From: Patescibacteria group bacterium
GTDB taxonomy: Bacteria; Patescibacteriota; Patescibacteriia; UBA2591; CALHIP01
Assembly: GCA_026417895.1 (NCBI GenBank)
Contig: JAOACJ010000003.1
Coordinates: forward strand, 1 to 61,804
Direction of reading: 5' to 3'
DNA length: 61,804 nt
The translations under genes were made by a program, and so were the position numbers. The number at the start of each line of letters is the position of its first letter. Position 1 is the first letter of the stretch. A model generated the notes under the pieces. That model was not told where the DNA came from and did no database searches. It worked only from the letters and a program-made list of their open reading frames with translations. Positions 1 to 61,804 of the stretch are shown here, piece by piece.

Positions 1-270
1 GTTCGGATTTCGTTCAGGAGATGGAGCCAGACAGGAAGTTTTGAAAAATTAGTGTTTGTTTCCGCCTCGCTGCTTCGCGGCTCGGTGGCCAAATTGCCCC
101 AAATTTACGAGTCTTCGCCGAATTCGAAAGTGATTAATCTGGCCCAAAATTATCCTGAAATTTTCGAACAGCCAAATTTACTGAAAAAAAAGAGACAATT
201 CGAGAAAGCAATGCCCGAATTATCTCCTTTGCTCCGGCGGCAGGACTCGAACCTGCAACCCACTGCTTAA
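1..270 (+). other. Open reading frame entering from the left window edge and ending antisense inside tRNA-Asn; may be the 3' end of an upstream gene or spurious
   Basis: Frame 1 has no stop from nt 1 to TAA 268-270. The last residues (LRRQDSNLQPTA) are simply the antisense translation of the tRNA. No recognisable family. Confidence 0.2.
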
Positions 271-304
271 CAGGCAGTTGCTCTAACCATTGAGCTACGC
301 CGGA
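232..304 (-). tRNA. tRNA-Asn(GTT)
   Basis: Acceptor stem TCCGGCG/CGCCGGA, discriminator G, anticodon loop CT-GTT-AA, T-arm GGTTCGAGTCC; CCA not encoded. Confidence 0.97.
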
Positions 305-321
305 ATAAATACCCAAAGGAC

Positions 322-344
322 ACTTTAAACTCTAAACTTTAAAC
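322..344. repeat. Heptamer tandem array, downstream flank of the four-helix-bundle remnant
   Basis: ACTTTAA-ACTCTAA-ACTTTAA-AC read directly. Confidence 0.75.
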
Positions 345-366
345 AGAAAAATTATACACTCTTTTA

Positions 367-522
367 TTATTTTTGCAAGAAACGACGAAAACCAGCTAGC
401 TGAGCGATCAATTTTTCAGCTTTTTCTGTTTTAGGAATTTTGCCCAGAATTTGTTTGATCGCTTCTCTCCTAAATTTTCTGGCATCTTTATCAATCTGCC
501 AATTTCTGAATTGAAATCCCAT
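367..522 (-). pseudogene. Internally deleted four-helix-bundle (23S rRNA IVP-like) gene, 51 aa, not in the ORF track
   Basis: Translates MGFQFRNWQIDKDARKFRREAIKQILGKIPKTEKAEKLIAQLAGFRRFLQK*. The N-terminus resembles the F.F.DW.VYKDA start and the C-terminus the EKL..QL.GF..FL end of this family. The central DQ.RRA..SI..NIAEG core is absent. Confidence 0.6.
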
Positions 523-523
523 A

Positions 524-551
524 AGTTTATAGTATAAAGTCTAGAGTTTAT
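524..551. repeat. Heptamer tandem array, upstream flank of the four-helix-bundle remnant
   Basis: AGTTTAT-AGTATAA-AGTCTAG-AGTTTAT read directly. Confidence 0.75.
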
Positions 552-578
552 ATTTTATTAAATTTTGTTTTACAAAAC

Positions 579-1688
579 TTAATAATAATCTTTTATTTTC
601 TCAACGCCCTTCATTTCACGAATTCTTTCTAAAGCTTTGGCCTCAATTTGACGAATTCTCTCACGGGTGACATTAAATTTCTTGCCAACTTCTTCAAGGG
701 TGTGAGCAATGCCGTTAACTAAACCAAACCTCATTTCTAAAATTTTCCTCTCTCGAGGAGGTAATTCTTTCACAATTTCTGTGACATATTCTTTTAAAAT
801 TTTTAAAGCGGCGGCGCGGTCTGGAGTAATCGTTTTTAAATCTTCAATAAAATCACTTAAGACTGCATCTTTATCTTCATCTCTACCCACTGTTGCATCT
901 AAAGAGACTACATCTTGAGAAATCTCTAGCAAGCTTCTTACTTTTTCTATATCTTCTCCGGCTTCGGCAGCAATTTCCTCTGGTGTTGGTTCACGACTCA
1001 ACATTTGGGTCAAAGATCTTGAAGCACGCTGTAAGCGATTTAAAACCTCAACCATATGAACGGGAATTCTAATTGTTCGTGAATGATCGGCTAGTGCCCG
1101 AGTTACGGCCTGAGTGATCCACCAGGTAGCATAGGTAGAAAATTTATAGCCCTTTCGCCAATCAAATTTTTCCACCGCCCGAAAAAGCCCAAGATTACCT
1201 TCCTGAATTAAGTCAAGAAAAGTTAAGCCATAACCAACAAATTTTTTGGCAATGGAAACAACTAATCTCAAATTAGCCTCAACTAATCGTTGCATGGCGG
1301 CTAAATCTCCTTTTTCTTTTCTTTTTGCTAGCTCAATTTCTTCCTCAGGTGTCAAAAGCGGAACCTTACCAATTTCTCTGAGATACATCTGGATAGAATC
1401 GATGGAAATTTTATCTAAATCAAAAAACTCGGGCGTAAATTCAGTTTTTGCTTTCGGCTCTTTTTTTTCCACTTCTAATAAAGAATCTTTTGATTCAATT
1501 ATTTTAATGCCGGCCAGATCTAAACGATCAAGCAAAGATTCTAGTTCGTCGAGGTATTTTACAATATTGTTGGGAAAGGCAAAAATAATTTCATTTTCGG
1601 TAACAAAACCACGGCTATGCCCCTTCTTCATTAAGGCTTCAATTTTTTCCGGTGAGAAGACTGAATATTTTCTCTTTTTTCTTGGCAT
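579..1688 (-). CDS. rpoD: RNA polymerase primary sigma factor (sigma70)
   Basis: Region 1.2 [11 protein letters not shown], region 2 [12 protein letters not shown] and [29 protein letters not shown], region 4 [24 protein letters not shown]; directly downstream of dnaG. Confidence 0.98.
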
Positions 1689-1689
1689 A

Positions 1690-3498
1690 TTATAAATATT
1701 TTTTTAATTGTTGGGTTAATTGATTCACTTCTTCGCTTAACACTTTTATTACTTCCTGATCTTTTTCTTTTTCTGCCTTTTTTAAGTTTTCACTCATTAA
1801 ATTTAATTTTTTAAAAATAAAATTCTTCTTTATTTTTTTAAAAAGGAATTCTAATTCTTTATCAACCGTTTTTTTATCCAGATTAACAAAATCTTTCTCA
1901 ATGGCTAGGATCAAAAAATCTATTGTCGATTTAGTCTCTTCGTCTAAATCTTTAATAAATTCTTCGTAGCTAATCAATTTATTCTCCAAAGAAATAAGAC
2001 TATAGCATTTTTTTAAATGGCTAAGAATTTTTTTTAATTTTTCATTCGTAAAAATTTCTTCATCTAATTCTTCGTAAAAAGAAGAAACTTGCTCGGGAAA
2101 TTTAATTAGCAACCCCAAAAATCTTTCTTGCGTCTCTAATTCTTGGTTTTTTTCTTGAATAACTGGTGTTTCTTCTTTTACTTCTGATTTTTTTTGATTA
2201 ATTTTTCTTAAACTTTCTCTTAAAATTTCATAAGAAAGATTGGCTTTTTCGGCTAACTTTTTTAACCAGAAATCTTGTTCAATCAAATTACCAATTTTAG
2301 CAATGATGGGTAAAAGAATCCTGGCGACTTTTTTCTGATCCTCAACTTGATGGGGGTTAAAATGAGTAAAGGCAGAGGAAAAATAATATTCCATAATCGG
2401 TTGAGCTCGGCTAATCGCTCCAAACCAAAGTTTTTTGTTCTCTCGAATACATTCGTCTGGATCTTTACCGGCCGGAAGTTGAATGATCTTCACATTCATT
2501 TCCTCGGTCAAAGCAATATCAATGCCCCTTTGCGTAGCTGTTTCACCAGCCGGATCTAGGTCAAAGGCTAAAAATAAATTTGAGGAATATCTTTTCAAAA
2601 TTTTTACTTGCGTTAAGGTTAGGGCTGTACCAGAGGTAGCGACAACATTTTTTGTGCCGGCTTGCCAAGCAGTAAGCAAATCCATATTGCCTTCAACCAA
2701 AATAGCAAAATTTTCTTTTTTAATTGCTAGTTTGGCCTGATTCAATCCATAAAGCAAGCGAGATTTGTTATAAATTAAAGTTTCTGGAGTATTAATATAT
2801 TTCGGCACCCCTTCTTTTTCTAAAGAAGGCAAAATCCGGCCGGAAAAGCCAACCGGCTGATTAAAGATGTCAAAAACAGGAAAAATAATTCGACCACGAA
2901 AACGGTCGTAATAATTAAAGGTTGGTTCTTGGATATTAGTTGTCGGTTCTTTAACAATCAAACCTGCTTCTTCGATGTCTTCGGTCTTAAAACCCTTTTT
3001 TGTAAGAAAGGTATAAAGAAGGTGCCTTTGGTGAGGAGCGTAGCCAATTTGCCATTCTTTAATTGTTTTTTGAGAAATTTTTCTTTCTTCAAGATATTTT
3101 CTGGCGCTTTCGCCACCTTTAGCATTTAAAAGATACCAATGGTAGTATTGAGCTGCTTCACGACAAATATCTAAAAGTTTTGTTCTTTTACTCGTCAAAT
3201 GATAATCGCGCGTTTTTAAAATAATCCCGGCTTTCTTGGCTAAAATTCTTAAAGCCTGAGGAAAGTCAACACCTTCAATTTCCATAATAAAATCAAAAAG
3301 GCCCCCTCCTTTGCCGCAACCGAAACACTTCCAAATTTGTTTTTCTGGCGAGACAAAAAAACTCGGTACTTTTTCTTTATGAAAGGGACAAAGAGCTTTC
3401 ATGTTTATCCCGGCTGGTGTAAGACGAACGTATTCAGAAACAATCTCAACTAAATCCAACTTTGCTTTTATCTCATCAATCGGACTAAGGTTGGCCAT
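1690..3498 (-). CDS. dnaG: DNA primase
   Basis: Zn finger CPFHKEK..SF and [36 protein letters not shown] and FDLDPAG. Confidence 0.98.
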
Positions 3499-3545
3499 AT
3501 TTTAAAATGAAATTATAAGGCTTAAGAATAAAAAGCCTTATTTAA

Positions 3546-3573
3546 ATTATAAATAAATAAAACATCTTGTCAA
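3546..3573 (-). promoter_or_regulatory. Sigma70 promoter of dnaG-rpoD
   Basis: Minus strand TTGACA (3573-3568), 16 nt spacer, TATAAT (3551-3546). Confidence 0.75.
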
Positions 3574-3876
3574 TTAAGAAATTTTATCTCTTCTCACGAT
3601 TAGTAAAAATCTTTGATAAAAATTTCTAAGAAAAGGAACGTTTCATCAAAAACAAGGTTTCACCTGTTTTTACTTTCGAAGCTTTCATGTTTTATTAAAA
3701 ATCTATATAAAATCCTCGCCAATCTCTTTGTGGCAACTTTACTAAATATCTATTTTACAAAGTCGTAATTGGTCCCGAAAAAGATTATTATTGCCGCCAG
3801 CAATTTTAATATCTTTGGTTGAATTTTGATGAAAAAATTTGATATACATAGAGCCATTGTATCAATTTCATCAAGC

Positions 3877-3905
3877 TTGACAAGTGTTAAAAAACATGCT
3901 TTAAT
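3877..3905 (+). promoter_or_regulatory. Sigma70 promoter of the 3926 ORF
   Basis: TTGACA, 17 nt spacer, TTTAAT with extended TG; GAGGAA SD-like motif before ATG 3926. Confidence 0.6.
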
Positions 3906-3925
3906 TTTTCGTGAGGAAATAAAAT

Positions 3926-4330
3926 ATGAACGACCCTGAGAAAGAAAAGTTTTTTCAAGAAATAAAAAATTTAAATACTCTTAATAATAGCCAGTTAATG
4001 GAAAAATTAATCGAGGCAATGAAAGTTTTTGATCAGAACTTAAAAACAAAAACGCCCGGCATAGAGTCAATAATCAAAGCCATTGATGAAAATAAAACTG
4101 CAGAAGAAATTTTACAAATGCTTAATACTCAAGAGGCGATAGAACAAAACAACCGGTTGGTTGTCGAAATTATAACCGAATTATCTTATCGAAACATGCC
4201 GGTCAATGAAATTCTTGCAGCTATCAATAAAGGTTTAACTGCAACCGAGATTTGTCAAGTCTTTGAAATTAAGCCTGATGATTTTCAGGGTCCAAAACCT
4301 AATATTCCTGATATTTCTGAATCAATGTAA
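3926..4330 (+). CDS. Hypothetical protein (134 aa, helical, acidic)
   Basis: Clean ORF with its own promoter, SD-like motif and downstream terminator; no recognisable motif. Confidence 0.75.
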   Translation: MNDPEKEKFFQEIKNLNTLNNSQLMEKLIEAMKVFDQNLKTKTPGIESIIKAIDENKTAEEILQMLNTQEAIEQNNRLVVEIITELSYRNMPVNEILAAINKGLTATEICQVFEIKPDDFQGPKPNIPDISESM

Positions 4331-4342
4331 TAAAAAATGTGC

Positions 4343-4372
4343 AAAAATAGCCAAACAATAATGGCTATTTTT
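4343..4372. terminator. Bidirectional intrinsic terminator
   Basis: AAAAATAGCCA-8 nt loop-TGGCTATTTTT between convergent units. Confidence 0.7.
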
Positions 4373-4406
4373 ATTTTTCTCCAACAAATTTTTAGGCGAT
4401 TTTTTG

Positions 4407-4631
4407 TTAAATTTTATCTTTTATTTTAAAAAGACTTGCCACCAGTTTATCATTTTCTTTTTCTAATTTTGCGATTTCTTTTTCTTTGCCTTCTAATTTT
4501 AATTGGTGGCATTTTTTAGAGATTTCAGCCAGTTTTTGATGAAGCGGATTTTGAGGGTCAAATTTGGGAATGCCAACATGCTCCATTACTGAAGTACCAC
4601 CAAATCCTCGCCCAATTGTTATCTTATATTT
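4407..4631 (-). pseudogene. C-terminal remnant of a type IIG-like restriction-modification (N6-adenine methylase) gene
   Basis: Minus frame reads GRGFGGTSVMEHVGIPKFDPQNPLHQKLAEISKKCHQLKLEGKEKEIAKLEKENDKLVASLFKIKDKI*. The IPKFDP.N.LH.KLAE.S segment resembles C-termini I recognise from such enzymes. No N-terminal body is present. Confidence 0.55.
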
Positions 4632-4663
4632 GTTTCTTAATTTAAGATAGTTTCTTAATTTAA
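4632..4663. repeat. 14-bp direct repeat pair at the junction of the MBL gene and the RM remnant
   Basis: GTTTCTTAATTTAA-GATA-GTTTCTTAATTTAA. Confidence 0.85.
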
Positions 4664-5257
4664 AATAATAACCTCTGAGAGATCACCAACTAATTCTTTA
4701 AACTTTTCTGGATTGCCTGGCGTTTCAGATAAACTGCCGTAGTGCATGGGCATCACTTTTTTTGGTTGAATCATTTTAACGGCTTCGGCTGCTTCGTTTT
4801 CATTCATTGTATAAGTACCGCCAATCGGCAATAAAGCCAAATCAATTTTACCTAACTCAGTCATTTCTGGAATTTTGTCGGTATCACCAGCATGATAAAT
4901 TCTTTGACCTTCAATTTCTAAAATAAAACCAACGGCTTTGCCCCGCGGATGAAACGGCTTGGTCAGGTTATAGGCTGGCACGGCTTTTATTTTGACACCA
5001 TTAATCTCCTTTTCTTCGCCCTCTCTGATATTTTCCCCACCAATCAAAATTTCTGTTTCTGTCTTAGCAAGAATTTGAATTGACCTTTCATCTTTGTGAT
5101 CGAAGTGGTCATGGGTACACAAAATTAAATCTGCTTTCTCGCCAAAAGAGATATTAAAGGGGTCAAGGTAAATAATCTGGTTTCCGTTTTTAATTTTAAA
5201 ACTGGCGTGGCCAAGCCAAGTGATTTCTAAATTTTCTAATTGATAAGTTTTGGCCAT
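4655..5257 (-). CDS. MBL-fold metallo-hydrolase (UPF0173/UlaG-like)
   Basis: ITWLGHASF, THDHFDH, IYHAGDT, LLPIGG.YTM, PMHYG. Confidence 0.9.
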   Translation of the reverse strand: MAKTYQLENLEITWLGHASFKIKNGNQIIYLDPFNISFGEKADLILCTHDHFDHKDERSIQILAKTETEILIGGENIREGEEKEINGVKIKAVPAYNLTKPFHPRGKAVGFILEIEGQRIYHAGDTDKIPEMTELGKIDLALLPIGGTYTMNENEAAEAVKMIQPKKVMPMHYGSLSETPGNPEKFKELVGDLSEVIILN

Positions 5258-5271
5258 ATTTTTAATTTAAA

Positions 5272-5356
5272 CGGAGGGTGTGGGAATCGAACCCACAAAT
5301 CCCTTGCGGGATCCACGCTCTCCAGGCGTGTGCCTTACCATTCGGCGCAACCCTCC
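5272..5356 (-). tRNA. tRNA-Ser(GGA)
   Basis: Acceptor GGAGGGT/ACCCTCC, discriminator G, anticodon loop CT-GGA-GA, long variable arm, T-arm GGTTCGATTCC. Confidence 0.96.
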
Positions 5357-5456
5357 TCTTTTTTTATTTTATTTAATTTTTCAAAAAAATCAACCCTTCT
5401 TTATTTAACTATCTCTGTCTCAACGTGTTAACACGCTGGTTTATATGACAGGAAAC

Positions 5457-5520
5457 TTAGAGAGTCGTCAATTTAGAGAGTCGTCAATTTAGAGGGTCGT
5501 CAATTTAGAGGGTCGTCAAT
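5457..5520. repeat. 4 x 16-bp tandem direct repeat
   Basis: TTAGAGAGTCGTCAAT x2 then TTAGAGGGTCGTCAAT x2, with no spacers. Confidence 0.97.
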
Positions 5521-5594
5521 GGTGAAAAAAATATAAAAATAAAGAGAATAATTTTTAATTTTTAAAAAATATAAATTATTTTTCAAAAAATCAA

Positions 5595-5603
5595 TGTGGA
5601 TAA
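5595..5603. promoter_or_regulatory. Perfect DnaA box
   Basis: TGTGGATAA (TTATCCACA on minus) after an AT-rich tract; single copy, function unproven. Confidence 0.4.
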
Positions 5604-5609
5604 ACTTTT

Positions 5610-8012
5610 TTATTTAATTTTTGAAATTTCTAGAGTTGTTTTTAAAATTGTATCTGGATTTAAAGAGATTGAATCAATTCCTTCTTTGACTAAAAATTTA
5701 GCAAAATCAGGAAAATCACTTGGTGCCTGACCGCAAATACCAACCTTTCGACCATAACGATGGGCGGTTTTAATTAAATGACGAATTAATTTCTTAATTG
5801 CTTCATTTCTCTCATCAAAAAGATGAGAAACTAAATCTGAATCACGGTCAAGGCCTAATGTTAGTTGTGTCAAGTCATTTGAACCAATCGAAAAACCATC
5901 AAAAATTTTAGAAAATTCTTCAGCAAAAATAATATTGGAGGGAATTTCCGCCATAACATAAACTTTTAATGGTTTAAGTCCTTTTAATTTTTTTCTTAAA
6001 CTAAATGAATCAATAATTTTTAAAACCTTCTTTCCCTCTTCCACTGTTCGACAAAAAGGAATCATCACCACAACATTATCTAAACCAAAAACTTCGCGAA
6101 CTTTTTTAATAGCTAAGCATTCTAAACCAAATGCCTCTTTAAACTTTTCATCATAATATCTTGAAGCACCGCGCCAACCAATCATCGGATTAGCCTCTTT
6201 AGGTTCATATTGAGCACCGCCGATTAAATTGGCATATTCATTGGTTTTAAAATCAGAAAATCTGACAATAACCTCTTTCGGATAAAAAGCCGCACAGATT
6301 TTACCAATACCTTCGGCTAATTTATCAATAAAATACTGCTTCTTATCTTGATAGCCAAAAGTAAGTTGATCAATTTGTTTTTTGATCTTCGGCGGTTGTT
6401 GCTTATAATTAATGAGGGCTATGGGATGTATTTTAATTTGATTGGCAATGATAAATTCCTCTCGGGCTAAACCAACGCCATCGTTAGGTAAAAAAGATAG
6501 ACTAAAAGCCTGATCGGGTTCGCCTAAATTCATCATTATTTTTATCTTCGGTCTTTTTAATTTGGCGAGATTAATTTTTCTAATTTTAAATGGCAAAAGC
6601 CCCTCATAAATAAAACCTCTTTCTCCTTCAGCACAAGAAACAGTGACTTCTTGACCATTTTTTAAAATTTTACTTGCCTTACCTGTGCCGACAACACAAG
6701 GTACACCAATTTCCCGTGAAACAATAGCGGCATGAGAGGTTCGGCCACCACTATCGGTGATAATAGCCGAAGCAATTTTCATCACTGGTTCAAAATCTGG
6801 ATTAGTTACTCTAGCCACTAGCACTTCTCCTTTTTTAAAATTAACCAACTCTTTGATATTTCTTATCACCCTCACCTTACCTTGACCAATTTTAGAACCA
6901 ACGGCTAAACCTTCAAGGATGGGTTTACATTTTTGATTTTTGATTTTTAATTTTTCTAAAACATATTCCTCAAGATAATCGACTTTTCTTCTTGAAACAA
7001 CAGTTTCCGGTCTGGCTTGTAAAATATATAACTTTTTATCTTTTCCATCTTTGGCCCATTCAATATCCATTGGTCGTCCATAGTGTTTTTCAATTAAACA
7101 AGACCATCTGGCCAAAGTTAAAATCTCTTCATCAGTTAAAACGAATTTTTTCTGTTCTTTTTTCAAAACAGCCACATTTTTTGTTCCGCCTTGATGATTA
7201 TAAATCAAGCGCCATTCTTTTGTACCCATTTTTTTCTCAATAATTGGTTGAAAGCCATTTTTTAAAGTTTTTTCAAAAACATAATATTGGTCAGGATTAA
7301 TTTTCCCTTTGACAATATTTTCTCCTAAACCATAACCAGCATTAATTAAAACGACATCAGGAAAGCCTGTTTCCGTGTCGCATGAAAACATAACACCTGA
7401 ACAAGCCAAATCGGAACGAACCATTTTTTGGACACCAACTGATAAAGCAACTTTTAAATGATCAAAACCCATATCTTCTCGATAAGAAATAGCTCGATCA
7501 GTAAAGAGAGAGGCAAGGCATTTTTTTACAGCCAAAAGCAGTTCTTTTTCACCGCGGATATTTAAAAACGACTCCTGTTGACCGGCAAAAGAAGCATTTG
7601 GCAAATCTTCAGCCGTGGCTGAAGAACGGACAGCCACGTCTAAATTTTTTGTTTTATACTTCTGACAAAGTTTTCGATAAGCCCGGATAACTTCTTTTTC
7701 CAATTCTTTTGGAAACTCCGTTTTCAAAATTAAATCTCTAATTTTCGCTCCCCTTTCTTTAAGGTTTCTGATATTTTTCCTTTCTAATCCTTTTAAAATT
7801 TTTACAATCTGAGATTTGAGATTTGATTTTTTCAAAAATTGCCAATAAAAAAAATCGGTGGTAGCAAAACCATCGGGAATATTAATCTGTTTGCCTAAGT
7901 GTCGCATCATCTCGCCCAAAGAAGCATTCTTACCGCCAACCAAGGAAATGCTTTTCATGCTTATTTCTCTGTACCAAACAATTAATTTTTTGGCCATCAT
8001 TTCATTAATCAA
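5610..8012 (-). CDS. ppsA: Phosphoenolpyruvate synthase
   Basis: VGGKNASLGEM, VAVRSSATAEDLP.ASFAGQQ, ILQARPETV, GGRTSHAAIVSRE, FSIGSNDLTQL, GICGQAPSD; true start may be a few codons downstream. Confidence 0.97.
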   Translation of the reverse strand: MINEMMAKKLIVWYREISMKSISLVGGKNASLGEMMRHLGKQINIPDGFATTDFFYWQFLKKSNLKSQIVKILKGLERKNIRNLKERGAKIRDLILKTEFPKELEKEVIRAYRKLCQKYKTKNLDVAVRSSATAEDLPNASFAGQQESFLNIRGEKELLLAVKKCLASLFTDRAISYREDMGFDHLKVALSVGVQKMVRSDLACSGVMFSCDTETGFPDVVLINAGYGLGENIVKGKINPDQYYVFEKTLKNGFQPIIEKKMGTKEWRLIYNHQGGTKNVAVLKKEQKKFVLTDEEILTLARWSCLIEKHYGRPMDIEWAKDGKDKKLYILQARPETVVSRRKVDYLEEYVLEKLKIKNQKCKPILEGLAVGSKIGQGKVRVIRNIKELVNFKKGEVLVARVTNPDFEPVMKIASAIITDSGGRTSHAAIVSREIGVPCVVGTGKASKILKNGQEVTVSCAEGERGFIYEGLLPFKIRKINLAKLKRPKIKIMMNLGEPDQAFSLSFLPNDGVGLAREEFIIANQIKIHPIALINYKQQPPKIKKQIDQLTFGYQDKKQYFIDKLAEGIGKICAAFYPKEVIVRFSDFKTNEYANLIGGAQYEPKEANPMIGWRGASRYYDEKFKEAFGLECLAIKKVREVFGLDNVVVMIPFCRTVEEGKKVLKIIDSFSLRKKLKGLKPLKVYVMAEIPSNIIFAEEFSKIFDGFSIGSNDLTQLTLGLDRDSDLVSHLFDERNEAIKKLIRHLIKTAHRYGRKVGICGQAPSDFPDFAKFLVKEGIDSISLNPDTILKTTLEISKIK

Positions 8013-8022
8013 AAATAAATAT

Positions 8023-8340
8023 TTATTTTATTATTTTCTCTGTATACCGATTGAGCCATGGCATCGACCATTTTTTACCACTAAGACCACTCAACATACC
8101 ACGCAAGGCAAGTAAACTACAGAAAATTAAACCTATTAAACCTATCACTTGGCCAATAAATGGAATTGGGAAAATTAAAAGGGAAAAGAGCTCCACGATA
8201 AAAATCACTACACCCTGTTTAGCGTGAAAATAAACAAATTCATCTTTTCTTTTCAAAAAATAAGGCAAAAAGGCAAAAACCCACAAATAGGCAGGAATTG
8301 CCCACAATCGAGAGATTAAACTAACTTTATCTTTGTCCAT
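8023..8340 (-). CDS. Small membrane protein (DUF4870-like)
   Basis: Hydrophobic segments with the FVYFHAKQG motif and a C-terminal W.MPW. Confidence 0.75.
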   Translation of the reverse strand: MDKDKVSLISRLWAIPAYLWVFAFLPYFLKRKDEFVYFHAKQGVVIFIVELFSLLIFPIPFIGQVIGLIGLIFCSLLALRGMLSGLSGKKWSMPWLNRYTEKIIK

Positions 8341-8357
8341 GTTAGAAATTAAACTCT

Positions 8358-9986
<1,629 letters not shown>

Positions 9987-10029
9987 TTAATTAAAAATAA
10001 AAAATTAAAAAATAAATATAAAAAGTTGT

Positions 10030-10326
10030 TTATGATTCAATGATGCCAATAATATCACTTTCATCAATCACTAAAAATTCTTCTTTACCGATTTTCACCT
10101 CATCAGGAGAATACTTCTTAAAAATAACCTTGTCGCCAACCTTAACGCTCATAGGCGCCCGCTGACCATTTTCAAGAAGTTTACCTGGGCCAACGGCAAT
10201 AACTTCACCTTTTTCTGGTTTTTCTTTCTCTGCTGTATCTGGCAAAACAATACCTGCCTTAGTTCTTTCGTCTTCTTCGATGGGTTTAATAATAACTTTA
10301 TCATGAAGGGGTTTTAATTTAGTCAT
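10030..10326 (-). CDS. groES: Co-chaperonin GroES
   Basis: LKPLHDKV, AGIVLPDTA.KEKP, AVGPGK; upstream of groEL. Confidence 0.98.
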   Translation of the reverse strand: MTKLKPLHDKVIIKPIEEDERTKAGIVLPDTAEKEKPEKGEVIAVGPGKLLENGQRAPMSVKVGDKVIFKKYSPDEVKIGKEEFLVIDESDIIGIIES

Positions 10327-10399
10327 AGGTTTATTTTTATTAATTTTTAATTAAAATTTTTTTCTTAATAAATATAAATAGAAAATCAACCGTCTGCTG

Positions 10400-11710
10400 T
10401 CAAGAAATTTTTAATGAAGTTTTCCACAGGAGACCTAAACTCAACCAGAATAAAATTATACCAAAGGAAAGAGAAAAAAGCCAATGGTCAAAAAGACCGA
10501 CAACTAACAGGGGAAAGAAAATAGAATGTAGAATAGAAAATTTTGAAAGAGAATAAAATAAAATGAAAAGAAATAAAATCAAACCGAGAATCCCTAATTC
10601 GGCTAAAACGAGTAAATAGATATTAGGTATTGGTTGGTAATCCCAAACAGAAAGGTTCGGATATTTTTGGGCAAGGTGAAGGGTATAATTTCCCAAACCC
10701 ACACCAAAGAGAAAATTTTCTTGAATCACTTTTTGACTTTGTTGAAAACTGGAAATTCTTTCGCTCAGAGAAATTTTCTCTAGTCTTCCCTTTAGTTGGG
10801 CTCTTGTTATCAAATCATGAACAAAAAAACCACCAAAGATTAAAGCAGCAATCAGGACTAAACCAAAAAATTCAAAAAATGGTGTCCGAAGATGGGCTAA
10901 ATTCTTTTTTAACAACACTAAACTAAAAATAATAATAGTTAAAATTAAAGAAACCAATCCTGCCCTTGAGTAAGTTAACAAAAGACCGATCGCAATCAGA
11001 GAGGTGGCTAAAAGAAAAAAATATTTTTGCCAAGTTTTTTGAGTGAGAAAATAAGCAAGGAAGGCGATAAAGATAACAAAAACTAAAAAACCAGCCAGGA
11101 TATTAGGATGAGGCAATGAACCATAAATTCTTAAAAGTCGACCACCACCCACCTCAATAACGGAAACACCCGCCTGGGCTGGATCTTGTGCTGCCATACC
11201 TAGCCATTTTGAAGAAAAAACTTTTTGTTGAATAAATTGACTTAAACCCAAGAAAAATTGAACCAAACCTGCTAAAACTAAAGTAAAACCAGCTTTTATC
11301 AAATCAAAATTAATTTTCTGAAGAAGAAAAAACAAAATTACGCTTTGACAAATCCTTAACCACCAGTAAAAAGATAGGTTTCTATCTTTTGCCCAGAAAG
11401 TAGAAGAAATAGTAAAGAGCAAAAAAATTATTACAAGAATATAGAATTTAGGATTTTGAGTTTTAAATTTTGAATTTGTTTGAAAATTAGAAATTGAAAA
11501 TTGAAAATTTTTTGAAATCAGTTTCTCTAAACAAAATAATAGTAAAAGAATAATGAAAACAATATCAATCGCGTATAAAGAAATCGTTCCCCATTCCCAA
11601 TATCCCCCATTCAAAACCCCTTCTTTCAAAATCAACCTCGTCTGCCAAGGCAATAAGAAAAGAAAAAGATAGAAAAAGTATTCAACAATAAGATCTAATG
11701 ACCTTTTCAT
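10400..11710 (-). CDS. O-antigen ligase/polymerase-family membrane protein
   Basis: Multiple TM segments, R.YG..PHPN.LAG, LLLTYSRAG, ER and GVGLGNY, H-replaced PNIYLLVLAELG. Confidence 0.85.
   Translation of the reverse strand: MKRSLDLIVEYFFYLFLFLLPWQTRLILKEGVLNGGYWEWGTISLYAIDIVFIILLLLFCLEKLISKNFQFSISNFQTNSKFKTQNPKFYILVIIFLLFTISSTFWAKDRNLSFYWWLRICQSVILFFLLQKINFDLIKAGFTLVLAGLVQFFLGLSQFIQQKVFSSKWLGMAAQDPAQAGVSVIEVGGGRLLRIYGSLPHPNILAGFLVFVIFIAFLAYFLTQKTWQKYFFLLATSLIAIGLLLTYSRAGLVSLILTIIIFSLVLLKKNLAHLRTPFFEFFGLVLIAALIFGGFFVHDLITRAQLKGRLEKISLSERISSFQQSQKVIQENFLFGVGLGNYTLHLAQKYPNLSVWDYQPIPNIYLLVLAELGILGLILFLFILFYSLSKFSILHSIFFPLLVVGLFDHWLFSLSFGIILFWLSLGLLWKTSLKIS
11443..11510. repeat. Two oppositely oriented heptamer arrays in frame within the O-antigen ligase gene
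   Basis: (AGAATTT AGGATTT TGAGTTT TAAATTT TGAATTT) then (AAAATTA GAAATTG AAAATTG AAAATTT); encodes NFQFSISNFQTNSKFKTQNPKF. Confidence 0.8.
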
Positions 11711-12644
11711 AAAATTTTTTTCGATATTCTTCTCTTTTATCTTTATCGTGAAATTTTAGAATTTTATCATTTATTATAACACTTGTGCTTTTATTAGCCA
11801 TTTCTTTTAAATGCTTTGGTATAATTTTTAATTGAAGCCAGCGATAGAATTTTTCCGAAAGACCATTAAAACTTCCTGAATGAATTTTTTCACAGAATTT
11901 TTTAAAAAATCGACTAAATGGTTTTAAAATAATTTTCCTTCTTACAATTGGTTCCTGAGGAAAATGGTTGGGTAGATATTTTTTGATCCATTGATTTTTT
12001 TCAACAAATCTCTCCCATATTCCATCGTCATAGATTGGATAAAGCCAGGCTAGCCAATAGATAAAATAAATGTCTGGTAGATCATTTTTTTCTTCCAGCA
12101 TTATATTTTCTAAATTTAAAGAATCTTCGGTGATAAAAAAATTAAGACAAATTTTATCCTTTTTATCAGCCAGGGTTGGTCTGGCTTTAAAAATTTTTAA
12201 AATTAAAATAGAAAAAAATCTGGTAAGCCAAATTCGATTCTTGGTAGTGATAATAAATAAATCTAAATCATCTTCTTCTTTAGCATTAGAATAAGAAAGA
12301 CCGTTGGCAACGGCAATAAGTCTGATAAATGGTAAAAGGGCCAAAAATTTAGCAATTTTTAATAATTTTTGATATTTTTTCTCGGCAATTAAATATCTTT
12401 GCTTTCTGATCCTTATTAAATCATCTCGCCATTTTAAAAAGTAAAACCCGTATTTATAGCTAATGAGTTTTTTTAATTCTTCGCTTTTTTCTAATTGTTC
12501 TTTTATTTCTTCGAGTTTCGGGGTTGAAAAATTGAGATTTGAAGATTGAAAAAACCATTTATAAGCCTCCCACGCCGTTAAGGGGTAATCAAAAATATCA
12601 AACCAGGCGATTGTCTTAAAGATATTTTTCCCCAATTCGTCCAT
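11682..12644 (-). CDS. Conserved hypothetical protein with a nucleotidyltransferase-like motif
   Basis: N-terminal FDIFDYPLT..E; LPFIR.IAVANGLS and DDLDLFII resemble the Pol-beta NTase G(S)...DxD; overlaps the ligase gene by 29 nt. Confidence 0.7.
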   Translation of the reverse strand: MDELGKNIFKTIAWFDIFDYPLTAWEAYKWFFQSSNLNFSTPKLEEIKEQLEKSEELKKLISYKYGFYFLKWRDDLIRIRKQRYLIAEKKYQKLLKIAKFLALLPFIRLIAVANGLSYSNAKEEDDLDLFIITTKNRIWLTRFFSILILKIFKARPTLADKKDKICLNFFITEDSLNLENIMLEEKNDLPDIYFIYWLAWLYPIYDDGIWERFVEKNQWIKKYLPNHFPQEPIVRRKIILKPFSRFFKKFCEKIHSGSFNGLSEKFYRWLQLKIIPKHLKEMANKSTSVIINDKILKFHDKDKREEYRKKFYEKVIRSYC

Positions 12645-12684
12645 ATAACCCTAAACTTGGTAATTGAAATTTGAGATTTTTAAT

Positions 12685-12725
12685 ATTATACCACAATTTG
12701 ACAGGTTTTGGATCTCTGCTAAAAT
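12685..12725. promoter_or_regulatory. Divergent promoters for secG (+) and the 12644 gene (-)
   Basis: Plus: TTGACA 12698-12703, 16 nt, TAAAAT 12720-12725 with TG. Minus: TGG-TATAAT extended -10 at 12690-12685. Confidence 0.6.
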
Positions 12726-12765
12726 ATTTGTATATTCGTAATAAATTTGTAATTAGTAGAAGTCT

Positions 12766-12987
12766 ATGCAAAAATATCTTCAAATTATTCAAGTCATTGT
12801 TTCAATTTTATTAATTGGCGCCATTCTTCTTCAAGGAAAGGGGGTTGGTCTTTCTGCGGTTTTCGGCGGCGAAAGTTCAGTTTTTCGTACTAAAAGAGGC
12901 ATTGAAAAAACTCTTTTTATTATCACCGTTATCTTGGCGGTTTTATTTTTAGGTTTAGGGTTGGCAAATATTTTCATGGCGCGGTAA
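12766..12987 (+). CDS. secG: Preprotein translocase subunit SecG
   Basis: ILLQGKGVGLSAVFGG..R.KRG.EK.L with two TM helices. Confidence 0.93.
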   Translation: MQKYLQIIQVIVSILLIGAILLQGKGVGLSAVFGGESSVFRTKRGIEKTLFIITVILAVLFLGLGLANIFMAR

Positions 12988-13000
12988 ATTTAAATTAACA

Positions 13001-14809
13001 ATGTTTAAGTTCTTTAGAAATTTTTTTATTGACTTAAAAGATAAAGAAGATAATTTGATTAAAATTATCAAAAAGCATTTAGACTGGGAGCGAGAATTGA
13101 TTAGAAAATTGTTTTCTCAGAAGACAAAAGGAATTAAATTTTCTAGTTTAAAAAAATTAAGTTTAAAACAATTAAAATATCTCCCCTCTTTGTTAAGCAA
13201 GAAAGAAAAAATTACTCTTGGGGCTCTCTTAATTTTGACCATTTTCAGTCTAAGCATTCTTTTTCTCAGAATTTATCTTCACCTCCCGCTTAAACCAAGC
13301 GAGGGCGGAGAATATACCGAAGGGATTATTGGTCAACCAAGTTTAATTAATCCTATCTTTATCTCACCCGATAAAGTAGAAGCTGATGTCGCCAGGCTCG
13401 TTTTTTCTGGTCTAATCAAATGGCAAAATGGAGAGGCGGTTCCCGATCTGGCGGAAAAATGGGAGATAGAAAATGAAGGAAAAACTTTTGTTTTTTATCT
13501 TAGAAAAAATGTTTTTTGGCATGATGGACAAAAATTTAATGCCGATGACGTTGTCTTTACCTTTCAAGCAATTCAAGATAAAAGAACAAAAAGCCCGTTA
13601 AGAGAGAGTTTTCTTAATGTTGAAATACAAAAAATCAATGATGAAATAGTTCGGTTCTCTTTAGAAAAGCCATTTTCTCCGTTTTTAAGTTTTTTAACTT
13701 TCGGTGTCTTGCCAAAACATCTTTGGCAGAAGATACCTCCTGAGAATTTTATTTCTCATGAATTGAATTTTTCTCTTATTGGCACCGGGCCGTTTAAATT
13801 AAAAAGAATGGTAAAAAATAAACAAGGAGAAATTGAGAGTTTAACTTTAGAAAAAAATAAAAGGTATTATCTTAAATCCCCTTATCTATCAAAGTTAAAT
13901 TTAAAATTTCTTAGAACAAAAGAAGAGGGGTTAGAAAATTTAAAAACAAAAAAAATTGAAGGCCTTTCTTCTCTAGGGAAAAATCAAATTGAAGAGAGTC
14001 TTTTAAAAACGGTAAATTATTATCAATTACCTCTCTCCTATTACACGGCTATTTTTTTCAACCAAAAAAGCGAAGTTCTGTCGAATAAAAAAATTAGAGA
14101 AGCCTTGTCTCTTTCTCTAAATAAACAAGAAATTGTGAAAAATTTAAAGAATGTAGAATTAATGGAAGGTGCGCTTATTAACCAAGATTTTAAAATAGAA
14201 AAAATTAAAAATTATGAATATAATCCATTGTTAGCAAAAGAAGTTTTAAAAGAAATTGGTTGGCAAAAGAAAGGTCAATGGTTAACTGATAAAAATAATA
14301 GGCTTTTGGAAATAAAGTTAATTACCTCAGATCATTTAAGACATAGCGAGATAGCAGAAGTCATCAAAGATTTTTGGCAAGATCTAGGTATAAAAACGGA
14401 TTTAAAAATTTTTTCTAAAGATGATCTTCTTGAAGAAATCAAAAAAAGAAATTATGATGCTCTTTTATATAGTCTAATCGAGGGTTATGATCCTGATCCA
14501 TTTTCTCTCTGGCATTCGTCTCAAATTGAAAGTGGACTCAATCTTTCTAATTTCAAAAATATAAAAGTTGATGCTCTTTTAGAAAAAGCAAGAATAGTTT
14601 TTGATAAAAGCGAAAGAAAAAAATATTATACTGAGTTTCAAGAAATAATTTCTAAAGAAATACCAGTTATTTTTCTTTATCAAAAGAGATTAGACTATTT
14701 TCTTGATCAAAAAATAAAAGGATTTAAGTCCCAAAATTTAATTTTTCCCTCTGATCGTTTTAATAATATTGAAAATTGGTATATTTATACAAAAAGAAGT
14801 AAAAAATAA
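13001..14809 (+). CDS. Family 5 (peptide/nickel) ABC substrate-binding protein with an N-terminal membrane anchor
   Basis: GGEYTEG, LVFSGL, PDLAEKW, WHDGQKFNADDVVFT, GTGPF, DPDPFSLWHS. Confidence 0.88.
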   Translation: MFKFFRNFFIDLKDKEDNLIKIIKKHLDWERELIRKLFSQKTKGIKFSSLKKLSLKQLKYLPSLLSKKEKITLGALLILTIFSLSILFLRIYLHLPLKPSEGGEYTEGIIGQPSLINPIFISPDKVEADVARLVFSGLIKWQNGEAVPDLAEKWEIENEGKTFVFYLRKNVFWHDGQKFNADDVVFTFQAIQDKRTKSPLRESFLNVEIQKINDEIVRFSLEKPFSPFLSFLTFGVLPKHLWQKIPPENFISHELNFSLIGTGPFKLKRMVKNKQGEIESLTLEKNKRYYLKSPYLSKLNLKFLRTKEEGLENLKTKKIEGLSSLGKNQIEESLLKTVNYYQLPLSYYTAIFFNQKSEVLSNKKIREALSLSLNKQEIVKNLKNVELMEGALINQDFKIEKIKNYEYNPLLAKEVLKEIGWQKKGQWLTDKNNRLLEIKLITSDHLRHSEIAEVIKDFWQDLGIKTDLKIFSKDDLLEEIKKRNYDALLYSLIEGYDPDPFSLWHSSQIESGLNLSNFKNIKVDALLEKARIVFDKSERKKYYTEFQEIISKEIPVIFLYQKRLDYFLDQKIKGFKSQNLIFPSDRFNNIENWYIYTKRSKK

Positions 14810-14835
14810 AAACTTTAACTGCATTAACTTTTTGA

Positions 14836-14920
14836 GCCGATGTGGTGAAATTGGTAAACACGCACGGTTCAGAGCCGTGTGCCGCAAGGCTTGTGGGTTC
14901 GAATCCCACCATCGGCACCA
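14836..14920 (+). tRNA. tRNA-Leu(CAG)
   Basis: Acceptor GCCGATG/CATCGGC, anticodon loop TT-CAG-AG, long variable arm, encoded ACCA. Confidence 0.97.
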
Positions 14921-14995
14921 GGTGAAATTTAAAAAGGCGAGTAGCCATTATTTCACCTTTTTTTAAGTTTGGCTAAGAGTCGCCTCTTTGAAAAT

Positions 14996-16687
<1,692 letters not shown>

Positions 16688-16698
16688 TTACGATAAAA

Positions 16699-19614
16699 TT
16701 ATCTTTCTTTTTTGCCTAAAACGAGAAATAGTTTTTCTCTTTCAATCTCTATTTCTTTTTTTTGTTTATTTAACAGTTTTTCCCTTCTTTCTATCTTGCT
16801 GGCCAGTGTCTGTTTTTTAAGGATGGCTAAATTTTTTTCGATAATTTTTGTCAATTTTTTTGAATCTGTTTGATAATAAATCTTGACTTTATCTTTGAGG
16901 GTCAATTTTTTCTCTTTTCGCCAAAAATTAATTTGTCGTACCAATTCTCTCAGCACCCCTTCTTCTCGGAGTTGGGGTGTTAAGGTAAAATCAAGTTCTA
17001 CTGATTTTTCGGTCGTTGGTTGATAGATAATTTTTTTAATATTTAATTCATCCAAGATGATCTGTTCCAAATTTCTCTCTAATTTCTTGAGTTGAGGAAA
17101 TTTAATGGTAATTTTATTCAATGGCTGACGAAGAGGAATTTTGTTTTTCGCTCGTTGTTCAAGACCAAGGTGGGTAATTTCCCTAATTATTTTCATTTGA
17201 TCAATAATTTTTTGTTGAAACCAGTCTTGGCGCAGAGAGGGCCAATTTTCTAAATGGACAGATGTGGCTGGTCCTTTTATTGTTTGATAAATATACTCGG
17301 CTAAAAAGGGAGTAAAAGGAGCTAATATTTTAGCTAGATTAAGGATGATGTATCTCAAAGTTTTTAAGGCTGTTAATTTTATCTTTCTTTTTTCACTTTT
17401 AAATCTTTCACGGCTTCGCCGTAAATACCAAGTCGATAGTTCATCAATAAAATTAGCTAGAGAGCGGGCGGCATTGGTAATCTCATATCGCTCTAAACAA
17501 TCACTAACATCTTTAATTAAAAGATTAAATTTAGCAACAATCCAGCGATCAAGAACATGAACAAGATCTTGAGTAGTAAGATTAGTAATTTTTATTTTCC
17601 CTCTATACATCTCGTAAAAAGAAACAACATTCCACAAAATCAAAAAAACTTTTTTCATCACCTCCTCAACTTGTTTTTCAGAAAAACATTTTGCTTCACC
17701 GGGCTGGTTAATGGTATAAAAATAAAAACGTAAAGTATCAGCCCCATATTGATTAATAATTTTTTCTGGTTCAACAACATTACCTCTCGATTTACTCATT
17801 TTTTCTCCTTTCTCATCTAAAACTAATCCATGGCAAATAACGTTTTTGTAGGCTGGTCCTTTTTCTAATAAAGTGGAAATGGCTAAAAGAGTATAAAACC
17901 AACCGCGGGTTTGATCTATACCTTCAGCGATATAGTCGGCCGGAAAAACTTCATTTTTTTCATATCTTTTTTTATTTTCAAAAGGATAATGGTGTTGGGC
18001 AAAAGGCATGGCCCCGGAGTCAAACCAGCAATCAATAACTTCCGGCACTCTTTTCATTTTTCCACCGCATTTTTCACACTGGAAGACAAATTCATCAATA
18101 TAGGGCCGATGTGGATCTTGTACTTTGCGACCACTTAATTTTTCTAATTCTTCAAACGAACCAATCACTTTGGTATTATCGCATTTTTGAGATTCGAAAT
18201 TCGAGGTTTGAGATTTACCAGTTTGGCACTGCCAAACTGGTAAAGGTGTTCCCCAGTATCTTTCTCTTGATAAAGCCCAATCTTTCACTTCCTTAAGCCA
18301 AACACCGAAACGTCCTTCTTTGATAAAAGAGGGAACCCAGTTTATTTTTTCATTGTTTTTAATCAATTCTTCTTTTATCTTCGGCTCACTCATTCTAATA
18401 AACCATGATTTTTTCGCGTAATATAAAAGTGACGAATCGCAACGCCAACAAAATGGATAATCATGATGAATTTTTTCTAATTTCCATAAAATATTTCTCT
18501 TTTTTAAATCATCAATCACATCTTTGTCTGCCTCTTTAACAAACTTCCCTTCACCAATAATTCCTTTAGCCATATTTCCATCAGGATTGACAGTCATTAA
18601 GATGGGAAAGGTAGGTAAATTTTGAATTTTGAATCTTGAATTTTGAATTTTAATCACTTCCATATCTTCTTCACCGAAAGCTGGAGCAATATGGACAATA
18701 CCCGTTCCGTCTTCCATTGAAACAAACTCGCCAGAGATAACTTCATAAATCCGTCCTTCAACTTGAGCAGGATAAAGTCCTTCATATTTTTGACCAATTA
18801 AATCTTTACCTTGATATTTTTCAACAATTTCAAAGTTTTCTAAAACATTAAGTCGTGGTTCAGCCAAGATAAAATATTCATCATTAACTTTTACTTTAAC
18901 ATAAGTCGCTCCTGGATGAATGGCTAAAGCAACGTTGCCTGGCAATGTCCAAGGCGTGGTCGTCCAGACAAAAAAATAAGTATTGGGGTCATCAATTTTT
19001 TTAAATTTAAGATAAAGAGAAATGTCTTCAACATTTTCATAACCCAGAGCTACTTCATGGGAAGAAAGGGTCGTCCCACAACGCGGACAATGAGGAACAA
19101 CTTTGTAATCTTGATAAAGTAAACCCTTTTGCCAAATCTGTTTTAGAATCCACCAAACTGTTTCAATATAATAATTCTCATAAGTAATGTAAGCATTTTT
19201 GTAATCCAGCCAAAAGGCAATTCTTTCAGAAAAATTTTCCCATTCTTTTTTATATTGCCAAACCGATTCTTTACATTTCTTATTAAACTTAGCAATACCA
19301 TATTTTTCAATCTCCGGTTTTCCGCGCAAGCCCAATTTTTTTTCCATCTCCAATTCGACTGGTAAACCATGCGTATCCCAACCAGCCTTTCTTTCAACAT
19401 AATAACCTTTCATTGTCTTATAACGACAAATGATATCTTTGAAAATTCGAGATAAAACATGATGAATACCAGGTAGGGCATTGGCGGTTGGGGGGCCTTC
19501 AAAAAAGACAAACGGTCTTCCCCTTTTTGTCTTCTTTAAAGTTTTTTCAAAAATTTTACTTCTTCGCCAGAAGGCTAAGATTTTCTTTTCAATTTGTGGA
19601 AGGTTAATAGACAT
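16699..19614 (-). CDS. ileS: Isoleucyl-tRNA synthetase (type 2, archaeal/eukaryote-like)
   Basis: EGPPTAN..PGIHH, GWDTHGLPVE, WTTTPWTLP, SRERYWGTPLP, EGIDQTRGWFY, KMSKS; lacks the type 1 C-terminal Zn finger. Confidence 0.97.
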   Translation of the reverse strand: MSINLPQIEKKILAFWRRSKIFEKTLKKTKRGRPFVFFEGPPTANALPGIHHVLSRIFKDIICRYKTMKGYYVERKAGWDTHGLPVELEMEKKLGLRGKPEIEKYGIAKFNKKCKESVWQYKKEWENFSERIAFWLDYKNAYITYENYYIETVWWILKQIWQKGLLYQDYKVVPHCPRCGTTLSSHEVALGYENVEDISLYLKFKKIDDPNTYFFVWTTTPWTLPGNVALAIHPGATYVKVKVNDEYFILAEPRLNVLENFEIVEKYQGKDLIGQKYEGLYPAQVEGRIYEVISGEFVSMEDGTGIVHIAPAFGEEDMEVIKIQNSRFKIQNLPTFPILMTVNPDGNMAKGIIGEGKFVKEADKDVIDDLKKRNILWKLEKIHHDYPFCWRCDSSLLYYAKKSWFIRMSEPKIKEELIKNNEKINWVPSFIKEGRFGVWLKEVKDWALSRERYWGTPLPVWQCQTGKSQTSNFESQKCDNTKVIGSFEELEKLSGRKVQDPHRPYIDEFVFQCEKCGGKMKRVPEVIDCWFDSGAMPFAQHHYPFENKKRYEKNEVFPADYIAEGIDQTRGWFYTLLAISTLLEKGPAYKNVICHGLVLDEKGEKMSKSRGNVVEPEKIINQYGADTLRFYFYTINQPGEAKCFSEKQVEEVMKKVFLILWNVVSFYEMYRGKIKITNLTTQDLVHVLDRWIVAKFNLLIKDVSDCLERYEITNAARSLANFIDELSTWYLRRSRERFKSEKRKIKLTALKTLRYIILNLAKILAPFTPFLAEYIYQTIKGPATSVHLENWPSLRQDWFQQKIIDQMKIIREITHLGLEQRAKNKIPLRQPLNKITIKFPQLKKLERNLEQIILDELNIKKIIYQPTTEKSVELDFTLTPQLREEGVLRELVRQINFWRKEKKLTLKDKVKIYYQTDSKKLTKIIEKNLAILKKQTLASKIERREKLLNKQKKEIEIEREKLFLVLGKKER
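18186..18216. repeat. Heptamer array in frame in ileS, between two Cys residues
   Basis: TTTGAGA TTCGAAA TTCGAGG TTTGAGA; encodes KSQTSNFESQK. Confidence 0.75.
18620..18654. repeat. Heptamer array in frame in ileS
   Basis: TTTTGAA TTTTGAA TCTTGAA TTTTGAA TTTTAAT; encodes KIQNSRFKIQN. Confidence 0.85.
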
Positions 19615-19800
19615 ATCTTTGTAAGATTATTTTAAATTTTTTCTTTCCGTTAATTTTGCAAAGCAAAATTTTGATGGTTTCTGTTTGGGAAGAAATTTAT
19701 GTGCAGAAATTAATAATTTTTATGAACAGATGGTTTTTATTATATCAAGAAGTATCAAATTAGCAAGTCAAGGCCCTTATCTTATCACCAAAAAACAACT

Positions 19801-19829
19801 TAAAAACGATTCTAAATTTTAGAATCGTT
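19801..19829 (-). terminator. Intrinsic terminator upstream of the ileS promoter region
   Basis: Perfect 12-bp inverted repeat AACGATTCTAAA-T-TTTAGAATCGTT, followed by a T run on the minus strand. Confidence 0.65.
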
Positions 19830-19985
19830 CACTAATCTCGACGGTCATCGTATTCAATGGAACAACATCTTGAAGTAAGATAATTCAAATAAACCAACTT
19901 ATTACTGTCTTATAAATTACCACGATCGTTATAAAATGTAAGACGTTCATTCTCGATAATGGAACTAAGGGGTTGGTTTTATAAT

Positions 19986-21083
19986 TTAAACCAGCCCATT
20001 TTTTATGCCGAGATCTCTAAAGAGATTGGCGGGATAGTGAGATAAGATAGAATAAATTGTTTTAAGATATTTTCTGTCGATTTTTTTGTTTTTTAAAATA
20101 TATTGTTTAAAAAGTCGTTCTGACCTCCAAGCAACATATTGCTTTATGGTGTTTAAATCAAAAACAATGTTTTTTTTCTTTTGTAAATTTAATTTATTTA
20201 ATTTGGCAGAAATAATTTCTAAATAATTTTTATGGTCAGAAGACAGGGGGGGGTTTTTAAATTTACATAGATTCCAAATACTTGAACTGTTAATAATTTC
20301 TTTCAGAAAGTTGGATAATTCTTGCCATCTTTCTCTTTTTATTGATCTAAGCCTTGATAATAATTTTAATTTTTTGTATAAAGAAAATTTATTGATTAAA
20401 TTTTTATATTCGATTGTTTCAAAGAATAAATGACTTAATTCATGAAGTATTAACTTCCAAATAGAATTAATATTTTTCCCCCCTCGATCCAATGATCCGA
20501 GAACTAAAATTATTTTATTTTCACCGACAGTAACTCCTCCTTGCCAGTAAATTTCAGATGGCATAATTATGAGATAAATTATTACCATATTTTTTATTGT
20601 ACAATTGGCGCCATAAAATACACTCAGTTTATTAAGAAGAGAAGAAAGATGTTTTTTTATTAGAGGGTACGATTTTTTTAGAATTTTATAATTCTCTTCT
20701 AACGAATAATAATATTTCCCCCAAAATTTCTCAAAACGAGGCTGGAAAATTTCAAAAATATTTTTTAAATTATCGGTTAATTGCTCTAATTGAAGTTTTG
20801 TAAATCTTTGATAAATCAGACGCCAAATTTTTGATGGTTGATTAATAGGCTTTAAAAAACACTCTCTTAAAGCATTGGGATGTCTTTTCTTTTTTATTTC
20901 TTTTGCTATTTTTTTATATTTTTTTAAAGCCTCCTTTTCTTTCTTAGTCAAGTGGCCAAATTGTTTTATATTTTCTTTGTTATATTCATGGAAAACAGTT
21001 TTTCTGTAACCAGCGAAGTTATCGATCAAAAAAAAGAAGTTAGTCCATTTACTGACGATAAATTTTAATTTAATTTGTCTCAT
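19986..21083 (-). CDS. Hypothetical protein with an HExxH motif (putative Zn metallopeptidase)
   Basis: LILHELSHLFF preceded by the beta-rich GGVTVGENKIILVL; very low GC. Confidence 0.6.
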   Translation of the reverse strand: MRQIKLKFIVSKWTNFFFLIDNFAGYRKTVFHEYNKENIKQFGHLTKKEKEALKKYKKIAKEIKKKRHPNALRECFLKPINQPSKIWRLIYQRFTKLQLEQLTDNLKNIFEIFQPRFEKFWGKYYYSLEENYKILKKSYPLIKKHLSSLLNKLSVFYGANCTIKNMVIIYLIIMPSEIYWQGGVTVGENKIILVLGSLDRGGKNINSIWKLILHELSHLFFETIEYKNLINKFSLYKKLKLLSRLRSIKRERWQELSNFLKEIINSSSIWNLCKFKNPPLSSDHKNYLEIISAKLNKLNLQKKKNIVFDLNTIKQYVAWRSERLFKQYILKNKKIDRKYLKTIYSILSHYPANLFRDLGIKNGLV

Positions 21084-21183
21084 TTTATAATAATTACAAC
21101 ATTATCAAAAATATAATTTTTTATTTTTAAAAAATATCAATTATTCTGAAAAGTTGATCGCCATTTTCTTCAATAGAAAGTTT

Positions 21184-21780
21184 TTATTTTCTTCTCGCCA
21201 CTATTTCCACAATGTAATGAAAATGAGAAATTGGTTTTTTGTCTTTGATTTTTCTTTCTTGATAAAATAATATCTCAAATCCTGTTTGGAAATATTTCTT
21301 CAACTCATTTTTTTTGAAAAAATGCCACCAGTGAGGTGGTTTTTTACTCCAAAAAGTATTTTCTTCTATTGGTTGATGTTTCTTTTTAAATTTTTTAAAA
21401 GAAGAATCTTTAACTGTAAAGGCAGAAATAATAAATATACCATTTTTAATTAAACTATTTTTAATTTTTTCAATTATTTTCTGAAATTCTGATTTTTTAA
21501 TAAAATTTAAAGATTGTCTGGCTAAAATCAAGGAGTATTTATTTGGAATAAATTTAAATTTTTTAAAATCAAGACATTTTGCTTTGATCGACAGTTTATT
21601 TTTCTGGATAATTCTTTTTATTTCGCTGATAGAATTTTTATCAATATCAATCGCCTCAACTCCAAAACCATTTTTTGCTAAGAAAAAACTATCTCCTCCT
21701 CGACCTGCCCCCAGATCTAAAGTAAAGCCTTTAGGTATTTGATTAAGAAATTTTAATATTAAATAATAAGGTTTAATCAT
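21184..21780 (-). CDS. Class I SAM-dependent methyltransferase (TehB-like)
   Basis: LDLGAGRGGDSFFLAKNGF.V.AID; start placed at ATG 21780. Confidence 0.85.
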   Translation of the reverse strand: MIKPYYLILKFLNQIPKGFTLDLGAGRGGDSFFLAKNGFGVEAIDIDKNSISEIKRIIQKNKLSIKAKCLDFKKFKFIPNKYSLILARQSLNFIKKSEFQKIIEKIKNSLIKNGIFIISAFTVKDSSFKKFKKKHQPIEENTFWSKKPPHWWHFFKKNELKKYFQTGFEILFYQERKIKDKKPISHFHYIVEIVARRK

Positions 21781-21806
21781 TTTCGAATTTTTAAAAATTT
21801 TATTTT

Positions 21807-23669
21807 TTATTCCACTACCCCCCTGCCTTTTGCCCAATCATCAAATTCTAAATTAGTGTCAAGAGGGTTGGCTTCTGTATAAATTTTTGCCCCAGTAAAA
21901 GCATCTTCGGCTTGGAAGGTCGTTTTTTCTAATAAGGTCAAAATTTTGCCTCGATCATCTTCATTTGGCGTTAAACCAATTTTAAAACTTGCCTCTAAAA
22001 AAGAATATGGTCCGCCGGCGTATGATGGAATCGAATCAATCTGCCAGATAATTTTTCTAGAAAAATTATCAAAAGAAAGATAGCCAACAGAGACCCTTTC
22101 TTCATTTAACCAATTAACTTTAGAAGGTAAAATGGTTTCAATCTTGATGTTTTTAATTTCATTTGTTGTATTAACTGGTCGTAAAAAAATAAAATAAGCA
22201 GTGGTTTCGCCGACGCGAGGCGGCAGCGGGCCACTCCCAATTTTTAAACCTTCATCGCTAAAATATCTTGCTTCGGTTTCGATTTTAACCCGACTGTTAA
22301 TTTTTAATTTAATTTTATTGGCTTCGGTCTGAAACACGATGGTTTGTCGCCGGAATAAATTGGCTTCACTGACAAAAGAGACGTCAAGATAGGGATTAAT
22401 TGGTTTATTTTTAGAAACCTCTTCATAAGATTTAAGCTTTAAAGAAAAAATTATTTCTCCCTCTTGGCCGGCCTCAATGCCTTCTAGGTCTTTAATTTGG
22501 CTTTTATCCCAGATTAGACATTTTTTTTCCCCTTGTTCAATTTTCCATTGATTACTGTCAATTTTTTTCTCAGCTGATTGCCAGGTCCAAAAAAGAGAAG
22601 AAAGTTTCTCAAGGTTTAAAAGTTCGACTTGATTAAAACAAAGTTTAAAAAGAGGGTCAAAAAACTTTTCTTCGCTGATATTTCTATAACTTAAATTAAA
22701 AGCAACCATCTCACCAAAATTAGCGCTCTGCTCTTCGTTAAAGGTTTGATTAATCCTTAACCCAGTGACGAAGCCTGGTTGAATGACTTTTAGAATAAAT
22801 TCTTTTTCTTTTTGGAGATAATTTTTCCCGGCCTGAACAAGAATAATGATAACTCTAAATTTCCTCTCTTCTTCTTGTTGACGAGAAAAAAATCCCTTGA
22901 AGTCAAATTTTTTTTCTTCCCCTACTTCAAAAGTTGCCAACCACCATTTTTCTTTATTCTCTGAGATAGAGATCTCTGGCTCAGAAAAAGAAAGAGAAAA
23001 ATCTTCTGGAGAGATAAGAATAATTTTTGTCTCAACTTTTTCCTGGCCGTTATTTTTAATAGTCAATCTAAATTCACCCTCCTCGCCTCTCATCAACTCG
23101 GTTGGATTAAAAATTTCCCAATCAAAAGGATAAGCTGTTAAAATAAATTCGCTTGAAGTTTCTTTTTTAAACCAAGAAGAAAAATTTGCTAACTGAAAAG
23201 TTAAAGTAGAAGAAAAAATTTTCTTCTCGCCTGGCTGGCCGAATATTTTCCCTTCGATTTTTATTTCTTTTTGTTCATTTTTTTTTATTTTTTCAAGATT
23301 AATCAAGCAACCGATCGGTAAAGTTTCATGACAAAGGGGTTCAATATTTTTTAAAAAAAAGTCTTCTTGCGGAAAATTAATCATCAATTCGGCATTAATT
23401 AAATCAGAATTTTCATAATTTTTAATCATAACTGACCAATGAAAATTTTGACCAATAACCACTGTTTCTGGTCTTTCAATTCTTAAGTCAACACTTTTCT
23501 CTTTTTGAGAAAGTTGAAAGCGGGAAATAAAAAAATAAACCAGAATGCTAAAGAAAATGATTGTCAAAACAAAAAAAGAAATAAGAAAAAATTGCCTTTT
23601 TGATTTTTGACTTTCTGGTTGAAAATTTTTTCTAAAATAAGAAAATCTGTTCAGGCTGTCAACATTCAT
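21807..23669 (-). CDS. Membrane-anchored beta-sandwich/Ig-like surface protein, function unknown
   Basis: Single N-terminal TM, repeated beta-rich modules, C-terminal GPLPPRVGETT.Y motif of a kind seen in CPR proteins. Confidence 0.7.
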   Translation of the reverse strand: MNVDSLNRFSYFRKNFQPESQKSKRQFFLISFFVLTIIFFSILVYFFISRFQLSQKEKSVDLRIERPETVVIGQNFHWSVMIKNYENSDLINAELMINFPQEDFFLKNIEPLCHETLPIGCLINLEKIKKNEQKEIKIEGKIFGQPGEKKIFSSTLTFQLANFSSWFKKETSSEFILTAYPFDWEIFNPTELMRGEEGEFRLTIKNNGQEKVETKIILISPEDFSLSFSEPEISISENKEKWWLATFEVGEEKKFDFKGFFSRQQEEERKFRVIIILVQAGKNYLQKEKEFILKVIQPGFVTGLRINQTFNEEQSANFGEMVAFNLSYRNISEEKFFDPLFKLCFNQVELLNLEKLSSLFWTWQSAEKKIDSNQWKIEQGEKKCLIWDKSQIKDLEGIEAGQEGEIIFSLKLKSYEEVSKNKPINPYLDVSFVSEANLFRRQTIVFQTEANKIKLKINSRVKIETEARYFSDEGLKIGSGPLPPRVGETTAYFIFLRPVNTTNEIKNIKIETILPSKVNWLNEERVSVGYLSFDNFSRKIIWQIDSIPSYAGGPYSFLEASFKIGLTPNEDDRGKILTLLEKTTFQAEDAFTGAKIYTEANPLDTNLEFDDWAKGRGVVE

Positions 23670-23743
23670 AAACGAGACTTACAAAACTAACGCAAGTTGA
23701 AAAATAAAGATTTAATTTCTATTCTAATTATAAGCTAGAAATT

Positions 23744-24253
23744 TTATCTCTTCTTTTCAAAATTTTCTATGGCTCTAACCACTTCTGAATCGGATTTTAA
23801 ATCTTCAACGAAAATAATATGTTCTTTATTAATTCGCATCTCGTCTTCGGGACCGTGTGGCTCCTGGCCCAATTTAACGATCGAGAGTTGAGGCGAACCA
23901 TCTTGCCCCTCTGACTGTTTTTGAGCAAACTGAAGATAATAAACTTTTTTCAAAACTAAAACATCTTTTGTTTCTTTAGCGATCAAACCGAAATAAGCCT
24001 GACCGTTTGACAAAAAAACCGCCTGCCAGCTATTTTTTTTACCTCTTAAGCCGGAAAAAACAGAAGAATTTTCCAAAATCAAGACTCCTAATAAAATAAC
24101 TAAAATCAGCAGAATGAAGAGTTTAAAGATTTTAAATGGTTGAAGCTTCTCTTTAAAGACAGAAATTTTTTTTAATTTTTCCAGAAAGCCCGATGATACC
24201 TCATTCTCTAAATGAGAAATTTTTGATTCTTGATAATTTTCTTTTTCAATCAT
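23744..24253 (-). CDS. Conserved hypothetical membrane-anchored protein
   Basis: One TM, then WQAVFLSNGQAYFG...VYYLQ...KLG.E.HGPED.M.IN, a pattern recognised from CPR genomes. Confidence 0.75.
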   Translation of the reverse strand: MIEKENYQESKISHLENEVSSGFLEKLKKISVFKEKLQPFKIFKLFILLILVILLGVLILENSSVFSGLRGKKNSWQAVFLSNGQAYFGLIAKETKDVLVLKKVYYLQFAQKQSEGQDGSPQLSIVKLGQEPHGPEDEMRINKEHIIFVEDLKSDSEVVRAIENFEKKR

Positions 24254-24264
24254 AAAATTAATGG

Positions 24265-25455
24265 TTATTTATTGAAAGAAATTAAACTTTGATAGGTTTT
24301 CAGTGTTTCTTCAGCAGTCCTTTCCCATCGATATTCTTGTGCCTTTAAGAAAGCTCTCTTTCTCAACCTCTGCTGTTTTTCCTCATCAACTAATAAATCA
24401 ATTAATGCTTGAGTAATTTCAGAAATACGGTAAGGATTAACAAAAACAGCATTGCCTTCACCAACAATTTCTGGTAGTGAGGAGAGTTGGCTGGTAATAA
24501 CCGGCACCCCTTTAGCCATTGCTTCAATAACTGGTAGGCCAAAACCTTCATAAAGAGACGGAAAAATAAAAACTTTTGCCCCTTCCAATAAAGCATTTAC
24601 ATCTTCGGCTGGAATATAACCGGTCAGAATAATATCTTTTTTATAGAGAGATTTTTTAACCTTAGATTTTATCTTACTCTTAGCTGAACCGGCCTTGCCA
24701 ATGAGAACTAATTGAATATCTTGAAAATTTGGGGGGAATTTTCCTGGTGTCTTTTTAACCTTTTCCTTAAAAGACTCGAAAGAAGAAATAAGACGACAGA
24801 TATTTTTCCTCGTCTCAAGGGGTGAAAGAAAAAGAAAGTAATCATTTTTGATCTTATACTTCTCTTTTGCTTTCTGAACAGCTTCTTGTCCTAATTTCTG
24901 GAAAAATCTCTGATCAAGTCCGTGATAAATAACATTAATTTTTTCTGAAGGAATTTTTAAAATTTCTTCTAAATCTCTCTTTGTCGAGTGTGAAACGGTA
25001 ATAATTTTTTCGACGCGAGGAAGAAACGACAAAAGCTCTTTTTCTTTTTTTTCAACATCTTTTTTAGAAAATAAATTTGGCAGTCTCAAAAAAGCAAGGT
25101 CATGGACAGTAACAACTGTTTTAATATCCAATTTTTGGGGTGAATGTGGAACGGTTGGAAGATGAAAAAGGTCAAGTCGTTCTTTTTTTAAAATTGCCTC
25201 AAAAAGATAAAGAGAGATTGGTTTAATGATATATTTTTTGTAAAGAAAAAAGGGATAAAAAACAAATTTTACATTCTTTTGGCTAAATTTTTTTATTTTT
25301 TTCTTTTTAATCCGATGGTCAAAAAATAAAACATATTCGTTTTGCTGATCAATTTTTAAAAGGTGTCTTAATAATTGATAAACATAGTGTCCAACGCCAC
25401 CCGCCTCTCCTTTTTCTGGATTTAAAATTGTGCGACAATCAATACCGATTCTCAT
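24265..25455 (-). CDS. Glycosyltransferase family 4 (GT-B)
   Basis: MRIGID, GVG.Y, TVHDL, ETRKN, FPSLYEGFGLPVIEAMA.GVPVITS. Confidence 0.93.
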   Translation of the reverse strand: MRIGIDCRTILNPEKGEAGGVGHYVYQLLRHLLKIDQQNEYVLFFDHRIKKKKIKKFSQKNVKFVFYPFFLYKKYIIKPISLYLFEAILKKERLDLFHLPTVPHSPQKLDIKTVVTVHDLAFLRLPNLFSKKDVEKKEKELLSFLPRVEKIITVSHSTKRDLEEILKIPSEKINVIYHGLDQRFFQKLGQEAVQKAKEKYKIKNDYFLFLSPLETRKNICRLISSFESFKEKVKKTPGKFPPNFQDIQLVLIGKAGSAKSKIKSKVKKSLYKKDIILTGYIPAEDVNALLEGAKVFIFPSLYEGFGLPVIEAMAKGVPVITSQLSSLPEIVGEGNAVFVNPYRISEITQALIDLLVDEEKQQRLRKRAFLKAQEYRWERTAEETLKTYQSLISFNK

Positions 25456-25556
25456 AAAATGATTTTTATAAGAGATTTTTATTTATTATACTACTTCCGC
25501 AAAAAGGGGGAAATGATATAATTGTGGAAAACAGCTTTTTTGATGATGTCTTGTTT

Positions 25557-26012
25557 ATGAAATTAATTACTATCAATAAAAAAGCATATCATAATTATGA
25601 AATCTTGGAAACCTATGAAGCAGGTATTGTTCTAACCGGTCCAGAGGTGAAATCGGTTAAAGCCGGGAAAATTGATCTGACAGGTAGTTATGTTACCCTT
25701 GACAAAAGCAGTATTCCTTGGTTAACTAATCTTAACATTGCTCCTTATCCACCAGCCAAAGGTGATCAAGAAAATTATCAACCATCGAGACCACGAAAAT
25801 TACTCCTTAAGAAAAAAGAGATTGCCTCTTTGATTGGTAAGACAAAAATGAAGGGCTTGACAATAATACCTTTAAAAGTGTATAATAAACATGGTTTTAT
25901 TAAAATTGAAATTGGTTTAGGGCGAGGTAAGAAAAAGTTCGACAAGCGAGAGGAGATAAAGAAAAGAGAATTGGAAAGAAAAATTAAAGAAGAATTAAAA
26001 TATAAAATCTAA
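25557..26012 (+). CDS. smpB: SsrA-binding protein
   Basis: NKKAYHNYEILETYEAGIVLTG.EVKS, RKLLL.K.EI, G.GKK..DKRE. The track's GTG 25524 lies upstream of the likely start site of the TG-A-TATAAT promoter (25517-25522). Confidence 0.97.
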   Translation: MKLITINKKAYHNYEILETYEAGIVLTGPEVKSVKAGKIDLTGSYVTLDKSSIPWLTNLNIAPYPPAKGDQENYQPSRPRKLLLKKKEIASLIGKTKMKGLTIIPLKVYNKHGFIKIEIGLGRGKKKFDKREEIKKRELERKIKEELKYKI

Positions 26013-26025
26013 AGAAAGTAATGAC

Positions 26026-26401
26026 GGGGATGTAATAAAATCGAAAGGAAAGGAAACTGTAGAATGGCTTTCCGGTTGAGAGCGCCGAGAATGTTCTCGT
26101 CAATTATAGATGCCAATCAATATGCTTATGCGGTTGCTTAAAAATTAAGTAACCGACTTTGATCTAAAATTTCTGCTATTAGGTCAAAGTATTAAATCAA
26201 GTTCCGCTAAAAATAAAGAGCGGAGCAAGCAGAATTGGACATTTTGACTGTCTGAGTCAAAATGTCGACAAGAATCAGACTAGGTTTCGGAAGGTTTTGT
26301 CTGGTTTTCACTTCCGAACTAAAGAGATAACCAGACTATGAAAGTAGAAGTTCTCAGTTTTCTTCTCCTTGACGTGGGTGAGAAGCCCGCCATCTCCACC
26401 A
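26026..26401 (+). ncRNA. ssrA: tmRNA
   Basis: Acceptor GGGGATG/CATCTCC with G3.U70 and ACCA; resume context TATAGAT|GCC; tag ANQYAYAVA* at 26112-26141; adjacent to smpB. Confidence 0.93.
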
Positions 26402-26468
26402 CATATTTTGTTAAAATAATTTAAAAATATTTTTTAATTTTTTATTTGTATTTTTAATTTTACTTGTA

Positions 26469-26960
26469 GTGAAGTATTATCGTCTAAACAACCAAATTAC
26501 GGCACCGAAAGTACGCCTCATCGACGAGGAAGGTAAACATTTAGGTGTTTTTAGTATCGAAGAGGCGCGGCGTTTATCTCAACAAAAAAATCTTGATTTA
26601 GTAGAAATTTCACCAAAAGAAACGCCGCCAGTTGTTAGAATTGTTGACTTTGGTAAGTTCCTTTATGAAACAAAGAAAAAAGAAAGAAGTATCAAAAAGA
26701 GAAAACAGGAAATTAAAGGATTAAGACTTTCTTTAAGAGTAGGCAGACATGACTTAGAGGTAAAGAAAAAGCAGGTTTTGAAATTTTTAGAGGCTGGTCA
26801 AAGGGTAAAAATTGAACTGGTTTTAAGGGGCCGAGAAAAGACTCATTTTGATTTGGCCAAAAAAATTATTGATGAATTTATTAAAGGTTTAGGAGAAATT
26901 AAAATTGAACAACCGCTTGTTAGACAAGGTGACCGATTGACCGTTCTTATTTCTCGCTAA
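26469..26960 (+). CDS. infC: Translation initiation factor IF-3
   Basis: RLNNQI.A..VRLI, DLVEISP...PPV.RIVDFGKFLYE, LRGRE; GTG start. Confidence 0.96.
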   Translation: MKYYRLNNQITAPKVRLIDEEGKHLGVFSIEEARRLSQQKNLDLVEISPKETPPVVRIVDFGKFLYETKKKERSIKKRKQEIKGLRLSLRVGRHDLEVKKKQVLKFLEAGQRVKIELVLRGREKTHFDLAKKIIDEFIKGLGEIKIEQPLVRQGDRLTVLISR

Positions 26961-27038
26961 TTTTCAATAAAATTTACCATTAATTTTACAAATGTATTTG
27001 CAGAAATTCTTCTCTGCTATTCATACTTATCACGACAT

Positions 27039-27227
27039 ATGAAAACTTATCAATCAATCGCTAAAAGATTTAAATTAACTAAAAGGGGTAAAATTGTCCA
27101 TAAAAGTACTGGCCTTGATCATTTTCGAACAAAAAAAAGAGGAAAATATATCTTAGTTAAAAGAAAAAGAAAAAAAATTTCACCAGTTTATAAAAAAACT
27201 ATTTTAAAGATCATGAAAATGAAATAG
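27039..27227 (+). CDS. rpmI: 50S ribosomal protein L35
   Basis: MKT.QS.AKRFKLTK.GK and H...KK; lies between infC and rplT. Confidence 0.92.
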   Translation: MKTYQSIAKRFKLTKRGKIVHKSTGLDHFRTKKRGKYILVKRKRKKISPVYKKTILKIMKMK

Positions 27228-27316
27228 TGCGAAAGGGTTGGTTATCGGTTTTTTTACCTTACTCTTATTTTTAATAAAATTAATTAATAGATAAAACTTA
27301 ACCAAAGATTATAAAC

Positions 27317-27664
27317 ATGGCGAGGGTTAAACGAGGAAAAAGTCATCTTAAAAAAAGAAAAAGACTCTTAAAAAGAGTTAAGGGTTATCGTTGGGGAAGA
27401 AAAAGGTTGATTAAATTAGCTAAAGTGGCTGCTCTAAAAGCAGGTGTTTATGCCTATCGTGATCGAAAAAGAAAAAAAAGAGAATTTAGAAAACTCTGGC
27501 AGATCAAAATCAATGCCGCTTGTCGAGAATTGGGTTTAACCTACTCTAAATTTATTGCTTTACTTAAAAAGGCAAAAATTGAATTGGATAGAAAAATTTT
27601 GGCTCAACTAGCTGAATTTTATCCGGAAATTTTTAAAAAGATTGTTGAAGAAATAAAAAAATAA
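27317..27664 (+). CDS. rplT: 50S ribosomal protein L20
   Basis: MARVKRG, AYRDRKRKKREFRKLWQIKINAA, LDRKILAQLA. Confidence 0.98.
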   Translation: MARVKRGKSHLKKRKRLLKRVKGYRWGRKRLIKLAKVAALKAGVYAYRDRKRKKREFRKLWQIKINAACRELGLTYSKFIALLKKAKIELDRKILAQLAEFYPEIFKKIVEEIKK

Positions 27665-27673
27665 AAATTTTTT

Positions 27674-27749
27674 GGGCCCGTGGTGTAGTCAGGTTTAACA
27701 CGTCGCCCTGTCACGGCGAAGATCGCCGGTTCAAATCCGGTCGGGCCCG
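27674..27749 (+). tRNA. tRNA-Asp(GTC)
   Basis: Acceptor GGGCCCG/CGGGCCC, discriminator G, anticodon loop CT-GTC-AC, T-arm GGTTCAAATCC. Confidence 0.96.
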
Positions 27750-28523
27750 TTTTTTTATTGTCATCCAACCACCGAAAAAGACAGTGATAAAAATCAATAG
27801 ACTGATTATTTGTCCAAATCTTAAATCAAAAATTATCGGTTGTGGATCAATTCGTAAAAATTCAATAAAAAAGCGAAAGGTGGAATAAAAAAGAGCCAAG
27901 GAAATAAAAGTTGAACCACTGATTTGGCTTTTTTTTATTCTCAAAATTAAAAACAAAAAGACAAAAAGACAAAAAATTGACTCAATAAAAAATAAAGGCT
28001 GAAAAAAATCATAGCGCTCAAAACCAGGTAAACGATTCTCTAGACTAATCGGGATTCTCAAAAAAGAATCGGTTGGCAAACCATAGATTTCTTGGTTGAA
28101 ATAATTGCCCCAACGAATAATGGCGATACCTAAAGCAACGGCTGGCGAAAATAGATCAAGTAAAGTCCAAAGATTAAAATGATATTTTCGACTATAAAAA
28201 TATAAAAATAAAAAGCCAAAAATCATGGCGCCAAAAATTCCCAAGCCCCCTTGCCAGAAAAATAAAATTTCTAAAGGATTCTGCCAATAATAATTGATCT
28301 CTAAAATAACATGATACAAACGGGCGCCAATTAAACTAAAAATAAAAAGCCAAAAAATTAAATTAATTATTATTTCTTTTTTTATGCCCTTCTCTTCAGC
28401 TAATTTAAGAGTAAGAAAAAATCCTAACCAGAAAGCTAAAAAAATAAAAAAGCCATACCAGTAAATCGTCAATGACCCAATGCGCAAGAGAACAGGATTT
28501 GGTAAGTAAGAATGAAAAAACAT
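27711..28523 (-). CDS. lgt: Prolipoprotein diacylglyceryl transferase
   Basis: IYWYG, IGARLYHV, WQGGL.I.G, IRWGNYFNQEIYG.PT, RFFIEFLR.D, GQIIS. Confidence 0.95.
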   Translation of the reverse strand: MFFHSYLPNPVLLRIGSLTIYWYGFFIFLAFWLGFFLTLKLAEEKGIKKEIIINLIFWLFIFSLIGARLYHVILEINYYWQNPLEILFFWQGGLGIFGAMIFGFLFLYFYSRKYHFNLWTLLDLFSPAVALGIAIIRWGNYFNQEIYGLPTDSFLRIPISLENRLPGFERYDFFQPLFFIESIFCLFVFLFLILRIKKSQISGSTFISLALFYSTFRFFIEFLRIDPQPIIFDLRFGQIISLLIFITVFFGGWMTIKKRARPDLNRRSSP

Positions 28524-28557
28524 ATTTAAATTATATCACTTTCAAAAATAAAATCCC

Positions 28558-28671
28558 CATTCTTCTGCCTGCCAGCGTAAGGCCTACTTCGCACACGGCG
28601 AATCAACCTTAACTTTGGCTACTTCCTGGTAAGGAGGGCTCCCAGTTTCGCCACTGACAGGCAGAAGAATG
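28558..28671 (-). ncRNA. ffs: Probable SRP (4.5S-like) RNA with a degenerate or deleted apical helix-8 hairpin
   Basis: Long rod closed by a 14-bp perfect stem; a G.U pair favours the minus strand. The 3' half has GGAAGTAGCCAA...GTGTGC...GCTGGCAGG in the order of E. coli 4.5S RNA (recalled), but TTACCAGG joins AAGTAGCC directly. A promoter lies upstream. Confidence 0.6.
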
Positions 28672-28693
28672 AAGACAGTTTTTTATTATGAAA

Positions 28694-28755
28694 ATAATAG
28701 CAATTTTTAAAAATTTTGTCAAGGGTCTTGACAAAAAAATAAAAAATGTTATCTT
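28694..28755. promoter_or_regulatory. Back-to-back sigma70 promoters (SRP-like RNA on minus, secreted protein on plus)
   Basis: Minus TTGACA(28722-28717)-17-TATTAT with TG; plus TTGACA(28728-28733)-16-TATCTT with TG. The two -35 boxes form TTTGTCAAG-GGT-CTTGACAAA. Confidence 0.65.
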
Positions 28756-28763
28756 AAATTAAG

Positions 28764-30185
28764 ATGAAAAATAATCAAATTAAAAATTTTATTATTTTTG
28801 GTCTTTCTTTGGGCTGCTTTGTCCCCCTATTATTTTTTTTACCGAAAGCCGCTCAAGCCATCACCACTGCCACTTTAAGAATTGCTCACAATGACGGGGT
28901 CCAGTGTTATCTTAATAATCTTGAAGTTATTAACACCCTTAGCGAACCACAAACGCATCGTTATTGGAATAAAGAAATTAATGTAAAAAACTATCTTCAG
29001 AGTGGTCGCAATCTCTTAGCCTGTCGGGTCAGTAATGGTGATGGTAATCCAGGAACAGGTATTGGTTATTTTGATCTCGAATTGAAAGTTGATTCCCAGA
29101 CGATCATCGCTAGTCGAAGCGGTGATTGGAAATATTTTGGTCAAAGTGGTAAAACTACTCCACCATCGATTGATAGTTATGGCCGAACCTGGTTTCATCC
29201 TTATTATGACGACAGCTCTTGGCGTACTGGTTCAACTCCATTTGGTGGATGGGGAGCGTCAATCTTGGGTCAAGCTCCTGATGATGGTTGGTTTCGTAAA
29301 TCCTTTACTATTTCTTTTGACGAATCAATCTCACAAAATTGTCCTCGTTTTACCGATCGTCTAACTTGTCTTAATTATGGTTGCTGGTGGTATAATTCCG
29401 CCTGTTTCAATAACCCACCGCCCATCAATTGTGCTCAATTCAATAATGAAACAACGTGTTTCAACCGTGGTTGTTGGTGGCATGGCACAGAATGTTCTAA
29501 CAGCCCTCGGCCACCAGAAAAAATTGGTTTTAGTCCCTTTGGTTGTATTAGACCAACAATTCATCGTTTTGGTCAATATAAAGATCTCTCACGCGGCCCA
29601 TATCAAATTACCCTAGAAGATTATCAACCGTTAATTACTGGCCTAGTAAAATATGGAAATCGGGTTGAGATTTATGTTGATAATCAATCAATTGGCAAAG
29701 CAGTGGTCAAGGAAGGAGAGGATTCGGGCATTGCAAATTTTTATTTTAAACCAAAAGGAACAATTGTTCCATCTACGGATCAACTAAACTTTCATCGTTT
29801 AAAAATCGTAGCTGTCAATCCGCTTGACCAAAGTCTTTGTGCTAACGAGTTGGTGAGTTTTAGAATTAAACCGTATCCTGCTCCCATCATTCATCGTTTA
29901 GGAGAAATCCCTTATGTGATGCGAGCCAATAAATTAACGATTAAAACTAAAAATCCTTTAGTTACCGGTCTCGTTAAAAGCGGCTCGGTGGTCGAAGTTT
30001 TTGTTGATAATCAATCGGTTGGTCAAGCAAAAATTCAAAAGGGAAAAGAAATGGACAATTTTTATCTTACTCTTCCAACTTTGTCTTTAGGCCAACACAG
30101 CTTATACGCCATTGCTAAAAAGGCCGGTGCCGAATCAATTGTTTCAGCCCCTTCACAAATTTTTGAGTTTACGGTGAGAGAATAA
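28764..30185 (+). CDS. Secreted surface protein: jelly-roll/carbohydrate-binding-like module, two Cys-rich repeats, two Ig-like repeats
   Basis: Signal peptide ending AQA; DG..YLN..EV and G.N.LA; WKY...YDDSSW..G..PFG; 2 x C-x8-C-x3-GCWW-x4-C; 2 x P.IHR.G...TGLVK.G..VE..VDNQS.G. Confidence 0.8.
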   Translation: MKNNQIKNFIIFGLSLGCFVPLLFFLPKAAQAITTATLRIAHNDGVQCYLNNLEVINTLSEPQTHRYWNKEINVKNYLQSGRNLLACRVSNGDGNPGTGIGYFDLELKVDSQTIIASRSGDWKYFGQSGKTTPPSIDSYGRTWFHPYYDDSSWRTGSTPFGGWGASILGQAPDDGWFRKSFTISFDESISQNCPRFTDRLTCLNYGCWWYNSACFNNPPPINCAQFNNETTCFNRGCWWHGTECSNSPRPPEKIGFSPFGCIRPTIHRFGQYKDLSRGPYQITLEDYQPLITGLVKYGNRVEIYVDNQSIGKAVVKEGEDSGIANFYFKPKGTIVPSTDQLNFHRLKIVAVNPLDQSLCANELVSFRIKPYPAPIIHRLGEIPYVMRANKLTIKTKNPLVTGLVKSGSVVEVFVDNQSVGQAKIQKGKEMDNFYLTLPTLSLGQHSLYAIAKKAGAESIVSAPSQIFEFTVRE

Positions 30186-30229
30186 TTTTTTGAAAAATAA
30201 AAAGATGAATTGATTAATCATTTTTTATT

Positions 30230-30616
30230 TTAGCTAAAATTTTTATTTTTTTTCTTTTGATAATCTTCAATTGCTGCCCGAAGTGCCTGTTCAGCCAAAA
30301 CCGAACAATGAATTTTCTGGGGCGGCAAACCACCGGCTTGTTCAGCCACGGCTTGATTAGATATTTTTAAAGCTTCATCTAAAGTTTTTCCTTTAATCAT
30401 TTCCGTCAAAATTGAACTGGTGGCAATAGCGGCGGCACAGCCAAAGGTCATAAAACTTGCCTCGGTAATTACATTATCCTTAACCTTGATGAAAAGTTTC
30501 ATGACGTCGCCACAGGCTTTATTACCTACTTCACCTACCCCATCAGCCTCTTTCATTTCGCCAAAATTACGAGGTTTGCGAAAATGGTCCATTATTTTAT
30601 CACTATAGTAAGCCAT
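30230..30616 (-). CDS. iscU: Fe-S cluster scaffold IscU/NifU
   Basis: YSDKIMDHF..PRN.G, GNKACGD, FGCAAAIA.SS, K.HCSVL. Confidence 0.95.
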   Translation of the reverse strand: MAYYSDKIMDHFRKPRNFGEMKEADGVGEVGNKACGDVMKLFIKVKDNVITEASFMTFGCAAAIATSSILTEMIKGKTLDEALKISNQAVAEQAGGLPPQKIHCSVLAEQALRAAIEDYQKKKNKNFS

Positions 30617-30623
30617 ATAAAGA

Positions 30624-30674
30624 TTAGTTATTAGTTATTAGTTATTTGGTTATTTGGTTATTGGTTATTGGTTA
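30624..30674. repeat. Heptamer/octamer array spanning the iscS stop and the iscS-iscU spacer
   Basis: TTAGTTA x3, TTTGGTTA x2, TTGGTTA x2. Confidence 0.92.
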
Positions 30675-31870
30675 ATTTTTTTATAAAAAGGAGAGATTGA
30701 ACGCAATTTTTTTATTATCTGGGGGAAAATTTTCAAAAAATAATTAATCTCTCTCTCTTTAGTAAACCGGCCTAAGGTTAGACGTAAAGAAGAATGCGCT
30801 TCTGCATCGGAAAGCCCGATCGCTTTTAAAACATGTGATGGGCGAAGACTTTTCGATGAACAGGCTGAACCAGTTGAGGCAGCGATACCAACCTCATTTA
30901 AGGCAAGAACCATTGCTTCGCCCTCAACACCCTCAATGGAAAAATTAAGATTATTTGGCAGGCGTAGATGGGGATGGCCATTAAGACGAACATCTTTAAT
31001 TTTTTCAAAAATACCCTTGATCATTTTTTCTTTTAACTGGATTAATTTTTGATATTCTTCATTCATTGTCTCTCGGGCCAATTCAACGGCTTTGGCAAAG
31101 CCAACAATGCCGGCAACGTTTTCGGTCCCAGAACGAATTCCTTGTTCATGTCCACCACCATGTAAGAGTGGTTCAATTTTTACGCCCCGACGAAGATAGA
31201 GTAGTCCAATACCCTTTGGTCCATATAATTTGTGGGCTGAGGCAGAAAGTAAATCAACTCCCAACTCATCAACATTAATTGGTAGGTGACCAAAACTTTG
31301 AACAGCGTCCGTATGAAAGTAAATTGGTATTTTGATACCTATTTCATACCTTCTGGCTCTAATTTTCTTAACTATTTTCCCAATTTCTGCAATCGGCTGA
31401 ATCGTTCCGATTTCATTATTAGCCTGCATTATTGAAATTAAAATTGTTTCATTAGTGATGGCTTTTTCGACTTCATTGAGATTAACCAAGCCATTCCTAT
31501 CCACTGGCAGATAAGTAATTTTAAACCCTCTTTTTTCTAACCAATGACAAGGCTCTAAAACGGCGTGATGTTCAATTTGTGAAGTAATAATATGCTGACC
31601 AAATTTTTCGTTGGCTAAAGCCACTCCTTTAATGGCTAAATTATTGGACTCAGTCCCACCACTAGTAAAAATAATTTCCTCTTTTTTAGCGCTAATAAAA
31701 TTAGCTATTATTTCGCGGGATTTTTCAATGGCCTCCTTAGCTTCTTGTCCTAATAAATAAATAGTTGAAGCGTTACCATATTTTTTTTTCAAATACGGCA
31801 ACATTGCGACCAAAACTCTCTTATCTAGTGGTGTAGTTGCCGCATTATCGAAATAAACTTTTATTTTCAT
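30665..31870 (-). CDS. iscS: Cysteine desulfurase
   Basis: YFDNAATT, FTSGGTESNN, HTDAVQ, SAHKLYGPKG, RSGTEN, STGSACSS. Confidence 0.96.
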   Translation of the reverse strand: MKIKVYFDNAATTPLDKRVLVAMLPYLKKKYGNASTIYLLGQEAKEAIEKSREIIANFISAKKEEIIFTSGGTESNNLAIKGVALANEKFGQHIITSQIEHHAVLEPCHWLEKRGFKITYLPVDRNGLVNLNEVEKAITNETILISIMQANNEIGTIQPIAEIGKIVKKIRARRYEIGIKIPIYFHTDAVQSFGHLPINVDELGVDLLSASAHKLYGPKGIGLLYLRRGVKIEPLLHGGGHEQGIRSGTENVAGIVGFAKAVELARETMNEEYQKLIQLKEKMIKGIFEKIKDVRLNGHPHLRLPNNLNFSIEGVEGEAMVLALNEVGIAASTGSACSSKSLRPSHVLKAIGLSDAEAHSSLRLTLGRFTKEREINYFLKIFPQIIKKLRSISPFYKKINQ

Positions 31871-31953
31871 AAAACAAAATTTGAAAGCTTATATTTTTCT
31901 ATTTTATCCTCTTTCTTTTTAAAAGTCAAGATGATATAATATAAAATAAATAG

Positions 31954-33633
31954 ATGAAAAACCCTCCACAAACTTTAAAAATTATTCCCTTAGGCGGTTC
32001 AGAAGAGGTTGGCAAAAACTGCACCGTTTTTGAATACGGCCAAGAAATCATTGTTCTCGACCTCGGACTTGATTTTCCAACCGAAGAGACACCAGGTGTT
32101 GATTATATTATTCCTGATGTTAGTTATTTGAAAAAAAATAAAGAAAAAATAAAAGCTATTGTCATTAGTCACGGTCATCTTGACCACATTGGCGCTATTC
32201 CTTATATAATTTCTGAGATTGGCTATCCACCCATTTACGGCCTGCCCCTTACTATTGGATTAATTGGTGAACGCTTAGAAGAGTTTAATTTAGAAAAGAA
32301 AGTAAGGTTAAAGAGAGTTAACCTTGATTCAGTTTTAGAATTTAAAAACTTCCGCCTTTCTTTTTTCCATGTTAATCATAATATTCCTGATTCGATGGGT
32401 ATTGTTTTTGAAACACCGGTTGGCAAAGTTGTCCACACCGGTGATTTTAAAATTGATTTAACACCAACGGATCAAAAACCAATTGATTTAGAAAAAATTA
32501 AAAATCTAGGTAAACAAGAAATCTTGGTTCTTCTTTCTGACAGTGTCAACGCCGCCGAGCCTGGCAAAACCGTTTCCGAACAACAAGTCGCAACAATGAT
32601 TGATAACCTTTTTTCGAAAATCAAGGGCCGGATTATTTTTACTACCTTCTCCACCCTTATCACTCGTATCCAAGAATTAATCAAGGTGGCAGAAAAATAT
32701 GGTCGGCGGGTCGTCATCGCTGGTCTAGCTATGGAGAAAACTTGTCGGGTTGCCATTGAGCTTGGTTATTTAAAAGTCAAACCAGAAACTTTAATTTGGC
32801 CCCATCAAATGAAAAAAATTTCGCCGGAAAAAATTGTTGTCCTTGCTTCCGGCTCACAGGGAATGGAAAATTCCGCCCTCTCTCGCATTTCTATTGGCAA
32901 ACATCGTTTTGTTAAAATTAAAAAGGGCGATACGGTTATTTTTTCTTCTTCGCCAATTCCTGGTAATGAAAGGGCTATTCATGATTTAATGAATAACCTT
33001 GTTGATCACGGCGCCAAAGTAATCTACGAACCACTTTTTGGTATTCATGCCTCTGGTCATGCTCAACGGGATGACTTGAGGTTGATTCTTTCTTTAATTA
33101 AACCTCGATATTTTGTCCCAGCTTATGGTGAACATTATATGCAAGTTGCTCATGCGGAAATCGCTCAGGAAGTTGGTTTGTCTCCAGAAAATATTTTTAT
33201 TTTAAATAATGGTGATTGTTTAGAAATCGATCAAAATAAAATTGCTCGCCTCATTAAAAACAAAGCACCAAATGAGGCTATTCTGGTTGACGGTCTGGGA
33301 GTTGGCGATATTAAACATGTCGTCTTACGCGATCGCAAAACTTTGTCAAAGGCCGGAATTTTTGTTATTATCTTATTAACTGAGAGAAAAAGAAAGATTA
33401 TTAATCATTTAGAAGTTGTCTCGCGAGGTTTTGTTTTTCTCAAAGAATCAGAAAAATTAATTAAAGAAACAAAAAATAAAATCAAAAAAATTACCAAAAA
33501 ATATCTCAAATCGCAAGCAAAAATTATTGATTGGGAGCCATTAAAAAATAAACTTCGCAATCAGATCGGCGATTTCCTTTTTTCCAAAACTGGTCGCCGA
33601 CCAATGATTTTGCCTATAGTGATTGAGATATAA
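31954..33633 (+). CDS. rnj: Ribonuclease J
   Basis: PLGG.EEVGKN, SHGHLDHIGA, HTGDFKID, SSSPIPGNE, HASGHA, RRPMILP. Confidence 0.96.
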   Translation: MKNPPQTLKIIPLGGSEEVGKNCTVFEYGQEIIVLDLGLDFPTEETPGVDYIIPDVSYLKKNKEKIKAIVISHGHLDHIGAIPYIISEIGYPPIYGLPLTIGLIGERLEEFNLEKKVRLKRVNLDSVLEFKNFRLSFFHVNHNIPDSMGIVFETPVGKVVHTGDFKIDLTPTDQKPIDLEKIKNLGKQEILVLLSDSVNAAEPGKTVSEQQVATMIDNLFSKIKGRIIFTTFSTLITRIQELIKVAEKYGRRVVIAGLAMEKTCRVAIELGYLKVKPETLIWPHQMKKISPEKIVVLASGSQGMENSALSRISIGKHRFVKIKKGDTVIFSSSPIPGNERAIHDLMNNLVDHGAKVIYEPLFGIHASGHAQRDDLRLILSLIKPRYFVPAYGEHYMQVAHAEIAQEVGLSPENIFILNNGDCLEIDQNKIARLIKNKAPNEAILVDGLGVGDIKHVVLRDRKTLSKAGIFVIILLTERKRKIINHLEVVSRGFVFLKESEKLIKETKNKIKKITKKYLKSQAKIIDWEPLKNKLRNQIGDFLFSKTGRRPMILPIVIEI

Positions 33634-33657
33634 TTTATTATTATTGAATAAAAACTT

Positions 33658-34635
33658 ATGCCTCGTGTTTTTTCTGGTATGCGGCCAAGTGGTGAGTTGC
33701 ATTTAGGCAACTACCTCGGCGCATTAAAAAATTGGCTAGCTCTACAGAATCAATATGAGTGTCTTTTTTGTATTGTTGATTATCATGCCATTACCACTCC
33801 TTTTGAACCAAAAAAAATGAAAAAGAAGATTTTTGATTTAGCCGTCAGTTATTTAGCCGCTGGTCTCGACCCAAAAAAATCAATTATTTTTATCCAATCA
33901 GAAGTTCCGGAAGTAACAGAATTGGCCTGGATTTTCAACAGCATCACACCGATTGGCGAATTAAAAAGAATGACCCAATTTAAAGAAAAATCAAAGCAAC
34001 ACCCCGAATCGGTAAATATCGGTCTACTTGATTATCCAGTTTTAATGGCGGCTGATATTTTACTTTATAAGGCAGAATTAGTGCCAGTTGGCGAAGACCA
34101 AGTTCAACACGTAGAATTAACACGGACCATTGCGAGAAAATTCAACAAAATCTTTGGCCCAACCTTTCCTGAACCAAAAGTAGTTCTTACTAAGGCGCCG
34201 CGAGTAATGAGTTTAAAGGATCCAACAAAAAAAATGAGTAAGACTGGTGATGAGGGTATTGCTTTAGTTGATCCACCAGAAATAATCTGGAAAAAACTTT
34301 CTATTGCTGTTACTGACCCGGCCAGAAAAAGAAGAACAGACCCTGGCGAGCCCAAAAAATGTAATCTTTATAGTTTGCACGAATTATTTACTGAGGAAAA
34401 AATAAAAAGAGAGATGGCTAAAAAATGCCGCACCGCTCAAGTCGGTTGTTTAGAATGTAAAAAAATTTTGGCTGAAAACATTGCCAAAGAATTAGCGCCA
34501 TTTAGAAAAAAATATCTCGAATTATCGAAAAATCAAGGCCTAATAAATAAAATTTTAGCTGACGGTGCTCAACGAGCTAAGAAAATTGCTTCGGAAACAC
34601 TCAATGAAGTTAAGAAAAAAATCGGTTTGAGATAA
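33658..34635 (+). CDS. trpS: Tryptophanyl-tRNA synthetase
   Basis: SGMRPSGELHLGNYLGA, YPVLMAADIL, VPVGEDQ.QH, KKMSK. Confidence 0.98.
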   Translation: MPRVFSGMRPSGELHLGNYLGALKNWLALQNQYECLFCIVDYHAITTPFEPKKMKKKIFDLAVSYLAAGLDPKKSIIFIQSEVPEVTELAWIFNSITPIGELKRMTQFKEKSKQHPESVNIGLLDYPVLMAADILLYKAELVPVGEDQVQHVELTRTIARKFNKIFGPTFPEPKVVLTKAPRVMSLKDPTKKMSKTGDEGIALVDPPEIIWKKLSIAVTDPARKRRTDPGEPKKCNLYSLHELFTEEKIKREMAKKCRTAQVGCLECKKILAENIAKELAPFRKKYLELSKNQGLINKILADGAQRAKKIASETLNEVKKKIGLR

Positions 34636-34662
34636 ATGAGATAAAAAAAGAAATTAAATAAC

Positions 34663-34694
34663 AAAAAGATCGCCAAAAATATGGCGATCTTTTT
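34663..34694. terminator. Bidirectional intrinsic terminator
   Basis: AAAAAGATCGCCA-6 nt-TGGCGATCTTTTT between convergent trpS and the thioredoxin-like gene. Confidence 0.85.
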
Positions 34695-34727
34695 TATACT
34701 ATCTATATTGATCTTTTTATCAATCTT

Positions 34728-35357
34728 TTATCCCTTCAAAAGTTTCTCAATTAAGTCACGAAATTCTTTTTCTTCTTTTGGCAAACCTGCCGCACCCTCT
34801 CTTTCATAAGCATTGCCAATCCGATAATAACGACAGCCAAAAACAAAGGTTGGGATCGAACCATAAGGATTAAATTCTTGAAAAACATTCATCTCTGTCT
34901 CGGGGACTGAACCTTCCTTTTGCGGAGTTAAAGTGTCATCTTCTTGGCCTTTATCTAGTTGCCAGTGATAGGCAATGATTTTTTTCTTTTGAACATACTC
35001 TTTTGCCACCTTATCAAAGGTTTCTTTTATCCATTGACAATGAGGACACCAACTAGTGGTAAAAAGTCTGACAATTGGTTTACCGTCTTTCTTACAAACT
35101 GGTTTGCCGGTATCAATAAAGGAACCGACTGGTGTTCCTGAAGGTTCTTGTGGTGTGGGTTGGTTTGGTGTTTCACTTAAAGCACCAGTTGCTTTATTTT
35201 CTAAAGCCATATCCGCTCTCATCTTATTCATTACTGTATAGGAATAAACCAGACTCAGGGTAGCAAAAAGAGCAATTCCGGTAATAATACCGAAAATAAA
35301 AGTCGTTTTTGGCGAAACAACTTCCCAAAATTTCTTTTTTGTTTGTTCTCCGTTCAT
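34728..35357 (-). CDS. Membrane-anchored thioredoxin-fold protein
   Basis: N-terminal TM, WCPHC active site, cis-Pro loop SIPTFVFGC; promoter TTGACA-16-TAGAAT at 35417-35390. Confidence 0.85.
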   Translation of the reverse strand: MNGEQTKKKFWEVVSPKTTFIFGIITGIALFATLSLVYSYTVMNKMRADMALENKATGALSETPNQPTPQEPSGTPVGSFIDTGKPVCKKDGKPIVRLFTTSWCPHCQWIKETFDKVAKEYVQKKKIIAYHWQLDKGQEDDTLTPQKEGSVPETEMNVFQEFNPYGSIPTFVFGCRYYRIGNAYEREGAAGLPKEEKEFRDLIEKLLKG

Positions 35358-35413
35358 AAAGTTAAAGTTAATAAATTAAAGAAGATTTTATTCTAACATT
35401 AATAAAAAATTTG

Positions 35414-36193
35414 TCAAGTTCTCTGAAGTTGTATTTTCTGTCCTAACCAATGATAAGCAACCTCACGAAATTTTGGTGTTAAATCAGAAACGAAAAATTG
35501 ATGATTGTGGCTTTTGACTATTTTTTTTTCAATCTCTGAATTTTTTTCTAAAAATTCTTTTAATTTGAAAATTACTTCCTCTCCCGGATCAACGAGTCTG
35601 ACTTGCCGGCCGATTTTTAATTGAATCTGGTGGCGCAGTAGAGGATAATGAGTACAGGCCATAATTAAAGTATCAATTTGCGCCATCTTTAATGGATGAA
35701 GATAAGATTTAATAATCCTTTTTGTCTCGGCTTTTTTCAGCCAACCTTCTTCAACTAAGGGAACAAGCAGCGGGGCAGCTTGGGAGAAAACTTTAAGAGC
35801 TGAATTCTTCTCCTGAATTAACTTTTCATAAATTCGAGAATTAACCGTGGCTCGAGTGCCGATGACGCCAATTCTTTTGTTTCTTGTTATTTTGACGGCT
35901 TTTTCGACAGCTGGTGTTACAACTTCAAAAATTGGTAGTGAAAAATTCTTTTTTAAATTTTCATAAGCCACGGCTGAAACGGTATTACAAGCCACAACGA
36001 TAATCTTGGCCCCTTTTTTAATTAAAAAATCAGCTGCTTCTCGGGCATACTTTTCAATTACTTCTTTACCCCGACCACCATAGGGCGTACGAGCCGTATC
36101 ACCAAAATATAGAATTTGATATTCGGGTAAAATTTCAAATATCTTCTTAACAACTGTTAAGCCGCCAATACCTGAATCAAAAACACCAATCAT
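35414..36193 (-). CDS. murI: Glutamate racemase
   Basis: IGVFDSGIGGLTV, YFGDTAR.PYG, VACNT, ACTHYP; start placed at ATG 36193. Confidence 0.97.
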   Translation of the reverse strand: MIGVFDSGIGGLTVVKKIFEILPEYQILYFGDTARTPYGGRGKEVIEKYAREAADFLIKKGAKIIVVACNTVSAVAYENLKKNFSLPIFEVVTPAVEKAVKITRNKRIGVIGTRATVNSRIYEKLIQEKNSALKVFSQAAPLLVPLVEEGWLKKAETKRIIKSYLHPLKMAQIDTLIMACTHYPLLRHQIQLKIGRQVRLVDPGEEVIFKLKEFLEKNSEIEKKIVKSHNHQFFVSDLTPKFREVAYHWLGQKIQLQRT

Positions 36194-36311
36194 AAAAATG
36201 ACCTCATCAGATTCTAATTTCAAAATCTTCGATTTTTAAATTTTCTTTACTAAACATTAGAATAATTAGAAATTAAACTGTTTTAAAATTAAATTGAATC
36301 CTTCATTCTTT

Positions 36312-37706
36312 TTAACCACTTCTCCATTTTTTTCCTATTTGAGGATATCTTTCTAATTTTTTTCTAAAAATTTCTTCAATTTCTCTCATCCTTTTTTCAT
36401 TTGTTGCTTCAAAGCCCAAAACTAGAACCGGTAAATTAGAAGAGGCGCGCACCAACCCCCAACCATCATCAAATTCAACTCGTACTCCGTTAATGGTAAT
36501 TAATTTTTCTTTACCAAATTCTTCTTCAAAATCTTTAGTCAATTTTTCAATTATCTGATATTTAATCTCATCAGGACAGTCAACATGCCAATTTGGCGAA
36601 TTTACATAACGACGAGCCGGAGCAACTAATTCAGAAATTTTTTTCTTTTCCTCTGATAGATATTCTAACAATTTAAGGGCAGCGTAAATGGCATCATCAT
36701 AACTGTAATAATCTTCTCGAAAAAAAATATGACCACTCCGTTCACCAGCTAAAGCCGCATCAACTTCTTGAGCTTTCTGTTTAATATAAGAATGTCCAAC
36801 TTTCCACATTACTGGCACACCTCCATGAGCCTTAATATCTTCAGCTAAAGCCCGAGTTGATTTAACGTCAAAAACAATTTTTGCGCCCGGTCTTTTTTTT
36901 AGGACGAGACGAGAAAGTAGAATCAAAATTTGATCTGGCCAAACAGGTTCTCCATTTTCATCGACACAACCCAAACGATCGCCATCACCATCGAAGGCCA
37001 TTCCTAAATCGGCTTTCACTTCTCGCACTTTTCTAGCTAATGCCTCTAAACTTGCAACAAGGGTTGGGTTTGGCTCATGATGAGGAAAGGAAAAGTCTAA
37101 ATCACAATATTGTTCGATAACCTCACAGCCGGCTTCTTTTAAAATTGGCGGAACGATCGGTCCAGCCGTCCCATTGCCAGCATCAACAACCACTTTTAAA
37201 GGTCTTTTAATCTTGATTTTTTTTAACACATAATTTTTGTAATCTTCATTAATTTTCTCATATTTCTTAATCTGACCCACTCTTTGAATAAAATCTCCTC
37301 TCTCGATAATCTGACGAAGTTCTTCAATTCCTTCCGGCAGTAAAGTAGTAGAAAAACCATAGCCCAACTTAAAACCACTCCAACCGTTCGGATTATGTGA
37401 GGCAGTAACCATGGCCACGCCTTTAATTTTAAGATGATATTGAGCAAAGTATAAAATCGGGGTTAGTGTCATGCCCACGTCAGTAATATTAACACCAGTT
37501 GACACTAGACCACTTACAAAAAAATTTTTTAATCTCTCAGAATATTCACGAGCATCATAACCAACAACTACTTCCCTGATATTTTTTTGATCCAGAAAAG
37601 TACCAAAACCTTGACCAATAATTTTAACCGTTTCTTCATTTAAATCTTTATCAACTCGACCTCGAATGTCATATTCGCGAAAAATTGTTGGGTTGATTTG
37701 AGACAT
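36312..37706 (-). CDS. Phosphomannomutase/phosphoglucomutase
   Basis: IFREYDIRG, VTASHNP, FDGDGDR, AGERSGH, VRASSN.P.LV. Confidence 0.95.
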   Translation of the reverse strand: MSQINPTIFREYDIRGRVDKDLNEETVKIIGQGFGTFLDQKNIREVVVGYDAREYSERLKNFFVSGLVSTGVNITDVGMTLTPILYFAQYHLKIKGVAMVTASHNPNGWSGFKLGYGFSTTLLPEGIEELRQIIERGDFIQRVGQIKKYEKINEDYKNYVLKKIKIKRPLKVVVDAGNGTAGPIVPPILKEAGCEVIEQYCDLDFSFPHHEPNPTLVASLEALARKVREVKADLGMAFDGDGDRLGCVDENGEPVWPDQILILLSRLVLKKRPGAKIVFDVKSTRALAEDIKAHGGVPVMWKVGHSYIKQKAQEVDAALAGERSGHIFFREDYYSYDDAIYAALKLLEYLSEEKKKISELVAPARRYVNSPNWHVDCPDEIKYQIIEKLTKDFEEEFGKEKLITINGVRVEFDDGWGLVRASSNLPVLVLGFEATNEKRMREIEEIFRKKLERYPQIGKKWRSG

Positions 37707-37714
37707 TTTTGTGA

Positions 37715-38551
37715 TTAAATTTTTTTAATTATCTCTCTTGTCTTTTTCCCTAGAAAAGTTTGGGCTAAAAAATTTTTAATCTCTTCACTCGTCGGCGTTG
37801 ATTCTTTCTTTAAACCTTCGAGCTGTTTCGAAAAAAATTCTCGCAGATTACTGATAATTCTTGAGTAAGGCAGAAAAGTGGCTCTTCCAGTTTGAGAAAA
37901 TTTCTCTAGCTGAAGATTCATTTGTTCTAAAAATTCATAAAGAATAGCGTTGATTAATTCATCTTTTTGAAAACTTTCGTCTTTTTTAAGTTCTTCAACT
38001 CTTGTTGTATGACTCAAATAATGAAAAAAGCGATTGATCGTTTCTAAGCCAGCTATTTTGGGCAGAGTTAAAACAAACCTCAAAGCCTCAGGATTATTTT
38101 TTCTTATTTCTGGAGGAATCTCTAGTGGGACAGGGTTACTGTTTTTAAAACATTCAAACTTTTCTTCTAGCACCGTTTCTTTACTATTTAGTGTCAAATC
38201 AATAGCTAATAAAATGTCTTTTTCTTCACCAAGATAAATAATTAAATCAACACCGTTCTGGTCGTCACGAGGATCGCTTAACCAAATTTTGGCATTTTCA
38301 CCAAAAAATTTTTTCGCTGCCAAAATTTCAGCTAAAACATTTTCCCATTCTTTACCTACTTTCCATTCGCCAGTTCCTATTTTCTCCCACCGAATCCTTC
38401 CCCAACAACTTAATGTTCTTTTTGTCTGTTCTGAATAATTTAAAAAGGAAATAATCATTTTTCTTTTTTCTCGATTTTCCATCATTTCTTGATAGACCTC
38501 TTGAGTCTGTCGAAAAATATTAGGAAAGATTTTCTCTTTTTCTAATTCCAT
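37715..38551 (-). CDS. Hypothetical protein, possible PD-(D/E)xK-like fold
   Basis: SD.RDDQNGVDLII...LLAIDLT resembles a D...D-x-K/T nuclease core; otherwise unrecognised. Confidence 0.55.
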   Translation of the reverse strand: MELEKEKIFPNIFRQTQEVYQEMMENREKRKMIISFLNYSEQTKRTLSCWGRIRWEKIGTGEWKVGKEWENVLAEILAAKKFFGENAKIWLSDPRDDQNGVDLIIYLGEEKDILLAIDLTLNSKETVLEEKFECFKNSNPVPLEIPPEIRKNNPEALRFVLTLPKIAGLETINRFFHYLSHTTRVEELKKDESFQKDELINAILYEFLEQMNLQLEKFSQTGRATFLPYSRIISNLREFFSKQLEGLKKESTPTSEEIKNFLAQTFLGKKTREIIKKI

Positions 38552-38589
38552 AATATTGGCAAGTTAATTGTTAATAGAAATTTATTATA

Positions 38590-39309
38590 TCACTTTTTAG
38601 CTAAAGCAACAAGGTTAAAGCTTTTAAGCCAGTTTGACTTTTGGCCTCTTTCTTCATAAAAAATATCTTGAACTTTAAAATGAACTTTTTCTAAGATTTT
38701 TTTTAACTCTTTTTTGGTAAAAGCGTGGTAAAATCTTTGAATAATTTCGTTTGAAGAAAGATGCCAGGGGACAAAGAAATCTTTCCAACCTAAATCTTGA
38801 TATAATTTTGGTTTTTTTAAGCGCTGAATGAAATTATGAAAAAATAATTTTGGTTGCCAAAGATTCCAGCAAGTTAAAAAAAGATAGCCGTCAATCTTCA
38901 AAACACGATACGCCTCACTTAGTACCTTAATCTGTAATTTTTGCGAGGGGAGGTGTGGTAAAACGGCTATCATAAAAACTGCGTCAAATTCTTCGTCTCG
39001 AAATTCTAAATTTAAAGCGTCCATCACCAAAAATTCTGACCTTGTCATTGGGAATTTCTTTTTCGCCATTTCTACCAACCTCTCTGAGTTATCAATCCCT
39101 ACATATTCAATGCTTTTTTCTTTGAGTAAATCATAAAGTCTTCCATTGCCACAGCCAATATCTAAAATTTTATCCCCATCGTTTAGATAAGCCAAAAATA
39201 ATTTCATCACCCCCCAAGGCCATTGTCTGGTTTGAGAAAATTGCTCAGCAATTTTCTCATAATTTTTCTTTGTCTCCTCTAAAATTCTCTGAGCTATTTC
39301 TTCTCTCAT
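38590..39309 (-). CDS. SAM-dependent methyltransferase, Trm9/ALKBH8-like
   Basis: YEKIAEQFSQTR.WPW, LDIGCGNGR, IAVL.HL, LTCW, DFFVPW, RFYH.F...EL and NLVALAKK parallel yeast Trm9 blocks (recalled). Confidence 0.75.
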   Translation of the reverse strand: MREEIAQRILEETKKNYEKIAEQFSQTRQWPWGVMKLFLAYLNDGDKILDIGCGNGRLYDLLKEKSIEYVGIDNSERLVEMAKKKFPMTRSEFLVMDALNLEFRDEEFDAVFMIAVLPHLPSQKLQIKVLSEAYRVLKIDGYLFLTCWNLWQPKLFFHNFIQRLKKPKLYQDLGWKDFFVPWHLSSNEIIQRFYHAFTKKELKKILEKVHFKVQDIFYEERGQKSNWLKSFNLVALAKK

Positions 39310-39383
39310 ATTTTTATTATAATCTATAGAAAATTTTTGAAAATATGTTAAAATGTCTAAAATAAAATTAACTTATCCCCTCT

Positions 39384-40517
39384 ATGACCTTTAAAAAAAA
39401 TCGTCATTTTCTCAAAGCCTGGGCAACTTTTACCGGAACAATTGTTGGTGTCGGTATCTTTGGTCTGCCTTATGTGGCGATGAAAGCTGGTTTTTTTGTC
39501 GTTCTTTTCTATTTTCTCGCCATTATTTTTTTAGCCATTATTGTTCATTCTCTTTTAGGTGAGGTTGCCCGCGATACCCATAAGGTAGCACGCATTCCTG
39601 GTTACGCCGAAGAATATATTGGCCCAAAAGCAAAGAATTTTGCTTTTATTGTTTCCTCTTTGTCTCTAGTTGGTGCCTTACTTGCTTATTTGATTATTGG
39701 TGGCGAATTTCTATATCTTTTTCTGAAACCATGGTTAGGTGGCTGGCCAATTTTCTATATCCTCCTCTTTTTTCTTTTTGGTGCTTTTTTAATCTATCGC
39801 GGCATTGAGATTATTTCTCGTTTTGAATTAGTTATGCTAATTATTTTTGTTTTTCTTCTTCTTTTTTTCCTCTGGCGAGCCATTCCTTTTATCAAATTTG
39901 AACATTTTACGACTTTTAATTCTCGTTTTCTCACCTTGCCTTATGGTGTTGTCCTTTTTGCTCTTTGGGGTATTGCTTTGATTCCTGAAGTTAAAGAAAT
40001 GGTTGAAAGAGACCAGGAAAAATTAAGAAAAGTAATTATTTGGGGTATTTTGACCGCTGCTTTCTGTTATCTAATTTTTATTTTTGCCATTTTAGGCGCC
40101 TCTGGTCTAAAAACTTCAGAAAATGCTATTTCGGGTTTTGCTTTTGCTATTGGTGACCGCATTATTGCCATTGGTTATCTTTTTGGTTTGATTACCACTT
40201 TCACTTCTTTTATCACTTTGGGTTTAACATTAAAGAAAATTTTTTGGTATGATTTTAAAATTTCGCCAAAAATTTCTTGGGCCTTAACTTGTTTTATTCC
40301 CTTAACTTTATATTTCATCGGCGTGAAAAATTTCATTGAGGTTATTGGTTTAACTGGCGCGATTGCTTTGGGTTTAGAAGCAATCTTGGTAATTTTTATC
40401 TACAAAAATTTCATCCAACAAAGATTTCAACGACCAACGCCTTGGTGGCTTTATCCATTAGTTATTGCTTTGCTGATCGGCCTTGGTTTTGAAATTATCT
40501 ATCTTCTTTCAAAATAA
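39384..40517 (+). CDS. Aromatic amino acid (Mtr/TyrP-like) permease
   Basis: GTIVGVGIFGLPY, about 11 TM segments, LTLPYGVVLFALWG, ITTFTSF. Confidence 0.85.
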   Translation: MTFKKNRHFLKAWATFTGTIVGVGIFGLPYVAMKAGFFVVLFYFLAIIFLAIIVHSLLGEVARDTHKVARIPGYAEEYIGPKAKNFAFIVSSLSLVGALLAYLIIGGEFLYLFLKPWLGGWPIFYILLFFLFGAFLIYRGIEIISRFELVMLIIFVFLLLFFLWRAIPFIKFEHFTTFNSRFLTLPYGVVLFALWGIALIPEVKEMVERDQEKLRKVIIWGILTAAFCYLIFIFAILGASGLKTSENAISGFAFAIGDRIIAIGYLFGLITTFTSFITLGLTLKKIFWYDFKISPKISWALTCFIPLTLYFIGVKNFIEVIGLTGAIALGLEAILVIFIYKNFIQQRFQRPTPWWLYPLVIALLIGLGFEIIYLLSK

Positions 40518-40573
40518 AACATCTAATTAATTTCAAAATTCGAAAAGTTTTTCTTAAGCCCTTTTTATTTTTT

Positions 40574-40602
40574 TTGACAATCTTTTAAATTTTTATTAAA
40601 AT
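40574..40602 (+). promoter_or_regulatory. Sigma70 promoter of elp3 (predicted leaderless mRNA)
   Basis: TTGACA(40574-40579)-17-TAAAAT(40597-40602); ATG at 40610. Confidence 0.65.
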
Positions 40603-40609
40603 AAAAAAA

Positions 40610-42193
40610 ATGACTTCGCACAAACAAAAAATTATCAAAATTATTCAAGAACTCTCTCAAAAAAAGTTTCAATCTGGCGAGAGTTTTTTATCTTTGTTCA
40701 GAAAATTAACTAAGAAATATCAAATATCACCCCCAAGTTATGTCGAAATTCTCTCGTCTTATAAATTACTGCGATCGCAGAAAAAAATAAGACGTTGTTT
40801 ATTTTTTGAGGAAATGTTAAAAAAAAGACCGGTTCGCTCTCTTTCTGGTGTAGCCGTTGTCTCTGTTTTGACCAAACCTTATCCCTGTCCTGGCCAATGC
40901 CTTTATTGTCCAACTGAAAAGGGCTTTCCAAAAAGTTATTTGGCTGGCGAGCCAGCCGCCGAAAGAGCTCGTCTTTTGAACTATAATCCTTATTTACAGG
41001 TTAAAAAAAGGATTGAAACTTTACAAAAAACAGGACATTCAACCGACAAAATCGAATTGATTATTATCGGCGCCTCCTGGAGCGCTTATCCAAAAAGATA
41101 TCAAGAATGGTTTATTAAAAGATGTTTTGATGGCGCTAATTTTTCAGCAAGTAAAAAATTAACGGAGGCACAGAAAAAAAATGAAAAAGCAAAAAATAGA
41201 ATTATTGGTATTAGTGTGGAAACACGACCGGATTTAATCAGTTTAAAAGAAATAAAAAGAATGCGGGAATTGGGAATAACGAAGGTTGAGTTAGGTGTCC
41301 AAACACTCGATGAAAAAATTTTAACTAAGAATCAGCGTGGTCATGGTTTAAAAGAAATTGTTGAAGCAACAAAATTGTTGAGAAATGCTGGATTCAAAAT
41401 TTGCTATCATCTTATGCCCGGACTTTATGGCTCGACACCCCAAAAAGATTTGGTAGTTTTTAAAAAATTATTTTCTGATTCAAATTTTCGACCAGATTAC
41501 TTAAAAATTTATCCTTGTGTGGTAACCAAGGGTTCAAAACTTTATCAATTATGGAAAAGAGGAAAATACCAACCTTACGACGATAAAACTTTAATCAATT
41601 TATTGGTCCAGATAAAAAAAATTGTCCCTCCTTACGTGCGAATCATCCGAATCTTCCGCGATATTCCTTCACCAAAAATTTTTGGCGGAACAAAGATCTC
41701 CAATTTACGCGAGGTTGTCAAAAAAGAAATGGCAAAAAGGGGGTTGAAATGTCAATGCATCCGTTGTCGTGAAATTAAAAATTTAAAATTAAAAATTAAA
41801 AATTTAATTCTGGTCAAAAGAGAATATCAGGCTAATAATGGTAAAGAAATTTTTCTTTCTTTCGAGGATAAAAAAAATGACAAGATTCTTGCTTTTCTTC
41901 GTCTCTATCTGCCTCAATCTTCTATTTTAAACTCTATCTTCAAGGTTCTCAAAAAATCAGCTATCATTCGTGAACTCCACAGCTACGGCGAAATAGTAGA
42001 AATCGGTAAAAGAAAAAAGGGGGCCACCCAGCATCAAAACTTAGGCAAAAAACTTGTCCGCAAAGCCGAGCAACTGGCAAAAAAAATTGGTGCTAAAAAA
42101 ATAGCTGTTATTTCCGGCGTCGGCGCTCGCCAATATTGGCGAAAAATTGGTTATAGACTTCAACAAAGTTATATGGTCAAAAATATTGGATAA
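40610..42193 (+). CDS. elp3: Elp3-family radical SAM/KAT tRNA U34 carboxymethyltransferase
   Basis: RSLSGVAVVSV, CPGQCLYCP, PKSYL.GEPA, ETRPD, VELGVQT, PDYLKIYP, RIFRDIP, C.CIRCRE, IRELH.YG, QH..LG, VISGVG.RQYWRK.GY. Confidence 0.95.
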   Translation: MTSHKQKIIKIIQELSQKKFQSGESFLSLFRKLTKKYQISPPSYVEILSSYKLLRSQKKIRRCLFFEEMLKKRPVRSLSGVAVVSVLTKPYPCPGQCLYCPTEKGFPKSYLAGEPAAERARLLNYNPYLQVKKRIETLQKTGHSTDKIELIIIGASWSAYPKRYQEWFIKRCFDGANFSASKKLTEAQKKNEKAKNRIIGISVETRPDLISLKEIKRMRELGITKVELGVQTLDEKILTKNQRGHGLKEIVEATKLLRNAGFKICYHLMPGLYGSTPQKDLVVFKKLFSDSNFRPDYLKIYPCVVTKGSKLYQLWKRGKYQPYDDKTLINLLVQIKKIVPPYVRIIRIFRDIPSPKIFGGTKISNLREVVKKEMAKRGLKCQCIRCREIKNLKLKIKNLILVKREYQANNGKEIFLSFEDKKNDKILAFLRLYLPQSSILNSIFKVLKKSAIIRELHSYGEIVEIGKRKKGATQHQNLGKKLVRKAEQLAKKIGAKKIAVISGVGARQYWRKIGYRLQQSYMVKNIG

Positions 42194-43690
42194 TTCTATT
42201 GACAGATTCCTCTAAGGGTAAAGCAGTGTTAATTTTAAGATAATTTTCTTTTTCTTGAATCGGTTCAAATTCTTTTTTTATTTTTTGATAAACTTGCCAA
42301 TTTGCTTCAGAAATTGATTTCTCTCTATCTCTCTTTTCTAATCTTTTTTTGGCGACTTTTTTAGGGCAATAAAATTCAATAACAAAATAGGAAATTTTTA
42401 GTTTTCTGACTAAATCTATAGCTAATTGACGATAAATTTTTAAAGAAAAGGTGGCGTCTAAAATCACCTTCTTACCTTGTTTGAGAAATTTTTCCGCCTT
42501 TCTCATCATTTTTTGATAAACTAATAACTTGCTTTTAAAATCATATTTTGGTTTTTGAAAAATCTGACGACGGATAAGATCGCTATCTAAAATTTTCGCC
42601 TTAATTTTTTTGGCTAAAAGTTTTAAGCGTGTACTCCGACCGATGCCTGGTAAGCCAGCGCCAAGAATTAAAATCGGTTTTTGCCATTCCTGAACATATT
42701 TTCTAGCCAATCTAAAATATCTCTGGCTAATTTTTTGATAAAACAATTTTCGCCACCATGACAAATTTCTTTCCCCCAACCGGAAACTGAGAACTTTACC
42801 ACAAACATAGGCGCGATAACATTTATAAAATAAAAGCAGTTTTGTCAAATTCTTCTCATGAGAAGATTCAATATATTTTTTGACAAAATAATCTGATAAA
42901 TCTTTTCGGTTTAAAAAATCTAAATCCATAGCCAAAAAGGCAATTTCGTTGACCACGTCTTGATAGCGAAAACGATCATTAAATTCAATGCAGTCGAAAA
43001 TATAAATTTTCTTTGGCGTGACAAAAATATTTCTCGTGTGGAGATCGCCATGACAGTCGCGAATCTTTTTCTCACCAATTCTTTGTTGAAATAATTTCTT
43101 ATTTTTTTTAATAAATTCTTCCACTGATTTTTTAATGAAATAAAAATCTTTTTGAGAAACTGTTCTGCCAATAAATGATCGGGTCTGGGAAAAATTTTCC
43201 TGCCAATTTTTTTGAATAATTTTTAAAGAACCGAAATAAGAAATTTTTTTTGAAGTTTTGGCTTTTTGATGAAATTTAGCAACGATTTTGGCTAATTGAT
43301 CAATGATTTTTTTGTTAATTTCTCCTTTTTTAACCCGACGATCCATTAAATATTTTTGCGGAATTTCTTTCATCTTTAAAACATAATCAATAATCTTACC
43401 TTGGCCACCTAATTTTAATTGACCATTTTTCTCAATCAGAGGTATTACTTCTAAATACATTGCTGGTGATAACCGTTGATTTAATTTCAATTCCTGAAAA
43501 CAAAAAAATTTTCGTTTAGCTAATGTCGTGAAATCTAAATAGCCATAGTTAACTGGCTTTTTTATCTTATAAGCAAATTGGCCGGTTAAAAAATATCAGA
43601 AATATAGGTTTGCAGATGTTTAATTTTTTTTACTTTGTGAGGATAACTCTTGGGATTATTGAAAAAATTTATAATTTTTGTCCTTTTCAT
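42177..43690 (-). pseudogene. Aminoglycoside-phosphotransferase-like/P-loop kinase fusion with a 1-nt frameshift near the 5' end
   Basis: ATG 43690 gives MKRT...HLQTYISDIF*. Restoring one T in the T6 run (plus-strand A 43588-43593) yields DIFLTGQFAYKIKKPVNYGYLDF, joined to the 437-aa ORF (DCHGDLH, FDCIEFNDRFR..D, GLPGIGRST). Confidence 0.85.
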
Positions 43691-43759
43691 TTTTCGAAAC
43701 ATTAAAAAATCGCCCAAAAATTTCACAAAACATATGGGCAAAATTCATAATTTTTTCTT

Positions 43760-43832
43760 TGTCCCCAGCAGGAATCGAACCTGCAATCTTTGGCTCCGGA
43801 GGCCAACGTTTTTTCCATTAAACTATGGGGAC
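43760..43832 (-). tRNA. tRNA-Arg(CCG)
   Basis: Acceptor GTCCCCA/TGGGGAC, anticodon loop CT-CCG-GA, T-arm GGTTCGATTCC. Confidence 0.95.
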
Positions 43833-44650
43833 TATTTAAAATAAAAAATCCCTTGAATAACTGAGATTAAAATCAAAATAATGATAATTAATTCTAAAAT
43901 TTCTAAACGACGAGCATTAACAATCTCTAAAATAGTGGTCATATTCCCTTTCAAAAGAGAAATTTTTTGCTCTAAAATTGAAATTCTTTCTGGCAATTCA
44001 AGTTCTTGAGAGAAATCAAAATAAAGATCATTGTATTCTTTCTTCTCCCAAGCTGTTTCTGGTTTATCTAAAATCTCTAGGTTAGCAATCAAATCTTGGT
44101 GAAGAAAAATTGTTTCCTGAATTTCGGTAACAATTTTCGAAATGCCTGGCGAAAAAATTCTTTTTAAAGTAAAGGCTAAGTTTTGAAAACTTTGTGAAAA
44201 TTCAACAAGAAGTTTGTCAACCTTTCTTTCATAGGCTTCTAAAGCTAATGATTGGGCCAGGAGAATGGCTAAAATTTCTCCGTATTTTTCGTCTTCTTTA
44301 AATAAAATTACTCGGTCAAATAAAACTTTATTTTCTAGAGACCTTGTGTCAACGACAATTTTAATTTTTTCAAAATTATAAAGTGACTTTTCTTTTATCA
44401 ATGGCTCAATCAAAGAAAGAATCCTTTTTTCAAAAATTTCTGAGTTATTAATTAAAACAACGACTCCATACTTTAAAACTAGGAGATATTGTTTTCTTTT
44501 CGGATAGACGGCAAAATAAATATAGCTTGGATTGTAAGAGATAACGGTAAACATCTTGCGAAAGCGAGTATAAATTTCTTTAATTTCAAAATTTTTAGCT
44601 AACTCAATGGCTTTGATTTCTTTAATCTCTTTTTTTGGTTTTAGTTCCAT
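43832..44650 (-). CDS. RMD1 family (DUF155) protein
   Basis: KYGVVV, LAQSLALEAYE, ILDKPE.AWE, LELPER..L..K, RLEILELIIIILI. Confidence 0.85.
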   Translation of the reverse strand: MELKPKKEIKEIKAIELAKNFEIKEIYTRFRKMFTVISYNPSYIYFAVYPKRKQYLLVLKYGVVVLINNSEIFEKRILSLIEPLIKEKSLYNFEKIKIVVDTRSLENKVLFDRVILFKEDEKYGEILAILLAQSLALEAYERKVDKLLVEFSQSFQNLAFTLKRIFSPGISKIVTEIQETIFLHQDLIANLEILDKPETAWEKKEYNDLYFDFSQELELPERISILEQKISLLKGNMTTILEIVNARRLEILELIIIILILISVIQGIFYFK

Positions 44651-44654
44651 ATTT

Positions 44655-45632
44655 TTATATTTTTTTCAAAATTCTTCCCAATTGATAGAGTCTATACCAA
44701 AAATAGTTAAAAATAGAGTCAAAAGTACCAGGATATTCTTTGATTTCTCCTCCAAACCCTTTTTTAAAACGCGTTACACCTGGCCATTTTTTTTCATCAA
44801 TCCCCCAAAAATCATAATATTTTAAACATAATCGTTTAGCTTCTTTGATTGCTGTCCAATGTAATAGGTAAGGAGCCATTACATTTCGGTGTTGATGATC
44901 AGAAGCGCCGTGAAGATAGGTAGCGGTATCAGCAAAAAAAATCATTAAATTACCGGCAATTATTTTTCCTTGATATTCAGCGAAAAAAAGTTTGATAAAA
45001 TTTTTATCTAATCGAAACATTTTTCGATAGTAATTAAAAGGGTGAGTCTGGAACCTATCCCGCTGGGCTGTCTGGGATAAAAGCTTTAAAAAGATTTCAA
45101 TCTCTTCTTCACTTTGACCAATTTTGATTCTCACTCCCTTCTTCTCTGCCAATTTTATATTATACCTTGTTTTTGGATGCATATTTTCTAAAATTTCCTT
45201 TTCGGATTTGGTCAAATCAAGTAAAATAGTCTTTGAAGGTTGGAGGTCGTTAATTTTTTTAAACGAAAAATTGAAAATTGAAACTTGAAAATTGTCTAGT
45301 GGCTCGAAACGCAGAAAGATAATATTCTCTTTTTTGGCCAAATCGTTAATTTTTCTAAAAAATATTTTTATTGTCTCAATATTATTCTCTCTTAAAATAG
45401 GTCCGCGCGGACAATATAGATAGCTTTTCTTTATTGGTAATAACATTCTTATCAGAAGAGTGATGCCAATTAATTGATCGTTTTTAAAAAATCCTAATCG
45501 CCAAATTTTTCGACCTAAGCTTTCTTGAAAATCACCCCATTCCCAACTTTGAAGAAATGGCGCCATTTCAAAGGAAGAAATAAAAGTCTGCCAAACTTCT
45601 TTTTCTTTAATTTCTTTAATTTCCATAGCCAA
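44655..45632 (-). CDS. FemABX/MurM-family lipid II aminoacyl transferase
   Basis: FLQSWEWG, YCPRGP, KTRYNI.LAEKKGV, YLHGAS, YDFWGI, GVTRFKKGFGG. Confidence 0.92.
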   Translation of the reverse strand: MAMEIKEIKEKEVWQTFISSFEMAPFLQSWEWGDFQESLGRKIWRLGFFKNDQLIGITLLIRMLLPIKKSYLYCPRGPILRENNIETIKIFFRKINDLAKKENIIFLRFEPLDNFQVSIFNFSFKKINDLQPSKTILLDLTKSEKEILENMHPKTRYNIKLAEKKGVRIKIGQSEEEIEIFLKLLSQTAQRDRFQTHPFNYYRKMFRLDKNFIKLFFAEYQGKIIAGNLMIFFADTATYLHGASDHQHRNVMAPYLLHWTAIKEAKRLCLKYYDFWGIDEKKWPGVTRFKKGFGGEIKEYPGTFDSIFNYFWYRLYQLGRILKKI

Positions 45633-45724
45633 ATTTTATCAAAATTCTTAAATTTATTCAATGATCTAAAATCTTGACAATGAGAAAAAAAGAAGTTTTG
45701 GTAATAAAAAATTAAATTTATAAG

Positions 45725-45749
45725 AAGGGAGATTAAAAAAATCTCCCTT
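45725..45749. terminator. Hairpin, probable terminator of the 45769 gene
   Basis: AAGGGAGATT-AAAAA-AATCTCCCTT. Confidence 0.65.
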
Positions 45750-45768
45750 TCTTTTAAAATTTTATTAA

Positions 45769-46170
45769 TTAATCCTTGTCTTTGACGTCTTTGATCGCCA
45801 CGACAATGAAGCCCTTTCGGATTCCGATTTTACTTTTGTCCCAAAGGTCAAATGTATCTTGCACACAGACCCAAAAAATGTCTCTTAGAATTTGAGCTTT
45901 AGTTCTGAATTCGTAAGACTTAAAGAAAGTTTTGTTGAGGATATCACCATCCCTTTGATTTTCAAACATAGCTGTTACCATTGCTCGACCGAAAGTCATA
46001 AAGGCTGATTTCTCCAAATTAAGGCTAAGAGTATAGAGTTTTTTAATATTCTCGTCGGCTATTTCACCGATTATTTCCTCATGCAAAGGATTTACTTCGT
46101 CCGAGGGTTCGATGATGTCGTCTGGTTGCATTATTGATAGTTGTTTAATAAGATGGTCAAACCAAGACAC
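45769..46170 (-). CDS. Hypothetical protein (about 133 aa)
   Basis: Open frame; AAGGAGG 5 nt before GTG 46170 argues for this start instead of TTG 46227; no recognised family. Confidence 0.65.
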   Translation of the reverse strand: MSWFDHLIKQLSIMQPDDIIEPSDEVNPLHEEIIGEIADENIKKLYTLSLNLEKSAFMTFGRAMVTAMFENQRDGDILNKTFFKSYEFRTKAQILRDIFWVCVQDTFDLWDKSKIGIRKGFIVVAIKDVKDKD

Positions 46171-46277
46171 AATTGCCTCCTTTTTTGGGAGCTTTGATTG
46201 CCCCCGATATTTTCTTCTTCTTATCAAAAGAAGAGCTGGACAATGAAAATTAAAGAATTATAATTTAAAGATATGAT

Positions 46278-47537
46278 ATGAAAAATTTAACCAAAACTGA
46301 TCCAAAATTGGCCAAAATTATTAGAAATGAAATTAGGCGGCAGCAAAATGGTCTAGTTCTAATTGCTTCGGAAAATTTTGCCTCTCAAGCAGTTTTAAAG
46401 GCTCTTGGCTCGCCTTTAACTAATAAATATTCTGAAGGCTATCCAGGACGAAGATACTATGGTGGCAATCAATTTATTGACGAGATAGAAAATTTAGCCA
46501 TTGAAAGAGCGAAAAAACTTTTTTTACCAGAATCAGAGTGGAAAAATTGGCAAGTTAATGTCCAGCCATATTCTGGTTCGCCGGCTAATTTTGCTGTTTA
46601 TGCGGCTCTACTTCAGCCAGGTGACAAATTAATGGGTATGACCCTTTCTCATGGTGGTCATTTAACCCACGGCCATAAAGTTAGTTTTTCGGGAAAATTT
46701 TTCACTCCCATCCAATACGGTCTCGATCCAAAAACTCATCTTTTAAATTACGAGGAAATTTTAAAATTAGCTAAAAAGGAAAAGCCAAAAATAATTGTCT
46801 GTGGCTATACGGCTTATCCGAGAAAAATTGATTTTAAAAAATTTGGCCAAATTGCCAAAAAGGTTAATGCCATTTTGATGGCCGATATCGCTCACCTGGC
46901 CGGTTTAATTGCTGCGAGAGTCTATCCATCTCCTTTTCCTTACGCTGATGTTGTCACGATGACTACTCATAAAACCCTGCGAGGACCAAGGGGGGCGATC
47001 ATTTTTGCTAAAAATAAATATGCTGAAGCCATTAACAAAGCTGTCTTTCCCGGCCTTCAGGGCGGGCCACATGATAACAATACCGCCGCGATAGCCGTGG
47101 CTTTAGGCGAAGCCCTAAAACCAAGCTTTAGAAAATATGCACGCCAAATTATCAACAATGCTCGCGCCCTTGTCAAATCATTGGAAAAAAATGGTTTGAA
47201 AATTATCAGCGGTGGCACTGATTCTCATTTACTTTTAATTGATCTAACCGAGACAGGAATTTTTGGCCGAGAAGCAGAAAAATTATTAGAAGAGGTCTGT
47301 ATTTATGTCAATCGAAACACCATCCCTTACGATCAGCGTTCGCCATTTGATCCTTCTGGTTTGCGTTTAGGAACGCCTGCTCTGACTACCAGGGGTATGA
47401 AGGAAAAAGAAATGAAATTGATTGGTAAAATGATAGCGAAAATAATTTTAAACCCAAAATCAAAAAAGATAAAAAAAGAGATAAAAAAAGAGGTTCAGAA
47501 TTTAACAAAAAAATTTCCTCTTTATCAAAATTTATGA
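46278..47537 (+). CDS. glyA: Serine hydroxymethyltransferase
   Basis: LIASEN, LTNKYSEGYPGRRYYGG, GGHLTHG, TTHKTLRGPRG, FPGLQGGP, SGLRLGTPALTTRG. Confidence 0.99.
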   Translation: MKNLTKTDPKLAKIIRNEIRRQQNGLVLIASENFASQAVLKALGSPLTNKYSEGYPGRRYYGGNQFIDEIENLAIERAKKLFLPESEWKNWQVNVQPYSGSPANFAVYAALLQPGDKLMGMTLSHGGHLTHGHKVSFSGKFFTPIQYGLDPKTHLLNYEEILKLAKKEKPKIIVCGYTAYPRKIDFKKFGQIAKKVNAILMADIAHLAGLIAARVYPSPFPYADVVTMTTHKTLRGPRGAIIFAKNKYAEAINKAVFPGLQGGPHDNNTAAIAVALGEALKPSFRKYARQIINNARALVKSLEKNGLKIISGGTDSHLLLIDLTETGIFGREAEKLLEEVCIYVNRNTIPYDQRSPFDPSGLRLGTPALTTRGMKEKEMKLIGKMIAKIILNPKSKKIKKEIKKEVQNLTKKFPLYQNL

Positions 47538-47603
47538 AAAAGGTTTTGGTCTTTAAAAACAAAAATTATCCGTTTAAGGGCTTATCAACCAAAAATTTAT
47601 AAA

Positions 47604-48143
47604 TCATCTTTGTTGCCAGCTAAATAAACAACCGCAATATTTTTGATGATAAAAATTAAATTTTTTAGCCAAAACTCGAGATTTTGACCAAAAATTTTTT
47701 TTATTTTCTTCAGTCAAAGAAAAGAAATTCAAGCCAAATTTCTGAGCAATTTTATTGCCTAAATGATTGATTAAAAATAATTTTTTATAAGGACTGATGC
47801 CTAAAGTTGTCGCAAAGGTATCATAGTTAAGTGTCTTGGCGAGTTGAGCGGTTTTTTCTAATCTCATTTGAAAGCAAATTTCACATCTTTTACCGCCTTC
47901 TGGCTCTTTTTCTAAACCTTTTATTTGTTGCCACCAAAAAGCTGAGTCATCCTCACCAGCTAAAAAATCTAAATGATAAATTTCTGCCATTTTTTTTGTC
48001 GCTTCTAATCTTCTTTGGTATTCTTCGGGTGGATAGATATTAGGATTATAAAAATAAAGAAAGGTTTTTTCTGACCGGTTTCTAAAAAAATCAGCTAAAT
48101 AAATTCCGCAAATTGCACAACAAGTGTGAAGGACTAATTTCAT
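47604..48143 (-). CDS. queH: Epoxyqueuosine reductase QueH
   Basis: LHTCCA.C, NPNIYP.EEY.RR, EPEGGKRC..CF..RL, Y.QKYCGCLFS; follows queA. Confidence 0.92.
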   Translation of the reverse strand: MKLVLHTCCAICGIYLADFFRNRSEKTFLYFYNPNIYPPEEYQRRLEATKKMAEIYHLDFLAGEDDSAFWWQQIKGLEKEPEGGKRCEICFQMRLEKTAQLAKTLNYDTFATTLGISPYKKLFLINHLGNKIAQKFGLNFFSLTEENKKNFWSKSRVLAKKFNFYHQKYCGCLFSWQQR

Positions 48144-48145
48144 AA

Positions 48146-49186
48146 TTAAAAGATAAACATCGCATCACCAAAAGTATAAAAGCGATATTTTTTACGAACG
48201 GCCTCTTGATAGGCTTTTAAAAGAAAATTTTTACCGGCAAAGGTAGCCACTAAAATCAGATTTGTTGAGCGAGGTAAGTGAAAATTTGTAATTAAACCAT
48301 CAATAAATTTAAATTGGTAGCCAGGATAAATAAAAAGGTCAACAAATTTTTTGCCCGCTGTTAACCAACCATTTTTTGCAAAACCTTCCAACGTTCGAAC
48401 AACGGTCGTCCCGACAGCAATAATTCGCCGTCCCTCTTTTTTTGCTTGATTAAGACGTTGAGAAGTTTTTTTCTCAATCACTGCGAATTCTTCAGGAATG
48501 GCATCGGGAATTTTTTCCCCTTTAATTGGTTCAAAAGTAGCGCGTCCAATATGAAGAGTAATTTTCTCAAACCGAACACCTTGATTTTTCAATTTTTGAA
48601 TTAACTTTTTTGTAAAGTGAAAACCGGCTGTTGGCGCAGCAGCTGAGCCAATTTCTTCAGCATAAACAGTTTGGTACTGCTTTCTTAAAACTGAATCTTG
48701 AATTTTTGGCTGAATATAAGGAGGGGTAGGTGTTTTGCCTAATTGATAAATTAGTTTTTCTAAATTTTCTCCTTTTTGGCTAAATTTTATCAATTTTTCT
48801 GGCTTTAAATCTTTTATAATTTCTGCTTCAAGTTTTGAAGAAAAAATTAATCTTTGACCAACCTTTAATCTTGGTCGACCGATGACTCGCCATAAATTTT
48901 CTCTTAAAGGCTGAGAGAATTCTTTTTTTTCTGGTCTTAATAAAATTATCTCTACCCGTCCACCGCTCGTTTTTCGACCATGAAGACGAGCCGGAAAGAC
49001 TTTTGATCGATTCAAAACTAAAACATCTCCTTCTTTTAAAAATCTTCCAATTTCAAAAAAATAATGATGACCAATTTTTTTATTTTTTCTCTCTAAAACC
49101 ATGAGACGGGAGTGGTCTCTTGGATAAATTAACTTTTGAGCAATTAAGTTTTTTGGCAATGAATAATTAAAATCTTCAAGGTTCAT
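48146..49186 (-). CDS. queA: SAM:tRNA ribosyltransferase-isomerase
   Basis: FNY.LP..LIAQ, PPYI, YQTVYA...GSAAAPTAGFHF, AVGTTVVRTLE, TNFHLPRST, YRFYTFGDAM. Confidence 0.97.
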   Translation of the reverse strand: MNLEDFNYSLPKNLIAQKLIYPRDHSRLMVLERKNKKIGHHYFFEIGRFLKEGDVLVLNRSKVFPARLHGRKTSGGRVEIILLRPEKKEFSQPLRENLWRVIGRPRLKVGQRLIFSSKLEAEIIKDLKPEKLIKFSQKGENLEKLIYQLGKTPTPPYIQPKIQDSVLRKQYQTVYAEEIGSAAAPTAGFHFTKKLIQKLKNQGVRFEKITLHIGRATFEPIKGEKIPDAIPEEFAVIEKKTSQRLNQAKKEGRRIIAVGTTVVRTLEGFAKNGWLTAGKKFVDLFIYPGYQFKFIDGLITNFHLPRSTNLILVATFAGKNFLLKAYQEAVRKKYRFYTFGDAMFIF

Positions 49187-49244
49187 ATAGATTTTTTAGG
49201 CAGTTCTGTTAAAATTTTATCATATTTATCATAAATTTTAAATT

Positions 49245-50057
49245 ATGAAATTACTGCTCGGTGAACCTATTGCGGAAAAAATTTATCAAGAAATAAAAGA
49301 AGAAATGGCTAGGTTTAAAATAAAACCTGGCCTAGCGGTGATAATGGTTGGCAAAAACGAGGCTTCACAAGTTTACGTTGGATTAAAGGAAAAAACAGCT
49401 AAAAGACTAGGTTTTACTTTTAAAAAATTTTTATTTTCGTCAAAAATATCAGAGAAAAAAATTATTAAACTGATTAAAAGTCTAAATAAAAATAAAAAAA
49501 TTCATGGCCTTATTGTCCAATTACCCCTACCTAAAAATTTGCATCCTTTAAAAATTATACGTTCAATTTTGCCGGAGAAAGATATCGATGGGTTTCATCC
49601 GAAAACAAAATTTATTTCTCCGATTCATCAAGCAATTTTAAAACTTTTATCTTTTTATAAAATTAAAATAAAAAATAAAAAAATAGCAATTTTGGCTAAT
49701 TCTTTAATTTTCGCCCAACCGTTGGCTAGAATGCTAAGAAATAAAGGAGCGAAGGTCAAAATAATTCTCAAAAATAACTATTCCCCATACTCGCCCGAAT
49801 ATAGAAAATGTCTAAAAAGGGCTGACATTTTAATTATTGCTATTGGAAAACCGAAATTTTTAAAAAAAGAAATGGTCAAAAACAAAGCTGTCATTGTTGA
49901 TATCGGCTATTCACGAGTTAAGAAAAAAGCCGTTGGTGATGTTGATTTTGAAAGTTGTGCGCAAAAAGTTAGCGCTCTTTCTCCGGTGCCAGGCGGCGTT
50001 GGTCCTTTAACTGTGGCTTATTTAATGAGAAATGTTTTAAAAGCCGCAAAAAATTAA
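49245..50057 (+). CDS. folD: Methylene-THF dehydrogenase/cyclohydrolase (divergent)
   Basis: ASQVYV..K, GLIVQLPLP, KDIDGFHP, VDIG, VGDVDF, PVPGGVGPLTVA. Confidence 0.92.
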   Translation: MKLLLGEPIAEKIYQEIKEEMARFKIKPGLAVIMVGKNEASQVYVGLKEKTAKRLGFTFKKFLFSSKISEKKIIKLIKSLNKNKKIHGLIVQLPLPKNLHPLKIIRSILPEKDIDGFHPKTKFISPIHQAILKLLSFYKIKIKNKKIAILANSLIFAQPLARMLRNKGAKVKIILKNNYSPYSPEYRKCLKRADILIIAIGKPKFLKKEMVKNKAVIVDIGYSRVKKKAVGDVDFESCAQKVSALSPVPGGVGPLTVAYLMRNVLKAAKN

Positions 50058-50136
50058 ATTTATAAAAATTTTTATTACAAAAGGTCTGGTCTAATATAAG
50101 TAAAAAATCCAAATTTAATAAAAAGATTATCAAAGC

Positions 50137-51377
50137 TCAAAGTAGGGTGGTATTATTTCTATATTTTTCTAGTCCTTTTTTTAAAATCTTCATTGCTTCT
50201 TTAAGTTTTGAACTTGATAAAACAAAGGCAATGCGAAATTCGTCTCTACCACCCTTTGGCGTGGCATAGAAACCAGTCCCTGGGGCAACTAAAACTGTTT
50301 TTCCTTGATCGGCAAATTTCGTCAACAACCACTCAGCAAAATGATCCGAATCTTTGAGCCATGGAATTTTGACGAATAAATAAAAAGCCCCTTTCGGCTC
50401 AACAGTAATTACCTCGGGAATAGTCCTCATCTCTTGAAAGACTATATCTCTTCTTTTTTTATATTCGAAAATAATTTTTTTAAGATATTTCTGAGAATTC
50501 TCTAAAAGAGGAACAACGGCTAACTGTTCAACCATTGGTAAAGAAAGTCTGGCTTGGGCAAATTTTATCGCCGACTCAATAACTCTTTTATTCTTACTGG
50601 CTAAAACACCAATTCGCGTCCCACAGGCCGAGAATTTTTTGAAACACTGTCTACTAAAATTACCCACTGAGAAATCTCTGGAAAATTCATCATTGAATAA
50701 TGTTTTTCGCCATCATAAACAAACTCACGATAAGTCTCGTCGGTTATAATAAAGAGGTTATATTTTTTAGCAATTTTAGAAATTATGTTCAATTCCTCTT
50801 TCTTATAAACAGTACCGGTCGGATTGTTTGGATTACAAATAATGATACCTTTTGTTTTTCCATTAATTTTTCTTTCAATTTCTTTTCTATCGGGCAAATG
50901 AAAACCATTTTCTGCTAAAGTCTTAATTGGTTTTAACTTAATACCAGTCATTGAGGCATAACCATTATAATTAGTATAGAAAGGTTCAAAAACAATAATT
51001 TCTTCGCCTGGTTGACAAATGGTAGCAAAGGCAAATAGAATGGCTTCACTAGCACCAATCGTCACCACCACCTCTGAAAGGCTAAAATCAATTTTTACCC
51101 CCTTAAAATATTTCTGTCAAGCCCTTTTCACTGCAAGTAAACCATCAGAAGGTGTATAAGCCAAAACTTTTTCTTTGAAGTTTCTAATTCTCGCTAAAAT
51201 TTCTTTTGGCGTTTCTAAGTCCGGTTGACCAATATGAACCTCAAAGACTTTAATACTTTTCTTTTTTATTTTTTCTAAAAGTGGCACAAATTTTCTGATC
51301 GGTGAGAATTGGGTCTCCTTAGCGCGAAACAAGATCTCTCTTCTGACTAAATTTTTATATTTTTCAGGCATATGCAT
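50137..51377 (-). pseudogene. PLP-dependent class I/II aminotransferase, split into three ORFs
   Basis: IGQPD, Y.PS.G, VT.GASEA, EPFY.NY, NPNNPTG, DETYRE, SKKFSACG.RIG, PKGAFY. There is an in-frame TGA at 51119-51117 and a 1-nt deletion in the A6 run (plus-strand T 50635-50640). Confidence 0.9.
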
Positions 51378-51398
51378 TTTTTTGTGAAGAATTGCTGT

Positions 51399-51707
51399 TT
51401 ATATTTTTATTGTTTTTTTTAGCCACTTTAAATAATTTCTTTCAACTTTCTCTAATGACCAAGAAAAAATAGCAGGAATTTGATAAGGATGATTTTTCTT
51501 GATCAATTCTTCAATCTTTCGATAATTTTTCTTTAAAGTTTTTATCATTATCGCCCATTCTTTTGCTTTTTCAATTTTTTGCATCCATAGATATTTTGAA
51601 TCGATTGACCAATAGTTAATACAGACTGCTAATTTTTTCCTTAAAATTTTCTTTATTACTTGTTCGACTGACTTTTTATTAGGAAAGGTGGCGTAGACTA
51701 AAATCAT
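51399..51707 (-). CDS. cutA: CutA divalent-cation tolerance protein
   Basis: KKLAVCIN, SKY.W...IE...E...IKT, HPYQIPAI. Confidence 0.9.
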   Translation of the reverse strand: MILVYATFPNKKSVEQVIKKILRKKLAVCINYWSIDSKYLWMQKIEKAKEWAIMIKTLKKNYRKIEELIKKNHPYQIPAIFSWSLEKVERNYLKWLKKTIKI

Positions 51708-51713
51708 AACTTA

Positions 51714-52190
51714 TCAATTTAATTGTTTTTCATAGCCCACCGGAATAATGGCTAATGGTCTAAATGATTGTTTTAATTGCAAAATTTTGGCAATTTCATT
51801 TTCATCAAAAGCCCCAACCCAACAAGTTCCTAATCCTAAGGCGGTAGCGGCTAAAATTAAATTTTCTGTGGCCGCTGCTGAATCTTGAATGACGTACAGA
51901 TTCCGACCGCGCTCGCCATATCTTGAAGCTGTTTTTTCGACATCAACTGCAACAACAATGACCAACGGTGCTTCAGAAATAAAATACTGACCAAGAGCTG
52001 CTTTAGCAATTTGTTTTTTTGTTTTTTGATCACGAACAACAATAAAATCTGTTGGATAAATTCCACCAGCCGACGGTGCCATTTTTGCCGCTTCAATAAT
52101 TTTTTGAAGATCTTTGTCGGCCACATCTTTTTTAGAATCAAAGGAACGAACTGAATGTCTTTTCTTAATTGTTTGCCAAAAATCTATCAT
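51714..52190 (-). CDS. Nitroreductase family protein
   Basis: IKKRHSVRSF, AA.MAPSAG, D...A.ENL.LAA.ALGLGTCWVG, IIPVGY. Confidence 0.93.
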   Translation of the reverse strand: MIDFWQTIKKRHSVRSFDSKKDVADKDLQKIIEAAKMAPSAGGIYPTDFIVVRDQKTKKQIAKAALGQYFISEAPLVIVVAVDVEKTASRYGERGRNLYVIQDSAAATENLILAATALGLGTCWVGAFDENEIAKILQLKQSFRPLAIIPVGYEKQLN

Positions 52191-52280
52191 AACATTTTTA
52201 AAAATAATTATTTATCATTTCTTGTTCGACTAAATAAAACAATCGTTCAAAATAATAGATGGATATTTTTATATCTTAAC

Positions 52281-53018
52281 TCAATAACCAATAGCAAGTC
52301 GCTCAATTAAAAAACTGTGGAAACCTTTACTCTTCATTGCTTCTTGGGTCCTTTGATAATCATATTCTACCCGATGATATTCTAAAGTCAAAAATTCGTT
52401 GTCAAAAATAATAAAACTGGCTTTTGGATTTTGATCACGTGGCTGGCCAACTGAACCGGGATTAATAATATAACGAGAATTTTTTTCAAATTTTAGAAAC
52501 GTTTTATCCGGCGGAAACCGAAATTGATAAATTTTGTTATCTCTTTTTTCAAAAATCATAGGCAAATGAGAATGGCCAACAAAACAAATCTTTTCTTGAA
52601 AAAAACAGAAATTTTCTTTGGCTTGATAAATTTCCATTAGATATTCCCAGATTGGATCACGAATTGAACCATGGGTTAGAATAATATTTTCTTCTGGTTT
52701 TAAAGTTAAGGGTAGATTTTCTAAAAATTTTTTGTTTTCTTGAGAAATTTCAGAAGTATTAATTTTTATTGCTAAAGCAGCATAAGGATTAAAAAATTCT
52801 ACGCCAATTTTTTTGATAACTGCTAAATCATGATTACCAGCTAAAGAAATTATTTTTTTCTTTCTAATCAATTCAATACATTCATTCGGATTTGGCCCAT
52901 AACCAACAATATCACCTAGGTGCCAAATTTTTTCAATTTTCTTTTTTTCTAATTCAAAGATTACTGCCTTACAAGCTTCTAAATTTGAATGGATATCTGA
53001 TAAAATACCTATTTTCAC
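52281..53018 (-). CDS. Calcineurin-like metallophosphoesterase
   Basis: SDIHSN, LGDIVGYG, GNHD, THGS, GHSH, INPGSVGQPRD; GTG start overlaps the upstream TGA. Confidence 0.93.
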   Translation of the reverse strand: MKIGILSDIHSNLEACKAVIFELEKKKIEKIWHLGDIVGYGPNPNECIELIRKKKIISLAGNHDLAVIKKIGVEFFNPYAALAIKINTSEISQENKKFLENLPLTLKPEENIILTHGSIRDPIWEYLMEIYQAKENFCFFQEKICFVGHSHLPMIFEKRDNKIYQFRFPPDKTFLKFEKNSRYIINPGSVGQPRDQNPKASFIIFDNEFLTLEYHRVEYDYQRTQEAMKSKGFHSFLIERLAIGY

Positions 53019-53569
53019 TCTTTTATTTTGATGGTCGTAAAAATATAAATCTCTGTTTCAGGATCACACCAGGCATCAGCTGGTAGTCCTGCCTTACGGA
53101 GACATAAAACATTTAGAAATTCTTCTAAATTGTAATTAAATTCTTTCGCCACTTCTGGTAAAAAGGTGCCGCCTTGAAAACCGCGTTTGATAATAACACC
53201 ATGCTCACCTAATTTGATCTGAGAGGGATGAGAAATTTTTTTTAGAGGAGAAAGGATGGAAATTTCGATTTTTATTTTTGATAATTCTTCTAAAGTGATG
53301 GGTAAAAAGCGGTTGTCTCCGACAGCCGCCGCCACAGCCATTCTCGCGACTGCTTCCCCTAAAGGATATTGGGGTTCTAAATGACCAATACAACCTCGTA
53401 ATTCTTCATCTTTTTTTAAAGTAACAAAAACGGCTCTTTTTTCTTTCAGTTTTTCAGATCCACTAGTTTGAATTTGAGGTATTTTTCTATATTTCAAATA
53501 AAATTCAATTGAATTTCGCGCTATTTTCAACAATGCTTTTCTTTCTTTTTCTGAAAAATTATTTTCCAT
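53015..53569 (-). CDS. AMMECR1-domain protein (AmmeMemoRadiSam protein A-like)
   Basis: FVTLKK..ELRGCIG, AA..D.RF.P, EISILS, GTFLPEVA, LC.RKAGL..DAW. Confidence 0.92.
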   Translation of the reverse strand: MENNFSEKERKALLKIARNSIEFYLKYRKIPQIQTSGSEKLKEKRAVFVTLKKDEELRGCIGHLEPQYPLGEAVARMAVAAAVGDNRFLPITLEELSKIKIEISILSPLKKISHPSQIKLGEHGVIIKRGFQGGTFLPEVAKEFNYNLEEFLNVLCLRKAGLPADAWCDPETEIYIFTTIKIKE

Positions 53570-53584
53570 TTTTTTAATTATATC

Positions 53585-54481
53585 TTAATCAGCAAAACGA
53601 TAAAGACCATATTTTTTGGCTAAATTAATGGCTGCTTGATATTCCTTTAAAATAATACGACGAGAAAGCTCTGGACATTGAAAAGCCTTATAGCAAGGAT
53701 AATATTGGTCCATAATATTAACAAATGTTTCTTTTGAAATTTCTTCAGCTAAAAATTTCATAATTTTTTCTGTCCCGGCCAAATCATTTGGTAGAATTAA
53801 ATGTCGAACAATCAACCCTTTTTTAGCCACACCATTTTCAGTAATTAAATCTCCCACCTGCCGATGCATTTCTTTGATTGCTTCTTTCATTATTGCAAAA
53901 TAATTTGGAGCTGAAGAATATTTTATTGCTCTTTGATTATCGAAATACTTTGCATCGGGCATATAAATATCAATAATTCCCTCTAAAACTTTTAAAGTTT
54001 CAACCGAATCATAGCCATTTGAGTTATAAACTAAAGGAATTTTTAATTTTTTCTCAATGGCTATTTCTAAGGCTTCTAAAATTTGTGGCACTTGTGGGGT
54101 GGGAGTAACTAAATTGATATTATGACAACCAATTTTTTGTAGATAAATCATTATTTCAGCTAAATTTTTAGCAGAAACCTCCTGACCATAATCTAATTGA
54201 GAAATTTCATAATTTTGACAAAAAATACAAGCCAAATTGCATGAAGTAAAAAAAATTGTCCCCGAGCCATAAACACCAACCAAAAATTTTTCTTCGCCAA
54301 AATGAGGATGAAAGGATGAAACTTTTGCTTTTCGACCTAAGCGACAAAAGCCTTTTTCATTTTTTAATCGATTAATCTTACATTTTCTTGGACAGATTTG
54401 GCAAGGATTTAAAAAAGCAATAGCTCTTTCAACCCTCTTTCTTAACTCTTTCTTCGACAAATTAAGATAAGAAGGAAACAT
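53585..54481 (-). CDS. Radical SAM protein, PflX-like family
   Basis: C.ICPRKC..NR, HFGEE, GSGTIFF, CNLACIFCQN, NINLVTPT, DIYMPDAKY, VRHLILP, NIMDQY.P. Confidence 0.9.
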   Translation of the reverse strand: MFPSYLNLSKKELRKRVERAIAFLNPCQICPRKCKINRLKNEKGFCRLGRKAKVSSFHPHFGEEKFLVGVYGSGTIFFTSCNLACIFCQNYEISQLDYGQEVSAKNLAEIMIYLQKIGCHNINLVTPTPQVPQILEALEIAIEKKLKIPLVYNSNGYDSVETLKVLEGIIDIYMPDAKYFDNQRAIKYSSAPNYFAIMKEAIKEMHRQVGDLITENGVAKKGLIVRHLILPNDLAGTEKIMKFLAEEISKETFVNIMDQYYPCYKAFQCPELSRRIILKEYQAAINLAKKYGLYRFAD

Positions 54482-54492
54482 TGATAAAGATT

Positions 54493-55005
54493 TTAATTTT
54501 TAATTTTTAATTTTCTAAATTTGTTAATTTCGTAGATAGCAATGCCAGTCGCCACTGCTACATTTAAAGATTCTTTCTTGCCATACATTGGCAGATAAAT
54601 AATTTTATCAGCTCTTTTTAATAAACTCTGACAAACGCCCTTGACTTCGTTGCCAACAATTAAAAGTAAAGGAAATTTTGGTCTTAATTTTGTATAGCAA
54701 ATACTTTTTTTGGTTTGTTCTAAAGCAACAATAAAAAAATCTTCCTTTTTTAATTTTTCCACGATTCGCCAACTCTGCCAACAGTGTTCCCAAGGAACTA
54801 TTTTTTCGGCACCTAAAGCTGTCTTGTGTATTTTGATATTTAATTCTCTTTCTCTTTCTTTTCCTGTTTGCCGGCTAGCAAGAGAGGTAATACCGCCAAG
54901 ATAAATTTTATCAATACCAGCTGCTTCAGCAGTCCGAAAAATTGCCCCAACATTAAAAATCGAACGAAGATTATCTAAAAGAAGATAAAATCTTTGGTCG
55001 GCCAT
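54493..55005 (-). CDS. TrmH/SpoU-family RNA 2'-O-methyltransferase
   Basis: LDNLRS.FNVGAIFRTA.A.G, KTALGAE, GNEVKG, LPMYGKKESLNVAVA.GIA.YE. Confidence 0.93.
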   Translation of the reverse strand: MADQRFYLLLDNLRSIFNVGAIFRTAEAAGIDKIYLGGITSLASRQTGKERERELNIKIHKTALGAEKIVPWEHCWQSWRIVEKLKKEDFFIVALEQTKKSICYTKLRPKFPLLLIVGNEVKGVCQSLLKRADKIIYLPMYGKKESLNVAVATGIAIYEINKFRKLKIKN

Positions 55006-56068
55006 AAAGTATCTTCAATGTCTTGGTTTTATCTAAATTGCTTATTTTGGCTCTACAGAGAGCTCTTTCTAAAATAGAAATTGATTGATCATATTGTTTT
55101 TTATTAACCGGATAAGGTGTACCATCTTTACCGCCATGAGCAAATGAATATCGGACCGGGTCATGAAAACTCGGCTTAGCCCCATAGATTAACTCCGAAA
55201 TTAAAGCTAAAGCGCGTAATGTTTTTGGACCAATGCCTTGATAAGAAACCAACTCTTCATAATTTTTTGGTTGTTTTTCGTGAGCAATAAATAAATTTTT
55301 TATCATTCTTTTTTCTCCTTCTGGTTTCAATGGAATCCAGTGATATTTGGGCATATTTAAGACTCTAATTTTTTTAAAATCTTTTAAGAAATTTTGGAAA
55401 GGGGCACGAACAATTTCGGTAGAAATTTTTCTTGTTTTCTCACTCTCCTTAGCTACTAAATTTAGTGGTTTTGTTTTAAAATCGCAACAAACGGCTGAAT
55501 GTGGTTCATTAACAAAATTAAAATTAGATGAATTAAGAGATAGCCAGTGATAGCGTCGAGCCATTTGAATTTCTGGATTCATTCCTTGTTGAATGACGGC
55601 CCAGTCTCCTTGCTTAGTAAAAATGAAAGTATGATGATAAATTTGAAAACCATCTTGTAAGCAAGAATTATCAATTTTGGCTGACATTTTTGAAGCATAA
55701 ATAAGTTTTGGAACAAATTTCAGAGAAAATTTCTCGCCATATTCCTCAATTTCTGATGGCGCTTTTCTTGAAGTTTTTCCCTTACCGCCAACGACAAAAA
55801 GGCCAAAAGATTTTTCTGTCCCTCGTAATGCTTCCTTGATCGCCCCGCAAACAGTTGTACTCAAACCAGAAGAATGCCAATCAAAGCCTAGAAGACAGCC
55901 AAAAGACTGAAACCAATAAGGATCAGCAAGGCGAAATAAAATTTCTTTTTGACCAAATTCTAAAATCATCGCTTCAATGATGGCGCGGGCTAATTTTTTC
56001 ATTCTGGCAAAAAGCCAGCTTGGCATCAAACCCCAATGAAGTGGTAAATTGGCAATTCCTGTTCGCAT
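54971..56068 (-). CDS. DUF763 family protein
   Basis: MRTGIANLPLH.G..P.WL, DP.WFQSFGC.LGFDWHSSG.ST, K.DNS..QDGF..YHH, G.GPKTLRALAL.SE.IYG, YSFAHGGKDG.PYPV. Confidence 0.9.
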   Translation of the reverse strand: MRTGIANLPLHWGLMPSWLFARMKKLARAIIEAMILEFGQKEILFRLADPYWFQSFGCLLGFDWHSSGLSTTVCGAIKEALRGTEKSFGLFVVGGKGKTSRKAPSEIEEYGEKFSLKFVPKLIYASKMSAKIDNSCLQDGFQIYHHTFIFTKQGDWAVIQQGMNPEIQMARRYHWLSLNSSNFNFVNEPHSAVCCDFKTKPLNLVAKESEKTRKISTEIVRAPFQNFLKDFKKIRVLNMPKYHWIPLKPEGEKRMIKNLFIAHEKQPKNYEELVSYQGIGPKTLRALALISELIYGAKPSFHDPVRYSFAHGGKDGTPYPVNKKQYDQSISILERALCRAKISNLDKTKTLKILYGRPKILSSFR

Positions 56069-56083
56069 AGTTATTTTTCAAAA

Positions 56084-57112
56084 CTATTCTTTAAAAATTT
56101 TATTTTCGTTTTGATCAACTTTAATTTTAACACCTAAAAATTTTTCCAGAAGCCAAAGATGAGTCAAAAGATGATTAGTTATTTTTGAAACCGTAAAGGC
56201 AAAAGGTTTTTTAGTTAAGGCCAGGTATAAGACAATCTGATCAGCTAAATAAGGGTCTAAGACTTTGTTTGAGTGAAAATAGGCTAAAAAATCTTTCGCT
56301 GCCTCTTGGCCGACTTTTTCCGCTGGCTTGCCAATTGCGCCTAACGAAGAAAAACCGGCTAGAGTATCTTCGAATTCTGCTTTTAAGAAAATAAACGTGC
56401 CTGGAGATAAGGCTGAAATTTTCTCTGTCTTAATTTTCTTAACGATCGTGATATTTTTTAAGATGCTAAGAACGGCCTCTTTTTGTCGTTCAGCAATAGA
56501 AAAATTTAGATTAGCCACCGTAGAAAGGCCAGAGATTTTTTGAAGTTTTCCTCTGGTTAAAAAATTTTTCTCCTCAATCTTTGCTGTTGGGGAAACAAAT
56601 AGCCTCATTCTTCCTCCGCCCCTTGGATAAAAACCATATTTTTCAAGTTTACTTTCCGCTTTTATACCTAATTTCTCTATCGTAGGTAAAAAAACTTCTG
56701 AAAAATAATGAAAAGGTGGAGCTAAAGGATTATGCGTTCCACCTATTATTAAAACTTCAGAGGGGTGCTTAGAAAAAGCCAATGGTAGCAAAATAGTTTG
56801 GGCAACCAGCGTAGTTGAACCAGCGGTGCCAATATCAAATTCAAATTTGCCAAACTTAATTTTTTTAGGCTCAAATTTTAAAACTTGAGAACCAATTTTT
56901 GCTCCAGAAATTTTTGCTTGAGAAATTTTTTCCGCTGCCCTTACTGCTGCTAAATGTTGTGCTTGTAAACCAGGATTTTTTCTTTTGGCCCGGATATTAA
57001 AAATTTCAACAGCCTGATTGGTTATTATCGAAAGAGATAAACTTGTCCGCAAAATCTGACCACCCCCCTCACCATAACTTCCATCAATTCTTAATATTTT
57101 CCCCCTCATCAT
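56084..57112 (-). CDS. rtcA: RNA 3'-terminal phosphate cyclase
   Basis: IDGS.GEGGGQILRTSL.LS, R..PGL..QH, GTAGS..LV.QT, GGTH.P.AP, GFYP.GGG, LADQ, NHLLT (catalytic His region). Confidence 0.95.
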   Translation of the reverse strand: MMRGKILRIDGSYGEGGGQILRTSLSLSIITNQAVEIFNIRAKRKNPGLQAQHLAAVRAAEKISQAKISGAKIGSQVLKFEPKKIKFGKFEFDIGTAGSTTLVAQTILLPLAFSKHPSEVLIIGGTHNPLAPPFHYFSEVFLPTIEKLGIKAESKLEKYGFYPRGGGRMRLFVSPTAKIEEKNFLTRGKLQKISGLSTVANLNFSIAERQKEAVLSILKNITIVKKIKTEKISALSPGTFIFLKAEFEDTLAGFSSLGAIGKPAEKVGQEAAKDFLAYFHSNKVLDPYLADQIVLYLALTKKPFAFTVSKITNHLLTHLWLLEKFLGVKIKVDQNENKIFKE

Positions 57113-57172
57113 ATTTTAAAAAAGTTAAAAAATTATTCACAAAAAAACGTATATACCTAAAAGTGAATAATT

Positions 57173-57493
57173 TTATTTAATTTCTGTGAGTTGCTTTTTG
57201 ATTTCTTCTTTTATTCTTTTTACCTCTCGTTTGACTGTCTCGGTATTATATTCAGCGGAGTGAGCTGGAGAGCCAACATATGATGGTTTTTTCTGATCTA
57301 AATGTAAATTGAAAATTATTTCTTTTGGTGTCTCTTTTTGAAGGTATAAATGAAATCTTGGATAAGAATAAAGGCCAACTCGATGAACAAAGCTTATTTG
57401 GCCAGTCTTTTTATCTTTAATTTCTCGGTAACCGCAACGTCTGATTAATTTTATTAAATTAAGACCATTTTCTTTTTGAAGAAGAATTTTCAT
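57173..57493 (-). CDS. Conserved hypothetical protein
   Basis: RCGY...SFV.R.G...YPRFHLY...LHLDQKKPSY....H.AEY, a pattern recognised from CPR genomes. Confidence 0.7.
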   Translation of the reverse strand: MKILLQKENGLNLIKLIRRCGYREIKDKKTGQISFVHRVGLYSYPRFHLYLQKETPKEIIFNLHLDQKKPSYVGSPAHSAEYNTETVKREVKRIKEEIKKQLTEIK

Positions 57494-57548
57494 TTTGCTT
57501 TTTTTAAGAGACGTTATTCGTTATTTATTTTTCTTGTTCAATTATTAT

Positions 57549-60500
57549 TTAGATTATTCTCTGCCAGATTTGGTAGAGAATTTGATTTTTGATTTTTTGA
57601 TCTAAGATTGAATCAAGATAATCTTTAATAATTCCATCTATATTGGATTTTGTACGTTCTAAGTCATCAATAATTTTTTCTAAATATTTCTGACTTTTTG
57701 GAATTTTAATTGATTGAGCACCAACCTCAAGCCAAATTTTAAGATAACGAGCCTCGATTTCTGAACGACAGTTAATAAAGTTATTTTTTTTATAATCTAA
57801 CACCCAACCGAGAGTAGATTTACGAATTTTTAATTTATCAATTTTAGAGGGTAATTTTTTAAGAATCAAATCTTTACGGTAAAGAATTTTTTCTTTATAA
57901 AATTTCTTTAAAGTATTTTCACCAATTTTTTCTAAAACAGTATTAATTAATGCCTCAATGTCAATACCAGTTTTTGTTTTTTTCTTTTTATCAACACTCT
58001 TTGCTTTTTCAATTCTTGATTTTACTAAATCAACGACTGCCCGATAAACCTCAAGTTGTTCCTCGTCAGTAAGTCCTAAAATTTCGCCCATAATAATTCT
58101 GTCCAATTCGCGACGATCAGGTTTTATTTTATCTAAAGAAACTGTCTGCGAATTTTCTGTACCTATTTCTTCAAAAATATTACCAATAGTTCTTTTTGAA
58201 ATTATATCGAAACATTTTTCCAATTTTTTAATTATATTACCAGACAATTTTTTTATATTAATAAAAAATAAATTTTTTAAATGATCTACGGTCAATGTGA
58301 CCACTGTTAAAGCGCCTGTTAATTCTTGGCCAGAATTTTCTATTATGAGGCGTTGAAGGGTTGAATTTATAATCGACAAAAAGACTTTTTTATATGAACC
58401 ATCTTTAAGGGTAAGGTAATAAAACATTTTATCGGCGTAAATTTGACTTGGATTAAGAAAACAAGCAAATCTTTCTCCAATATTAACCCACCATAATATT
58501 TCATGTCTTTCATCTGGCAGAGCCCACCACATTTCCCGACCAGCACAGGTTGGTCTTTTATGAAATCCTTTTCGTTCGCCTTCTAAAATATATTTTAAAA
58601 CATTTGTTCCTTTTAATTCTTTTTTATCTTTATGAATCATTAACACTCGATACTTTAAATCTTTTGGTTTGACAATAATTGATTTACATTCTCGCGGGCT
58701 TTTAATGACATAGTTCGGTAGCCAATGACCATTTTCATCTTGATGCATCCAAAATTCTTTTTCAATTTTCCTCCTTTTTATCTCTTCCTCGGTTAAATAG
58801 AAAAATTCGTTAGCACCGGTCTTAATACCAAATCGTACATCAGCAATTTCTTTCAAGGGCACTAATTTATCTTTACCCTTTTCCAAAATTTTAAAGAAAA
58901 TCTCCGGCGCCCGGATGTATTTGCCCCATTTTGAGCCGATATATTTTTGTTTTTCTATATCGAACCCTTCATCCCAAAGCTCTGATTGTCTTTTTGGGTA
59001 AATTCGCAACTCGTCATTCTGATAAAATTCGTTATGGAATTTAATTGTTTTTATCAGTTCATCAATTTTATCTAATCTTTGTTTTTGTTTTTCCCAAATA
59101 TCTTGAGCCGGTGGAATAAAATGGCGCAATGGTTTTAACAAATAGACAAAACGGACGAGATTTTCATCACGTTCTTTTTTGAATTCTAGGCCACTCGCTT
59201 TTTCCAAAATAACAAGACAGGTATTGATATCAGCGTCTTCAAACCATCTTTCAACCTTTGATTCAATAACAGCAATGATTTTATAATTTTTGAGAAAAAA
59301 TTCTTGAAGGCCGGTACCATATTCTACGTCTAACCAGGCATTAGAGACAATAAAACCAAAACGACCGTTATTTTTTAAAAATTTTGTGCCGTGAATAAAG
59401 AAATAAGTATAAATGCCAGCACGTTTAGAAATATTGGCTGTTTTCCGAGGACCATAAGTGAGGGCTTTATTAATTAAACGCTCTTTGTAGGTCTTTTCAC
59501 CGCTTATTTCGGAAATTTCTTCTTGACGAGTATAGGGTGGATTACCAACAATTACCTCAAACCAGCGCGGATGAATAATTTCTAATTCCTTGCCACTCAC
59601 TGTCTTTAACATTATTTTTCTTACATCCTCTGGCAATTGAAATCCTTGATCTTCAAAACTTAAGAGATCAAAAAAATCTTTTTGAATAATGCGAGGATAG
59701 TTTTTGTCAACGCTTAAATCATTAATAGCCAAATTGATGGTGGCTAAATGGGCAGGAAATTTAGCAATATCAATACCCCAGAGATCATTCAATATTTTTT
59801 CATGTGATAATCTTTGATTCATTAATTTTTTGTGTTGATAAGCACGAACCAGAAAAGTCCCAGCACCACAAGCTGGATCTAGAATTTTGTCATCTTCATG
59901 TCGAAGACAAAACTTTAAAATTAAATCTACAATATCGGGATTGGTAAAATACTGACCTAAAGTATGCCGCTCATCTTCTGGAATAAGGCGTTCAAAAACT
60001 CTGCCGACGATATCAAAACCAAGGGTGGAAAAATCATATCTTTTAAGAAGATTGACTAGTTTTTTAATTTCTTCCACTACTTCTTGACTTTCTGGAAAAG
60101 CAAGTTGATCAATAAAATCAGTTGTATAAATTGTCTCATAATCTATCTTAAGAACTTGACCAAAATAGCCCTGAAGAAAACTTTTTAATAAACCTCCCTT
60201 AGTTATATCCTCTGGTATGGATAGAGGATTGAGTTCGTTAGACCGTTTCGATTGTAAAACATTATAGAAAAGAATTTTATTAACTAAAAGATAAGCGGTT
60301 TGACGAGCTGCTTTATCAAAATCGCTATTCTGCCAAGCAAAACTCCAACCTTGGTCGATGAACCATTTTCGTAAATCTTTAATAAATTTACTATCTTTAT
60401 GCGCTTGATCATAAATTATTGCCTGATAGTAATGAGCCAATTTTTTGATTATTTCTTGAAGTCGCCAAATAAGAAACTCATCAATGGCTAATTTTGGCTC

Positions 60501-61052
60501 TACTTTTATGCCGGTAGAGATTTGATAAAGATCTTTAAGAAACTTATCAAGGCCAGCAATAATGCTATTTTTAAATCTCGCTTCTTCAATTAAATCGAGA
60601 TCATTAATTTCTGATAGGTGGTATTTCTGAACAATTTGCCTCTCTTCTTTCTCTTGGGCATTAACTTTTTCAGTATTCCAAAGAATCAACTCTTTAAAAT
60701 TTGAGGTGGCAAAATATTTTGCTTTTTGACTATTTGCTTTTTCCCAGGCCGGCATTTTCAATTCTTTTTCGTCAAATGGATCAAAATATGGCGGTTTAAA
60801 TTCCATTTCACAGAGAATTTCTCTAATCCGACGAGTTTTATAGACAGCTGCGTCTGGATATTTTCCATCTTTACTAATAGTTTCTACATCAGGTAAACCC
60901 AAATCAAGACTGTTTTGTTCAATAATATTTCTCATCCAATGCATTAGTATCGCCACAGCTGATCTTTCTGTCTTGTGTGATGAAATATCAAAGGGGCTAG
61001 AAATTCTAGTCTCGGTTGTTTTAGAAATCTTACCTAATTTTTTACTTTTCAT
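57549..61052 (-). CDS. Type IIG-like fused restriction endonuclease/N6-adenine methyltransferase
   Basis: N-terminal YPD...EMEFK nuclease motif, LGQYFT..IV, ILDPACGAGTFL (motif I), VGNPPY (motif IV), VRFGIKTGAN.FF, TRD-like C-terminus. Confidence 0.9.
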   Translation of the reverse strand: MKSKKLGKISKTTETRISSPFDISSHKTERSAVAILMHWMRNIIEQNSLDLGLPDVETISKDGKYPDAAVYKTRRIREILCEMEFKPPYFDPFDEKELKMPAWEKANSQKAKYFATSNFKELILWNTEKVNAQEKEERQIVQKYHLSEINDLDLIEEARFKNSIIAGLDKFLKDLYQISTGIKVEPKLAIDEFLIWRLQEIIKKLAHYYQAIIYDQAHKDSKFIKDLRKWFIDQGWSFAWQNSDFDKAARQTAYLLVNKILFYNVLQSKRSNELNPLSIPEDITKGGLLKSFLQGYFGQVLKIDYETIYTTDFIDQLAFPESQEVVEEIKKLVNLLKRYDFSTLGFDIVGRVFERLIPEDERHTLGQYFTNPDIVDLILKFCLRHEDDKILDPACGAGTFLVRAYQHKKLMNQRLSHEKILNDLWGIDIAKFPAHLATINLAINDLSVDKNYPRIIQKDFFDLLSFEDQGFQLPEDVRKIMLKTVSGKELEIIHPRWFEVIVGNPPYTRQEEISEISGEKTYKERLINKALTYGPRKTANISKRAGIYTYFFIHGTKFLKNNGRFGFIVSNAWLDVEYGTGLQEFFLKNYKIIAVIESKVERWFEDADINTCLVILEKASGLEFKKERDENLVRFVYLLKPLRHFIPPAQDIWEKQKQRLDKIDELIKTIKFHNEFYQNDELRIYPKRQSELWDEGFDIEKQKYIGSKWGKYIRAPEIFFKILEKGKDKLVPLKEIADVRFGIKTGANEFFYLTEEEIKRRKIEKEFWMHQDENGHWLPNYVIKSPRECKSIIVKPKDLKYRVLMIHKDKKELKGTNVLKYILEGERKGFHKRPTCAGREMWWALPDERHEILWWVNIGERFACFLNPSQIYADKMFYYLTLKDGSYKKVFLSIINSTLQRLIIENSGQELTGALTVVTLTVDHLKNLFFINIKKLSGNIIKKLEKCFDIISKRTIGNIFEEIGTENSQTVSLDKIKPDRRELDRIIMGEILGLTDEEQLEVYRAVVDLVKSRIEKAKSVDKKKKTKTGIDIEALINTVLEKIGENTLKKFYKEKILYRKDLILKKLPSKIDKLKIRKSTLGWVLDYKKNNFINCRSEIEARYLKIWLEVGAQSIKIPKSQKYLEKIIDDLERTKSNIDGIIKDYLDSILDQKIKNQILYQIWQRII

Positions 61053-61362
61053 AATTTTTTAATATCTCCCTAACTATTCTTTTAGCAATTTCAAAGGCGG
61101 CAGCAATACGAATCACTTTTACATCACCTAAACCTTTAATTTTTAATAAATTCTTAAGTGGTTGATTAGATAAACCTTTAAAAGAATTAAATTTTTCTAA
61201 AAGTTCTTGGGCTATGTTTTCGGCTGTTTTTCCTTTGATGCCAGTTGAAATAAGAATAGCTAAAAGTTCGGCATTAGAAAGTTTATCAGGACCAAGTTCT
61301 CTGAGTTTTCCGCCTGGGTGTTTCCATTTTTGGACATTTTTTCGTTTTTTATGTCTTCTCAT
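61042..61362 (-). CDS. Stand-alone RadC N-terminal (UPF0758 HhH) domain protein
   Basis: HPGGKL...G...LSNAELLAILI.TG, L..IKGLG.VK..RI.AA.EI.KR; no JAB domain; overlaps the RM gene start by 11 nt. Confidence 0.85.
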   Translation of the reverse strand: MRRHKKRKNVQKWKHPGGKLRELGPDKLSNAELLAILISTGIKGKTAENIAQELLEKFNSFKGLSNQPLKNLLKIKGLGDVKVIRIAAAFEIAKRIVREILKNYEK

Positions 61363-61384
61363 AAATTCTCTTGATTTATCTTCT

Positions 61385-61804
61385 TTATTTTACCAAAATT
61401 ACAGAAAATGTCCTTTTCCTGCCCTTTACTTTTTTTGAATATTTTTTAGTTAATAGTTCTGCCGCTTTAATTGCTTTATTTACGATCATTTTGCCGCGGA
61501 CAAGAGTCGTTGGGCCGGGAATATCTTTAAGTTCAATTAAAATATCGCCTTTCTTAGCAATTTTTTTTAATTTCAAATTTTCTTCATGGTTTCGACCGAC
61601 AATAATTAAGGTTTTGTCCAACCAAAAGTGTCGGCCAAGTCTTAGAAGTTTAGTATCGTTTTCATCTAAATTACCAAAATTTTCAAGCATCGTTTTCAGT
61701 CTTTTTGCAAATTCTCGATCGCATAAAAGACAACCGCCAGCCGGTGCGGGATAATTTTTTAAATTATATTTTTTAGCCAATTCTATTTGTGACACTCGTC
61801 GACG
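61385..61804 (-). CDS. C-terminal part of a ThiI/MnmA-like tRNA thiouridylase-family protein (runs off the window)
   Basis: Q.ELAKKY....YPAPAGGCLL.D..F..RL, LLRLGRHF, IIVGRN..EN; frame open to the window edge. Confidence 0.75.
   Translation of the reverse strand, partial: RRRVSQIELAKKYNLKNYPAPAGGCLLCDREFAKRLKTMLENFGNLDENDTKLLRLGRHFWLDKTLIIVGRNHEENLKLKKIAKKGDILIELKDIPGPTTLVRGKMIVNKAIKAAELLTKKYSKKVKGRKRTFSVILVK

Follow-up and report, generated by a model that had tools for sequence, protein, structure and literature searches.

Introduction

Between rpoD and a tRNA-Asn gene of the window (the whole 61.8-kb stretch of DNA analysed here) lies a 51-codon open reading frame (ORF) that is bracketed by two arrays of 7-nt repeats in opposite orientation. 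What is this ORF, and why is it enclosed in this way? In our view, interval 322-558 is very likely a decaying copy of a cassette of the intervening-sequence (IVS) type situated outside rRNA, in which a four-helix-bundle gene is enclosed by inverted heptamer arrays.

In the IVS in helix 45 of the 23S rRNA of Coxiella burnetii, an S23p ORF occupies the loop above a 28-bp stem formed by terminal inverted repeats (PMC4990558). Three tandem GACAGAT heptamers, the number of which depends on the strain, precede the ATG of this ORF, and RNase III cuts at the first repeat (PMC4990558). The Coxiella ORF is decaying, with a 176-bp deletion in strain AuQ01, and rRNA intervening sequences with S23p ORFs are also found in Leptospira, Brucella and Xanthomonas (PMC4990558). 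The function of the four-helix-bundle family (TIGR02436/PF05635) is unknown (PMC11270868, PMC4990558), and the S23p domain has been noted, as one of uncharacterised function, in the rRNA insertions of CPR bacteria (PMC11270868).

Locus organization

The window has a G+C content of 33%. The closest relatives of its rpoD product are proteins from Patescibacteria (CPR) metagenome bins, and a search of public runs returned the sequence from one run only, which is a DNA metagenome of hot springs. On the minus strand the genes are ordered dnaG, rpoD, the 51-codon ORF and tRNA-Asn (GTT), as shown in Table 1, where related loci are designated by L numbers. The initial annotation had described a 51-codon ORF between rpoD and tRNA-Asn with opposed 7-nt arrays on either side, and both observations are borne out; the units, NTAAACT upstream and GTTTARA downstream, are reverse complements of each other, and the two arms are 80-89% complementary.

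Table 1. Features of the rpoD-tRNA-Asn interval and other period-7 arrays of the window.
Feature	Position	Strand	Details and basis
Intact tRNA-Asn (GTT), immediately 3' of the cassette	231-304	-	ARAGORN; Rfam RF00005, 74.9 bits
Small hairpin GUGUCCUUUGGGUAU, between the downstream array and the tRNA 5' end	309-323	-	Fold
Downstream array (3' arm)	322-344	-	GTTTAAA GTTTAGA GTTTAAA GT; TRF: period 7, 3.3 copies
Closing stem (predicted), 16 bp	5' strand 535-550, 3' strand 326-341	-	MFE and centroid
Sigma-70-like promoter TTGCAA-16-TATAAT	351-378	-	Consensus match only, 10/12
Remnant ORF, 51 codons	367-522	-	ATG 522-520, TAA 369-367
Deletion junction CAGAA	424-428	-	Alignment to undeleted relatives
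Upstream array (5' arm), 5 units	558-524	-	ATAAAAT ATAAACT CTAGACT TTATACT ATAAACT; ends 1 nt before the ATG
A+T-rich hairpin over the rpoD stop codon	555-585	-	Arms 555-568 and 572-585, 93% complementary; conserved in L133
rpoD (sigma-70), upstream neighbour	579-1688	-	Pfam domains of orthologues; 74-82% identity to L081, L133, L182
dnaG, precedes rpoD	1690-3498	-	
Period-7 arrays in tgt	15222-15283, 15573-15596		
Period-7 array in ileS	18618-18651		
Period-7 arrays in other long conserved ORFs	6929-6955, 11436-11509, 41772-41804, 45267-45294, 54491-54530		

Hairpins stronger and richer in G+C stand at the position of the small pre-tRNA hairpin in L133, L160, L163, L166, L170 and L132. The promoter-like site overlaps the last codons of the ORF and is directed toward the downstream array and tRNA-Asn, and promoter-like sites occupy the corresponding place in L133, L166, L170 and the empty site of L081. 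No GC-rich terminator was found 3' of the remnant ORF. At gathering thresholds Rfam gave no known RNA family in the cassette; it likewise gave no rRNA in the window, and the element sits between rpoD and tRNA-Asn rather than within an rRNA helix.

A Shine-Dalgarno-like motif is present in just two of 31 window genes. Its absence from the ORF is therefore uninformative, and we rejected it as a mark of non-translation. In several window genes TATAAT-like hexamers lie no more than about 25 nt from the start codon, for example at the starts 1688, 3498, 31954 (33633-side), 39309 and 46278. Together, the rarity of Shine-Dalgarno motifs and the hexamers near gene starts suggest leaderless or short-leader mRNAs.

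Identity of the open reading frame

Curated models and word-indexed searching were insufficient to identify the ORF, for which an exhaustive phmmer search combined with synteny was needed. Against Pfam and NCBIfam the 51-residue product had no match at E <= 10, and in a word-indexed search of 5.8 billion protein clusters it matched itself only, with no other short-form protein. The exhaustive phmmer search of 1.84 billion representatives yielded, besides the ORF itself, only P0002 (E = 2.8e-12), an intact protein of 122 residues to which the ORF aligns in two stretches. P0002 and the read-through product of L133 score 83-88 bits against PF05635 (cut-off 33.8) and 75-82 bits against TIGR02436 (cut-off 24), and P0002 also matches structure 2GSC (XCC0516, pentameric).

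We built a custom profile from 109 full-length relatives. Residues 1-34 of the ORF fall on profile positions 2-35 with 33 bits, and for residues 33-51, on positions 102-120, the score is 10.9 bits. The missing positions, 36-101, hold the conserved Q..RA..S..NIAEG motif, and the part deleted from the ORF takes in most invariant columns, Q40 through D83, of the family alignment. Both ends are thus homologous to full-length members and collinear with them, as descent from such a gene would have it. At the level of sequence, this confirms the ORF as the N-terminus of a PF05635/TIGR02436 four-helix-bundle gene ('S23p', 23S rRNA IVP) fused to its C-terminus, a fusion that had been proposed in the initial annotation and that both the profile and the DNA alignment uphold. 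The two halves are matched by our profile but missed by Pfam and NCBIfam. Intact orthologues at the site pass both curated cut-offs and match the solved family member XCC0516 (PDB entry 2GSC), and intact P0002 does so as a whole protein; the window ORF, which retains about 52 of about 120 family positions, falls short of the cut-offs and is missed by both models.

The Avd protein of diversity-generating retroelements (DGRs; NF033474, PF22296) has a distantly related four-helix-bundle fold. P0002 scores below threshold against the Avd models, with 27.8 bits (cut-off 80) and 16.6 bits (cut-off 40), and there is no reverse transcriptase, template repeat or variable repeat near the cassette. With the scores so far under the cut-offs and no DGR parts nearby, we rejected the gene as a DGR component.

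The internal deletion

Alignment of the window DNA with L133 and L160 leaves one clean gap. Undeleted relatives have the sequence (C/T)AGAA at both breakpoints, the two copies being 201 nt apart in L182 and 200 nt apart in L133, a gene with a 1-nt frameshift of its own, and the window keeps a single CAGAA (428-424). Read against these relatives, the alignment shows a 201-nt in-frame deletion (67 codons) between short direct repeats (C/T)AGAA, which removed the core. A microhomology-mediated loss of the core had been proposed earlier with its junction at GAAAAA-GCT-GAAAAA; deletion between short repeats stands, but the microhomology is CAGAA. The motif GAAAAAGCTGAAAAA just 3' of the CAGAA junction belongs to the native C-terminal sequence, and the undeleted L133 gene has it too; it was rejected as the junction for that reason.

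We saw no full-length variant of the remnant ORF within the same sample. Most probably, what remains of the gene no longer has a function, and the 51-codon ORF has stayed open by chance.

The rpoD-tRNA-Asn site in related loci

Alignment of the rpoD-tRNA-Asn interval among relatives revealed full-length, broken, deleted and empty states. An intact gene directly follows rpoD, and is itself followed by tRNA-Asn where the contig allows, in L160/L161, L163, L166, L167 and L170. The gene is a pseudogene in L133 (ATT start, frameshift and TAA for Gln) and in L182 (frameshift and stop), and it has suffered the internal deletion in the window. The site is empty in L081, which has a 41-nt spacer with a promoter-like TTTACA-17-TATAAT, and in L009, L018 and L086.

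The window, L081, L133 and L182 form one clade with rpoD identities of 74-86%, so that three kinds of decay and one full loss fall inside a single sub-clade. As L081 shares this clade with the three occupied sites, its empty spacer is best read as a secondary loss. The synteny of the gene after rpoD spans lineages whose rpoD sequences are 55-60% identical. On the retained codons dN/dS is 0.14 against the relatives, with dS saturated at about 1.3, which indicates that purifying selection acted on the gene during most of the divergence and that the decay is recent. The pattern indicates decay that was independent in each lineage.

In another lineage, L132 has at this same site units of the upstream and downstream types about 25 nt apart, together with the usual hairpin, and may be a vestige of the cassette that has lost the ORF. 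Judged from the units, the assignment is plausible, but the two arms do not pair significantly (z = -0.7).

Inverted heptamer arrays

The heptamers are specific to the ORF flanks. A scan of the 61.8 kb for AGTTTANAGTTTANAGTTTA with up to three mismatches gave six overlapping matches, all at the two flanks, compared with an expectation of 0.41, and none of 100 shuffles reached six. When the interval is folded the borders close the ORF into a stem-loop, the stem including one G.U pair (z = -3.6; none of 200 shuffles equally stable). In L160 the arrays likewise form the closing stem, which has about 30-35 paired positions with bulges; in the L133 copy the arrays no longer pair in the fold. Individual z-scores against shuffles are modest at several loci.

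As is the case in the window, all of the syntenic relatives have arrays before the start codon. Period-7 arrays stand on both sides of the gene at all occupied sites and are missing at the empty sites, and the inverted arrays are supported as part of the cassette. Seven is the best period on both flanks in nine of 11 four-helix-bundle loci, compared with one of 54 control genes of the window.

The unit sequence itself differs between lineages. The window's relatives have TAAAC-type units, L167 has GATAAC/GTTATC and L008 has TAGTTTG/CAAACTA. A four-helix-bundle gene in a pilus operon (L173) has ACATTTG/CAAATGT arrays, and L185, upstream of a tRNA-like sequence with an ARAGORN tRNA-Tyr about 530 nt further on, has ACACCTG/CAGGTGT. 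The units of L175 (after ftsK) and L183 are 8 nt long. Throughout nine loci the consensus upstream unit is the reverse complement of the downstream unit at five to six of seven positions. Cognate flanks pair with a mean energy of -28.7 kcal/mol, compared with -16.5 kcal/mol for non-cognate flanks taken from loci with other units (Mann-Whitney p = 1.7e-6), and the cognate partner ranks best in ten of 14 loci. Shared reverse-complement 6-mers were dropped as a metric because the genome is so A+T-rich that they are useless, with controls averaging five shared. The comparison between loci shows that the complementarity of the arms has been kept while the unit sequence has changed. After position 321, in the downstream arm, an additional ACTTTAA unit is present in another contig of the sample, which fits slippage of whole units.

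The strand on which such pairing might act is less clear-cut. Among transition-type mismatches of the stem, read on the sense strand, A.C outnumbers G.U by 25 to 8, the opposite of what is predicted for a wobble-tolerant stem of sense RNA, and the antisense duplex is more stable than the sense duplex in nine of 13 loci. In view of the wobble result, we do not claim RNA-level pairing as shown. In addition, the promoter-like site at 351-378 could place the two arrays on separate primary transcripts, and transcripts of tRNA-Asn may start there. The A.C and antisense bias, together with a promoter-like site between the arrays, call for caution over pairing as sense RNA. A motif scan of the 61.8-kb window found no RNase III gene. 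That the arrays pair as RNA, that RNase III processes the stem and that the stem has any function are matters that we infer. Tentatively, we propose that the stem is processed as sense RNA, for which the case is nearly balanced; a role as a hairpin at the DNA level or in antisense is rather unlikely.

Comparison with rRNA intervening sequences

The window cassette and the Coxiella IVS share four properties. Both have a PF05635 ORF in the loop; in both, the termini are complementary and can pair into a long stem, of 28 bp in Coxiella and of 16 bp in the window; in both, tandem heptamers directly precede the start codon, with a copy number that varies between strains of Coxiella and, in the downstream arm, by one unit within the sample of the window; and both ORFs undergo reductive evolution, with 176 bp lost in AuQ01 and 201 nt in the window. 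These common features of ORF family, terminal stem, heptamers before the ATG and ORF deletion are the reason that we describe the element as an IVS-type cassette outside rRNA. Its sporadic distribution is also like that of rRNA intervening sequences.

There are differences as well. The window cassette lies between rpoD and a tRNA gene, and its relatives in other contexts that are also not rRNA. Its heptamer arrays are found on both sides and themselves form the stem, its units are unrelated to GACAGAT and its host belongs to a Patescibacteria (CPR) lineage. RNase III excision has been demonstrated in Coxiella and is a prediction for the window cassette. Since the architecture is IVS-like, yet the location in rRNA by which the class is defined is lacking, we regard the element as a variant of the IVS kind.

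Short tandemly repeated repetitive (STRR) heptanucleotides are found in the intergenic DNA of heterocystous cyanobacteria. They resemble the present arrays in being tandem 7-nt repeats of bacterial intergenic regions, a likeness by description only, and to our knowledge they have not been described as inverted pairs around a specific gene family. In the limited literature that we searched, there was no description of four-helix-bundle cassettes of this kind outside rRNA, nor of inverted heptamer arrays around four-helix-bundle genes in Patescibacteria.

The explanation that we favour is as follows. A cassette would have been inserted in the spacer of approximately 40-60 nt between rpoD and tRNA-Asn. 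In this Patescibacteria clade its gene would be a long resident of the spacer, in the order dnaG-rpoD-four-helix-bundle gene-tRNA-Asn, and in the window's own sub-clade it appears to be in the course of being lost. In the window, profile positions 36-101, about 67 codons, were removed by deletion between two CAGAA copies. The arrays of an intact cassette would pair and close the ORF in a stem-loop, as do the inverted repeats at the ends of 23S rRNA intervening sequences, and by analogy with these the stem would be a substrate of RNase III. The length of the arrays would shift by slippage, whole units at a time. The stem, the small pre-tRNA hairpin and the promoter-like site for tRNA-Asn that overlaps the 3' end of the ORF would be what has outlived the gene.

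Alternative interpretations

The likeliest alternative, and the one set out in the initial annotation, is that the arrays act as DNA, either as terminal inverted repeats or as single-strand hairpins of a mobile or recombination-prone cassette, of which the window would hold a non-autonomous, shrinking copy. We consider this unlikely, although several observations point toward it. The cassette is present or absent at one site within a clade with rpoD identities of 74-86%, including the clean empty site of L081. The four-helix-bundle tree joins L133 and L182 to L161, L163 and L166, leaving out L167 and L170, whereas the rpoD tree joins L133 and L182 to L170; the two are incompatible and both have high neighbour-joining (NJ) bootstraps, but they are simple NJ trees of eight taxa. 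Between L133 and L161 the four-helix-bundle proteins are 75% identical and the rpoD products 57%. The same architecture recurs at unrelated sites (in a pilus operon, after ftsK and beside tRNA-Leu or tRNA-Tyr), G.T-type mismatches on the bottom strand would fit a strand-specific DNA hairpin, and selfish elements appear to accumulate at the site, namely GIY-YIG ORFs, tRNA group I introns and serine-recombinase elements.

Against this, the cassette has no transposase or integrase, and the 61.8 kb contain a single family member and AGTTTAN-type arrays nowhere else, so that the several copies with identical terminal inverted repeats expected of a MITE-like element are not found there. The synteny after rpoD is stable over deep divergence, no target-site duplication is readable because the spacers are too diverged, and there are no relatives in viral contigs (IMG/VR), for which reason we also rejected a viral origin of the cassette. 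Any transfer could equally have come about through recombination between homologous sequences, namely the conserved 3' end of rpoD and the tRNA; we offer this as a suggestion, and such a route would require no enzyme encoded by the element. From the long synteny, descent at the rpoD site would be largely vertical; the incongruent trees and the family members at unrelated sites suggest that the cassette may also have been transferred. The initial annotation had called the cassette mobile, and mobility is suggested by these last two observations but is opposed by a synteny that holds across rpoD identities of 55-60%.

It is improbable that the arrays are protein-binding sites, possibly for the pentameric four-helix-bundle protein with one unit per subunit, or phased promoter-like elements regulating the ORF, rpoD or tRNA-Asn, with their complementarity being secondary. 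The 3-5 units per array would suit a family whose solved member is a homopentamer (five chains in 2GSC; PMC4990558). The upstream arm also stays A/C-rich while mismatches fall in the downstream arm, as if the two were separately constrained, and TAAAC-type units yield TATAAA/TATAGT-like hexamers. However, the units differ wholly between loci (TAAAC, GATAAC, ACACCTG, TAGTTTG and 8-mers) while the proteins keep conserved motifs, with 15 invariant alignment columns that include most of NIAEG. Units other than the TAAAC type are unlike -10 boxes, and the sole property common to all loci is that the upstream unit is the reverse complement of the downstream unit.

That the 51-residue product is a functional mini-protein kept by selection, a two-helix hairpin in which helix 1 is joined to the end of helix 4, is very improbable: the deletion is in frame with the ATG and stop codon retained, and dN/dS is low, but with dS saturated that value mainly reflects the long time that preceded the deletion, one deletion in three would be in frame by chance, the conserved core with the NIAEG motif is gone, neither protein search gave another short form and the three closest relatives have pseudogenes or no gene.

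Other repeats and neighbouring elements

The window contains further period-7 arrays (Table 1), toward which the remnant had at first been taken as an intermediate. This does not hold, and we rejected these orphan arrays as cassette relics: their units are different (AATTTTG, AAATTAA, ATTAGTT), they lack an inverted partner, and the majority lie within conserved genes, in frame with the coding sequence. The in-gene arrays (AATTTTG, AAAATTG, AAATTAA) are read as KIQNSKF or IKNLKLKIKN-type stretches, and TGT orthologues of related Patescibacteria have similar stretches at both positions, which more distant orthologues are without. One intergenic array, 30623-30674, consists of three ATTAGTT, two ATTTGGTT and two ATTGGTT units; it lies between a cysteine-desulfurase-like gene and an IscU-like gene, immediately ahead of the start of iscU, and has no inverted partner anywhere in the window. 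At 5457-5520, between tRNA-Ser (5272-5356) and the next gene, there are four perfect or near-perfect tandem copies of the 16-nt sequence TTAGAGAGTCGTCAAT.

Around the tRNA that follows the cassette we note several small elements in related loci. A group I intron (RF00028; 87.5 and 71.2 bits) interrupts this tRNA in L008 (5580-5775) and L182 (1878-2164), and one is probable in L163 after 2920; ARAGORN misses tRNAs interrupted in this way, and the window tRNA-Asn has no intron. Small GIY-YIG ORFs immediately precede tRNA-Asn in L010 (2820-3140), L024 (7040-7291), L132 (4150-4455) and L167 (3187-3447). In L010 and L132 the GIY-YIG ORF is itself preceded by a sequence like the 5' part of a tRNA, with a hairpin replacing the D-loop. 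It appears that small selfish elements are especially frequent in the spacer between rpoD and tRNA-Asn. Genes for large serine recombinases directly follow the tRNA in L161 (1680-3305), L170 (2467-4107) and L178 (2487-4154), that of L161 being accompanied by a phage Rep-O-like gene, and these suggest integrated elements on the 3' side of the tRNA.

Conclusions

The S23p/four-helix-bundle family is very large and has been without a known function since rRNA intervening sequences were described, and the origin and spread of these sequences are likewise unexplained. The present locus shows the full IVS architecture outside rRNA, with an ORF in the loop, a stem of tandem heptamers, slippage and ORF decay. 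Within a Patescibacteria clade this architecture has been kept at a single chromosomal site, with co-variation between its two arms. It also accounts for an 'unannotated ORF' overlooked by curated models.

As a speculation that we think decidedly doubtful, S23p genes and inverted 7-8-nt arrays would together constitute one self-contained hairpin cassette that colonises conserved, highly transcribed spots across bacteria, such as the end of rpoD, the leaders of tRNAs and the helices of rRNA. Recognition of the arrays might fall to the pentameric protein, at about one unit per subunit, which might also take part in processing or spread of the cassette. If this were true, rRNA intervening sequences would merely be the best-known landing site, and the arrays would evolve by slippage of units with compensating change in the opposite arm.

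The general architecture exposed by this locus is of higher interest than the remnant itself. Intact, frameshifted, internally deleted and lost copies and a possible ORF-less vestige form a natural series for testing, and the many independent unit sequences offer the means to test the roles of the stem and of the protein.

Follow-up and report, generated by a model that had tools for sequence, protein, structure and literature searches.

The window analysed here, 61,804 nt of contig JAOACJ010000003.1 from a Patescibacteria group bacterium with a genomic GC content of 33%, carries short tandem arrays with a 7-nt unit in both genes and spacers. Arrays were called with TRF and by direct reading of the sequence, and their host genes were identified by Pfam. 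TRF returned 21 period-7 rows in the window, against a mean of 7.7 (maximum 12) in 100 within-gene codon shuffles. Arrays scoring at least 45 numbered 8 against a mean of 1.0 (maximum 2), and the residual array or so at this score in the shuffled controls is there because spacers were left unshuffled. Thus, the family of arrays described in the original prediction is clearly commoner than in codon-shuffled controls. Exact period-7 runs of at least three units occurred four times in the window, the longest being 31 nt, and the same scan found no exact runs of at least three units at periods 5, 6 or 8-12. Periods 6 and 9 likewise showed no high-score enrichment over the codon shuffles in the window, nor did any other period approach the enrichment of period 7. 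These two periods are frame-neutral yet unenriched, so the period bias is mutational and not selective. The array units rank 2, 5, 7, and 14 among the 1171 7-mer classes of the window background.

Two arrays are located in ileS. Site 1 (18618-18651, minus strand) is an (AAAATTC)4.9 array with a TRF score of 61 that encodes IKIQNSRFKIQNL in the editing-domain region, opposite a 7+3 aa gap in the Thermus thermophilus IleRS 1ile. It has 4.7-4.9 copies in five genomes with different units, AAAATTC in the window, AAAACTC in relatives L128 and L129, and a mixture in L001 and L002. The insert of L128 and L129 has the same length as that of the window, and L004 lacks the insert, as do 33 of 37 IleRS representatives (at most 59% identity, motif found). 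Site 2 (18186-18216, minus strand) was seen by eye and has no TRF call. It contains about 4.4 degenerate copies (AAATCTC/AAACCTC/GAATTTC/GAATCTC) and encodes GKSQTSNFESQK within the CxxC motif of a CxxC knuckle, where 1ile has a 12-aa gap between both Cys in the alignment. In L129 and L002 a plain CxxC is found, while the copy number is 1.7 in L001 (AAAGTCAAAAGT) and 4.7 in L128, a difference of exactly three units.

In tgt, site B (15222-15283, minus strand) is an (AAAATTC)n array of 8.9 copies with one interruption and a TRF score of 78, coding for 18 aa that are an insertion relative to non-CPR Tgt in the alignment. The AF2 model places this insert at the tip of the beta hairpin E284-288/E305-309, with a block pLDDT of 64 where the model as a whole averages 93. 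The hairpin insert is kept at 16-21 aa in almost all of 120 CPR homologs; their loops show a 7-aa periodicity with local length peaks at 13, 20, and 27 aa, and the types of loop peptide are discordant with the tree. Across relatives the unit is AAATTCA, ATTTTCA or a mixture, and the peptide differs with it (KIQNSKF versus SIFNFQF); the unit change is complete, so the peptide is not conserved. Site A (15573-15596, minus strand; TRF and reading) is a degenerate (AAATTCA)3.4 array coding for NSEFKIKK, and its orthologous position holds (AAATTAA)4.7 in L128 and L129 and (AAATTTA)4.7 in L001.

Several other coding arrays were found. The N-terminal loop of the Wzy_C (O-antigen ligase family) gene (11436-11509, minus strand; TRF and Pfam) contains (AATTTTC)4.3 followed by degenerate (AAATTCA)6, that is, arrays at 11436-11477 (6.0 copies) and 11480-11509 (4.3 copies) that encode NFQFSISNFQTNSKFKTQNPKF. 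An (AAAAATC/AAAAATT)3.9 array in the interdomain linker of ppsA (6929-6955, minus strand; KLKIKNQK) aligns to the linker of PEP synthase 2ols; in this alignment 2ols lacks 4 aa immediately upstream of the array and the query lacks 1 aa immediately downstream. In elp3, (AAATTAA)4.7 occupies the linker after the CxxC (41772-41804, plus strand; EIKNLKLKIKNL), and two of its units are T variants (AAATTTA) precisely at the would-be in-frame TAA positions; the sequence is variable here, and the archaeal Elp3 6iaz is longer than the query over this stretch. The femAB-family gene has (AATTTTC)4.0 (45267-45294, minus strand; NFQVSIFNF) in a variable region that aligns poorly to 6snr, and the C-terminus of an Eco57I/MmeI-like methylase gene (57581-57597, minus strand; Pfam) has (AAAAATC)2.4 coding for QKIKNQ. 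Most of the arrays listed in the original prediction were therefore recovered, namely those in tgt, ileS (both), ppsA at 6929, the Wzy_C ligase gene, elp3, femAB, and the SpoU end, but two were not. The dnaG stretch (2921-2948, minus strand) has no TRF row and its residues align without gaps to the Aquifex primase 2au3, and ppsA 7810-7826 (minus strand) is a weak (AAATCTC)2.4 match without gaps against 2ols. The expected insertions in permissive loops are clear indels in the alignments of Tgt and IleRS, whereas the arrays of ppsA 6929, elp3, and femAB replace variable linker sequence without adding a loop. The peptides had also been described as permutations of one another, which holds within one unit, (AAAATTC)3 giving KIQNSKF in every frame, but not between units (NFQFSIF, KNQKSKI, KLKIKN*).

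The non-coding 10% of the window holds 6 of the 21 period-7 rows (29%). An (AAATTAA)5.3 array (54491-54530, minus strand) spans the C-terminal tail, stop, and following spacer of a SpoU/TrmH-family methylase gene, and the TAA of its unit is the stop codon of the gene (..KLKIKN*). The nifS-nifU spacer (30623-30674) contains (ATTAGTT)3 (ATTTGGTT)2 (ATTGGTT)2, 7.1 copies in all with a TRF score of 65; the unit includes TAA on the gene strand, and nifS takes its stop codon from the array. TRF also reported an A-rich period-7/8 array in the groES-groEL spacer (9989-10024) and further intergenic arrays at 322-344, 5549-5565, and 26428-26461. These four had been overlooked in the earlier reading of the window, as had the nifS-nifU and Eco57I/MmeI-like arrays. 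Each of the six spacer and gene-edge arrays has a unit with a stop on one or both strands, both being the case at 322, 5549, and 54491. The sense units are stop-free in 11 of the 15 coding arrays, and the remaining 4 are short (2.1 and 2.6 copies), interrupted or degenerate.

Identity at 4-fold sites between the window and its syntenic relatives was 0.37-0.40, with 0.31 expected at saturation. These synonymously saturated relatives keep arrays at the same sites with another unit or another copy number (0, 1.7 or 4.7). Orthologous sites retain arrays while the units change, which points to turnover within the sites and not to insertion events. The T/C pattern at ileS site 1 could partly reflect parallel AT-biased substitutions and peptide-level constraint instead of concerted evolution. 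The only public run with this genome is stored as contigs, and these break at the arrays.

Heptamer arrays are also common elsewhere. In 1.76 Mb of loci fetched across many phyla and scanned after masking of the trigger arrays, there were 198 arrays of period 7, 80 of period 14, 55 of period 21, and at most 29 of each other period, and dozens of distinct units form arrays within the same genomes. Exact (CAAAATT)4 occurs in Cyanobacteria, Bacteroidota, many Patescibacteria, Planctomycetota, Acidobacteriota, Chloroflexota, and others, with several loci in some genomes (three in one Planctomycetota MAG), at loci of 58-64% GC, and on 24 viral contigs. In GC-rich genomes the arrays are often inverted pairs, which are potential hairpins. 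Among the matches listed, the permuted, composition-matched control (CAAATAT)4 has an equally wide spread across phyla, so the CAAAATT unit is not special. The (CAAAATT)n arrays have a modal length of 32-33 nt and prefer AATT at the start and end; their length distributions do not differ between coding and non-coding copies, and the 32-nt mode outside ORFs mostly represents a composite family of Nostocales. Control-unit arrays were 33-34 nt long in 23 of 36 cases inside ORFs versus 14 of 70 outside (Fisher p = 1.2e-5). Because this mode exists only inside ORFs, it reflects frame selection there and not the size of an element.

Several known repeat systems are similar in part. Rickettsia palindromic elements (RPEs) are reportedly inserted in frame in protein genes, as Ogata and colleagues are said to have described in 2000. 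RPEs are 100-150 bp long, palindromic, conserved in sequence, and regarded as mobile. They share with the window arrays that repeated DNA is tolerated as in-frame surface insertions in essential proteins of a reduced genome; unlike RPEs, the window arrays lack palindromic ends, and nothing in their sequence is conserved apart from the repeat unit. The STRR heptamers of Cyanobacteria were reportedly described by Mazel and colleagues in 1990, and the analogy drawn to them in the original prediction is apt: the repeats are of the same kind, and (CAAAATT)n itself is abundant in Nostocales. The nifS-nifU spacer unit (TTGGTTA) is presumably one base off STRR2. The STRR sequences and the GGGGA(C/T)T and GGGAATC repeats of Nostoc and Xanthomonas (PMC4692102) resemble the window arrays in being dispersed tandem heptamers of several unit families, in varying extensively in length and sequence among relatives, and in forming occasional inverted pairs. 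However, they are GC-richer and mainly intergenic, whereas the window arrays are mostly coding and their host is not a cyanobacterium.

According to later summaries (PMC4692102, PMC4679880) of the survey by Mrazek et al. (2007) of long simple-sequence repeats with units of 5-11 nt, heptamers are the most abundant class in many bacteria, polymerase slippage has been proposed for them, and coding DNA disfavours unit lengths that three does not divide. The over-representation of heptamers relative to other periods and the many units per genome are shared with the window. The hosts in that survey are mostly non-pathogens with large genomes, in contrast to the reduced CPR genome here, and the present arrays differ further in lying in frame in essential genes and in being traceable at orthologous sites across relatives. 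The TAACTGA repeats of Beggiatoaceae, Cyanobacteria, and Bacteroidetes (MacGregor, 2015; PMC4679880) are likewise heptamer sets, of 2-6 copies, spread across distant phyla. In both systems the stop-containing orientation is kept out of genes, the reverse of TAACTGA being translatable (LSVISYQ), and a mobilising mechanism has been found for neither. Unlike the window arrays, most TAACTGA sets occupy 5' untranslated regions, and a regulatory role has been suggested for them, and a scrambled TAACTGA formed no repeats in that genome (PMC4679880), whereas the scrambled control used here was equally widespread among the matches listed.

Four other explanations of the arrays were weighed. The first, tested and rejected for the main arrays, is an assembly artefact or low complexity that AT-rich codon usage produces by chance. 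The 33% GC of the genome would favour it, and the weak cases in dnaG and at ppsA 7810 are indeed of chance type, but codon shuffles exclude chance, long ORFs stay open across the arrays, and the arrays recur at orthologous sites of independently assembled MAGs; its probability is close to negligible. Phase-variable contingency loci, in which copy-number slips toggle genes, are modelled by neuO of the E. coli K1 prophage CUS-3, whose (AAGACTC)n is also a coding 7-nt array with three units specifying 7 aa (PMC13001214). That array demonstrably slips, and translation yields the complete protein only in the correct register, at copy numbers divisible by 3 (PMC13001214). The neuO unit is nearly the AAAACTC of the relatives' ileS (KTQDSRL versus KTQNSKL), and the hosts in the window include two genes of the surface or modification type, those of the Wzy_C ligase and of the Eco57I-like methylase. 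However, neuO is dispensable and phase-variable, with 3-53 copies at its 5' end (PMC13001214), whereas the window arrays are low in copy number (3-5), are all in the ON register, and lie fixed in frame in internal loops of essential genes. Most hosts are essential single-copy housekeeping genes (ileS, tgt, ppsA, elp3) in which an OFF state would be lethal or costly. Phase variation is very improbable.

A selfish or horizontally moving mini-element, that is, preformed arrays of about 32-33 nt inserted by some factor with in-frame copies in core genes surviving, could account for the cross-phylum spread of exact (CAAAATT)4 including GC-rich loci, the modal length and AATT ends, the multiple copies per genome, the discordance of Tgt loop peptides with the tree, and the viral contigs. 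Horizontal transfer has also been proposed for TAACTGA repeats (PMC4679880). Against the mini-element stand the equally widespread control heptamer, the dozens of units that form arrays in the same genomes, the control-unit length mode confined to ORF arrays, and the arrays kept at orthologous sites in saturated relatives. Moreover, the window arrays lack conserved flanks, terminal repeats, and target duplications. No associated gene appeared among the window ORFs, in motif scans or in an NCBIfam scan covering 10 small ORFs. In particular, ORF translations and a motif scan revealed none of the four-helix-bundle/GxxExxY genes in the window with which an association had been suggested, and motif scans found none beside 120 arrays elsewhere. 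The mobilised system of the original prediction is thus not borne out, and an element of this kind is quite unlikely. Also unlikely is retention for function, as peptide loops such as the Tgt hairpin extension or as nucleic-acid elements that could bind a cold-shock or S1-type protein at each heptamer, pause translation or pair into hairpins. In its favour, near-perfect repeats outlast synonymous saturation, the length of ileS site 1 is conserved, the Tgt insert is kept in almost all CPR homologs, inverted pairs occur, and heptamer binding by CspB has been discussed (PMC4679880). Against it, many unrelated units lie in unrelated proteins, spacers, and termini, the predicted order of the Tgt insert is low, its peptide is not conserved, and ileS site 2 is dispensable, close relatives having a plain CxxC. 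A search for Rfam family matches gave none, and the single local quasi-palindrome, formed by the Wzy_C array pair, has no significant fold (z -1.5).

Taken together, the arrays are probably heptanucleotide simple-sequence repeats (microsatellites) under a coding filter and not a mobile element, a reading that draws on their excess, period specificity, stop-free in-frame pattern, position in loops, and persistence at orthologous sites while the units turn over. The alternative in the original prediction of a slippage-amplified repeat agrees with this, as the arrays behave like slippage-type tandem repeats in genuine genome-wide excess. Seeds may come from words frequent in an AT-rich genome, about 1.7 copies amounting to a 4-6 nt direct repeat at 7-nt spacing; the AT-rich (CAAAATT)n at loci of 58-64% GC means that seeding by frequent words cannot apply there. 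Strand slippage or unequal exchange in replication or repair would amplify these seeds and continually re-homogenise them, with an intrinsic strong preference for the 7-nt register, lineage-wide and seen in other phyla too. Slippage would be the driver, and growth would proceed by three-unit steps, as suggested by the 33-34 nt mode of control-unit arrays inside ORFs, the three-unit difference between L001 and L128 at ileS site 2, and the peaks in Tgt loop length. One-unit slips frameshift essential genes, so homogenisation would have to rely on 21-nt steps, which are rarer, on compensated events or on conversion. Selection would act as a filter in this 90% coding genome. A genic array would survive only under three constraints. 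Its sense-strand unit would have to be stop-free in every frame, it would have to alter the gene length by a net multiple of 3, in practice three units (21 nt, 7 aa), and it would have to lie in a surface loop, an interdomain linker or a terminus. Stop-containing units would be restricted to spacers or serve as the gene's own stop codon. Once established, an array may keep its site for a very long time while its unit sequence and copy number change.

The window has a GC content of 33% and a coding fraction of about 90%. Its nearest Tgt and IleRS relatives come from Patescibacteria (CPR) MAGs at 70-77% identity, a search of 5.8 billion proteins gave no Tgt relative above 77% identity, and the only public run with the window sequence is a hot-spring metagenome. 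Tandem Repeats Finder (TRF) returned 21 period-7 rows in the window, 8 of which scored at least 45 with 82-95% matches, and the longest exact period-7 run measured 31 nt. Each TRF row was read on the gene strand and the gene identities were assigned by Pfam. Most of the genic arrays named in the original prediction were confirmed in this way: ppsA (6929-6955), two adjoining arrays in the Wzy_C O-antigen ligase gene (11436-11509), tgt (site B, 15222-15283, and site A, 15573-15596), ileS site 1 (18618-18651), elp3 (41772-41804), a femAB-family gene (45267-45294), and the end of the SpoU/TrmH-family methylase gene (54491-54530). The degenerate array at ileS site 2 (18186-18216) was confirmed by gene-strand reading and Pfam. 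Two proposed members had to be dropped: the dnaG segment (2921-2948) lacks any 7-nt periodicity, with residues that match the Aquifex primase gap-free, and ppsA 7810-7826 holds just 2.4 copies with no indel. An array in the nifS-nifU spacer (30623-30674), one in an Eco57I/MmeI-like methylase gene (57581-57597), and several further spacer arrays had been overlooked.

The predicted excess of period-7 arrays over codon-shuffled controls was upheld. In the control, codons were shuffled within every gene in 100 rounds and the spacers were left unshuffled. Eight arrays scoring at least 45 were observed versus a shuffle mean of 1.0 (maximum 2), and the source of the residual high-score array, about one, was the unshuffled spacers; for all period-7 rows, the figures were 21 observed versus 7.7 in the shuffles (maximum 12). 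Exact runs of at least three units were found in the window for period 7 only. Periods 6 and 9 are frame-neutral, being able to expand without a frameshift, yet they were not enriched at high score, indicating that the preference for 7 lies in how the repeats are made and not in which repeats are tolerated. The same period dominated 1.76 Mb of loci fetched from other genomes, where, with the trigger arrays masked, 198 arrays had period 7, 80 and 55 had periods 14 and 21, and any other period had at most 29. Dozens of units, GC-rich ones included, make up the repeats in these loci. In the window, the array units rank 2, 5, 7, and 14 of 1171 background 7-mer classes.

The sense-strand units are AAAATTC (tgt twice, ileS, and the ligase gene), AATTTTC (ligase and femAB), AAAAATC (ppsA and the methylase gene at 57581), AAATCTC-like (ileS site 2 and ppsA), and AAATTAA (elp3 and SpoU). 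Because 7 and 3 are coprime, all frames read the same 21-nt cycle, and each unit therefore encodes a single cyclic heptapeptide. The suggestion that the peptides are permutations of one another holds for any one unit, but different units have different heptapeptides (KIQNSKF, NFQFSIF, KNQKSKI, etc.). The sense-strand unit is stop-free in 11 of the 15 genic arrays, the complement containing a stop in 9 of those 11, and the four genic arrays with a stop in the sense unit are short or interrupted. In elp3, two variant units (AAATTTA) lie exactly at the positions where an in-frame TAA would occur, while the stop codon of the SpoU gene is the TAA of the array unit itself. A stop occurs on one strand or both in all six spacer or gene-edge arrays, and on both in three of the six. 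Non-coding DNA, 10% of the window, holds 29% of the arrays. The nifS-nifU array, (ATTAGTT)3 (ATTTGGTT)2 (ATTGGTT)2, occupies the spacer and provides the nifS stop codon; its unit TTGGTTA is presumably one base off the cyanobacterial STRR2 unit (TTGGTCA).

The ligase arrays, read on the + strand as (GAATTTT)n and (GAAAATT)n, are quasi-palindromic, each unit pairing at 6 of its 7 positions, and the same mirror relation between units holds at tgt site B between the window and the relative L001. A hairpin of the two adjoining ligase arrays was considered and rejected as not significant (-7 kcal/mol, z -1.5), and the known RNA families in the window comprised tRNAs and tmRNA only, with none at the arrays. 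In addition, a PLP-dependent aminotransferase on the - strand (50137-51377) is split into three ORFs. It is interrupted near 51118 by an in-frame TGA and near 50640 by a -1 frameshift within an A6 run, at which the conserved SKxFSxxGxRxG motif carries on in the other frame. A heptamer frameshift was rejected as the cause, since these interruptions are unrelated to the arrays; either the gene is decaying as a pseudogene or the sequence contains an error.

The arrays had been described as indels in surface loops, and this was borne out for Tgt and twice for IleRS, but not for ppsA and elp3, and apparently not for femAB. The array segment of Tgt is missing from non-CPR orthologs in the alignment and is hence an insertion. 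An AlphaFold2 model based on 120 homologs (mean pLDDT 93) puts this insertion on a beta-hairpin tip, where the block pLDDT is 64. Among 120 CPR homologs this loop is nearly always expanded. Its 7-residue periodicity there is 0.156, whereas shuffles give 0.085 (maximum 0.103), and its length distribution peaks at 13, 20, and 27 residues. Compared with Thermus thermophilus IleRS (1ile), the 18618 array adds 7+3 residues, and the 18186 array adds 12 residues between the two Cys of a CxxC motif, which we take to be zinc ligands. Where the motif could be located in more distant IleRS representatives, the CxxC lacked the insert in 40 of 54 and site 1 was uninserted in 33 of 37. By ortholog alignment, the arrays of ppsA (6929) and elp3, and apparently that of femAB, lie in variable linker sequence with no clear added loop, and the SpoU array forms the C-terminal tail of the protein.

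Several CPR homologs carry further insertions. Nested GC-richer inserts were observed inside the heptamer-derived Tgt loop of locus L004 and of proteins P0010, P0011, P0030, P0039, and P0066, with TQINADQDADKRRYL duplicated in tandem in P0039, so the same loop keeps taking up further insertions. Loci L003 and L004 come from records with the title "uncultured Gammaproteobacteria", yet their Tgt is 59-64% identical to that of the window and has a CPR-type loop; these sequences make it probable that both records are mislabelled taxonomically. Similar titles are given to several "binchicken" MAGs (e.g., L014, L025, L075, and L086). In CPR IleRS proteins of about 1150-1270 aa (P0124, P0125, P0127, and P0134), an insertion of about 200-250 residues right after the CxxC/VIGS segment contains RHG(E/K)(S/A)E, which is typical of histidine phosphatase (phosphoglycerate-mutase-like) domains. 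Many CPR IleRS have an insertion of this type, and that of the window is without it.

The ileS-tgt neighbourhood was compared between the window and four syntenic MAG contigs, L001, L002, L128, and L129, whose IleRS are 70-77% identical to that of the window. At four-fold degenerate sites, composition alone would give an identity of 0.31, and 0.37-0.40 was measured to these relatives, which puts synonymous sites near saturation; despite this, the arrays persist and have kept their repetitive structure. At ileS site 1, an insert of equal length was found in 5 of 5 genomes, with the unit AAAATTC in the window, AAAACTC in L128 and L129, and a mixture in L001 and L002. At tgt site B, the units are (AAATTCA)n in the window, (ATTTTCA)n in L001, and a mixture in L129, the length differs by 12 nt, and the peptides are wholly different (KIQNSKF in the window versus SIFNFQF in L001). 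Site A of tgt reads (AAATTAA)4.7 or (AAATTTA)4.7 in the relatives. Among these relatives, all at most 77% identical, ileS site 2 is absent from L129 and L002 (0 copies, a plain CxxC), intermediate in L001 with 1.7 copies, and present with 4.7 copies in L128 and the window, the L001-L128 difference being exactly three units. Copy number at one locus thus differs between relatives, as in microsatellites, at both ileS site 2 and tgt site B. Taken together with the periodicity of the Tgt loop, these comparisons indicate long-lived sites at which arrays appear to contract, re-expand, and become homogenised repeatedly. At ileS site 1, the T/C pattern taken alone could be due in part to parallel AT-biased substitution and peptide constraint, and on the alignments compared here the tgt sites are the stronger evidence of apparent turnover.

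In the original prediction, the arrays were attributed to a selfish or slippage-amplified repeat system with a mobilising factor. In an exact scan with one genome per species, the (AATTTTG)4 matches listed include Nostocales, Bacteroidota, many Patescibacteria, Planctomycetota, Acidobacteriota, Chloroflexota, and others, among them loci of 58-64% GC; the (CAAAATT)n arrays listed have a length mode of 32-33 nt and preferentially both begin and end at AATT. This mode and these ends suggested a discrete cross-phylum 32-nt element, AATT(CAAAATT)4, which was rejected as a general explanation because a permuted, composition-matched control, (CAAATAT)4, is equally widespread among the matches listed, crossing phyla, rich in CPR genomes, and including archaea. 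The rejection also follows from array length, as 33-34 nt was found for 23 of 36 control-unit arrays inside ORFs versus 14 of 70 in non-coding DNA (Fisher p = 1.2e-5). This mode, confined to ORF arrays, is as expected from a 1.7-copy seed gaining three units; inside a gene, such a seed would gain units only three at a time. Moreover, the 32-nt peak stems largely from a single multi-copy composite repeat family of Nostocales, conserved in loci such as L009, L023, L069, L090, and L093 as G-rich heptamers (GGGGAxx)n, AAATC, exactly AATT(CAAAATT)4, then AAAGAAYTTCTGCC... Neither a conserved element or terminal inverted repeats nor target-site duplications, the features of miniature mobile elements (MITE, REP, or Rickettsia palindromic elements), were found at the window arrays: the flanks of 12 arrays share merely chance 8-11-mers, and the units vary from locus to locus. 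The proposed association with four-helix-bundle/GxxExxY (23S IVS protein) genes was likewise absent, both from ten small ORFs scanned and the window ORF translations and, by motif scan rather than profile search, from the window and the surroundings of 120 arrays; these scans showed no transposase or other candidate partner gene near the arrays. The 24 matches of (CAAAATT)n/(AATTTTG)n in viral contigs are uninformative on spread.

The spread of the control unit, the dominance of period 7, the ORF length mode, the chance-like flanks, the commonness of the units, and the lack of a partner gene therefore make it likely that the arrays are heptanucleotide microsatellites under a coding filter, and not a mobilised family. 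Speaking against the microsatellite reading are AT-rich arrays at several loci in some GC-rich genomes, often as inverted pairs, and the bias of CAAAATT arrays to AATT boundaries. An improbable alternative is that the arrays are the footprint of a dedicated 7-nt-register process in heptamer-prone lineages (CPR, Nostocales, Bacteroidota, and scattered others); such a process might be inherent in an enzyme of replication or repair, or consist in conversion or insertion. If this were true, arrays would be made even in GC-rich genomes and stay perfect longer than synonymous sites last, and genes would be toggled in 21-nt steps, giving IleRS, Tgt, and others reversible 7-residue loop-length variants. 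For the microsatellite reading, we infer that changes in genic arrays come in three-unit (7-residue) steps.

Inverted pairs, often (AATTTTG)n, a 9-70 nt spacer, and (CAAAATT)n, were observed in GC-rich or non-CPR loci (L030, L060, L074, L102, L127, and L013), with at least three such loci in one Planctomycetota MAG. They are intergenic and would form register-slippable hairpins. In the hot-spring run, summed contig depth is about 14x but climbs to about 140-240x over the ileS array (18603-18676) and reaches about 2000x over the elp3 array (41768-41815), and contigs of this run end at arrays. Identical heptamer arrays occur on dozens of unrelated contigs of the same metagenome, so heptamer repeats are common in that community.

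Reports of heptanucleotide repeats in bacteria go back to 1990. The window arrays are of this class, with a 7-nt unit repeated head-to-tail in at least three copies at high identity, beyond composition and codon expectation and specific to the period. In previous reports, the long simple-sequence repeats of many bacteria are said to be most often heptamers, with polymerase slippage as their proposed cause (Mrazek et al. 2007, as summarised in PMC4692102 and PMC4679880), and heptamers have been remarked to be hardly studied (PMC4692102). GGGAATC and GGGGA(C/T)T repeats occur in Xanthomonas and Nostoc (PMC4692102), and TAACTGA repeats in Beggiatoaceae, Cyanobacteria, and Bacteroidetes, where the stop-containing orientation is kept out of genes and the reverse orientation is translatable (PMC4679880). 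The experimentally studied coding tract of neuO in E. coli K1 slips and is read through at copy numbers divisible by three (PMC13001214). The window arrays are not of this phase-variable type, being hosted mainly by essential genes and every one in frame. The STRR sequences are repeats of heterocystous cyanobacteria, mainly intergenic, with their own STRR1-3 units, whereas the arrays here reside in Patescibacteria, are AT-rich, and are mostly coding. The proposed analogy to STRR thus stands as to behaviour and not as to membership. Searching the literature for the unit or peptide strings turned up nothing relevant, and a limited literature search found no description of heptamer arrays in CPR essential genes with orthologous persistence. 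No new kind of system is revealed by the arrays. What they add to known heptamer repeats is the CPR host lineage, the location in essential genes, the signature of three-unit quantisation, and persistence at orthologous sites past synonymous saturation while the unit turns over.

A gene-dense CPR genome with arrays in essential genes is a clean natural experiment, because selection there exposes the rules that the arrays obey, namely a stop-free sense-strand unit, three-unit (7-residue) steps, and sites in loops or linkers. The ileS site 1 and the tgt loop are concrete loci for measuring 7-nt slippage. The arrays also account for part of the odd low-complexity inserts in CPR proteins, which bears on their annotation, alignment, and structure prediction.

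Follow-up and report, generated by a model that had tools for sequence, protein, structure and literature searches.

A candidate two-gene Elp3 and Trm9-like module for tRNA wobble-uridine modification in Patescibacteria and Dehalococcoidia

The formation of cm5U34 by Elp3 is established for the archaeal enzymes and for that of D. mccartyi, and the Trm9 of eukaryotes is known to need a partner protein, Trm112, held by a beta-zipper and a hydrophobic interface. In H. volcanii a Trm9-Trm112 pair (Trm9 being HVO_1032) makes mcm5U and Trm112 is required in vivo, whilst in Sulfolobus solfataricus the genes of Elp3 and Trm9 are clustered (PMC6144793). So far mcm5U34 has been documented in eukaryotes and archaea only. 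For the bacteria that carry Elp3, a specialist review of 2020 describes direct evidence for xcm5U34 derivatives as missing (PMC7663514), and we found no published description of a bacterial Trm9 in the literature.

Here we describe two genes of a Patescibacteria (CPR) genome which are likely to form a two-gene tRNA wobble-uridine module, where Elp3 would make cm5U34 and a Trm9 ortholog would convert it to mcm5U34, probably independently of Trm112. As its orthology suggests, the stand-alone Elp3 would carboxymethylate U34 at C5, drawing on SAM and acetyl-CoA. The second enzyme, which is putatively orthologous to Trm9 and to the methyltransferase domain of ALKBH8, would then use SAM to methyl-esterify the carboxyl group of cm5U34, a step suggested by the similarity of the profiles, the conservation of catalytic residues and the linkage of the genes. 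An Elp3 together with a Trm9/ALKBH8-type methyltransferase had been put forward as a candidate mcm5U34 pathway in the initial annotation of this DNA, and the profile, active-site and linkage results below agree with that proposal.

The locus and its Elp3

The stretch of DNA analysed (the window) comprises 61,804 nt (62 kb) of the genome, from contig JAOACJ010000003.1 of assembly GCA_026417895.1. Its relevant features are:

30230 to 30616, minus strand: IscU (Pfam NifU_N)
30665 to 31870, minus strand: NifS/IscS-type cysteine desulfurase (Pfam Aminotran_5; TIGR03402)
38590 to 39309, minus strand: candidate Trm9-like tRNA (carboxymethyluridine34-5-O)-methyltransferase, 239 aa (ORF and profile)
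39316 to 39343, minus strand: promoter-like site TTTTCA-16-TATAAT, immediately ahead of the start codon of the methyltransferase (consensus scan)
39384 to 40517, plus strand: amino-acid permease of the Trp/Tyr permease family, between the methyltransferase and Elp3 genes (Pfam)
40574 to 40602, plus strand: near-consensus promoter-like site TTGACA-17-TAAAAT, 11/12 (pattern match only)
40610 to 42193, plus strand: Elp3, radical-SAM and GNAT/KAT, tRNA U34 cm5U synthase, 527 aa (TIGR01211, Pfam, PDB)
61385 to 61804, minus strand: C-terminal gene fragment with an NFACT-R_2 domain, running off the window end (the ‘thiouridylase-like gene’ of the initial annotation)

Both ORFs of the pair sit where they had originally been placed, 1.3 kb apart and with the permease gene in between. 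The evidence for the promoter-like site next to the methyltransferase is weak, the count of such sites in the region being no higher than in shuffled sequence; the one ahead of Elp3 falls within the 92-nt spacer that precedes this gene.

The gene at 40610-42193 is a full-length Elp3, intact as had been claimed, with its CxxxCxxC motif and KAT domain. It scores 596 bits against TIGR01211, where the curated cut-off is 350, and has the Pfam domains Radical_SAM, Radical_SAM_C and Acetyltransf_1, a radical-SAM motif (C93-x3-C97-x2-C100), a zinc motif of the bacterial/archaeal type (C381-x-C383-xx-C386) and an acetyl-CoA motif (QHQNLGKKL). Its N-terminal extension is basic, with 18 K/R in residues 1-75, and of the archaeal/eukaryotic type. 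When compared to solved structures, it is slightly closer to the Elp3 of M. infernus (6iaz; 1e-134, 453 bits) than to that of D. mccartyi (5l7j; 1e-124, 420 bits).

The cysteine desulfurase, also reported before as an IscS in the window, is present and scores 531.6 bits against TIGR03402 (NifS), just over the cut-off of 530.75. Together with IscU, it probably supplies the Fe-S cluster of Elp3 and would provide the sulfur should any thiolation take place, the link of both genes to the module being one that we infer. The ORF at 42177-43490 was considered as a Kti12/PSTK-type Elongator cofactor, meaning an N-terminal P-loop ATPase, a tRNA-binding domain at the C-terminus and conservation alongside Elp3, and was rejected: only the P-loop half of Pfam KTI12 matches, the match is C-terminal, after an APH-like domain, and the ORF has no PDB match and a homolog in 0 of 80 related loci.

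Assignment of the methyltransferase and its linkage to Elp3

The 239-aa protein is a class I methyltransferase for which Pfam gives generic methyltransferase domains only, and no NCBIfam model reaches its cut-off, all matches (e.g., UbiE, DVU_1556) being far below. Its match to Trm9 is far beyond chance. A phmmer comparison of the two gives E 2e-13, and when the profile of the bacterial family is searched against the PDB the top match is Yarrowia Trm9 (5cm2_Z; 102 bits, E 2e-28), the next ones scoring 89 and 75 bits. Profile-to-profile alignment (hhalign) of the CPR family with fungal Trm9 covers the whole protein, the R29-bearing helix at the N-terminus included (probability 100, E 1.9e-44, 205 columns), as opposed to E 1.8e-6 over 90 columns for an unrelated class I methyltransferase used as control.

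In the inverse direction, an HMM built from fungal Trm9 only was scored against 4,297 ORFs/proteins. The window methyltransferase obtains 107.4 bits, 80 orthologs from GTDB 54.8-123.5 bits and five Dehalococcoidia proteins 63-70.5 bits, whilst all others stay at or below 33.5 bits, including the second methyltransferase of the window, and 3sm3 is at 24.9 bits; other class I methyltransferases thus fall at least 20 bits under the weakest family member. The five motif blocks which the initial annotation had named for Trm9 hold against both Yarrowia Trm9 (5cm2_Z) and an 18-sequence fungal alignment, in the order Y..IA..FS.TR..PW, D.GCGNG, (V/C)W, D..VPW and R(Y/F)YH. Matched to Trm9 by reciprocal profile comparison, the product of 38590-39309 is, as far as its sequence tells, Trm9-like and not a generic enzyme. 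Fold and tree do not discriminate. The AlphaFold monomer model is confident (pLDDT 95), and Foldseek with this model ranks 3sm3 first and Trm9 second with many unrelated methyltransferases close, the fold as such not separating them; a crude neighbour-joining tree joins the Dehalococcoidia proteins and the CPR family to Trm9 in one clade, but with a bootstrap of only 16/100, at saturated distances and with few outgroups, too little to decide the matter. Database labels vary: some JGI records call family members ‘alkB family protein 8’, and several other records label relatives ‘UbiE’.

The initial annotation had proposed co-occurrence with elp3 in related genomes as a check of its reading. Among 80 species-representative GTDB loci, chosen as the most similar to the query and hence not a random sample, 61 of the 80 genomes have Elp3 no more than 10 kb from the methyltransferase, and at 47 of these 61 loci the two genes are divergent and adjacent, with less than 400 bp between them. 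Nine of the 19 loci that show no Elp3 have less than 2 kb of upstream DNA. Clustering of the ORFs over all 80 loci leaves Elp3 as the sole broadly conserved neighbour, the runner-up being found in 18/80, and the linkage holds at protein identities as low as about 30% and over two phyla, with all other neighbours changing. The divergent pair is also found in D. mccartyi CP019867 and at four other Dehalococcoidia loci. It is a conserved module of many CPR lineages and Dehalococcoidia. A permease homolog occupies the intergenic position in the two closest relatives only (L001 and L002), whereas at 47 other loci methyltransferase and Elp3 are directly adjacent with no permease; judging from this distribution, the permease is a lineage-specific insertion and not part of the conserved module.

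Product, activity and partner of the methyltransferase

Mutagenesis of yeast Trm9 has shown R29, D72, H116, W145, W168, R241, Y243 and N271 to be needed, and R29, H116, W145 and N271 were placed around the carboxyl group and the uracil ring of cm5U (PMC4678810). All eight have their equivalents in the window protein (R28, D73, H119, W148, W182, R192, Y194 and N232, respectively). Over 81 sequences, i.e., the window protein and its 80 orthologs, the equivalents of R29, D72 and W145 are kept in 81/81, that of H116 in 79 and that of N271 in 77; the W168 position has Trp in 66 and Phe in 13, and variation in some orthologs is seen for R241 (kept in 70/81) and Y243 (55/81).

Such variation, along with that of the His115 position, would suit an enzyme which is coupled to Elp3 without being a maker of mcm5U, one that methylates another atom, intermediate or substrate, or that leads to another end nucleoside (of the ncm5U type or an unknown derivative). 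Gene linkage argues for coupling and not for a given chemistry, no product of a bacterial Elp3 has yet been seen in vivo (PMC7663514), and in H. volcanii trm9 mutants cm5U can be diverted and is rapidly converted to other products (PMC6144793), so that the end product in bacteria could differ. Even so, we consider a different product unlikely. The four residues that surround the carboxyl group and the uracil hardly vary among the bacterial sequences, the similarity to Trm9 runs over the full length, N-terminal helix with R29 included, and archaeal Trm9, with the same motifs, does make mcm5U. Since both enzymes are encoded here, and by neighbouring genes in dozens of relatives as well as in Dehalococcoides, mcm5U is probably made in these organisms, which would add bacteria, where it has so far been undocumented, to those having this modification.

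Should the enzyme of this one organism have lost all or part of its activity, owing to PH in place of HH or to a missing Trm112, the pathway would end at cm5U or ncm5U. As to the first of these, the annotators' caveat that the HH motif of Trm9 reads PH here (IAVLPHL) is correct in that P118-H119 is present and proline takes the position of His115, but it loses weight in that the essential His116 is kept, as H119, and His115 is dispensable: yeast Trm9 H115A retains about 25% of its activity and gives a wild-type (zymocin) phenotype (PMC4678810). HH is found in 64 of the 81 sequences and proline at the His115 position in a minority of 7, yet Pro, Asn or Gln are found there in 16 of the 81, all otherwise well conserved. 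The ORF is intact, with the eight essential residues in place and a confident structural model.

As to the second, yeast Trm9 is insoluble or inactive when deprived of Trm112, the H. volcanii enzyme has the same dependence in vivo, and the ORF search bore out the earlier statement that no Trm112-like gene is in the window; none was found in 87 related loci either. A Trm112 gene could lie elsewhere, given that 62 kb of the genome were seen. In the interface, the position of V59, a core hydrophobic Trm112 contact in Yarrowia, is K or R in 58/81 bacterial sequences, and that of F78, another such contact, is D/E/S/K/T/N, whilst the interface residues P110, F116 and D117 are kept; charged residues at the core contacts throughout the family are what is expected of a protein soluble on its own. 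Because of these polar or charged positions, and of the lack of a Trm112 gene in the window and the 87 loci, the bacterial methyltransferase probably works independently of Trm112. Taken together, we give little credence to an inactive enzyme.

That the protein is an ordinary small-molecule or otherwise unrelated class I enzyme of UbiE/MenG type, lying next to Elp3 by coincidence of synteny, is strongly disfavoured and very improbable: the generic or sub-threshold Pfam and NCBIfam matches, the ‘UbiE’ records and the close Foldseek ranking of unrelated methyltransferases would allow it, but every NCBIfam match is far under its cut-off, the Trm9-only HMM sets the family more than 20 bits above all other methyltransferases in the data, and the linkage to Elp3 persists at about 30% identity in two phyla amid otherwise changing neighbours.

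A broader proposal, which we advance tentatively and at somewhat less than even chances, is that Patescibacteria and Dehalococcoidia might make mcm5U34 (possibly mcm5s2U34) by a minimal Elp3 plus a Trm112-independent Trm9, replacing MnmE/MnmG. If this is true, the pair would be an old unit, mobile or vertically inherited, common to different domains, and the Elongator/Trm9 pathway would have in the CPR enzymes a model that is simple and soluble.

Comparison with described systems

Ranked first for the window protein by single-sequence search and by Foldseek, the uncharacterised SAM-dependent methyltransferase 3sm3 of M. mazei has neither the R-containing N-terminal helix of Trm9 nor the His, Trp and Asn residues of the active site, and the likeness is one of fold only. 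The usual bacterial route to xm5U34, by MnmE/MnmG with MnmC or MnmM, shares with the proposed module the C5 of U34 as its target and a presumed role in NNA/NNG decoding. It differs in enzymes and chemistry, which are unrelated, folate, FAD and glycine being used to give cmnm5U or mnm5U; none of these genes (MnmE, MnmG, MnmC, MnmM) is in the 62-kb window.

The bacterial Elp3 that serves as the structural model, that of D. mccartyi (DmcElp3, 5l7j), is likewise stand-alone and agrees with the window Elp3 in its domains and zinc motif. Its gene too is flanked by a divergent Trm9-like methyltransferase (7283-7957 of locus L081), for which the fungal Trm9 HMM gives 70.5 bits. DmcElp3 has no long basic N-terminal extension, whereas the window Elp3 has one, as do archaeal and eukaryotic Elp3; this extension matters for tRNA binding (PMC6367351).

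With yeast Trm9 and the methyltransferase domain of animal ALKBH8, which act with Trm112, the window enzyme shares the class I Rossmann fold, size, ordered motifs, full-length profile and the eight residues needed in yeast Trm9, and it is encoded together with Elp3, the maker of its presumed substrate. It differs in being bacterial, at about 27-29% identity, with Pro for His115, charged or polar residues at the V59 and F78 positions, no AlkB or RRM domains and no Trm112 gene found. Archaeal Trm9, which we liken to it by description and not by sequence, likewise works in a prokaryote next to an Elp3 that stands alone, and the two give mcm5U. There, however, Trm112 is needed in vivo and clustering of the two genes was noted in one archaeon, whilst in the bacterial lineages examined linkage is the rule (61/80 loci), typically as a divergent and adjacent pair.

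A Trm9-like methyltransferase beside Elp3

The initial annotation placed a Trm9/ALKBH8-like methyltransferase and an Elp3 in this window of low GC content (about 33%), and its coordinates for both reading frames are exact. A permease gene separates the two:

38590-39309, minus strand: Trm9-like methyltransferase, 239 aa
39384-40517, plus strand: amino-acid permease, between methyltransferase and Elp3
40610-42193, plus strand: Elp3, 527 aa

Judged by its sequence, the Elp3 assignment is secure. The protein scores 596 bits against TIGR01211 (curated cut-off 350), carries the Pfam domains Radical_SAM, Radical_SAM_C and GNAT, and matches the solved Elp3 structures of Methanocaldococcus infernus (1e-134) and Dehalococcoides mccartyi (1e-124). 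It has the cluster motif C93-x3-C97-x2-C100, an acetyl-CoA motif and the zinc motif C381-x-C383-xx-C386; a CxCxxC-type zinc motif is conserved in bacterial and archaeal Elp3 according to Lin et al. (PMC6367351). Unlike the D. mccartyi enzyme (DmcElp3), it also has a basic N-terminal extension (18 K/R within residues 1-75), a part that in archaeal Elp3 matters for tRNA binding (PMC6367351). The next reading frame, 42177-43490 on the minus strand (437 aa), runs 17 nt into Elp3 across its stop codon and joins an APH-like N-terminal half to a P-loop kinase C-terminal half (AAA_33, and also the first half of Pfam KTI12); it matched no solved structure and has no homolog among the 80 related loci. 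We rejected Kti12 as its identity, as the KTI12 match covers the generic P-loop only, the domain order is wrong and homologs occur in none of those 80 loci.

Pfam finds only generic domains in the methyltransferase (Methyltransf_11, Methyltransf_25 and similar), and every NCBIfam match is far below its cut-off. All the specific tests, however, point to Trm9, as had been claimed from the sequence. When solved structures were searched with the single sequence, Yarrowia lipolytica Trm9 came second (5cm2_Z, 2e-13), in an alignment running from the N-terminal S-x-T-R..PW helix through to the C-terminus, whilst a profile of 31 sequences of the bacterial family placed Trm9 first (102 bits, 2e-28; the next two at 89 and 75 bits). 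Comparing this profile with an alignment of 18 named fungal Trm9 proteins, collected with the Yarrowia sequence as query, gave a probability of 100 and an E-value of 1.9e-44 across 205 columns, which cover both families almost completely; an unrelated class I methyltransferase used as control gave 1.8e-6 over 90 columns of Rossmann core. An HMM built from the fungal Trm9 proteins only was then run on a set of 4,297 ORFs and proteins drawn from the window, from 87 related loci and from an earlier homolog list. It gives the window methyltransferase 107.4 bits and its 80 genomic orthologs 54.8-123.5 bits (median 87), whereas nothing outside the Trm9-like family exceeds 33.5 bits. The other class I methyltransferase of the window (21184-21837, minus strand), TehB-like though below NCBIfam cut-offs, does not match this HMM and serves as an internal negative control.

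A competing relative is 3sm3, a Methanosarcina mazei methyltransferase structure, which is the top match of the window protein both by single sequence and by Foldseek, with Trm9 second in the latter. The AlphaFold model used there is confident (pLDDT 95), but fold alone does not discriminate among Rossmann methyltransferases. We reject 3sm3 as the true closest relative: the Trm9 HMM gives it 24.9 bits and, in the profile alignment, it has no counterparts of the active-site His, Trp and Asn of Trm9, all three of which are present in the window protein. A crude neighbour-joining tree unites Trm9, the Patescibacteria (CPR) family and the Dehalococcoidia proteins in one clade with a bootstrap of only 16%.

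The active site can be compared with yeast Trm9, in which Létoquart et al. made mutants of conserved residues surrounding the methyl group of SAM (PMC4678810). Eight are required in vivo and in vitro (R29, D72, H116, W145, W168, R241, Y243 and N271) and seven are not (H24, K31, H115, R122, E148, Q149 and D270), H115A retaining about one quarter of the specific activity and a wild-type phenotype (PMC4678810). A joint alignment places R28, D73, H119, W148, W182, R192, Y194 and N232 of the window protein at these eight required sites. Among the window protein and its 80 orthologs (n = 81), R29, D72 and W145 are kept in all 81, H116 in 79, N271 in 77, R241 in 70 and Y243 in 55, and W168 is W in 66 and F in 13. 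The caveat attached earlier to this protein, that the HH motif of Trm9 reads PH, is real but affects the dispensable histidine, since the required H116 aligns with H119 and H115 is not required in yeast; HH is found in 64 of the 81.

The family is poorly served by annotation, as it has no curated model, a gap that the present assignment fills. Some JGI records call its members ‘alkB family protein 8’, evidently by automatic orthology assignment, and ‘class I SAM-dependent methyltransferase’ is the name used by NCBI. At E <=1e-30 to the family profile it counts 1,931 of 1.84 billion cluster representatives, some of which may be eukaryotic Trm9.

Linkage of the two genes across Patescibacteria

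The closest relatives of the window are metagenome-assembled Patescibacteria genomes, and the nearest locus has the same local gene order, at 66% identity in the methyltransferase and 72% in Elp3. Searching the family alignment in one genome per GTDB species returned at least 514 relatives, of which the best 80 loci were kept. By their record titles these come from Peregrinibacteria, Peribacteria, Gracilibacteria, Uhr-, Magasanik-, Falkow-, Lloyd- and Abawacabacteria, Paceibacterota and further CPR groups; for a few the title names a non-CPR group, a label of doubtful reliability. The co-occurrence proposed as a check of the pairing is borne out: of these best 80 of at least 514 relatives, 61 have an Elp3 no more than 10 kb away by tblastn; in 47 the two genes diverge with a gap below 400 bp, and in nine more they diverge within 2.5 kb. 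For nine of the 19 loci lacking Elp3, the available DNA on the side in question is shorter than 2 kb. Among these best 80, the permease intervenes in the two loci closest to the window, as it does in the window itself, and in no other, and is thus a recent insertion.

When the ORFs of the 80 loci are clustered, the only broadly conserved families are the methyltransferase (80 loci) and Elp3 (59 loci), the next ones reaching at most 18 loci. The linkage holds down to about 30% identity while the remaining neighbourhood turns over, and because it outlasts such divergence we take it to indicate functional coupling. This work shows that a Trm9 ortholog constantly accompanies Elp3 in the genomes of much of the CPR, the pair being present in at least 61 species-level genomes. 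The next commonest neighbours are serine hydroxymethyltransferase (46278-47537, plus strand, in the window) and FolD (49245-50057, plus strand), in 18 and 15 of the 80 loci; their proximity may be a remnant of synteny or reflect a loose connection with the supply of one-carbon units and SAM.

Other genes of the window

Further genes of the window include:

14996-16171, minus strand: TGT, queuosine pathway
25524-26401, plus strand: SmpB and, directly after it, the tmRNA gene (tag ANQYAYAVA)
47604-48143, minus strand: QueH, queuosine pathway
48146-49186, minus strand: QueA, queuosine pathway
57549-61052, minus strand: Eco57I/MmeI-like fused restriction-modification enzyme, 1,167 aa

Together with the QueH genes near the pair in Dehalococcoidia (below), these queuosine genes may reflect a loose clustering of anticodon-modification genes. 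The five tRNA genes of the window (Asn-GTT, Ser-GGA, Leu-CAG, Asp-GTC and Arg-CCG) include no substrate tRNA, because none has U34. A same-strand run at 52281-57112 (minus) encodes a metallophosphoesterase, AMMECR1, a radical-SAM protein weakly matching the AmmeMemoRadiSam enzyme, a SpoU-type 2'-O-methyltransferase, DUF763 and the RNA 3'-phosphate cyclase RtcA; as a cluster, it may serve RNA repair or modification. A class I/II aminotransferase at 50137-51377 (minus) is broken into three consecutive ORF pieces (50137-50667, 50601-51071 and 51117-51377), either as a frameshifted pseudogene or through assembly errors.

IscS, which the initial annotation had combined with a ‘thiouridylase-like’ gene at the window end for a possible 2-thiolation to mcm5s2U, is present, as is IscU. 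The gene so named (61385-61804, minus strand) is a C-terminal fragment open to the window end. It carries a CxxC motif and the RNA-binding domain NFACT-R_2, beyond which no informative family match emerged, and the related loci contain no full-length homolog; any PP-loop domain of this gene would fall beyond the window.

The proposed pathway and known systems

Wobble-uridine xm5 modifications are required for accurate decoding in all life, and are by textbook split between mcm5U, made through Elongator and Trm9 in eukaryotes and archaea, and (c)mnm5U, made by MnmEG in bacteria; Trm9 itself is known from eukaryotes and archaea. In the pathway proposed here, Elp3 would use acetyl-CoA and SAM to form cm5U34, which the Trm9-like enzyme would then methyl-esterify to mcm5U34. 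Formation of cm5U34 is established for archaeal Elp3, and is supported for DmcElp3 by tRNA-stimulated acetyl-CoA hydrolysis (PMC13315578, PMC6367351, PMC7663514). We regard this joint function of the two genes as probable, and the pair makes bacterial mcm5U a concrete, testable prediction.

Trm9 requires Trm112 in yeast and in Haloferax volcanii (PMC6144793 for the latter). As initially noted, the window has no Trm112-like gene by Pfam on its small ORFs, nor was any found in the related loci, by ORF clustering of 80 or a motif scan of 87. In the Yarrowia complex Trm112 covers six hydrophobic Trm9 residues; in the bacterial family the equivalent of V59 is K/R in 58 of 81 sequences and that of F78 is D/E/S/K/T/N, whilst P110, F116 and D117 are kept. 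From such substitutions we infer, short of proof, that the bacterial enzyme would be soluble and active alone, so that the window methyltransferase is possibly a Trm112-independent Trm9 variant. A Trm9 free of this need would aid structural and enzymological work on a family linked to human disease.

A specialist review of 2020 confined bacterial Elp3 to Dehalococcoides, ‘one specific anaerobic bacterial clade’, with no downstream products known (PMC7663514); by 2026 Elp3 was reported in ‘numerous bacteria’ (PMC13315578). Our full-text literature search turned up no account of a Trm9 in bacteria, of CPR Elp3 or of bacterial mcm5U. The ‘bacterial ALKBH8’ of PMC4051686 is rejected as a precedent, since it means AlkB oxygenases and not the methyltransferase.

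The DmcElp3 sequence was rebuilt from the PDB alignment, its relatives were found in the protein collection and seven genomic contexts were read. In D. mccartyi CP019867 a 224-aa methyltransferase lies divergent from Elp3, 44 bp apart, and this divergent pair recurs in four further Dehalococcoidia-type loci; of the remaining two, one lacks it and one lacks upstream DNA. With the fungal Trm9 HMM these five methyltransferases reach 63-70.5 bits, and they have the R, HH, VW, VPW, RYY and N motifs, the D. mccartyi protein aligning with fungal Trm9 (hhalign) at E 5.7e-19. The very organism that supplied the bacterial Elp3 structural model thus has an unremarked Trm9-like neighbour gene. Just downstream of the methyltransferase in Dehalococcoidia lies a conserved zinc-ribbon ORF of 70-75 aa (CPxC ... 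CWKC):

L081 (D. mccartyi), 6423-6650, minus strand: zinc-ribbon ORF
L082, 6387-6605, minus strand: zinc-ribbon ORF
L084, 3967-4185, minus strand: zinc-ribbon ORF
L085, 3691-3909, minus strand: zinc-ribbon ORF
L087, 4005-4217, minus strand: zinc-ribbon ORF

Neither Pfam nor NCBIfam gives a match for this ORF, which might act in place of Trm112 as an alternative partner. QueH occurs in the same five loci, 1.3-1.7 kb past the far end of the methyltransferase and 2.2-2.4 kb from the Elp3 start. Clustering of Elp3 and Trm9 genes has been noted for Sulfolobus (PMC6144793), and the evidence of this work supports the window pair as a new, widespread bacterial member of a known pathway.

Follow-up and report, generated by a model that had tools for sequence, protein, structure and literature searches.

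The genes considered here invite comparison with several described systems. Archease and RtcB form a 'tRNA splicing operon' in archaea and bacteria (PMC3973293), and the rtcBA operon of E. coli and Salmonella is under RtcR and sigma-54 (PMC7790460). The AmmeMemoRadiSam system consists of an AMMECR1-like protein A (TIGR04335), a Memo-like protein B (TIGR04336) and a radical SAM protein (TIGR04337). In bacterial RNA repair by Pnkp/Hen1, the repaired end is 2'-O-methylated. We describe a row of genes that resembles each of these in part, in the ~650 kb, 98.5% complete genome of a Patescibacteria group bacterium; our window, i.e. the whole stretch of DNA analysed (61,804 nucleotides), is an entire contig of that genome.

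The row of six minus-strand genes reported by the first-pass annotation is real, the list of open reading frames giving exactly the limits and spacing claimed. RtcA, the RNA 3'-terminal phosphate cyclase (56084..57112, 342 aa), is followed by a DUF763 protein (54971..56068, 365 aa), a minimal SpoU/TrmH-class RNA 2'-O-methyltransferase domain (54493..55005, 170 aa), a PflX-like radical SAM enzyme (53585..54481, 298 aa), a stand-alone AMMECR1 protein (53015..53569, 184 aa) and a calcineurin-like metallophosphoesterase (52281..53018, 245 aa); from rtcA to the phosphoesterase, they are separated by a 15-nt gap, a 35-nt overlap, an 11-nt gap, a 15-nt gap and a 4-nt overlap. Profile searches bear out all six family assignments. 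RtcA scores 396 bits with TIGR03399 (cut-off 250), matches PF01137 and the RTC_insert domain too, and has 4o89 as its best PDB sequence match (8.5e-74); its His314, which we take to be the catalytic His, has as its aligned counterparts the His of 'itnHl' in 4o89 and His309 in 1qmh from E. coli. The DUF763 protein (PF05559, 438 bits) has a His-rich N-terminal domain and then a helix-hairpin-helix region; it has at least 8000 homologues, with 55-58% identity across phyla, and their alignment shows invariant motifs. Its AF2 model (pLDDT 83.3) has no Foldseek match against the PDB at E<=1e-3, and VIA yields Z-scores of at best 5.5 with the whole protein and 6.7 with the N-domain, each under the tool's stated noise level; as modelled, DUF763 has no convincing structural relative.

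The SpoU gene matches SpoU_methylase (PF00588) with 104 bits, under every equivalog cut-off, and carries no extra RNA-binding domain; with 107 bits against 160 for the RlmB model and 64 against 227 for TrmH it reaches neither equivalog, its best PDB match being 1zjr (TrmH; 3e-17). As had been suggested from the sequence, the radical SAM enzyme (PF04055, 50.6 bits) is not AmrS: it scores 27.7 bits with TIGR04337, where the cut-off is 220, and is 27% identical to the real AmrS of the genome. It is a PflX-like paralogue of AmrS; it has no PDB sequence match, and relatives 53-70% identical carry the JGI name 'putative pyruvate formate lyase activating enzyme'. The AMMECR1 protein is secure (TIGR04335, 180.7 bits against a cut-off of 99; PF01871, 183 bits). 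The phosphoesterase (PF12850, Metallophos_2, 78 bits) does not reach YfcE, at 42 bits against 56 for that model, and best matches 3rqz, an uncharacterised metallophosphoesterase, in the PDB (8e-56), with a weak match to the Ap4A hydrolase 3qfm.

The co-directional row extends past the six genes both ways. Downstream, and likewise on the minus strand, a nitroreductase-family gene (51714..52190; PF00881, 130 bits) follows the phosphoesterase after a 90-nt gap, then CutA (51399..51707; PF03091, 100 bits) after 6 nt, with a broken aminotransferase gene beyond. Upstream of rtcA lie a 106-aa ORF (57173..57493, minus strand) with no match in Pfam or NCBIfam, and a 1167-aa Eco57I/MmeI-type DNA methyltransferase with a RadC N-terminal fragment (57549..61362, minus strand; matches to Eco57I, N6_Mtase, MmeI_Mtase and UPF0758_N). 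In the related genome G003, a homologue of the 106-aa ORF (E 1e-39) sits between a PP-loop ATPase gene and rtcA, and the methyltransferase and RadC fragment are absent between the ATPase gene and the ORF; from this comparison, they are probably an insertion into the row. The window closes at 61385..61804 (minus strand) with a ThiI-like PP-loop ATPase gene of which it holds the 3' part; the gene runs off the contig and continues on a second one, C5. The G003 homologue shares 62% identity with this piece in its C-terminal part.

The window ends in 141 nt (61664-61804) with which C5 begins, letter for letter, and an ORF of C5 encodes the N-terminal part of the ATPase; the two pieces have one identical stretch in common. 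Beyond this overlap, C5 carries RtcB (586 bits) and archease, adjacent and co-directional. Given the shared 141 nt and a gene split over the junction, rtcB therefore shares a strand with rtcA and lies ~5.9 kb upstream of it; in G001, from the same genus, the two are 3.9 kb apart on a single contig. Read along the minus strand, the joined order begins with archease, rtcB, a small beta-barrel protein, a 71-aa ORF and the ThiI-like ATPase, continues with the RadC fragment and restriction-type methyltransferase, the 106-aa ORF and rtcA, and ends with DUF763, SpoU, the PflX-like enzyme, AMMECR1, the metallophosphoesterase, the nitroreductase, CutA and the aminotransferase. The rtcB gene that was said to be missing thus lies, with that of its activator archease, just past the end of the window, and the ordinary 'heal-and-seal' set of RtcA, RtcB and archease is present, close together.

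Set against the archease-RtcB operon, the adjacent, co-directional pair on C5 is alike, and recurs in G001, G008, G105 and the metagenome locus L173, but in this organism it heads a longer row with RtcA, DUF763, SpoU, the radical SAM enzyme, AMMECR1 and the phosphoesterase. As in rtcBA, an RtcB ligase and an RtcA cyclase (with its His aligned) share a strand; unlike in rtcBA, other genes and an insertion separate the two, over ~5.9 kb, and archease is present. A search of the 98.5%-complete genome gave no match to RtcR, and no Ro or Y RNA was found, the Rfam matches at gathering score being only tRNAs and tmRNA, elsewhere in the window. The likeness to AmmeMemoRadiSam is that AMMECR1 directly follows a radical SAM enzyme from the broad branch to which AmrS belongs; the differences are that this enzyme fails the AmrS model and that a metallophosphoesterase, rather than Memo, is adjacent. 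It is another contig, C15, that carries the true AmrS (TIGR04337, 319.9 bits against 220), with a LigB/Memo-like gene 4.9 kb from it, and relatives in the same order mostly have Memo-AMMECR1 fusions (12 of 24 AMMECR1 genes are in frames of 492-556 aa, and 10 of the 10 tested of these are such fusions). With Pnkp/Hen1 the resemblance would be a functional analogy, end-healing and ligation enzymes standing beside an RNA 2'-O-methyltransferase; the families are unrelated, SpoU not being Hen1, nor RtcA and RtcB Pnkp.

Among the relatives, the full row occurs only in the organism's own family, f1 (G000-G003), and there with variations, which speaks against our reading: G001 has an MFS gene inserted, G003 lacks SpoU and G002 has the row in part. 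On one contig, G001 carries archease-RtcB, then RtcA-MFS-DUF763-SpoU-radical SAM-AMMECR1-phosphoesterase-nitroreductase-CutA; G003 has PP-loop ATPase-106-aa ORF-RtcA, and DUF763-radical SAM-AMMECR1-phosphoesterase-nitroreductase-CutA. The nitroreductase also follows the phosphoesterase in G002, where CutA is kept as well. The canonical partners exist elsewhere in the genome, as the first-pass annotation had foreseen for the case that it was wrong; its other sign of error, an order not conserved in any relative, does not apply, since the closest relatives keep the order. Outside the family it is pairs that recur, in other families of Patescibacteria: RtcA-DUF763-SpoU in G035, with the nitroreductase directly after SpoU; RtcB-small protein-DUF763-RNaseH-like-LigD 3'-phosphoesterase in G008; DUF763 and SpoU with a 4-nt overlap in G105, 10.8 kb from archease-RtcB; and DUF763 3.4 kb from RtcB in G235. 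A SpoU orthologue directly follows DUF763 in G001, G035 and G105. Against our reading, such orthologues were found in only 2 of the 5 phylum genomes searched, and the window's phosphoesterase, used as query, in none of five (0/5); among the relatives examined, it is confined to G000-G003.

Across a sample of 301 genomes of the phylum, RtcA, RtcB, DUF763 and the PflX-like radical SAM enzyme strongly co-occur, with 6, 40, 21 and 8 carriers, respectively. RtcB is present in 10 of the 21 genomes with DUF763 and in 30 of the 280 others (one-sided Fisher p=7e-5), DUF763 in 5 of the 6 with RtcA (p=6e-6) and the radical SAM enzyme in 4 of these 6 (p=3e-6), the Fisher tests ignoring shared ancestry and including a pseudogene each of DUF763 (G141) and RtcA (G235). 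Where DUF763 and RtcB are both present, they lie <11 kb apart in 4 of 10 genomes, from four families (rough binomial p=1e-4). On the other side, an RtcA match is absent in 21, and an RtcB match in 12, of the 28 other DUF763-bearing Patescibacteria genomes.

We also examined 80 metagenome loci of the radical SAM gene. RtcA lies within 5 kb in 6 of them, probably one clade, and is convergent in all six, hence not co-transcribed, which speaks against our reading. RtcB adjoins the gene in L167, and L173 reads radical SAM-archease-RtcB-SpoU-class gene, its SpoU-class gene being of another subfamily than that of the window (E 0.009) and so of little help to our reading; a quick tree puts RtcA-linked and RtcB-linked loci in two separate clades. 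A Memo-PGA_cap fusion or PGA_cap-type phosphoesterase is next to or near the gene in 4/80 loci, and a nitroreductase upstream in 5/80.

How, then, is the row best explained? The first-pass annotation had proposed that DUF763 and the phosphoesterase replace a missing RtcB and Memo/AmrS in a non-canonical pathway. The window itself does lack rtcB and Memo genes, and the adjacent radical SAM enzyme is not AmrS; but with intact rtcB, archease and AmrS in the genome, and a LigB/Memo-like gene on the contig of the last, nothing needs replacing, a longer row that begins with the standard RNA-repair ligase has no partner missing, and all six RtcA-bearing genomes of the phylum sample have RtcB too. These observations contradict the proposal, which we now consider highly improbable. 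Pure juxtaposition, whereby streamlining in one family packed unrelated genes together and RNA repair is the work of RtcA and the upstream RtcB-archease alone, is a more serious contender, although on balance we think it rather unlikely. The caution expressed at the outset about gene order in reduced genomes was justified: adjacent ORFs of this genome are co-directional in 84% of 616 pairs, gaps of <=15 nt make up 45% of the 518 between same-strand genes, and the row is one of six runs of at least six genes with every gap <=15 nt. Three of the other five are coherent in function (ribosomal proteins, and two envelope-glycosylation runs) and two, against our reading, are mixed (GyrA-YidC-ClpB-sugar nucleotidyltransferase-binding protein-pilins, and RNase H-P-type ATPase-RecJ-glycosyltransferase-RmuC), such that the packing goes only weakly beyond chance. 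Juxtaposition would also fit a row that is confined to f1, variable even there, and leads straight into nitroreductase, CutA and aminotransferase genes. Outside the family, moreover, the radical SAM gene is never next to a window-type AMMECR1 gene (0/80 metagenome and 0/7 phylum loci), and in other phyla DUF763 has no conserved neighbourhood, the commonest neighbour family reaching only 5 of 79 loci, with RtcA, RtcB and archease each at 0/80 within +-8 kb. What it does not readily account for is that RtcA, RtcB, DUF763 and the radical SAM enzyme occur all together in small genomes (0.5-0.8 Mb) of different families (G000, G053, G176 and G266), that RtcB or RtcA is near DUF763 in four families, that DUF763 and SpoU are adjacent in three, and that two clades show a link of the radical SAM gene with RtcA or RtcB.

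A further possibility, which we consider unlikely, is that DUF763 serves chiefly in the repair of DNA damage or strand breaks, its position next to rtcA reflecting nucleic-acid end-processing as a general theme rather than RNA repair in particular. In keeping with this, it has a helix-hairpin-helix region; in 3 of the 79 loci of other phyla (L039, L042 and L048) the gene that comes next downstream, on the same strand, is PolX, and DNA polymerase I, an OGG glycosylase, an O6-methylguanine-transferase-like protein and a GIY-YIG protein are neighbours in one each; in G015 the gene faces an NAD-dependent DNA ligase, with a methylpurine glycosylase nearby, and in G008 the RNase H-like and LigD 3'-phosphoesterase genes come next. 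The PolX loci do resemble ours in placing the same DUF763 family beside enzymes that process damaged nucleic-acid ends, but here the partners are the RNA enzymes RtcA and SpoU, and neither PolX nor EndoQ is in the row. DNA-repair neighbours amount to only 7/79 loci, with RNA-modification neighbours similar at 6/79 (RsmB/F in 2, RsmD in 1, a ThiI-like ATPase in 1, Elp3-like in 2); within Patescibacteria it is RtcA, RtcB and SpoU to which DUF763 is linked, and the fold searches give no match to a repair enzyme.

Our preferred explanation, to which we give an even chance of being right, is a family-specific super-operon of which the six genes form the tightly packed downstream part, and whose two added units are candidate accessory RNA repair/modification factors. 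We infer that the row joins three units. In the first, RtcA would cyclise RNA 3'-phosphate ends, which RtcB-archease would then ligate. In the second, the DUF763-SpoU pair, DUF763 may bind nucleic acid through its helix-hairpin-helix region, its His-rich N-domain performing end or lesion chemistry, and the minimal SpoU enzyme might 2'-O-methylate the same RNA, by analogy with Pnkp/Hen1. In the third, an AmmeMemoRadiSam-like trio, the AmrS paralogue, AMMECR1 and the phosphoesterase may together modify a nucleotide or RNA substrate.

The proposed link to RNA repair and modification thus survives in a weaker form, as recurrent pairwise links and co-occurrence, and loses its premise of missing partners. 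Our verdict is that the row is a family-specific extension of the canonical Rtc cluster, not a self-contained new pathway. It does include two poorly understood genes, those of DUF763 and the PflX-like radical SAM enzyme, each of which recurs near, or co-occurs with, the RNA-repair genes rtcA and rtcB in other lineages.

The best-supported reading of this locus is that of a canonical archease–RtcB/RtcA cluster which, in one family, has been extended by two further units, DUF763–SpoU and PflX-like radical SAM–AMMECR1–phosphoesterase; taken as a unit, the six genes do not form a conserved module, nor do they make up for missing partners. The layout is exactly as originally described: the ORF listing returns six co-oriented minus-strand genes at 52281..57112 (RtcA, DUF763, SpoU, PflX-like radical SAM, AMMECR1 and metallophosphoesterase), with spacings of +15, -35, +11, +15 and -4 nt. 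According to Pfam and NCBIfam, the same strand continues downstream into a nitroreductase, CutA and an aminotransferase in three pieces, and upstream it carries a 106-aa ORF, a 1167-aa methyltransferase of Eco57I/MmeI type, the N-terminal fragment of a RadC and a PP-loop ATPase gene that is cut short. The aminotransferase, of class I/II (50137-51377, minus strand), is made up of ORFs of 86, 156 and 176 aa that match successive parts of NF005744, and is intact (407 aa; L015:4191-5414) in G001, a genome of the same genus; the split is that of a pseudogene or else the product of assembly frameshifts.

RtcA itself reaches the equivalog level (TIGR03399, 396 bits vs a cut-off of 250; insert domain PF05189, 77 bits), and its His314, invariant in all seven sequences of our RtcA alignment (A3), aligns with the histidine of the P. 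horikoshii ‘itnHl’ motif and with E. coli position 309, the histidine that becomes adenylylated. The first-pass annotation held that rtcB was missing, a view that does not survive inspection of contig C5, where RtcB (586 bits) sits directly after archease. The window's final 141 nt recur without a mismatch as the opening 141 nt of C5, and the truncated ORFs at the two ends, which share an identical stretch, are halves of one ThiI/MnmA-like PP-loop ATPase (window 61385-61804 and L001:1-669). Once the contigs are joined, rtcB shares the strand of rtcA and ends ~5.9 kb upstream of it, with six ORFs between; in G001 a single contig carries archease–RtcB and RtcA at a distance of 3.9 kb. A contig from one DNA run extends 587 nt beyond the window end. 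The 141-nt overlap is of the kind that a k-mer assembler leaves at a branch, so that an alternative path across the junction is possible.

The arrangement differs from the RtcR/sigma-54-controlled rtcBA operon, in which the two genes are directly adjacent; moreover, no match to the RtcR regulator (PF06956) was found in this 98.5% complete genome, the E. coli control having matched. Part of the intervening DNA looks like a restriction–modification insertion: 57549-61362 (minus strand) holds the methyltransferase and the RadC fragment (106 aa), and both are probably inserted, since in G003, a member of the same family, the PP-loop ATPase gene is followed straight away by the 106-aa ORF and then by rtcA. 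The assembly breaks off ~0.4 kb past this segment, where the next gene ends. ThiI/MnmA-like PP-loop ATPases also occur directly upstream of DUF763 in G018, from another family (L017:6991-7959), and on a Saccharibacteria contig (L027:6987-7925), the latter with a match to the NFACT-R_2 RNA-binding domain.

Memo had likewise been reported as missing, with a PflX-like radical SAM where AmrS would be expected; elsewhere in the genome, a true AmrS is encoded on contig C15 (TIGR04337, 319.9 bits vs 220), and a weakly Memo-like LigB-type gene 4.9 kb downstream of it (TIGR04336, 27.1 vs 26; PF02900, 140 bits) is the sole Memo candidate. The AMMECR1 of the row scores as protein A of the predicted AmmeMemoRadiSam system (TIGR04335, 180.7 bits vs 99); in that system a TIGR04337-type radical SAM enzyme and Memo stand beside protein A, whereas the row has neither adjacent, there being no TIGR04336 match within it and the neighbouring radical SAM falling far below the AmrS model (27.7 vs 220). 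The description of this enzyme as PflX-like rather than AmrS thus holds, the label itself coming solely from the JGI name ‘putative pyruvate formate lyase activating enzyme’ carried by close relatives; PflX-type enzymes are presumably those of COG1313/K04070. The remaining two genes are assigned only to broad classes: the 170-aa SpoU-class protein has the catalytic domain common to TrmH and RlmB (PF00588, 104 bits vs 29.7) and lies below both equivalog scores (TrmH NF008295, 64 vs 227; RlmB TIGR00186, 107 vs 160), and the phosphoesterase has a Metallophos_2 superfamily domain (78 bits) and lies below the YfcE subfamily cut-off (TIGR00040, 42.4 vs 56.25).

DUF763, AMMECR1 and the PflX-type radical SAM are widespread families for which we know of no demonstrated function. 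Burroughs and Aravind have reportedly published comparative work on RNA repair (2016) and on Memo–AMMECR1 (2019). Among the matches listed, the literature on PflX/COG1313/K04070 was unrelated, that on AMMECR1, radical SAM and Memo merely cited AmmeMemoRadiSam, and DUF763 was named only in a domain census, to which COG1415, PF05559 and IPR008482 added nothing; PMC4275035 is not relevant.

The main rival to an extended Rtc cluster is that the row is mere juxtaposition through genome compaction, and the caution to this effect in the first-pass annotation is well founded. The genome (G000) is bacterial, as QueA and PriA show, and the proteins of its relatives are labelled Patescibacteria or Parcubacteria. 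In its 649,900 bases and 18 contigs (the window being the whole of one, C4), packing statistics from a simple ORF caller show that 84% of the 616 neighbouring ORF pairs point the same way and that 45% of 518 same-strand gaps are of 15 nt or less. There are six runs of at least six genes in which every gap is this short; three of the other five are coherent (one of ribosomal proteins, two of glycosylation/envelope functions) and two mix unrelated functions. Tight packing alone is therefore weak evidence here for a common pathway. A 155-aa ORF matching the Pycsar effector PycTM (L128:1-468; G000:C14:35001-35468) heads one tight run, of glycosyltransferase/O-antigen-ligase genes. As for transcription, the scan for signals is uninformative, with no minus-strand terminator-like site within the six genes and 55 promoter-like sites vs 42.7±6.2 in shuffles; no RNA run was listed as carrying the 4.8-kb stretch, and the single run found to carry it is of DNA and probably the source. 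No Rfam family matched at gathering score across 48-61.8 kb of the window and the start of C5; the window also encodes a tmRNA (87 bits; 26026-26401, plus strand) and five tRNAs, all at a distance from the row.

Gene order among relatives speaks partly for the same rival. Within the genus the order is kept, G001 having the whole row with rtcA and DUF763 separated by an inserted MFS transporter; beyond the family, only parts or unrelated neighbours are seen. DUF763 is present in 10 of the 41 genomes of the order-level sample. G003 has DUF763–radical SAM–AMMECR1–phosphoesterase–nitroreductase–CutA, without SpoU; from other families, G035 has RtcA–DUF763–SpoU–nitroreductase without the radical SAM trio, G008 has archease–(DUF192)–RtcB–small protein–DUF763–unknown–RNase H-like–LigD 3'-phosphoesterase, and G015, G018, G006 and G011 show unrelated neighbours (RbfA and LigA; ThiI-like ATPase and GroES/EL; others). 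The radical SAM–AMMECR1–phosphoesterase trio occurs in this sample only in G000–G003, the family of the window. AMMECR1 is found in 24 of the 41, 12 of them in frames of 492-556 aa, and all ten of these frames that were scanned are Memo–AMMECR1 fusions. In G006 the LigD-type 3'-phosphoesterase gene beside Memo–AMMECR1 contains an intein with a LAGLIDADG endonuclease (L104:2023-3510).

What mere juxtaposition accounts for less readily is the recurrence of individual links. Across a phylum sample of 301 genomes, DUF763 was found over cut-off in 21, RtcB in 40, RtcA in six and the PflX-like radical SAM in eight. RtcB accompanies DUF763 in 10 of 21 genomes vs 30 of the 280 others (p=7e-5), and RtcA genomes carry DUF763 in five of six cases (p=6e-6) and the radical SAM in four of six (p=3e-6); these one-sided Fisher tests ignore phylogeny, and the counts include a DUF763 pseudogene (G141) and an RtcA pseudogene (G235). 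The ten genomes with both DUF763 and RtcB belong to ten different families, and the two genes lie within 11 kb of each other in four of them (G000, 6.9 kb; G008, 0.3 kb; G235, 3.4 kb; G105, 10.8 kb; rough binomial p=1e-4). DUF763–SpoU adjacency recurs in G001, G035 and G105, in the last with a 4-nt overlap. All four genes (RtcA, RtcB, DUF763 and radical SAM) are found together in G000, G053, G176 and G266, and the size of these genomes, each 0.5-0.8 Mb, argues against a ‘gene-rich lineage’ behind the co-occurrence. The DUF763 pseudogene (G141:C5:7373-8252) has several stop codons and coexists with an intact RtcB, as does the broken RtcA (G235:C14:5272-6122).

A second rival, that DUF763 is chiefly a DNA-repair factor, draws on its neighbourhoods in other phyla. 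None of the best 80 of 598 such loci from genome_contigs had RtcA, RtcB or archease within ±8 kb; proximity of DUF763 to rtcA/rtcB recurs among Patescibacteria families and was not seen at these loci of other phyla. A Pfam run on 137 immediate neighbours from 79 loci gave DNA-repair genes in seven (PolX directly downstream in three; PolA, OGG, MGMT-like and GIY-YIG in one each), set against RNA-modification genes in six (RsmB/F in two, RsmD in one, a ThiI-like ATPase in one, Elp3-like enzymes in two); the rest were of unrelated metabolism, and the commonest neighbour family occurred at only five of the 79 loci.

The protein itself matches PF05559 along its entire length (438 bits, above gathering score; profile positions 1-319 of 319) and has at least 8000 homologues, 55-58% identical across many phyla, none bearing a functional name among the matches listed. 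Its AlphaFold model (pLDDT 83.3, pTM 0.82) gave no Foldseek match in the PDB at E<=1e-3, VIA-align returned scores below its stated noise range both for the whole protein (best Z 5.5) and for the N-domain (Z 6.7 to a designed cystatin-fold protein, 5.9 to TldE/PmbA), PDB sequence and profile searches reached E 0.5 at best, and the ESM Atlas gave no usable match; we claim no new fold, because residues 17-88 were barely covered by the fold searches. In the model, residues ~209-296 resemble helix-hairpin-helix modules, and Pfam HHH matches relatives weakly. The N-domain is rich in invariant residues (His, Asp, Gln and Arg), which suggests an enzyme. Co-folding of RtcA, SpoU and DUF763, with DUF763 as the scored partner, gave a score of 0.00 in two runs, a value that speaks neither for nor against an association.

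Turning to the radical SAM, a window-type AMMECR1 adjoined none of the best 80 of 516 metagenome relatives, and neither AMMECR1 nor the phosphoesterase adjoined the enzyme in any of the seven other phylum genomes that have it. Within those best 80 loci, RtcA lies within 5 kb of the radical SAM in six, always convergent and in four of the six behind an NTPase_1 gene. RtcB directly adjoins it in L167, and in L173 (3402-8753) seryl-tRNA synthetase, radical SAM, archease, RtcB and a 261-aa SpoU-class methyltransferase follow on one strand; this locus is archaeal-looking (S13/S15-type ribosomal protein, archaeal-type seryl-tRNA synthetase), and its SpoU-class gene belongs to a different subfamily from that of the window. 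A Memo–PGA_cap fusion comes straight after the radical SAM at two loci and a PGA_cap-type phosphoesterase is adjacent or near at two more, with a nitroreductase upstream at five. In a quick tree, the window enzyme is sister to a clade containing all six RtcA-linked loci, and the two loci linked to RtcB group apart in a clade of their own. Four loci (L153, L166, L176 and L177) share the row BcrAD/HGD-D/DUF2229 (CoA-enzyme-activase-like), nitroreductase, DUF498, radical SAM, DUF2905 and NTPase_1 (PF03266), facing a convergent rtcA and then a PRPP-synthetase-like gene; at L154 (1970-4195) an intein lies within the BcrAD/BadFG-type ATPase encoded upstream of the radical SAM.

A protein of 85-92 aa with weak matches to the EF-Tu domain 2/U32_C beta-barrel (L001:1055-1312 on C5, L014:8670-8939, L015:15829-16107, L045:7662-7919 and L076:9070-9327) follows RtcB in G000 and G001, stands between RtcB and DUF763 in G008, directly adjoins DUF763 in L045 and L076, is nearby in L026 and L042, and lies 2-6 kb from it in G176, G266 and G053; it also adjoins Memo–AMMECR1 in G038 (L115). 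It may be a genuine partner of DUF763 or RtcB.

Synthesising these observations, a self-contained substitute pathway, in which DUF763 and the phosphoesterase stand in for absent partners, can be set aside, as the row is not conserved as such and the partners are present in the genome. Since pairwise links recur and the genes co-occur, DUF763 and the radical SAM probably have nucleic acid as their substrate and take part in the general process that the Rtc enzymes serve. Their specific chemistry is a matter of inference. A bolder reading, which we regard as unlikely, is that DUF763, in many cases together with a minimal SpoU, and the PflX-like enzyme are unrecognised RtcB/RtcA accessory components in Patescibacteria and some archaea. 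On that reading DUF763 would be a new-fold helix-hairpin-helix enzyme recognising or trimming damaged RNA ends, SpoU would afterwards methylate the repaired site, guarding it against re-cleavage, and the radical SAM, with AMMECR1- or Memo-type partners and a phosphoesterase, would restore or install a nucleotide modification lost upon damage.

The Rtc and archease parts were already known, and AMMECR1 with a radical SAM had been predicted as a system; what is new is the contig join that returns rtcB to the locus, the AmrS elsewhere in the genome, the quantified four-gene co-occurrence and the link of the PflX-like enzyme to Rtc in two clades. The locus reveals no new pathway and instead corrects the impression of a missing partner: contig ends may conceal a partner supposed absent, a warning for scans of reduced genomes, where tight co-directional rows abound. 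Two leads emerge. The first is DUF763, a highly conserved protein that has no convincing relative in structure and follows rtcA/rtcB in one phylum; the second is a radical SAM family whose members, in two distinct clades, lie beside archease–RtcB or close to RtcA. Should one of these links prove true, it would add components to prokaryotic RNA repair and provide a first substrate class for an orphan family.
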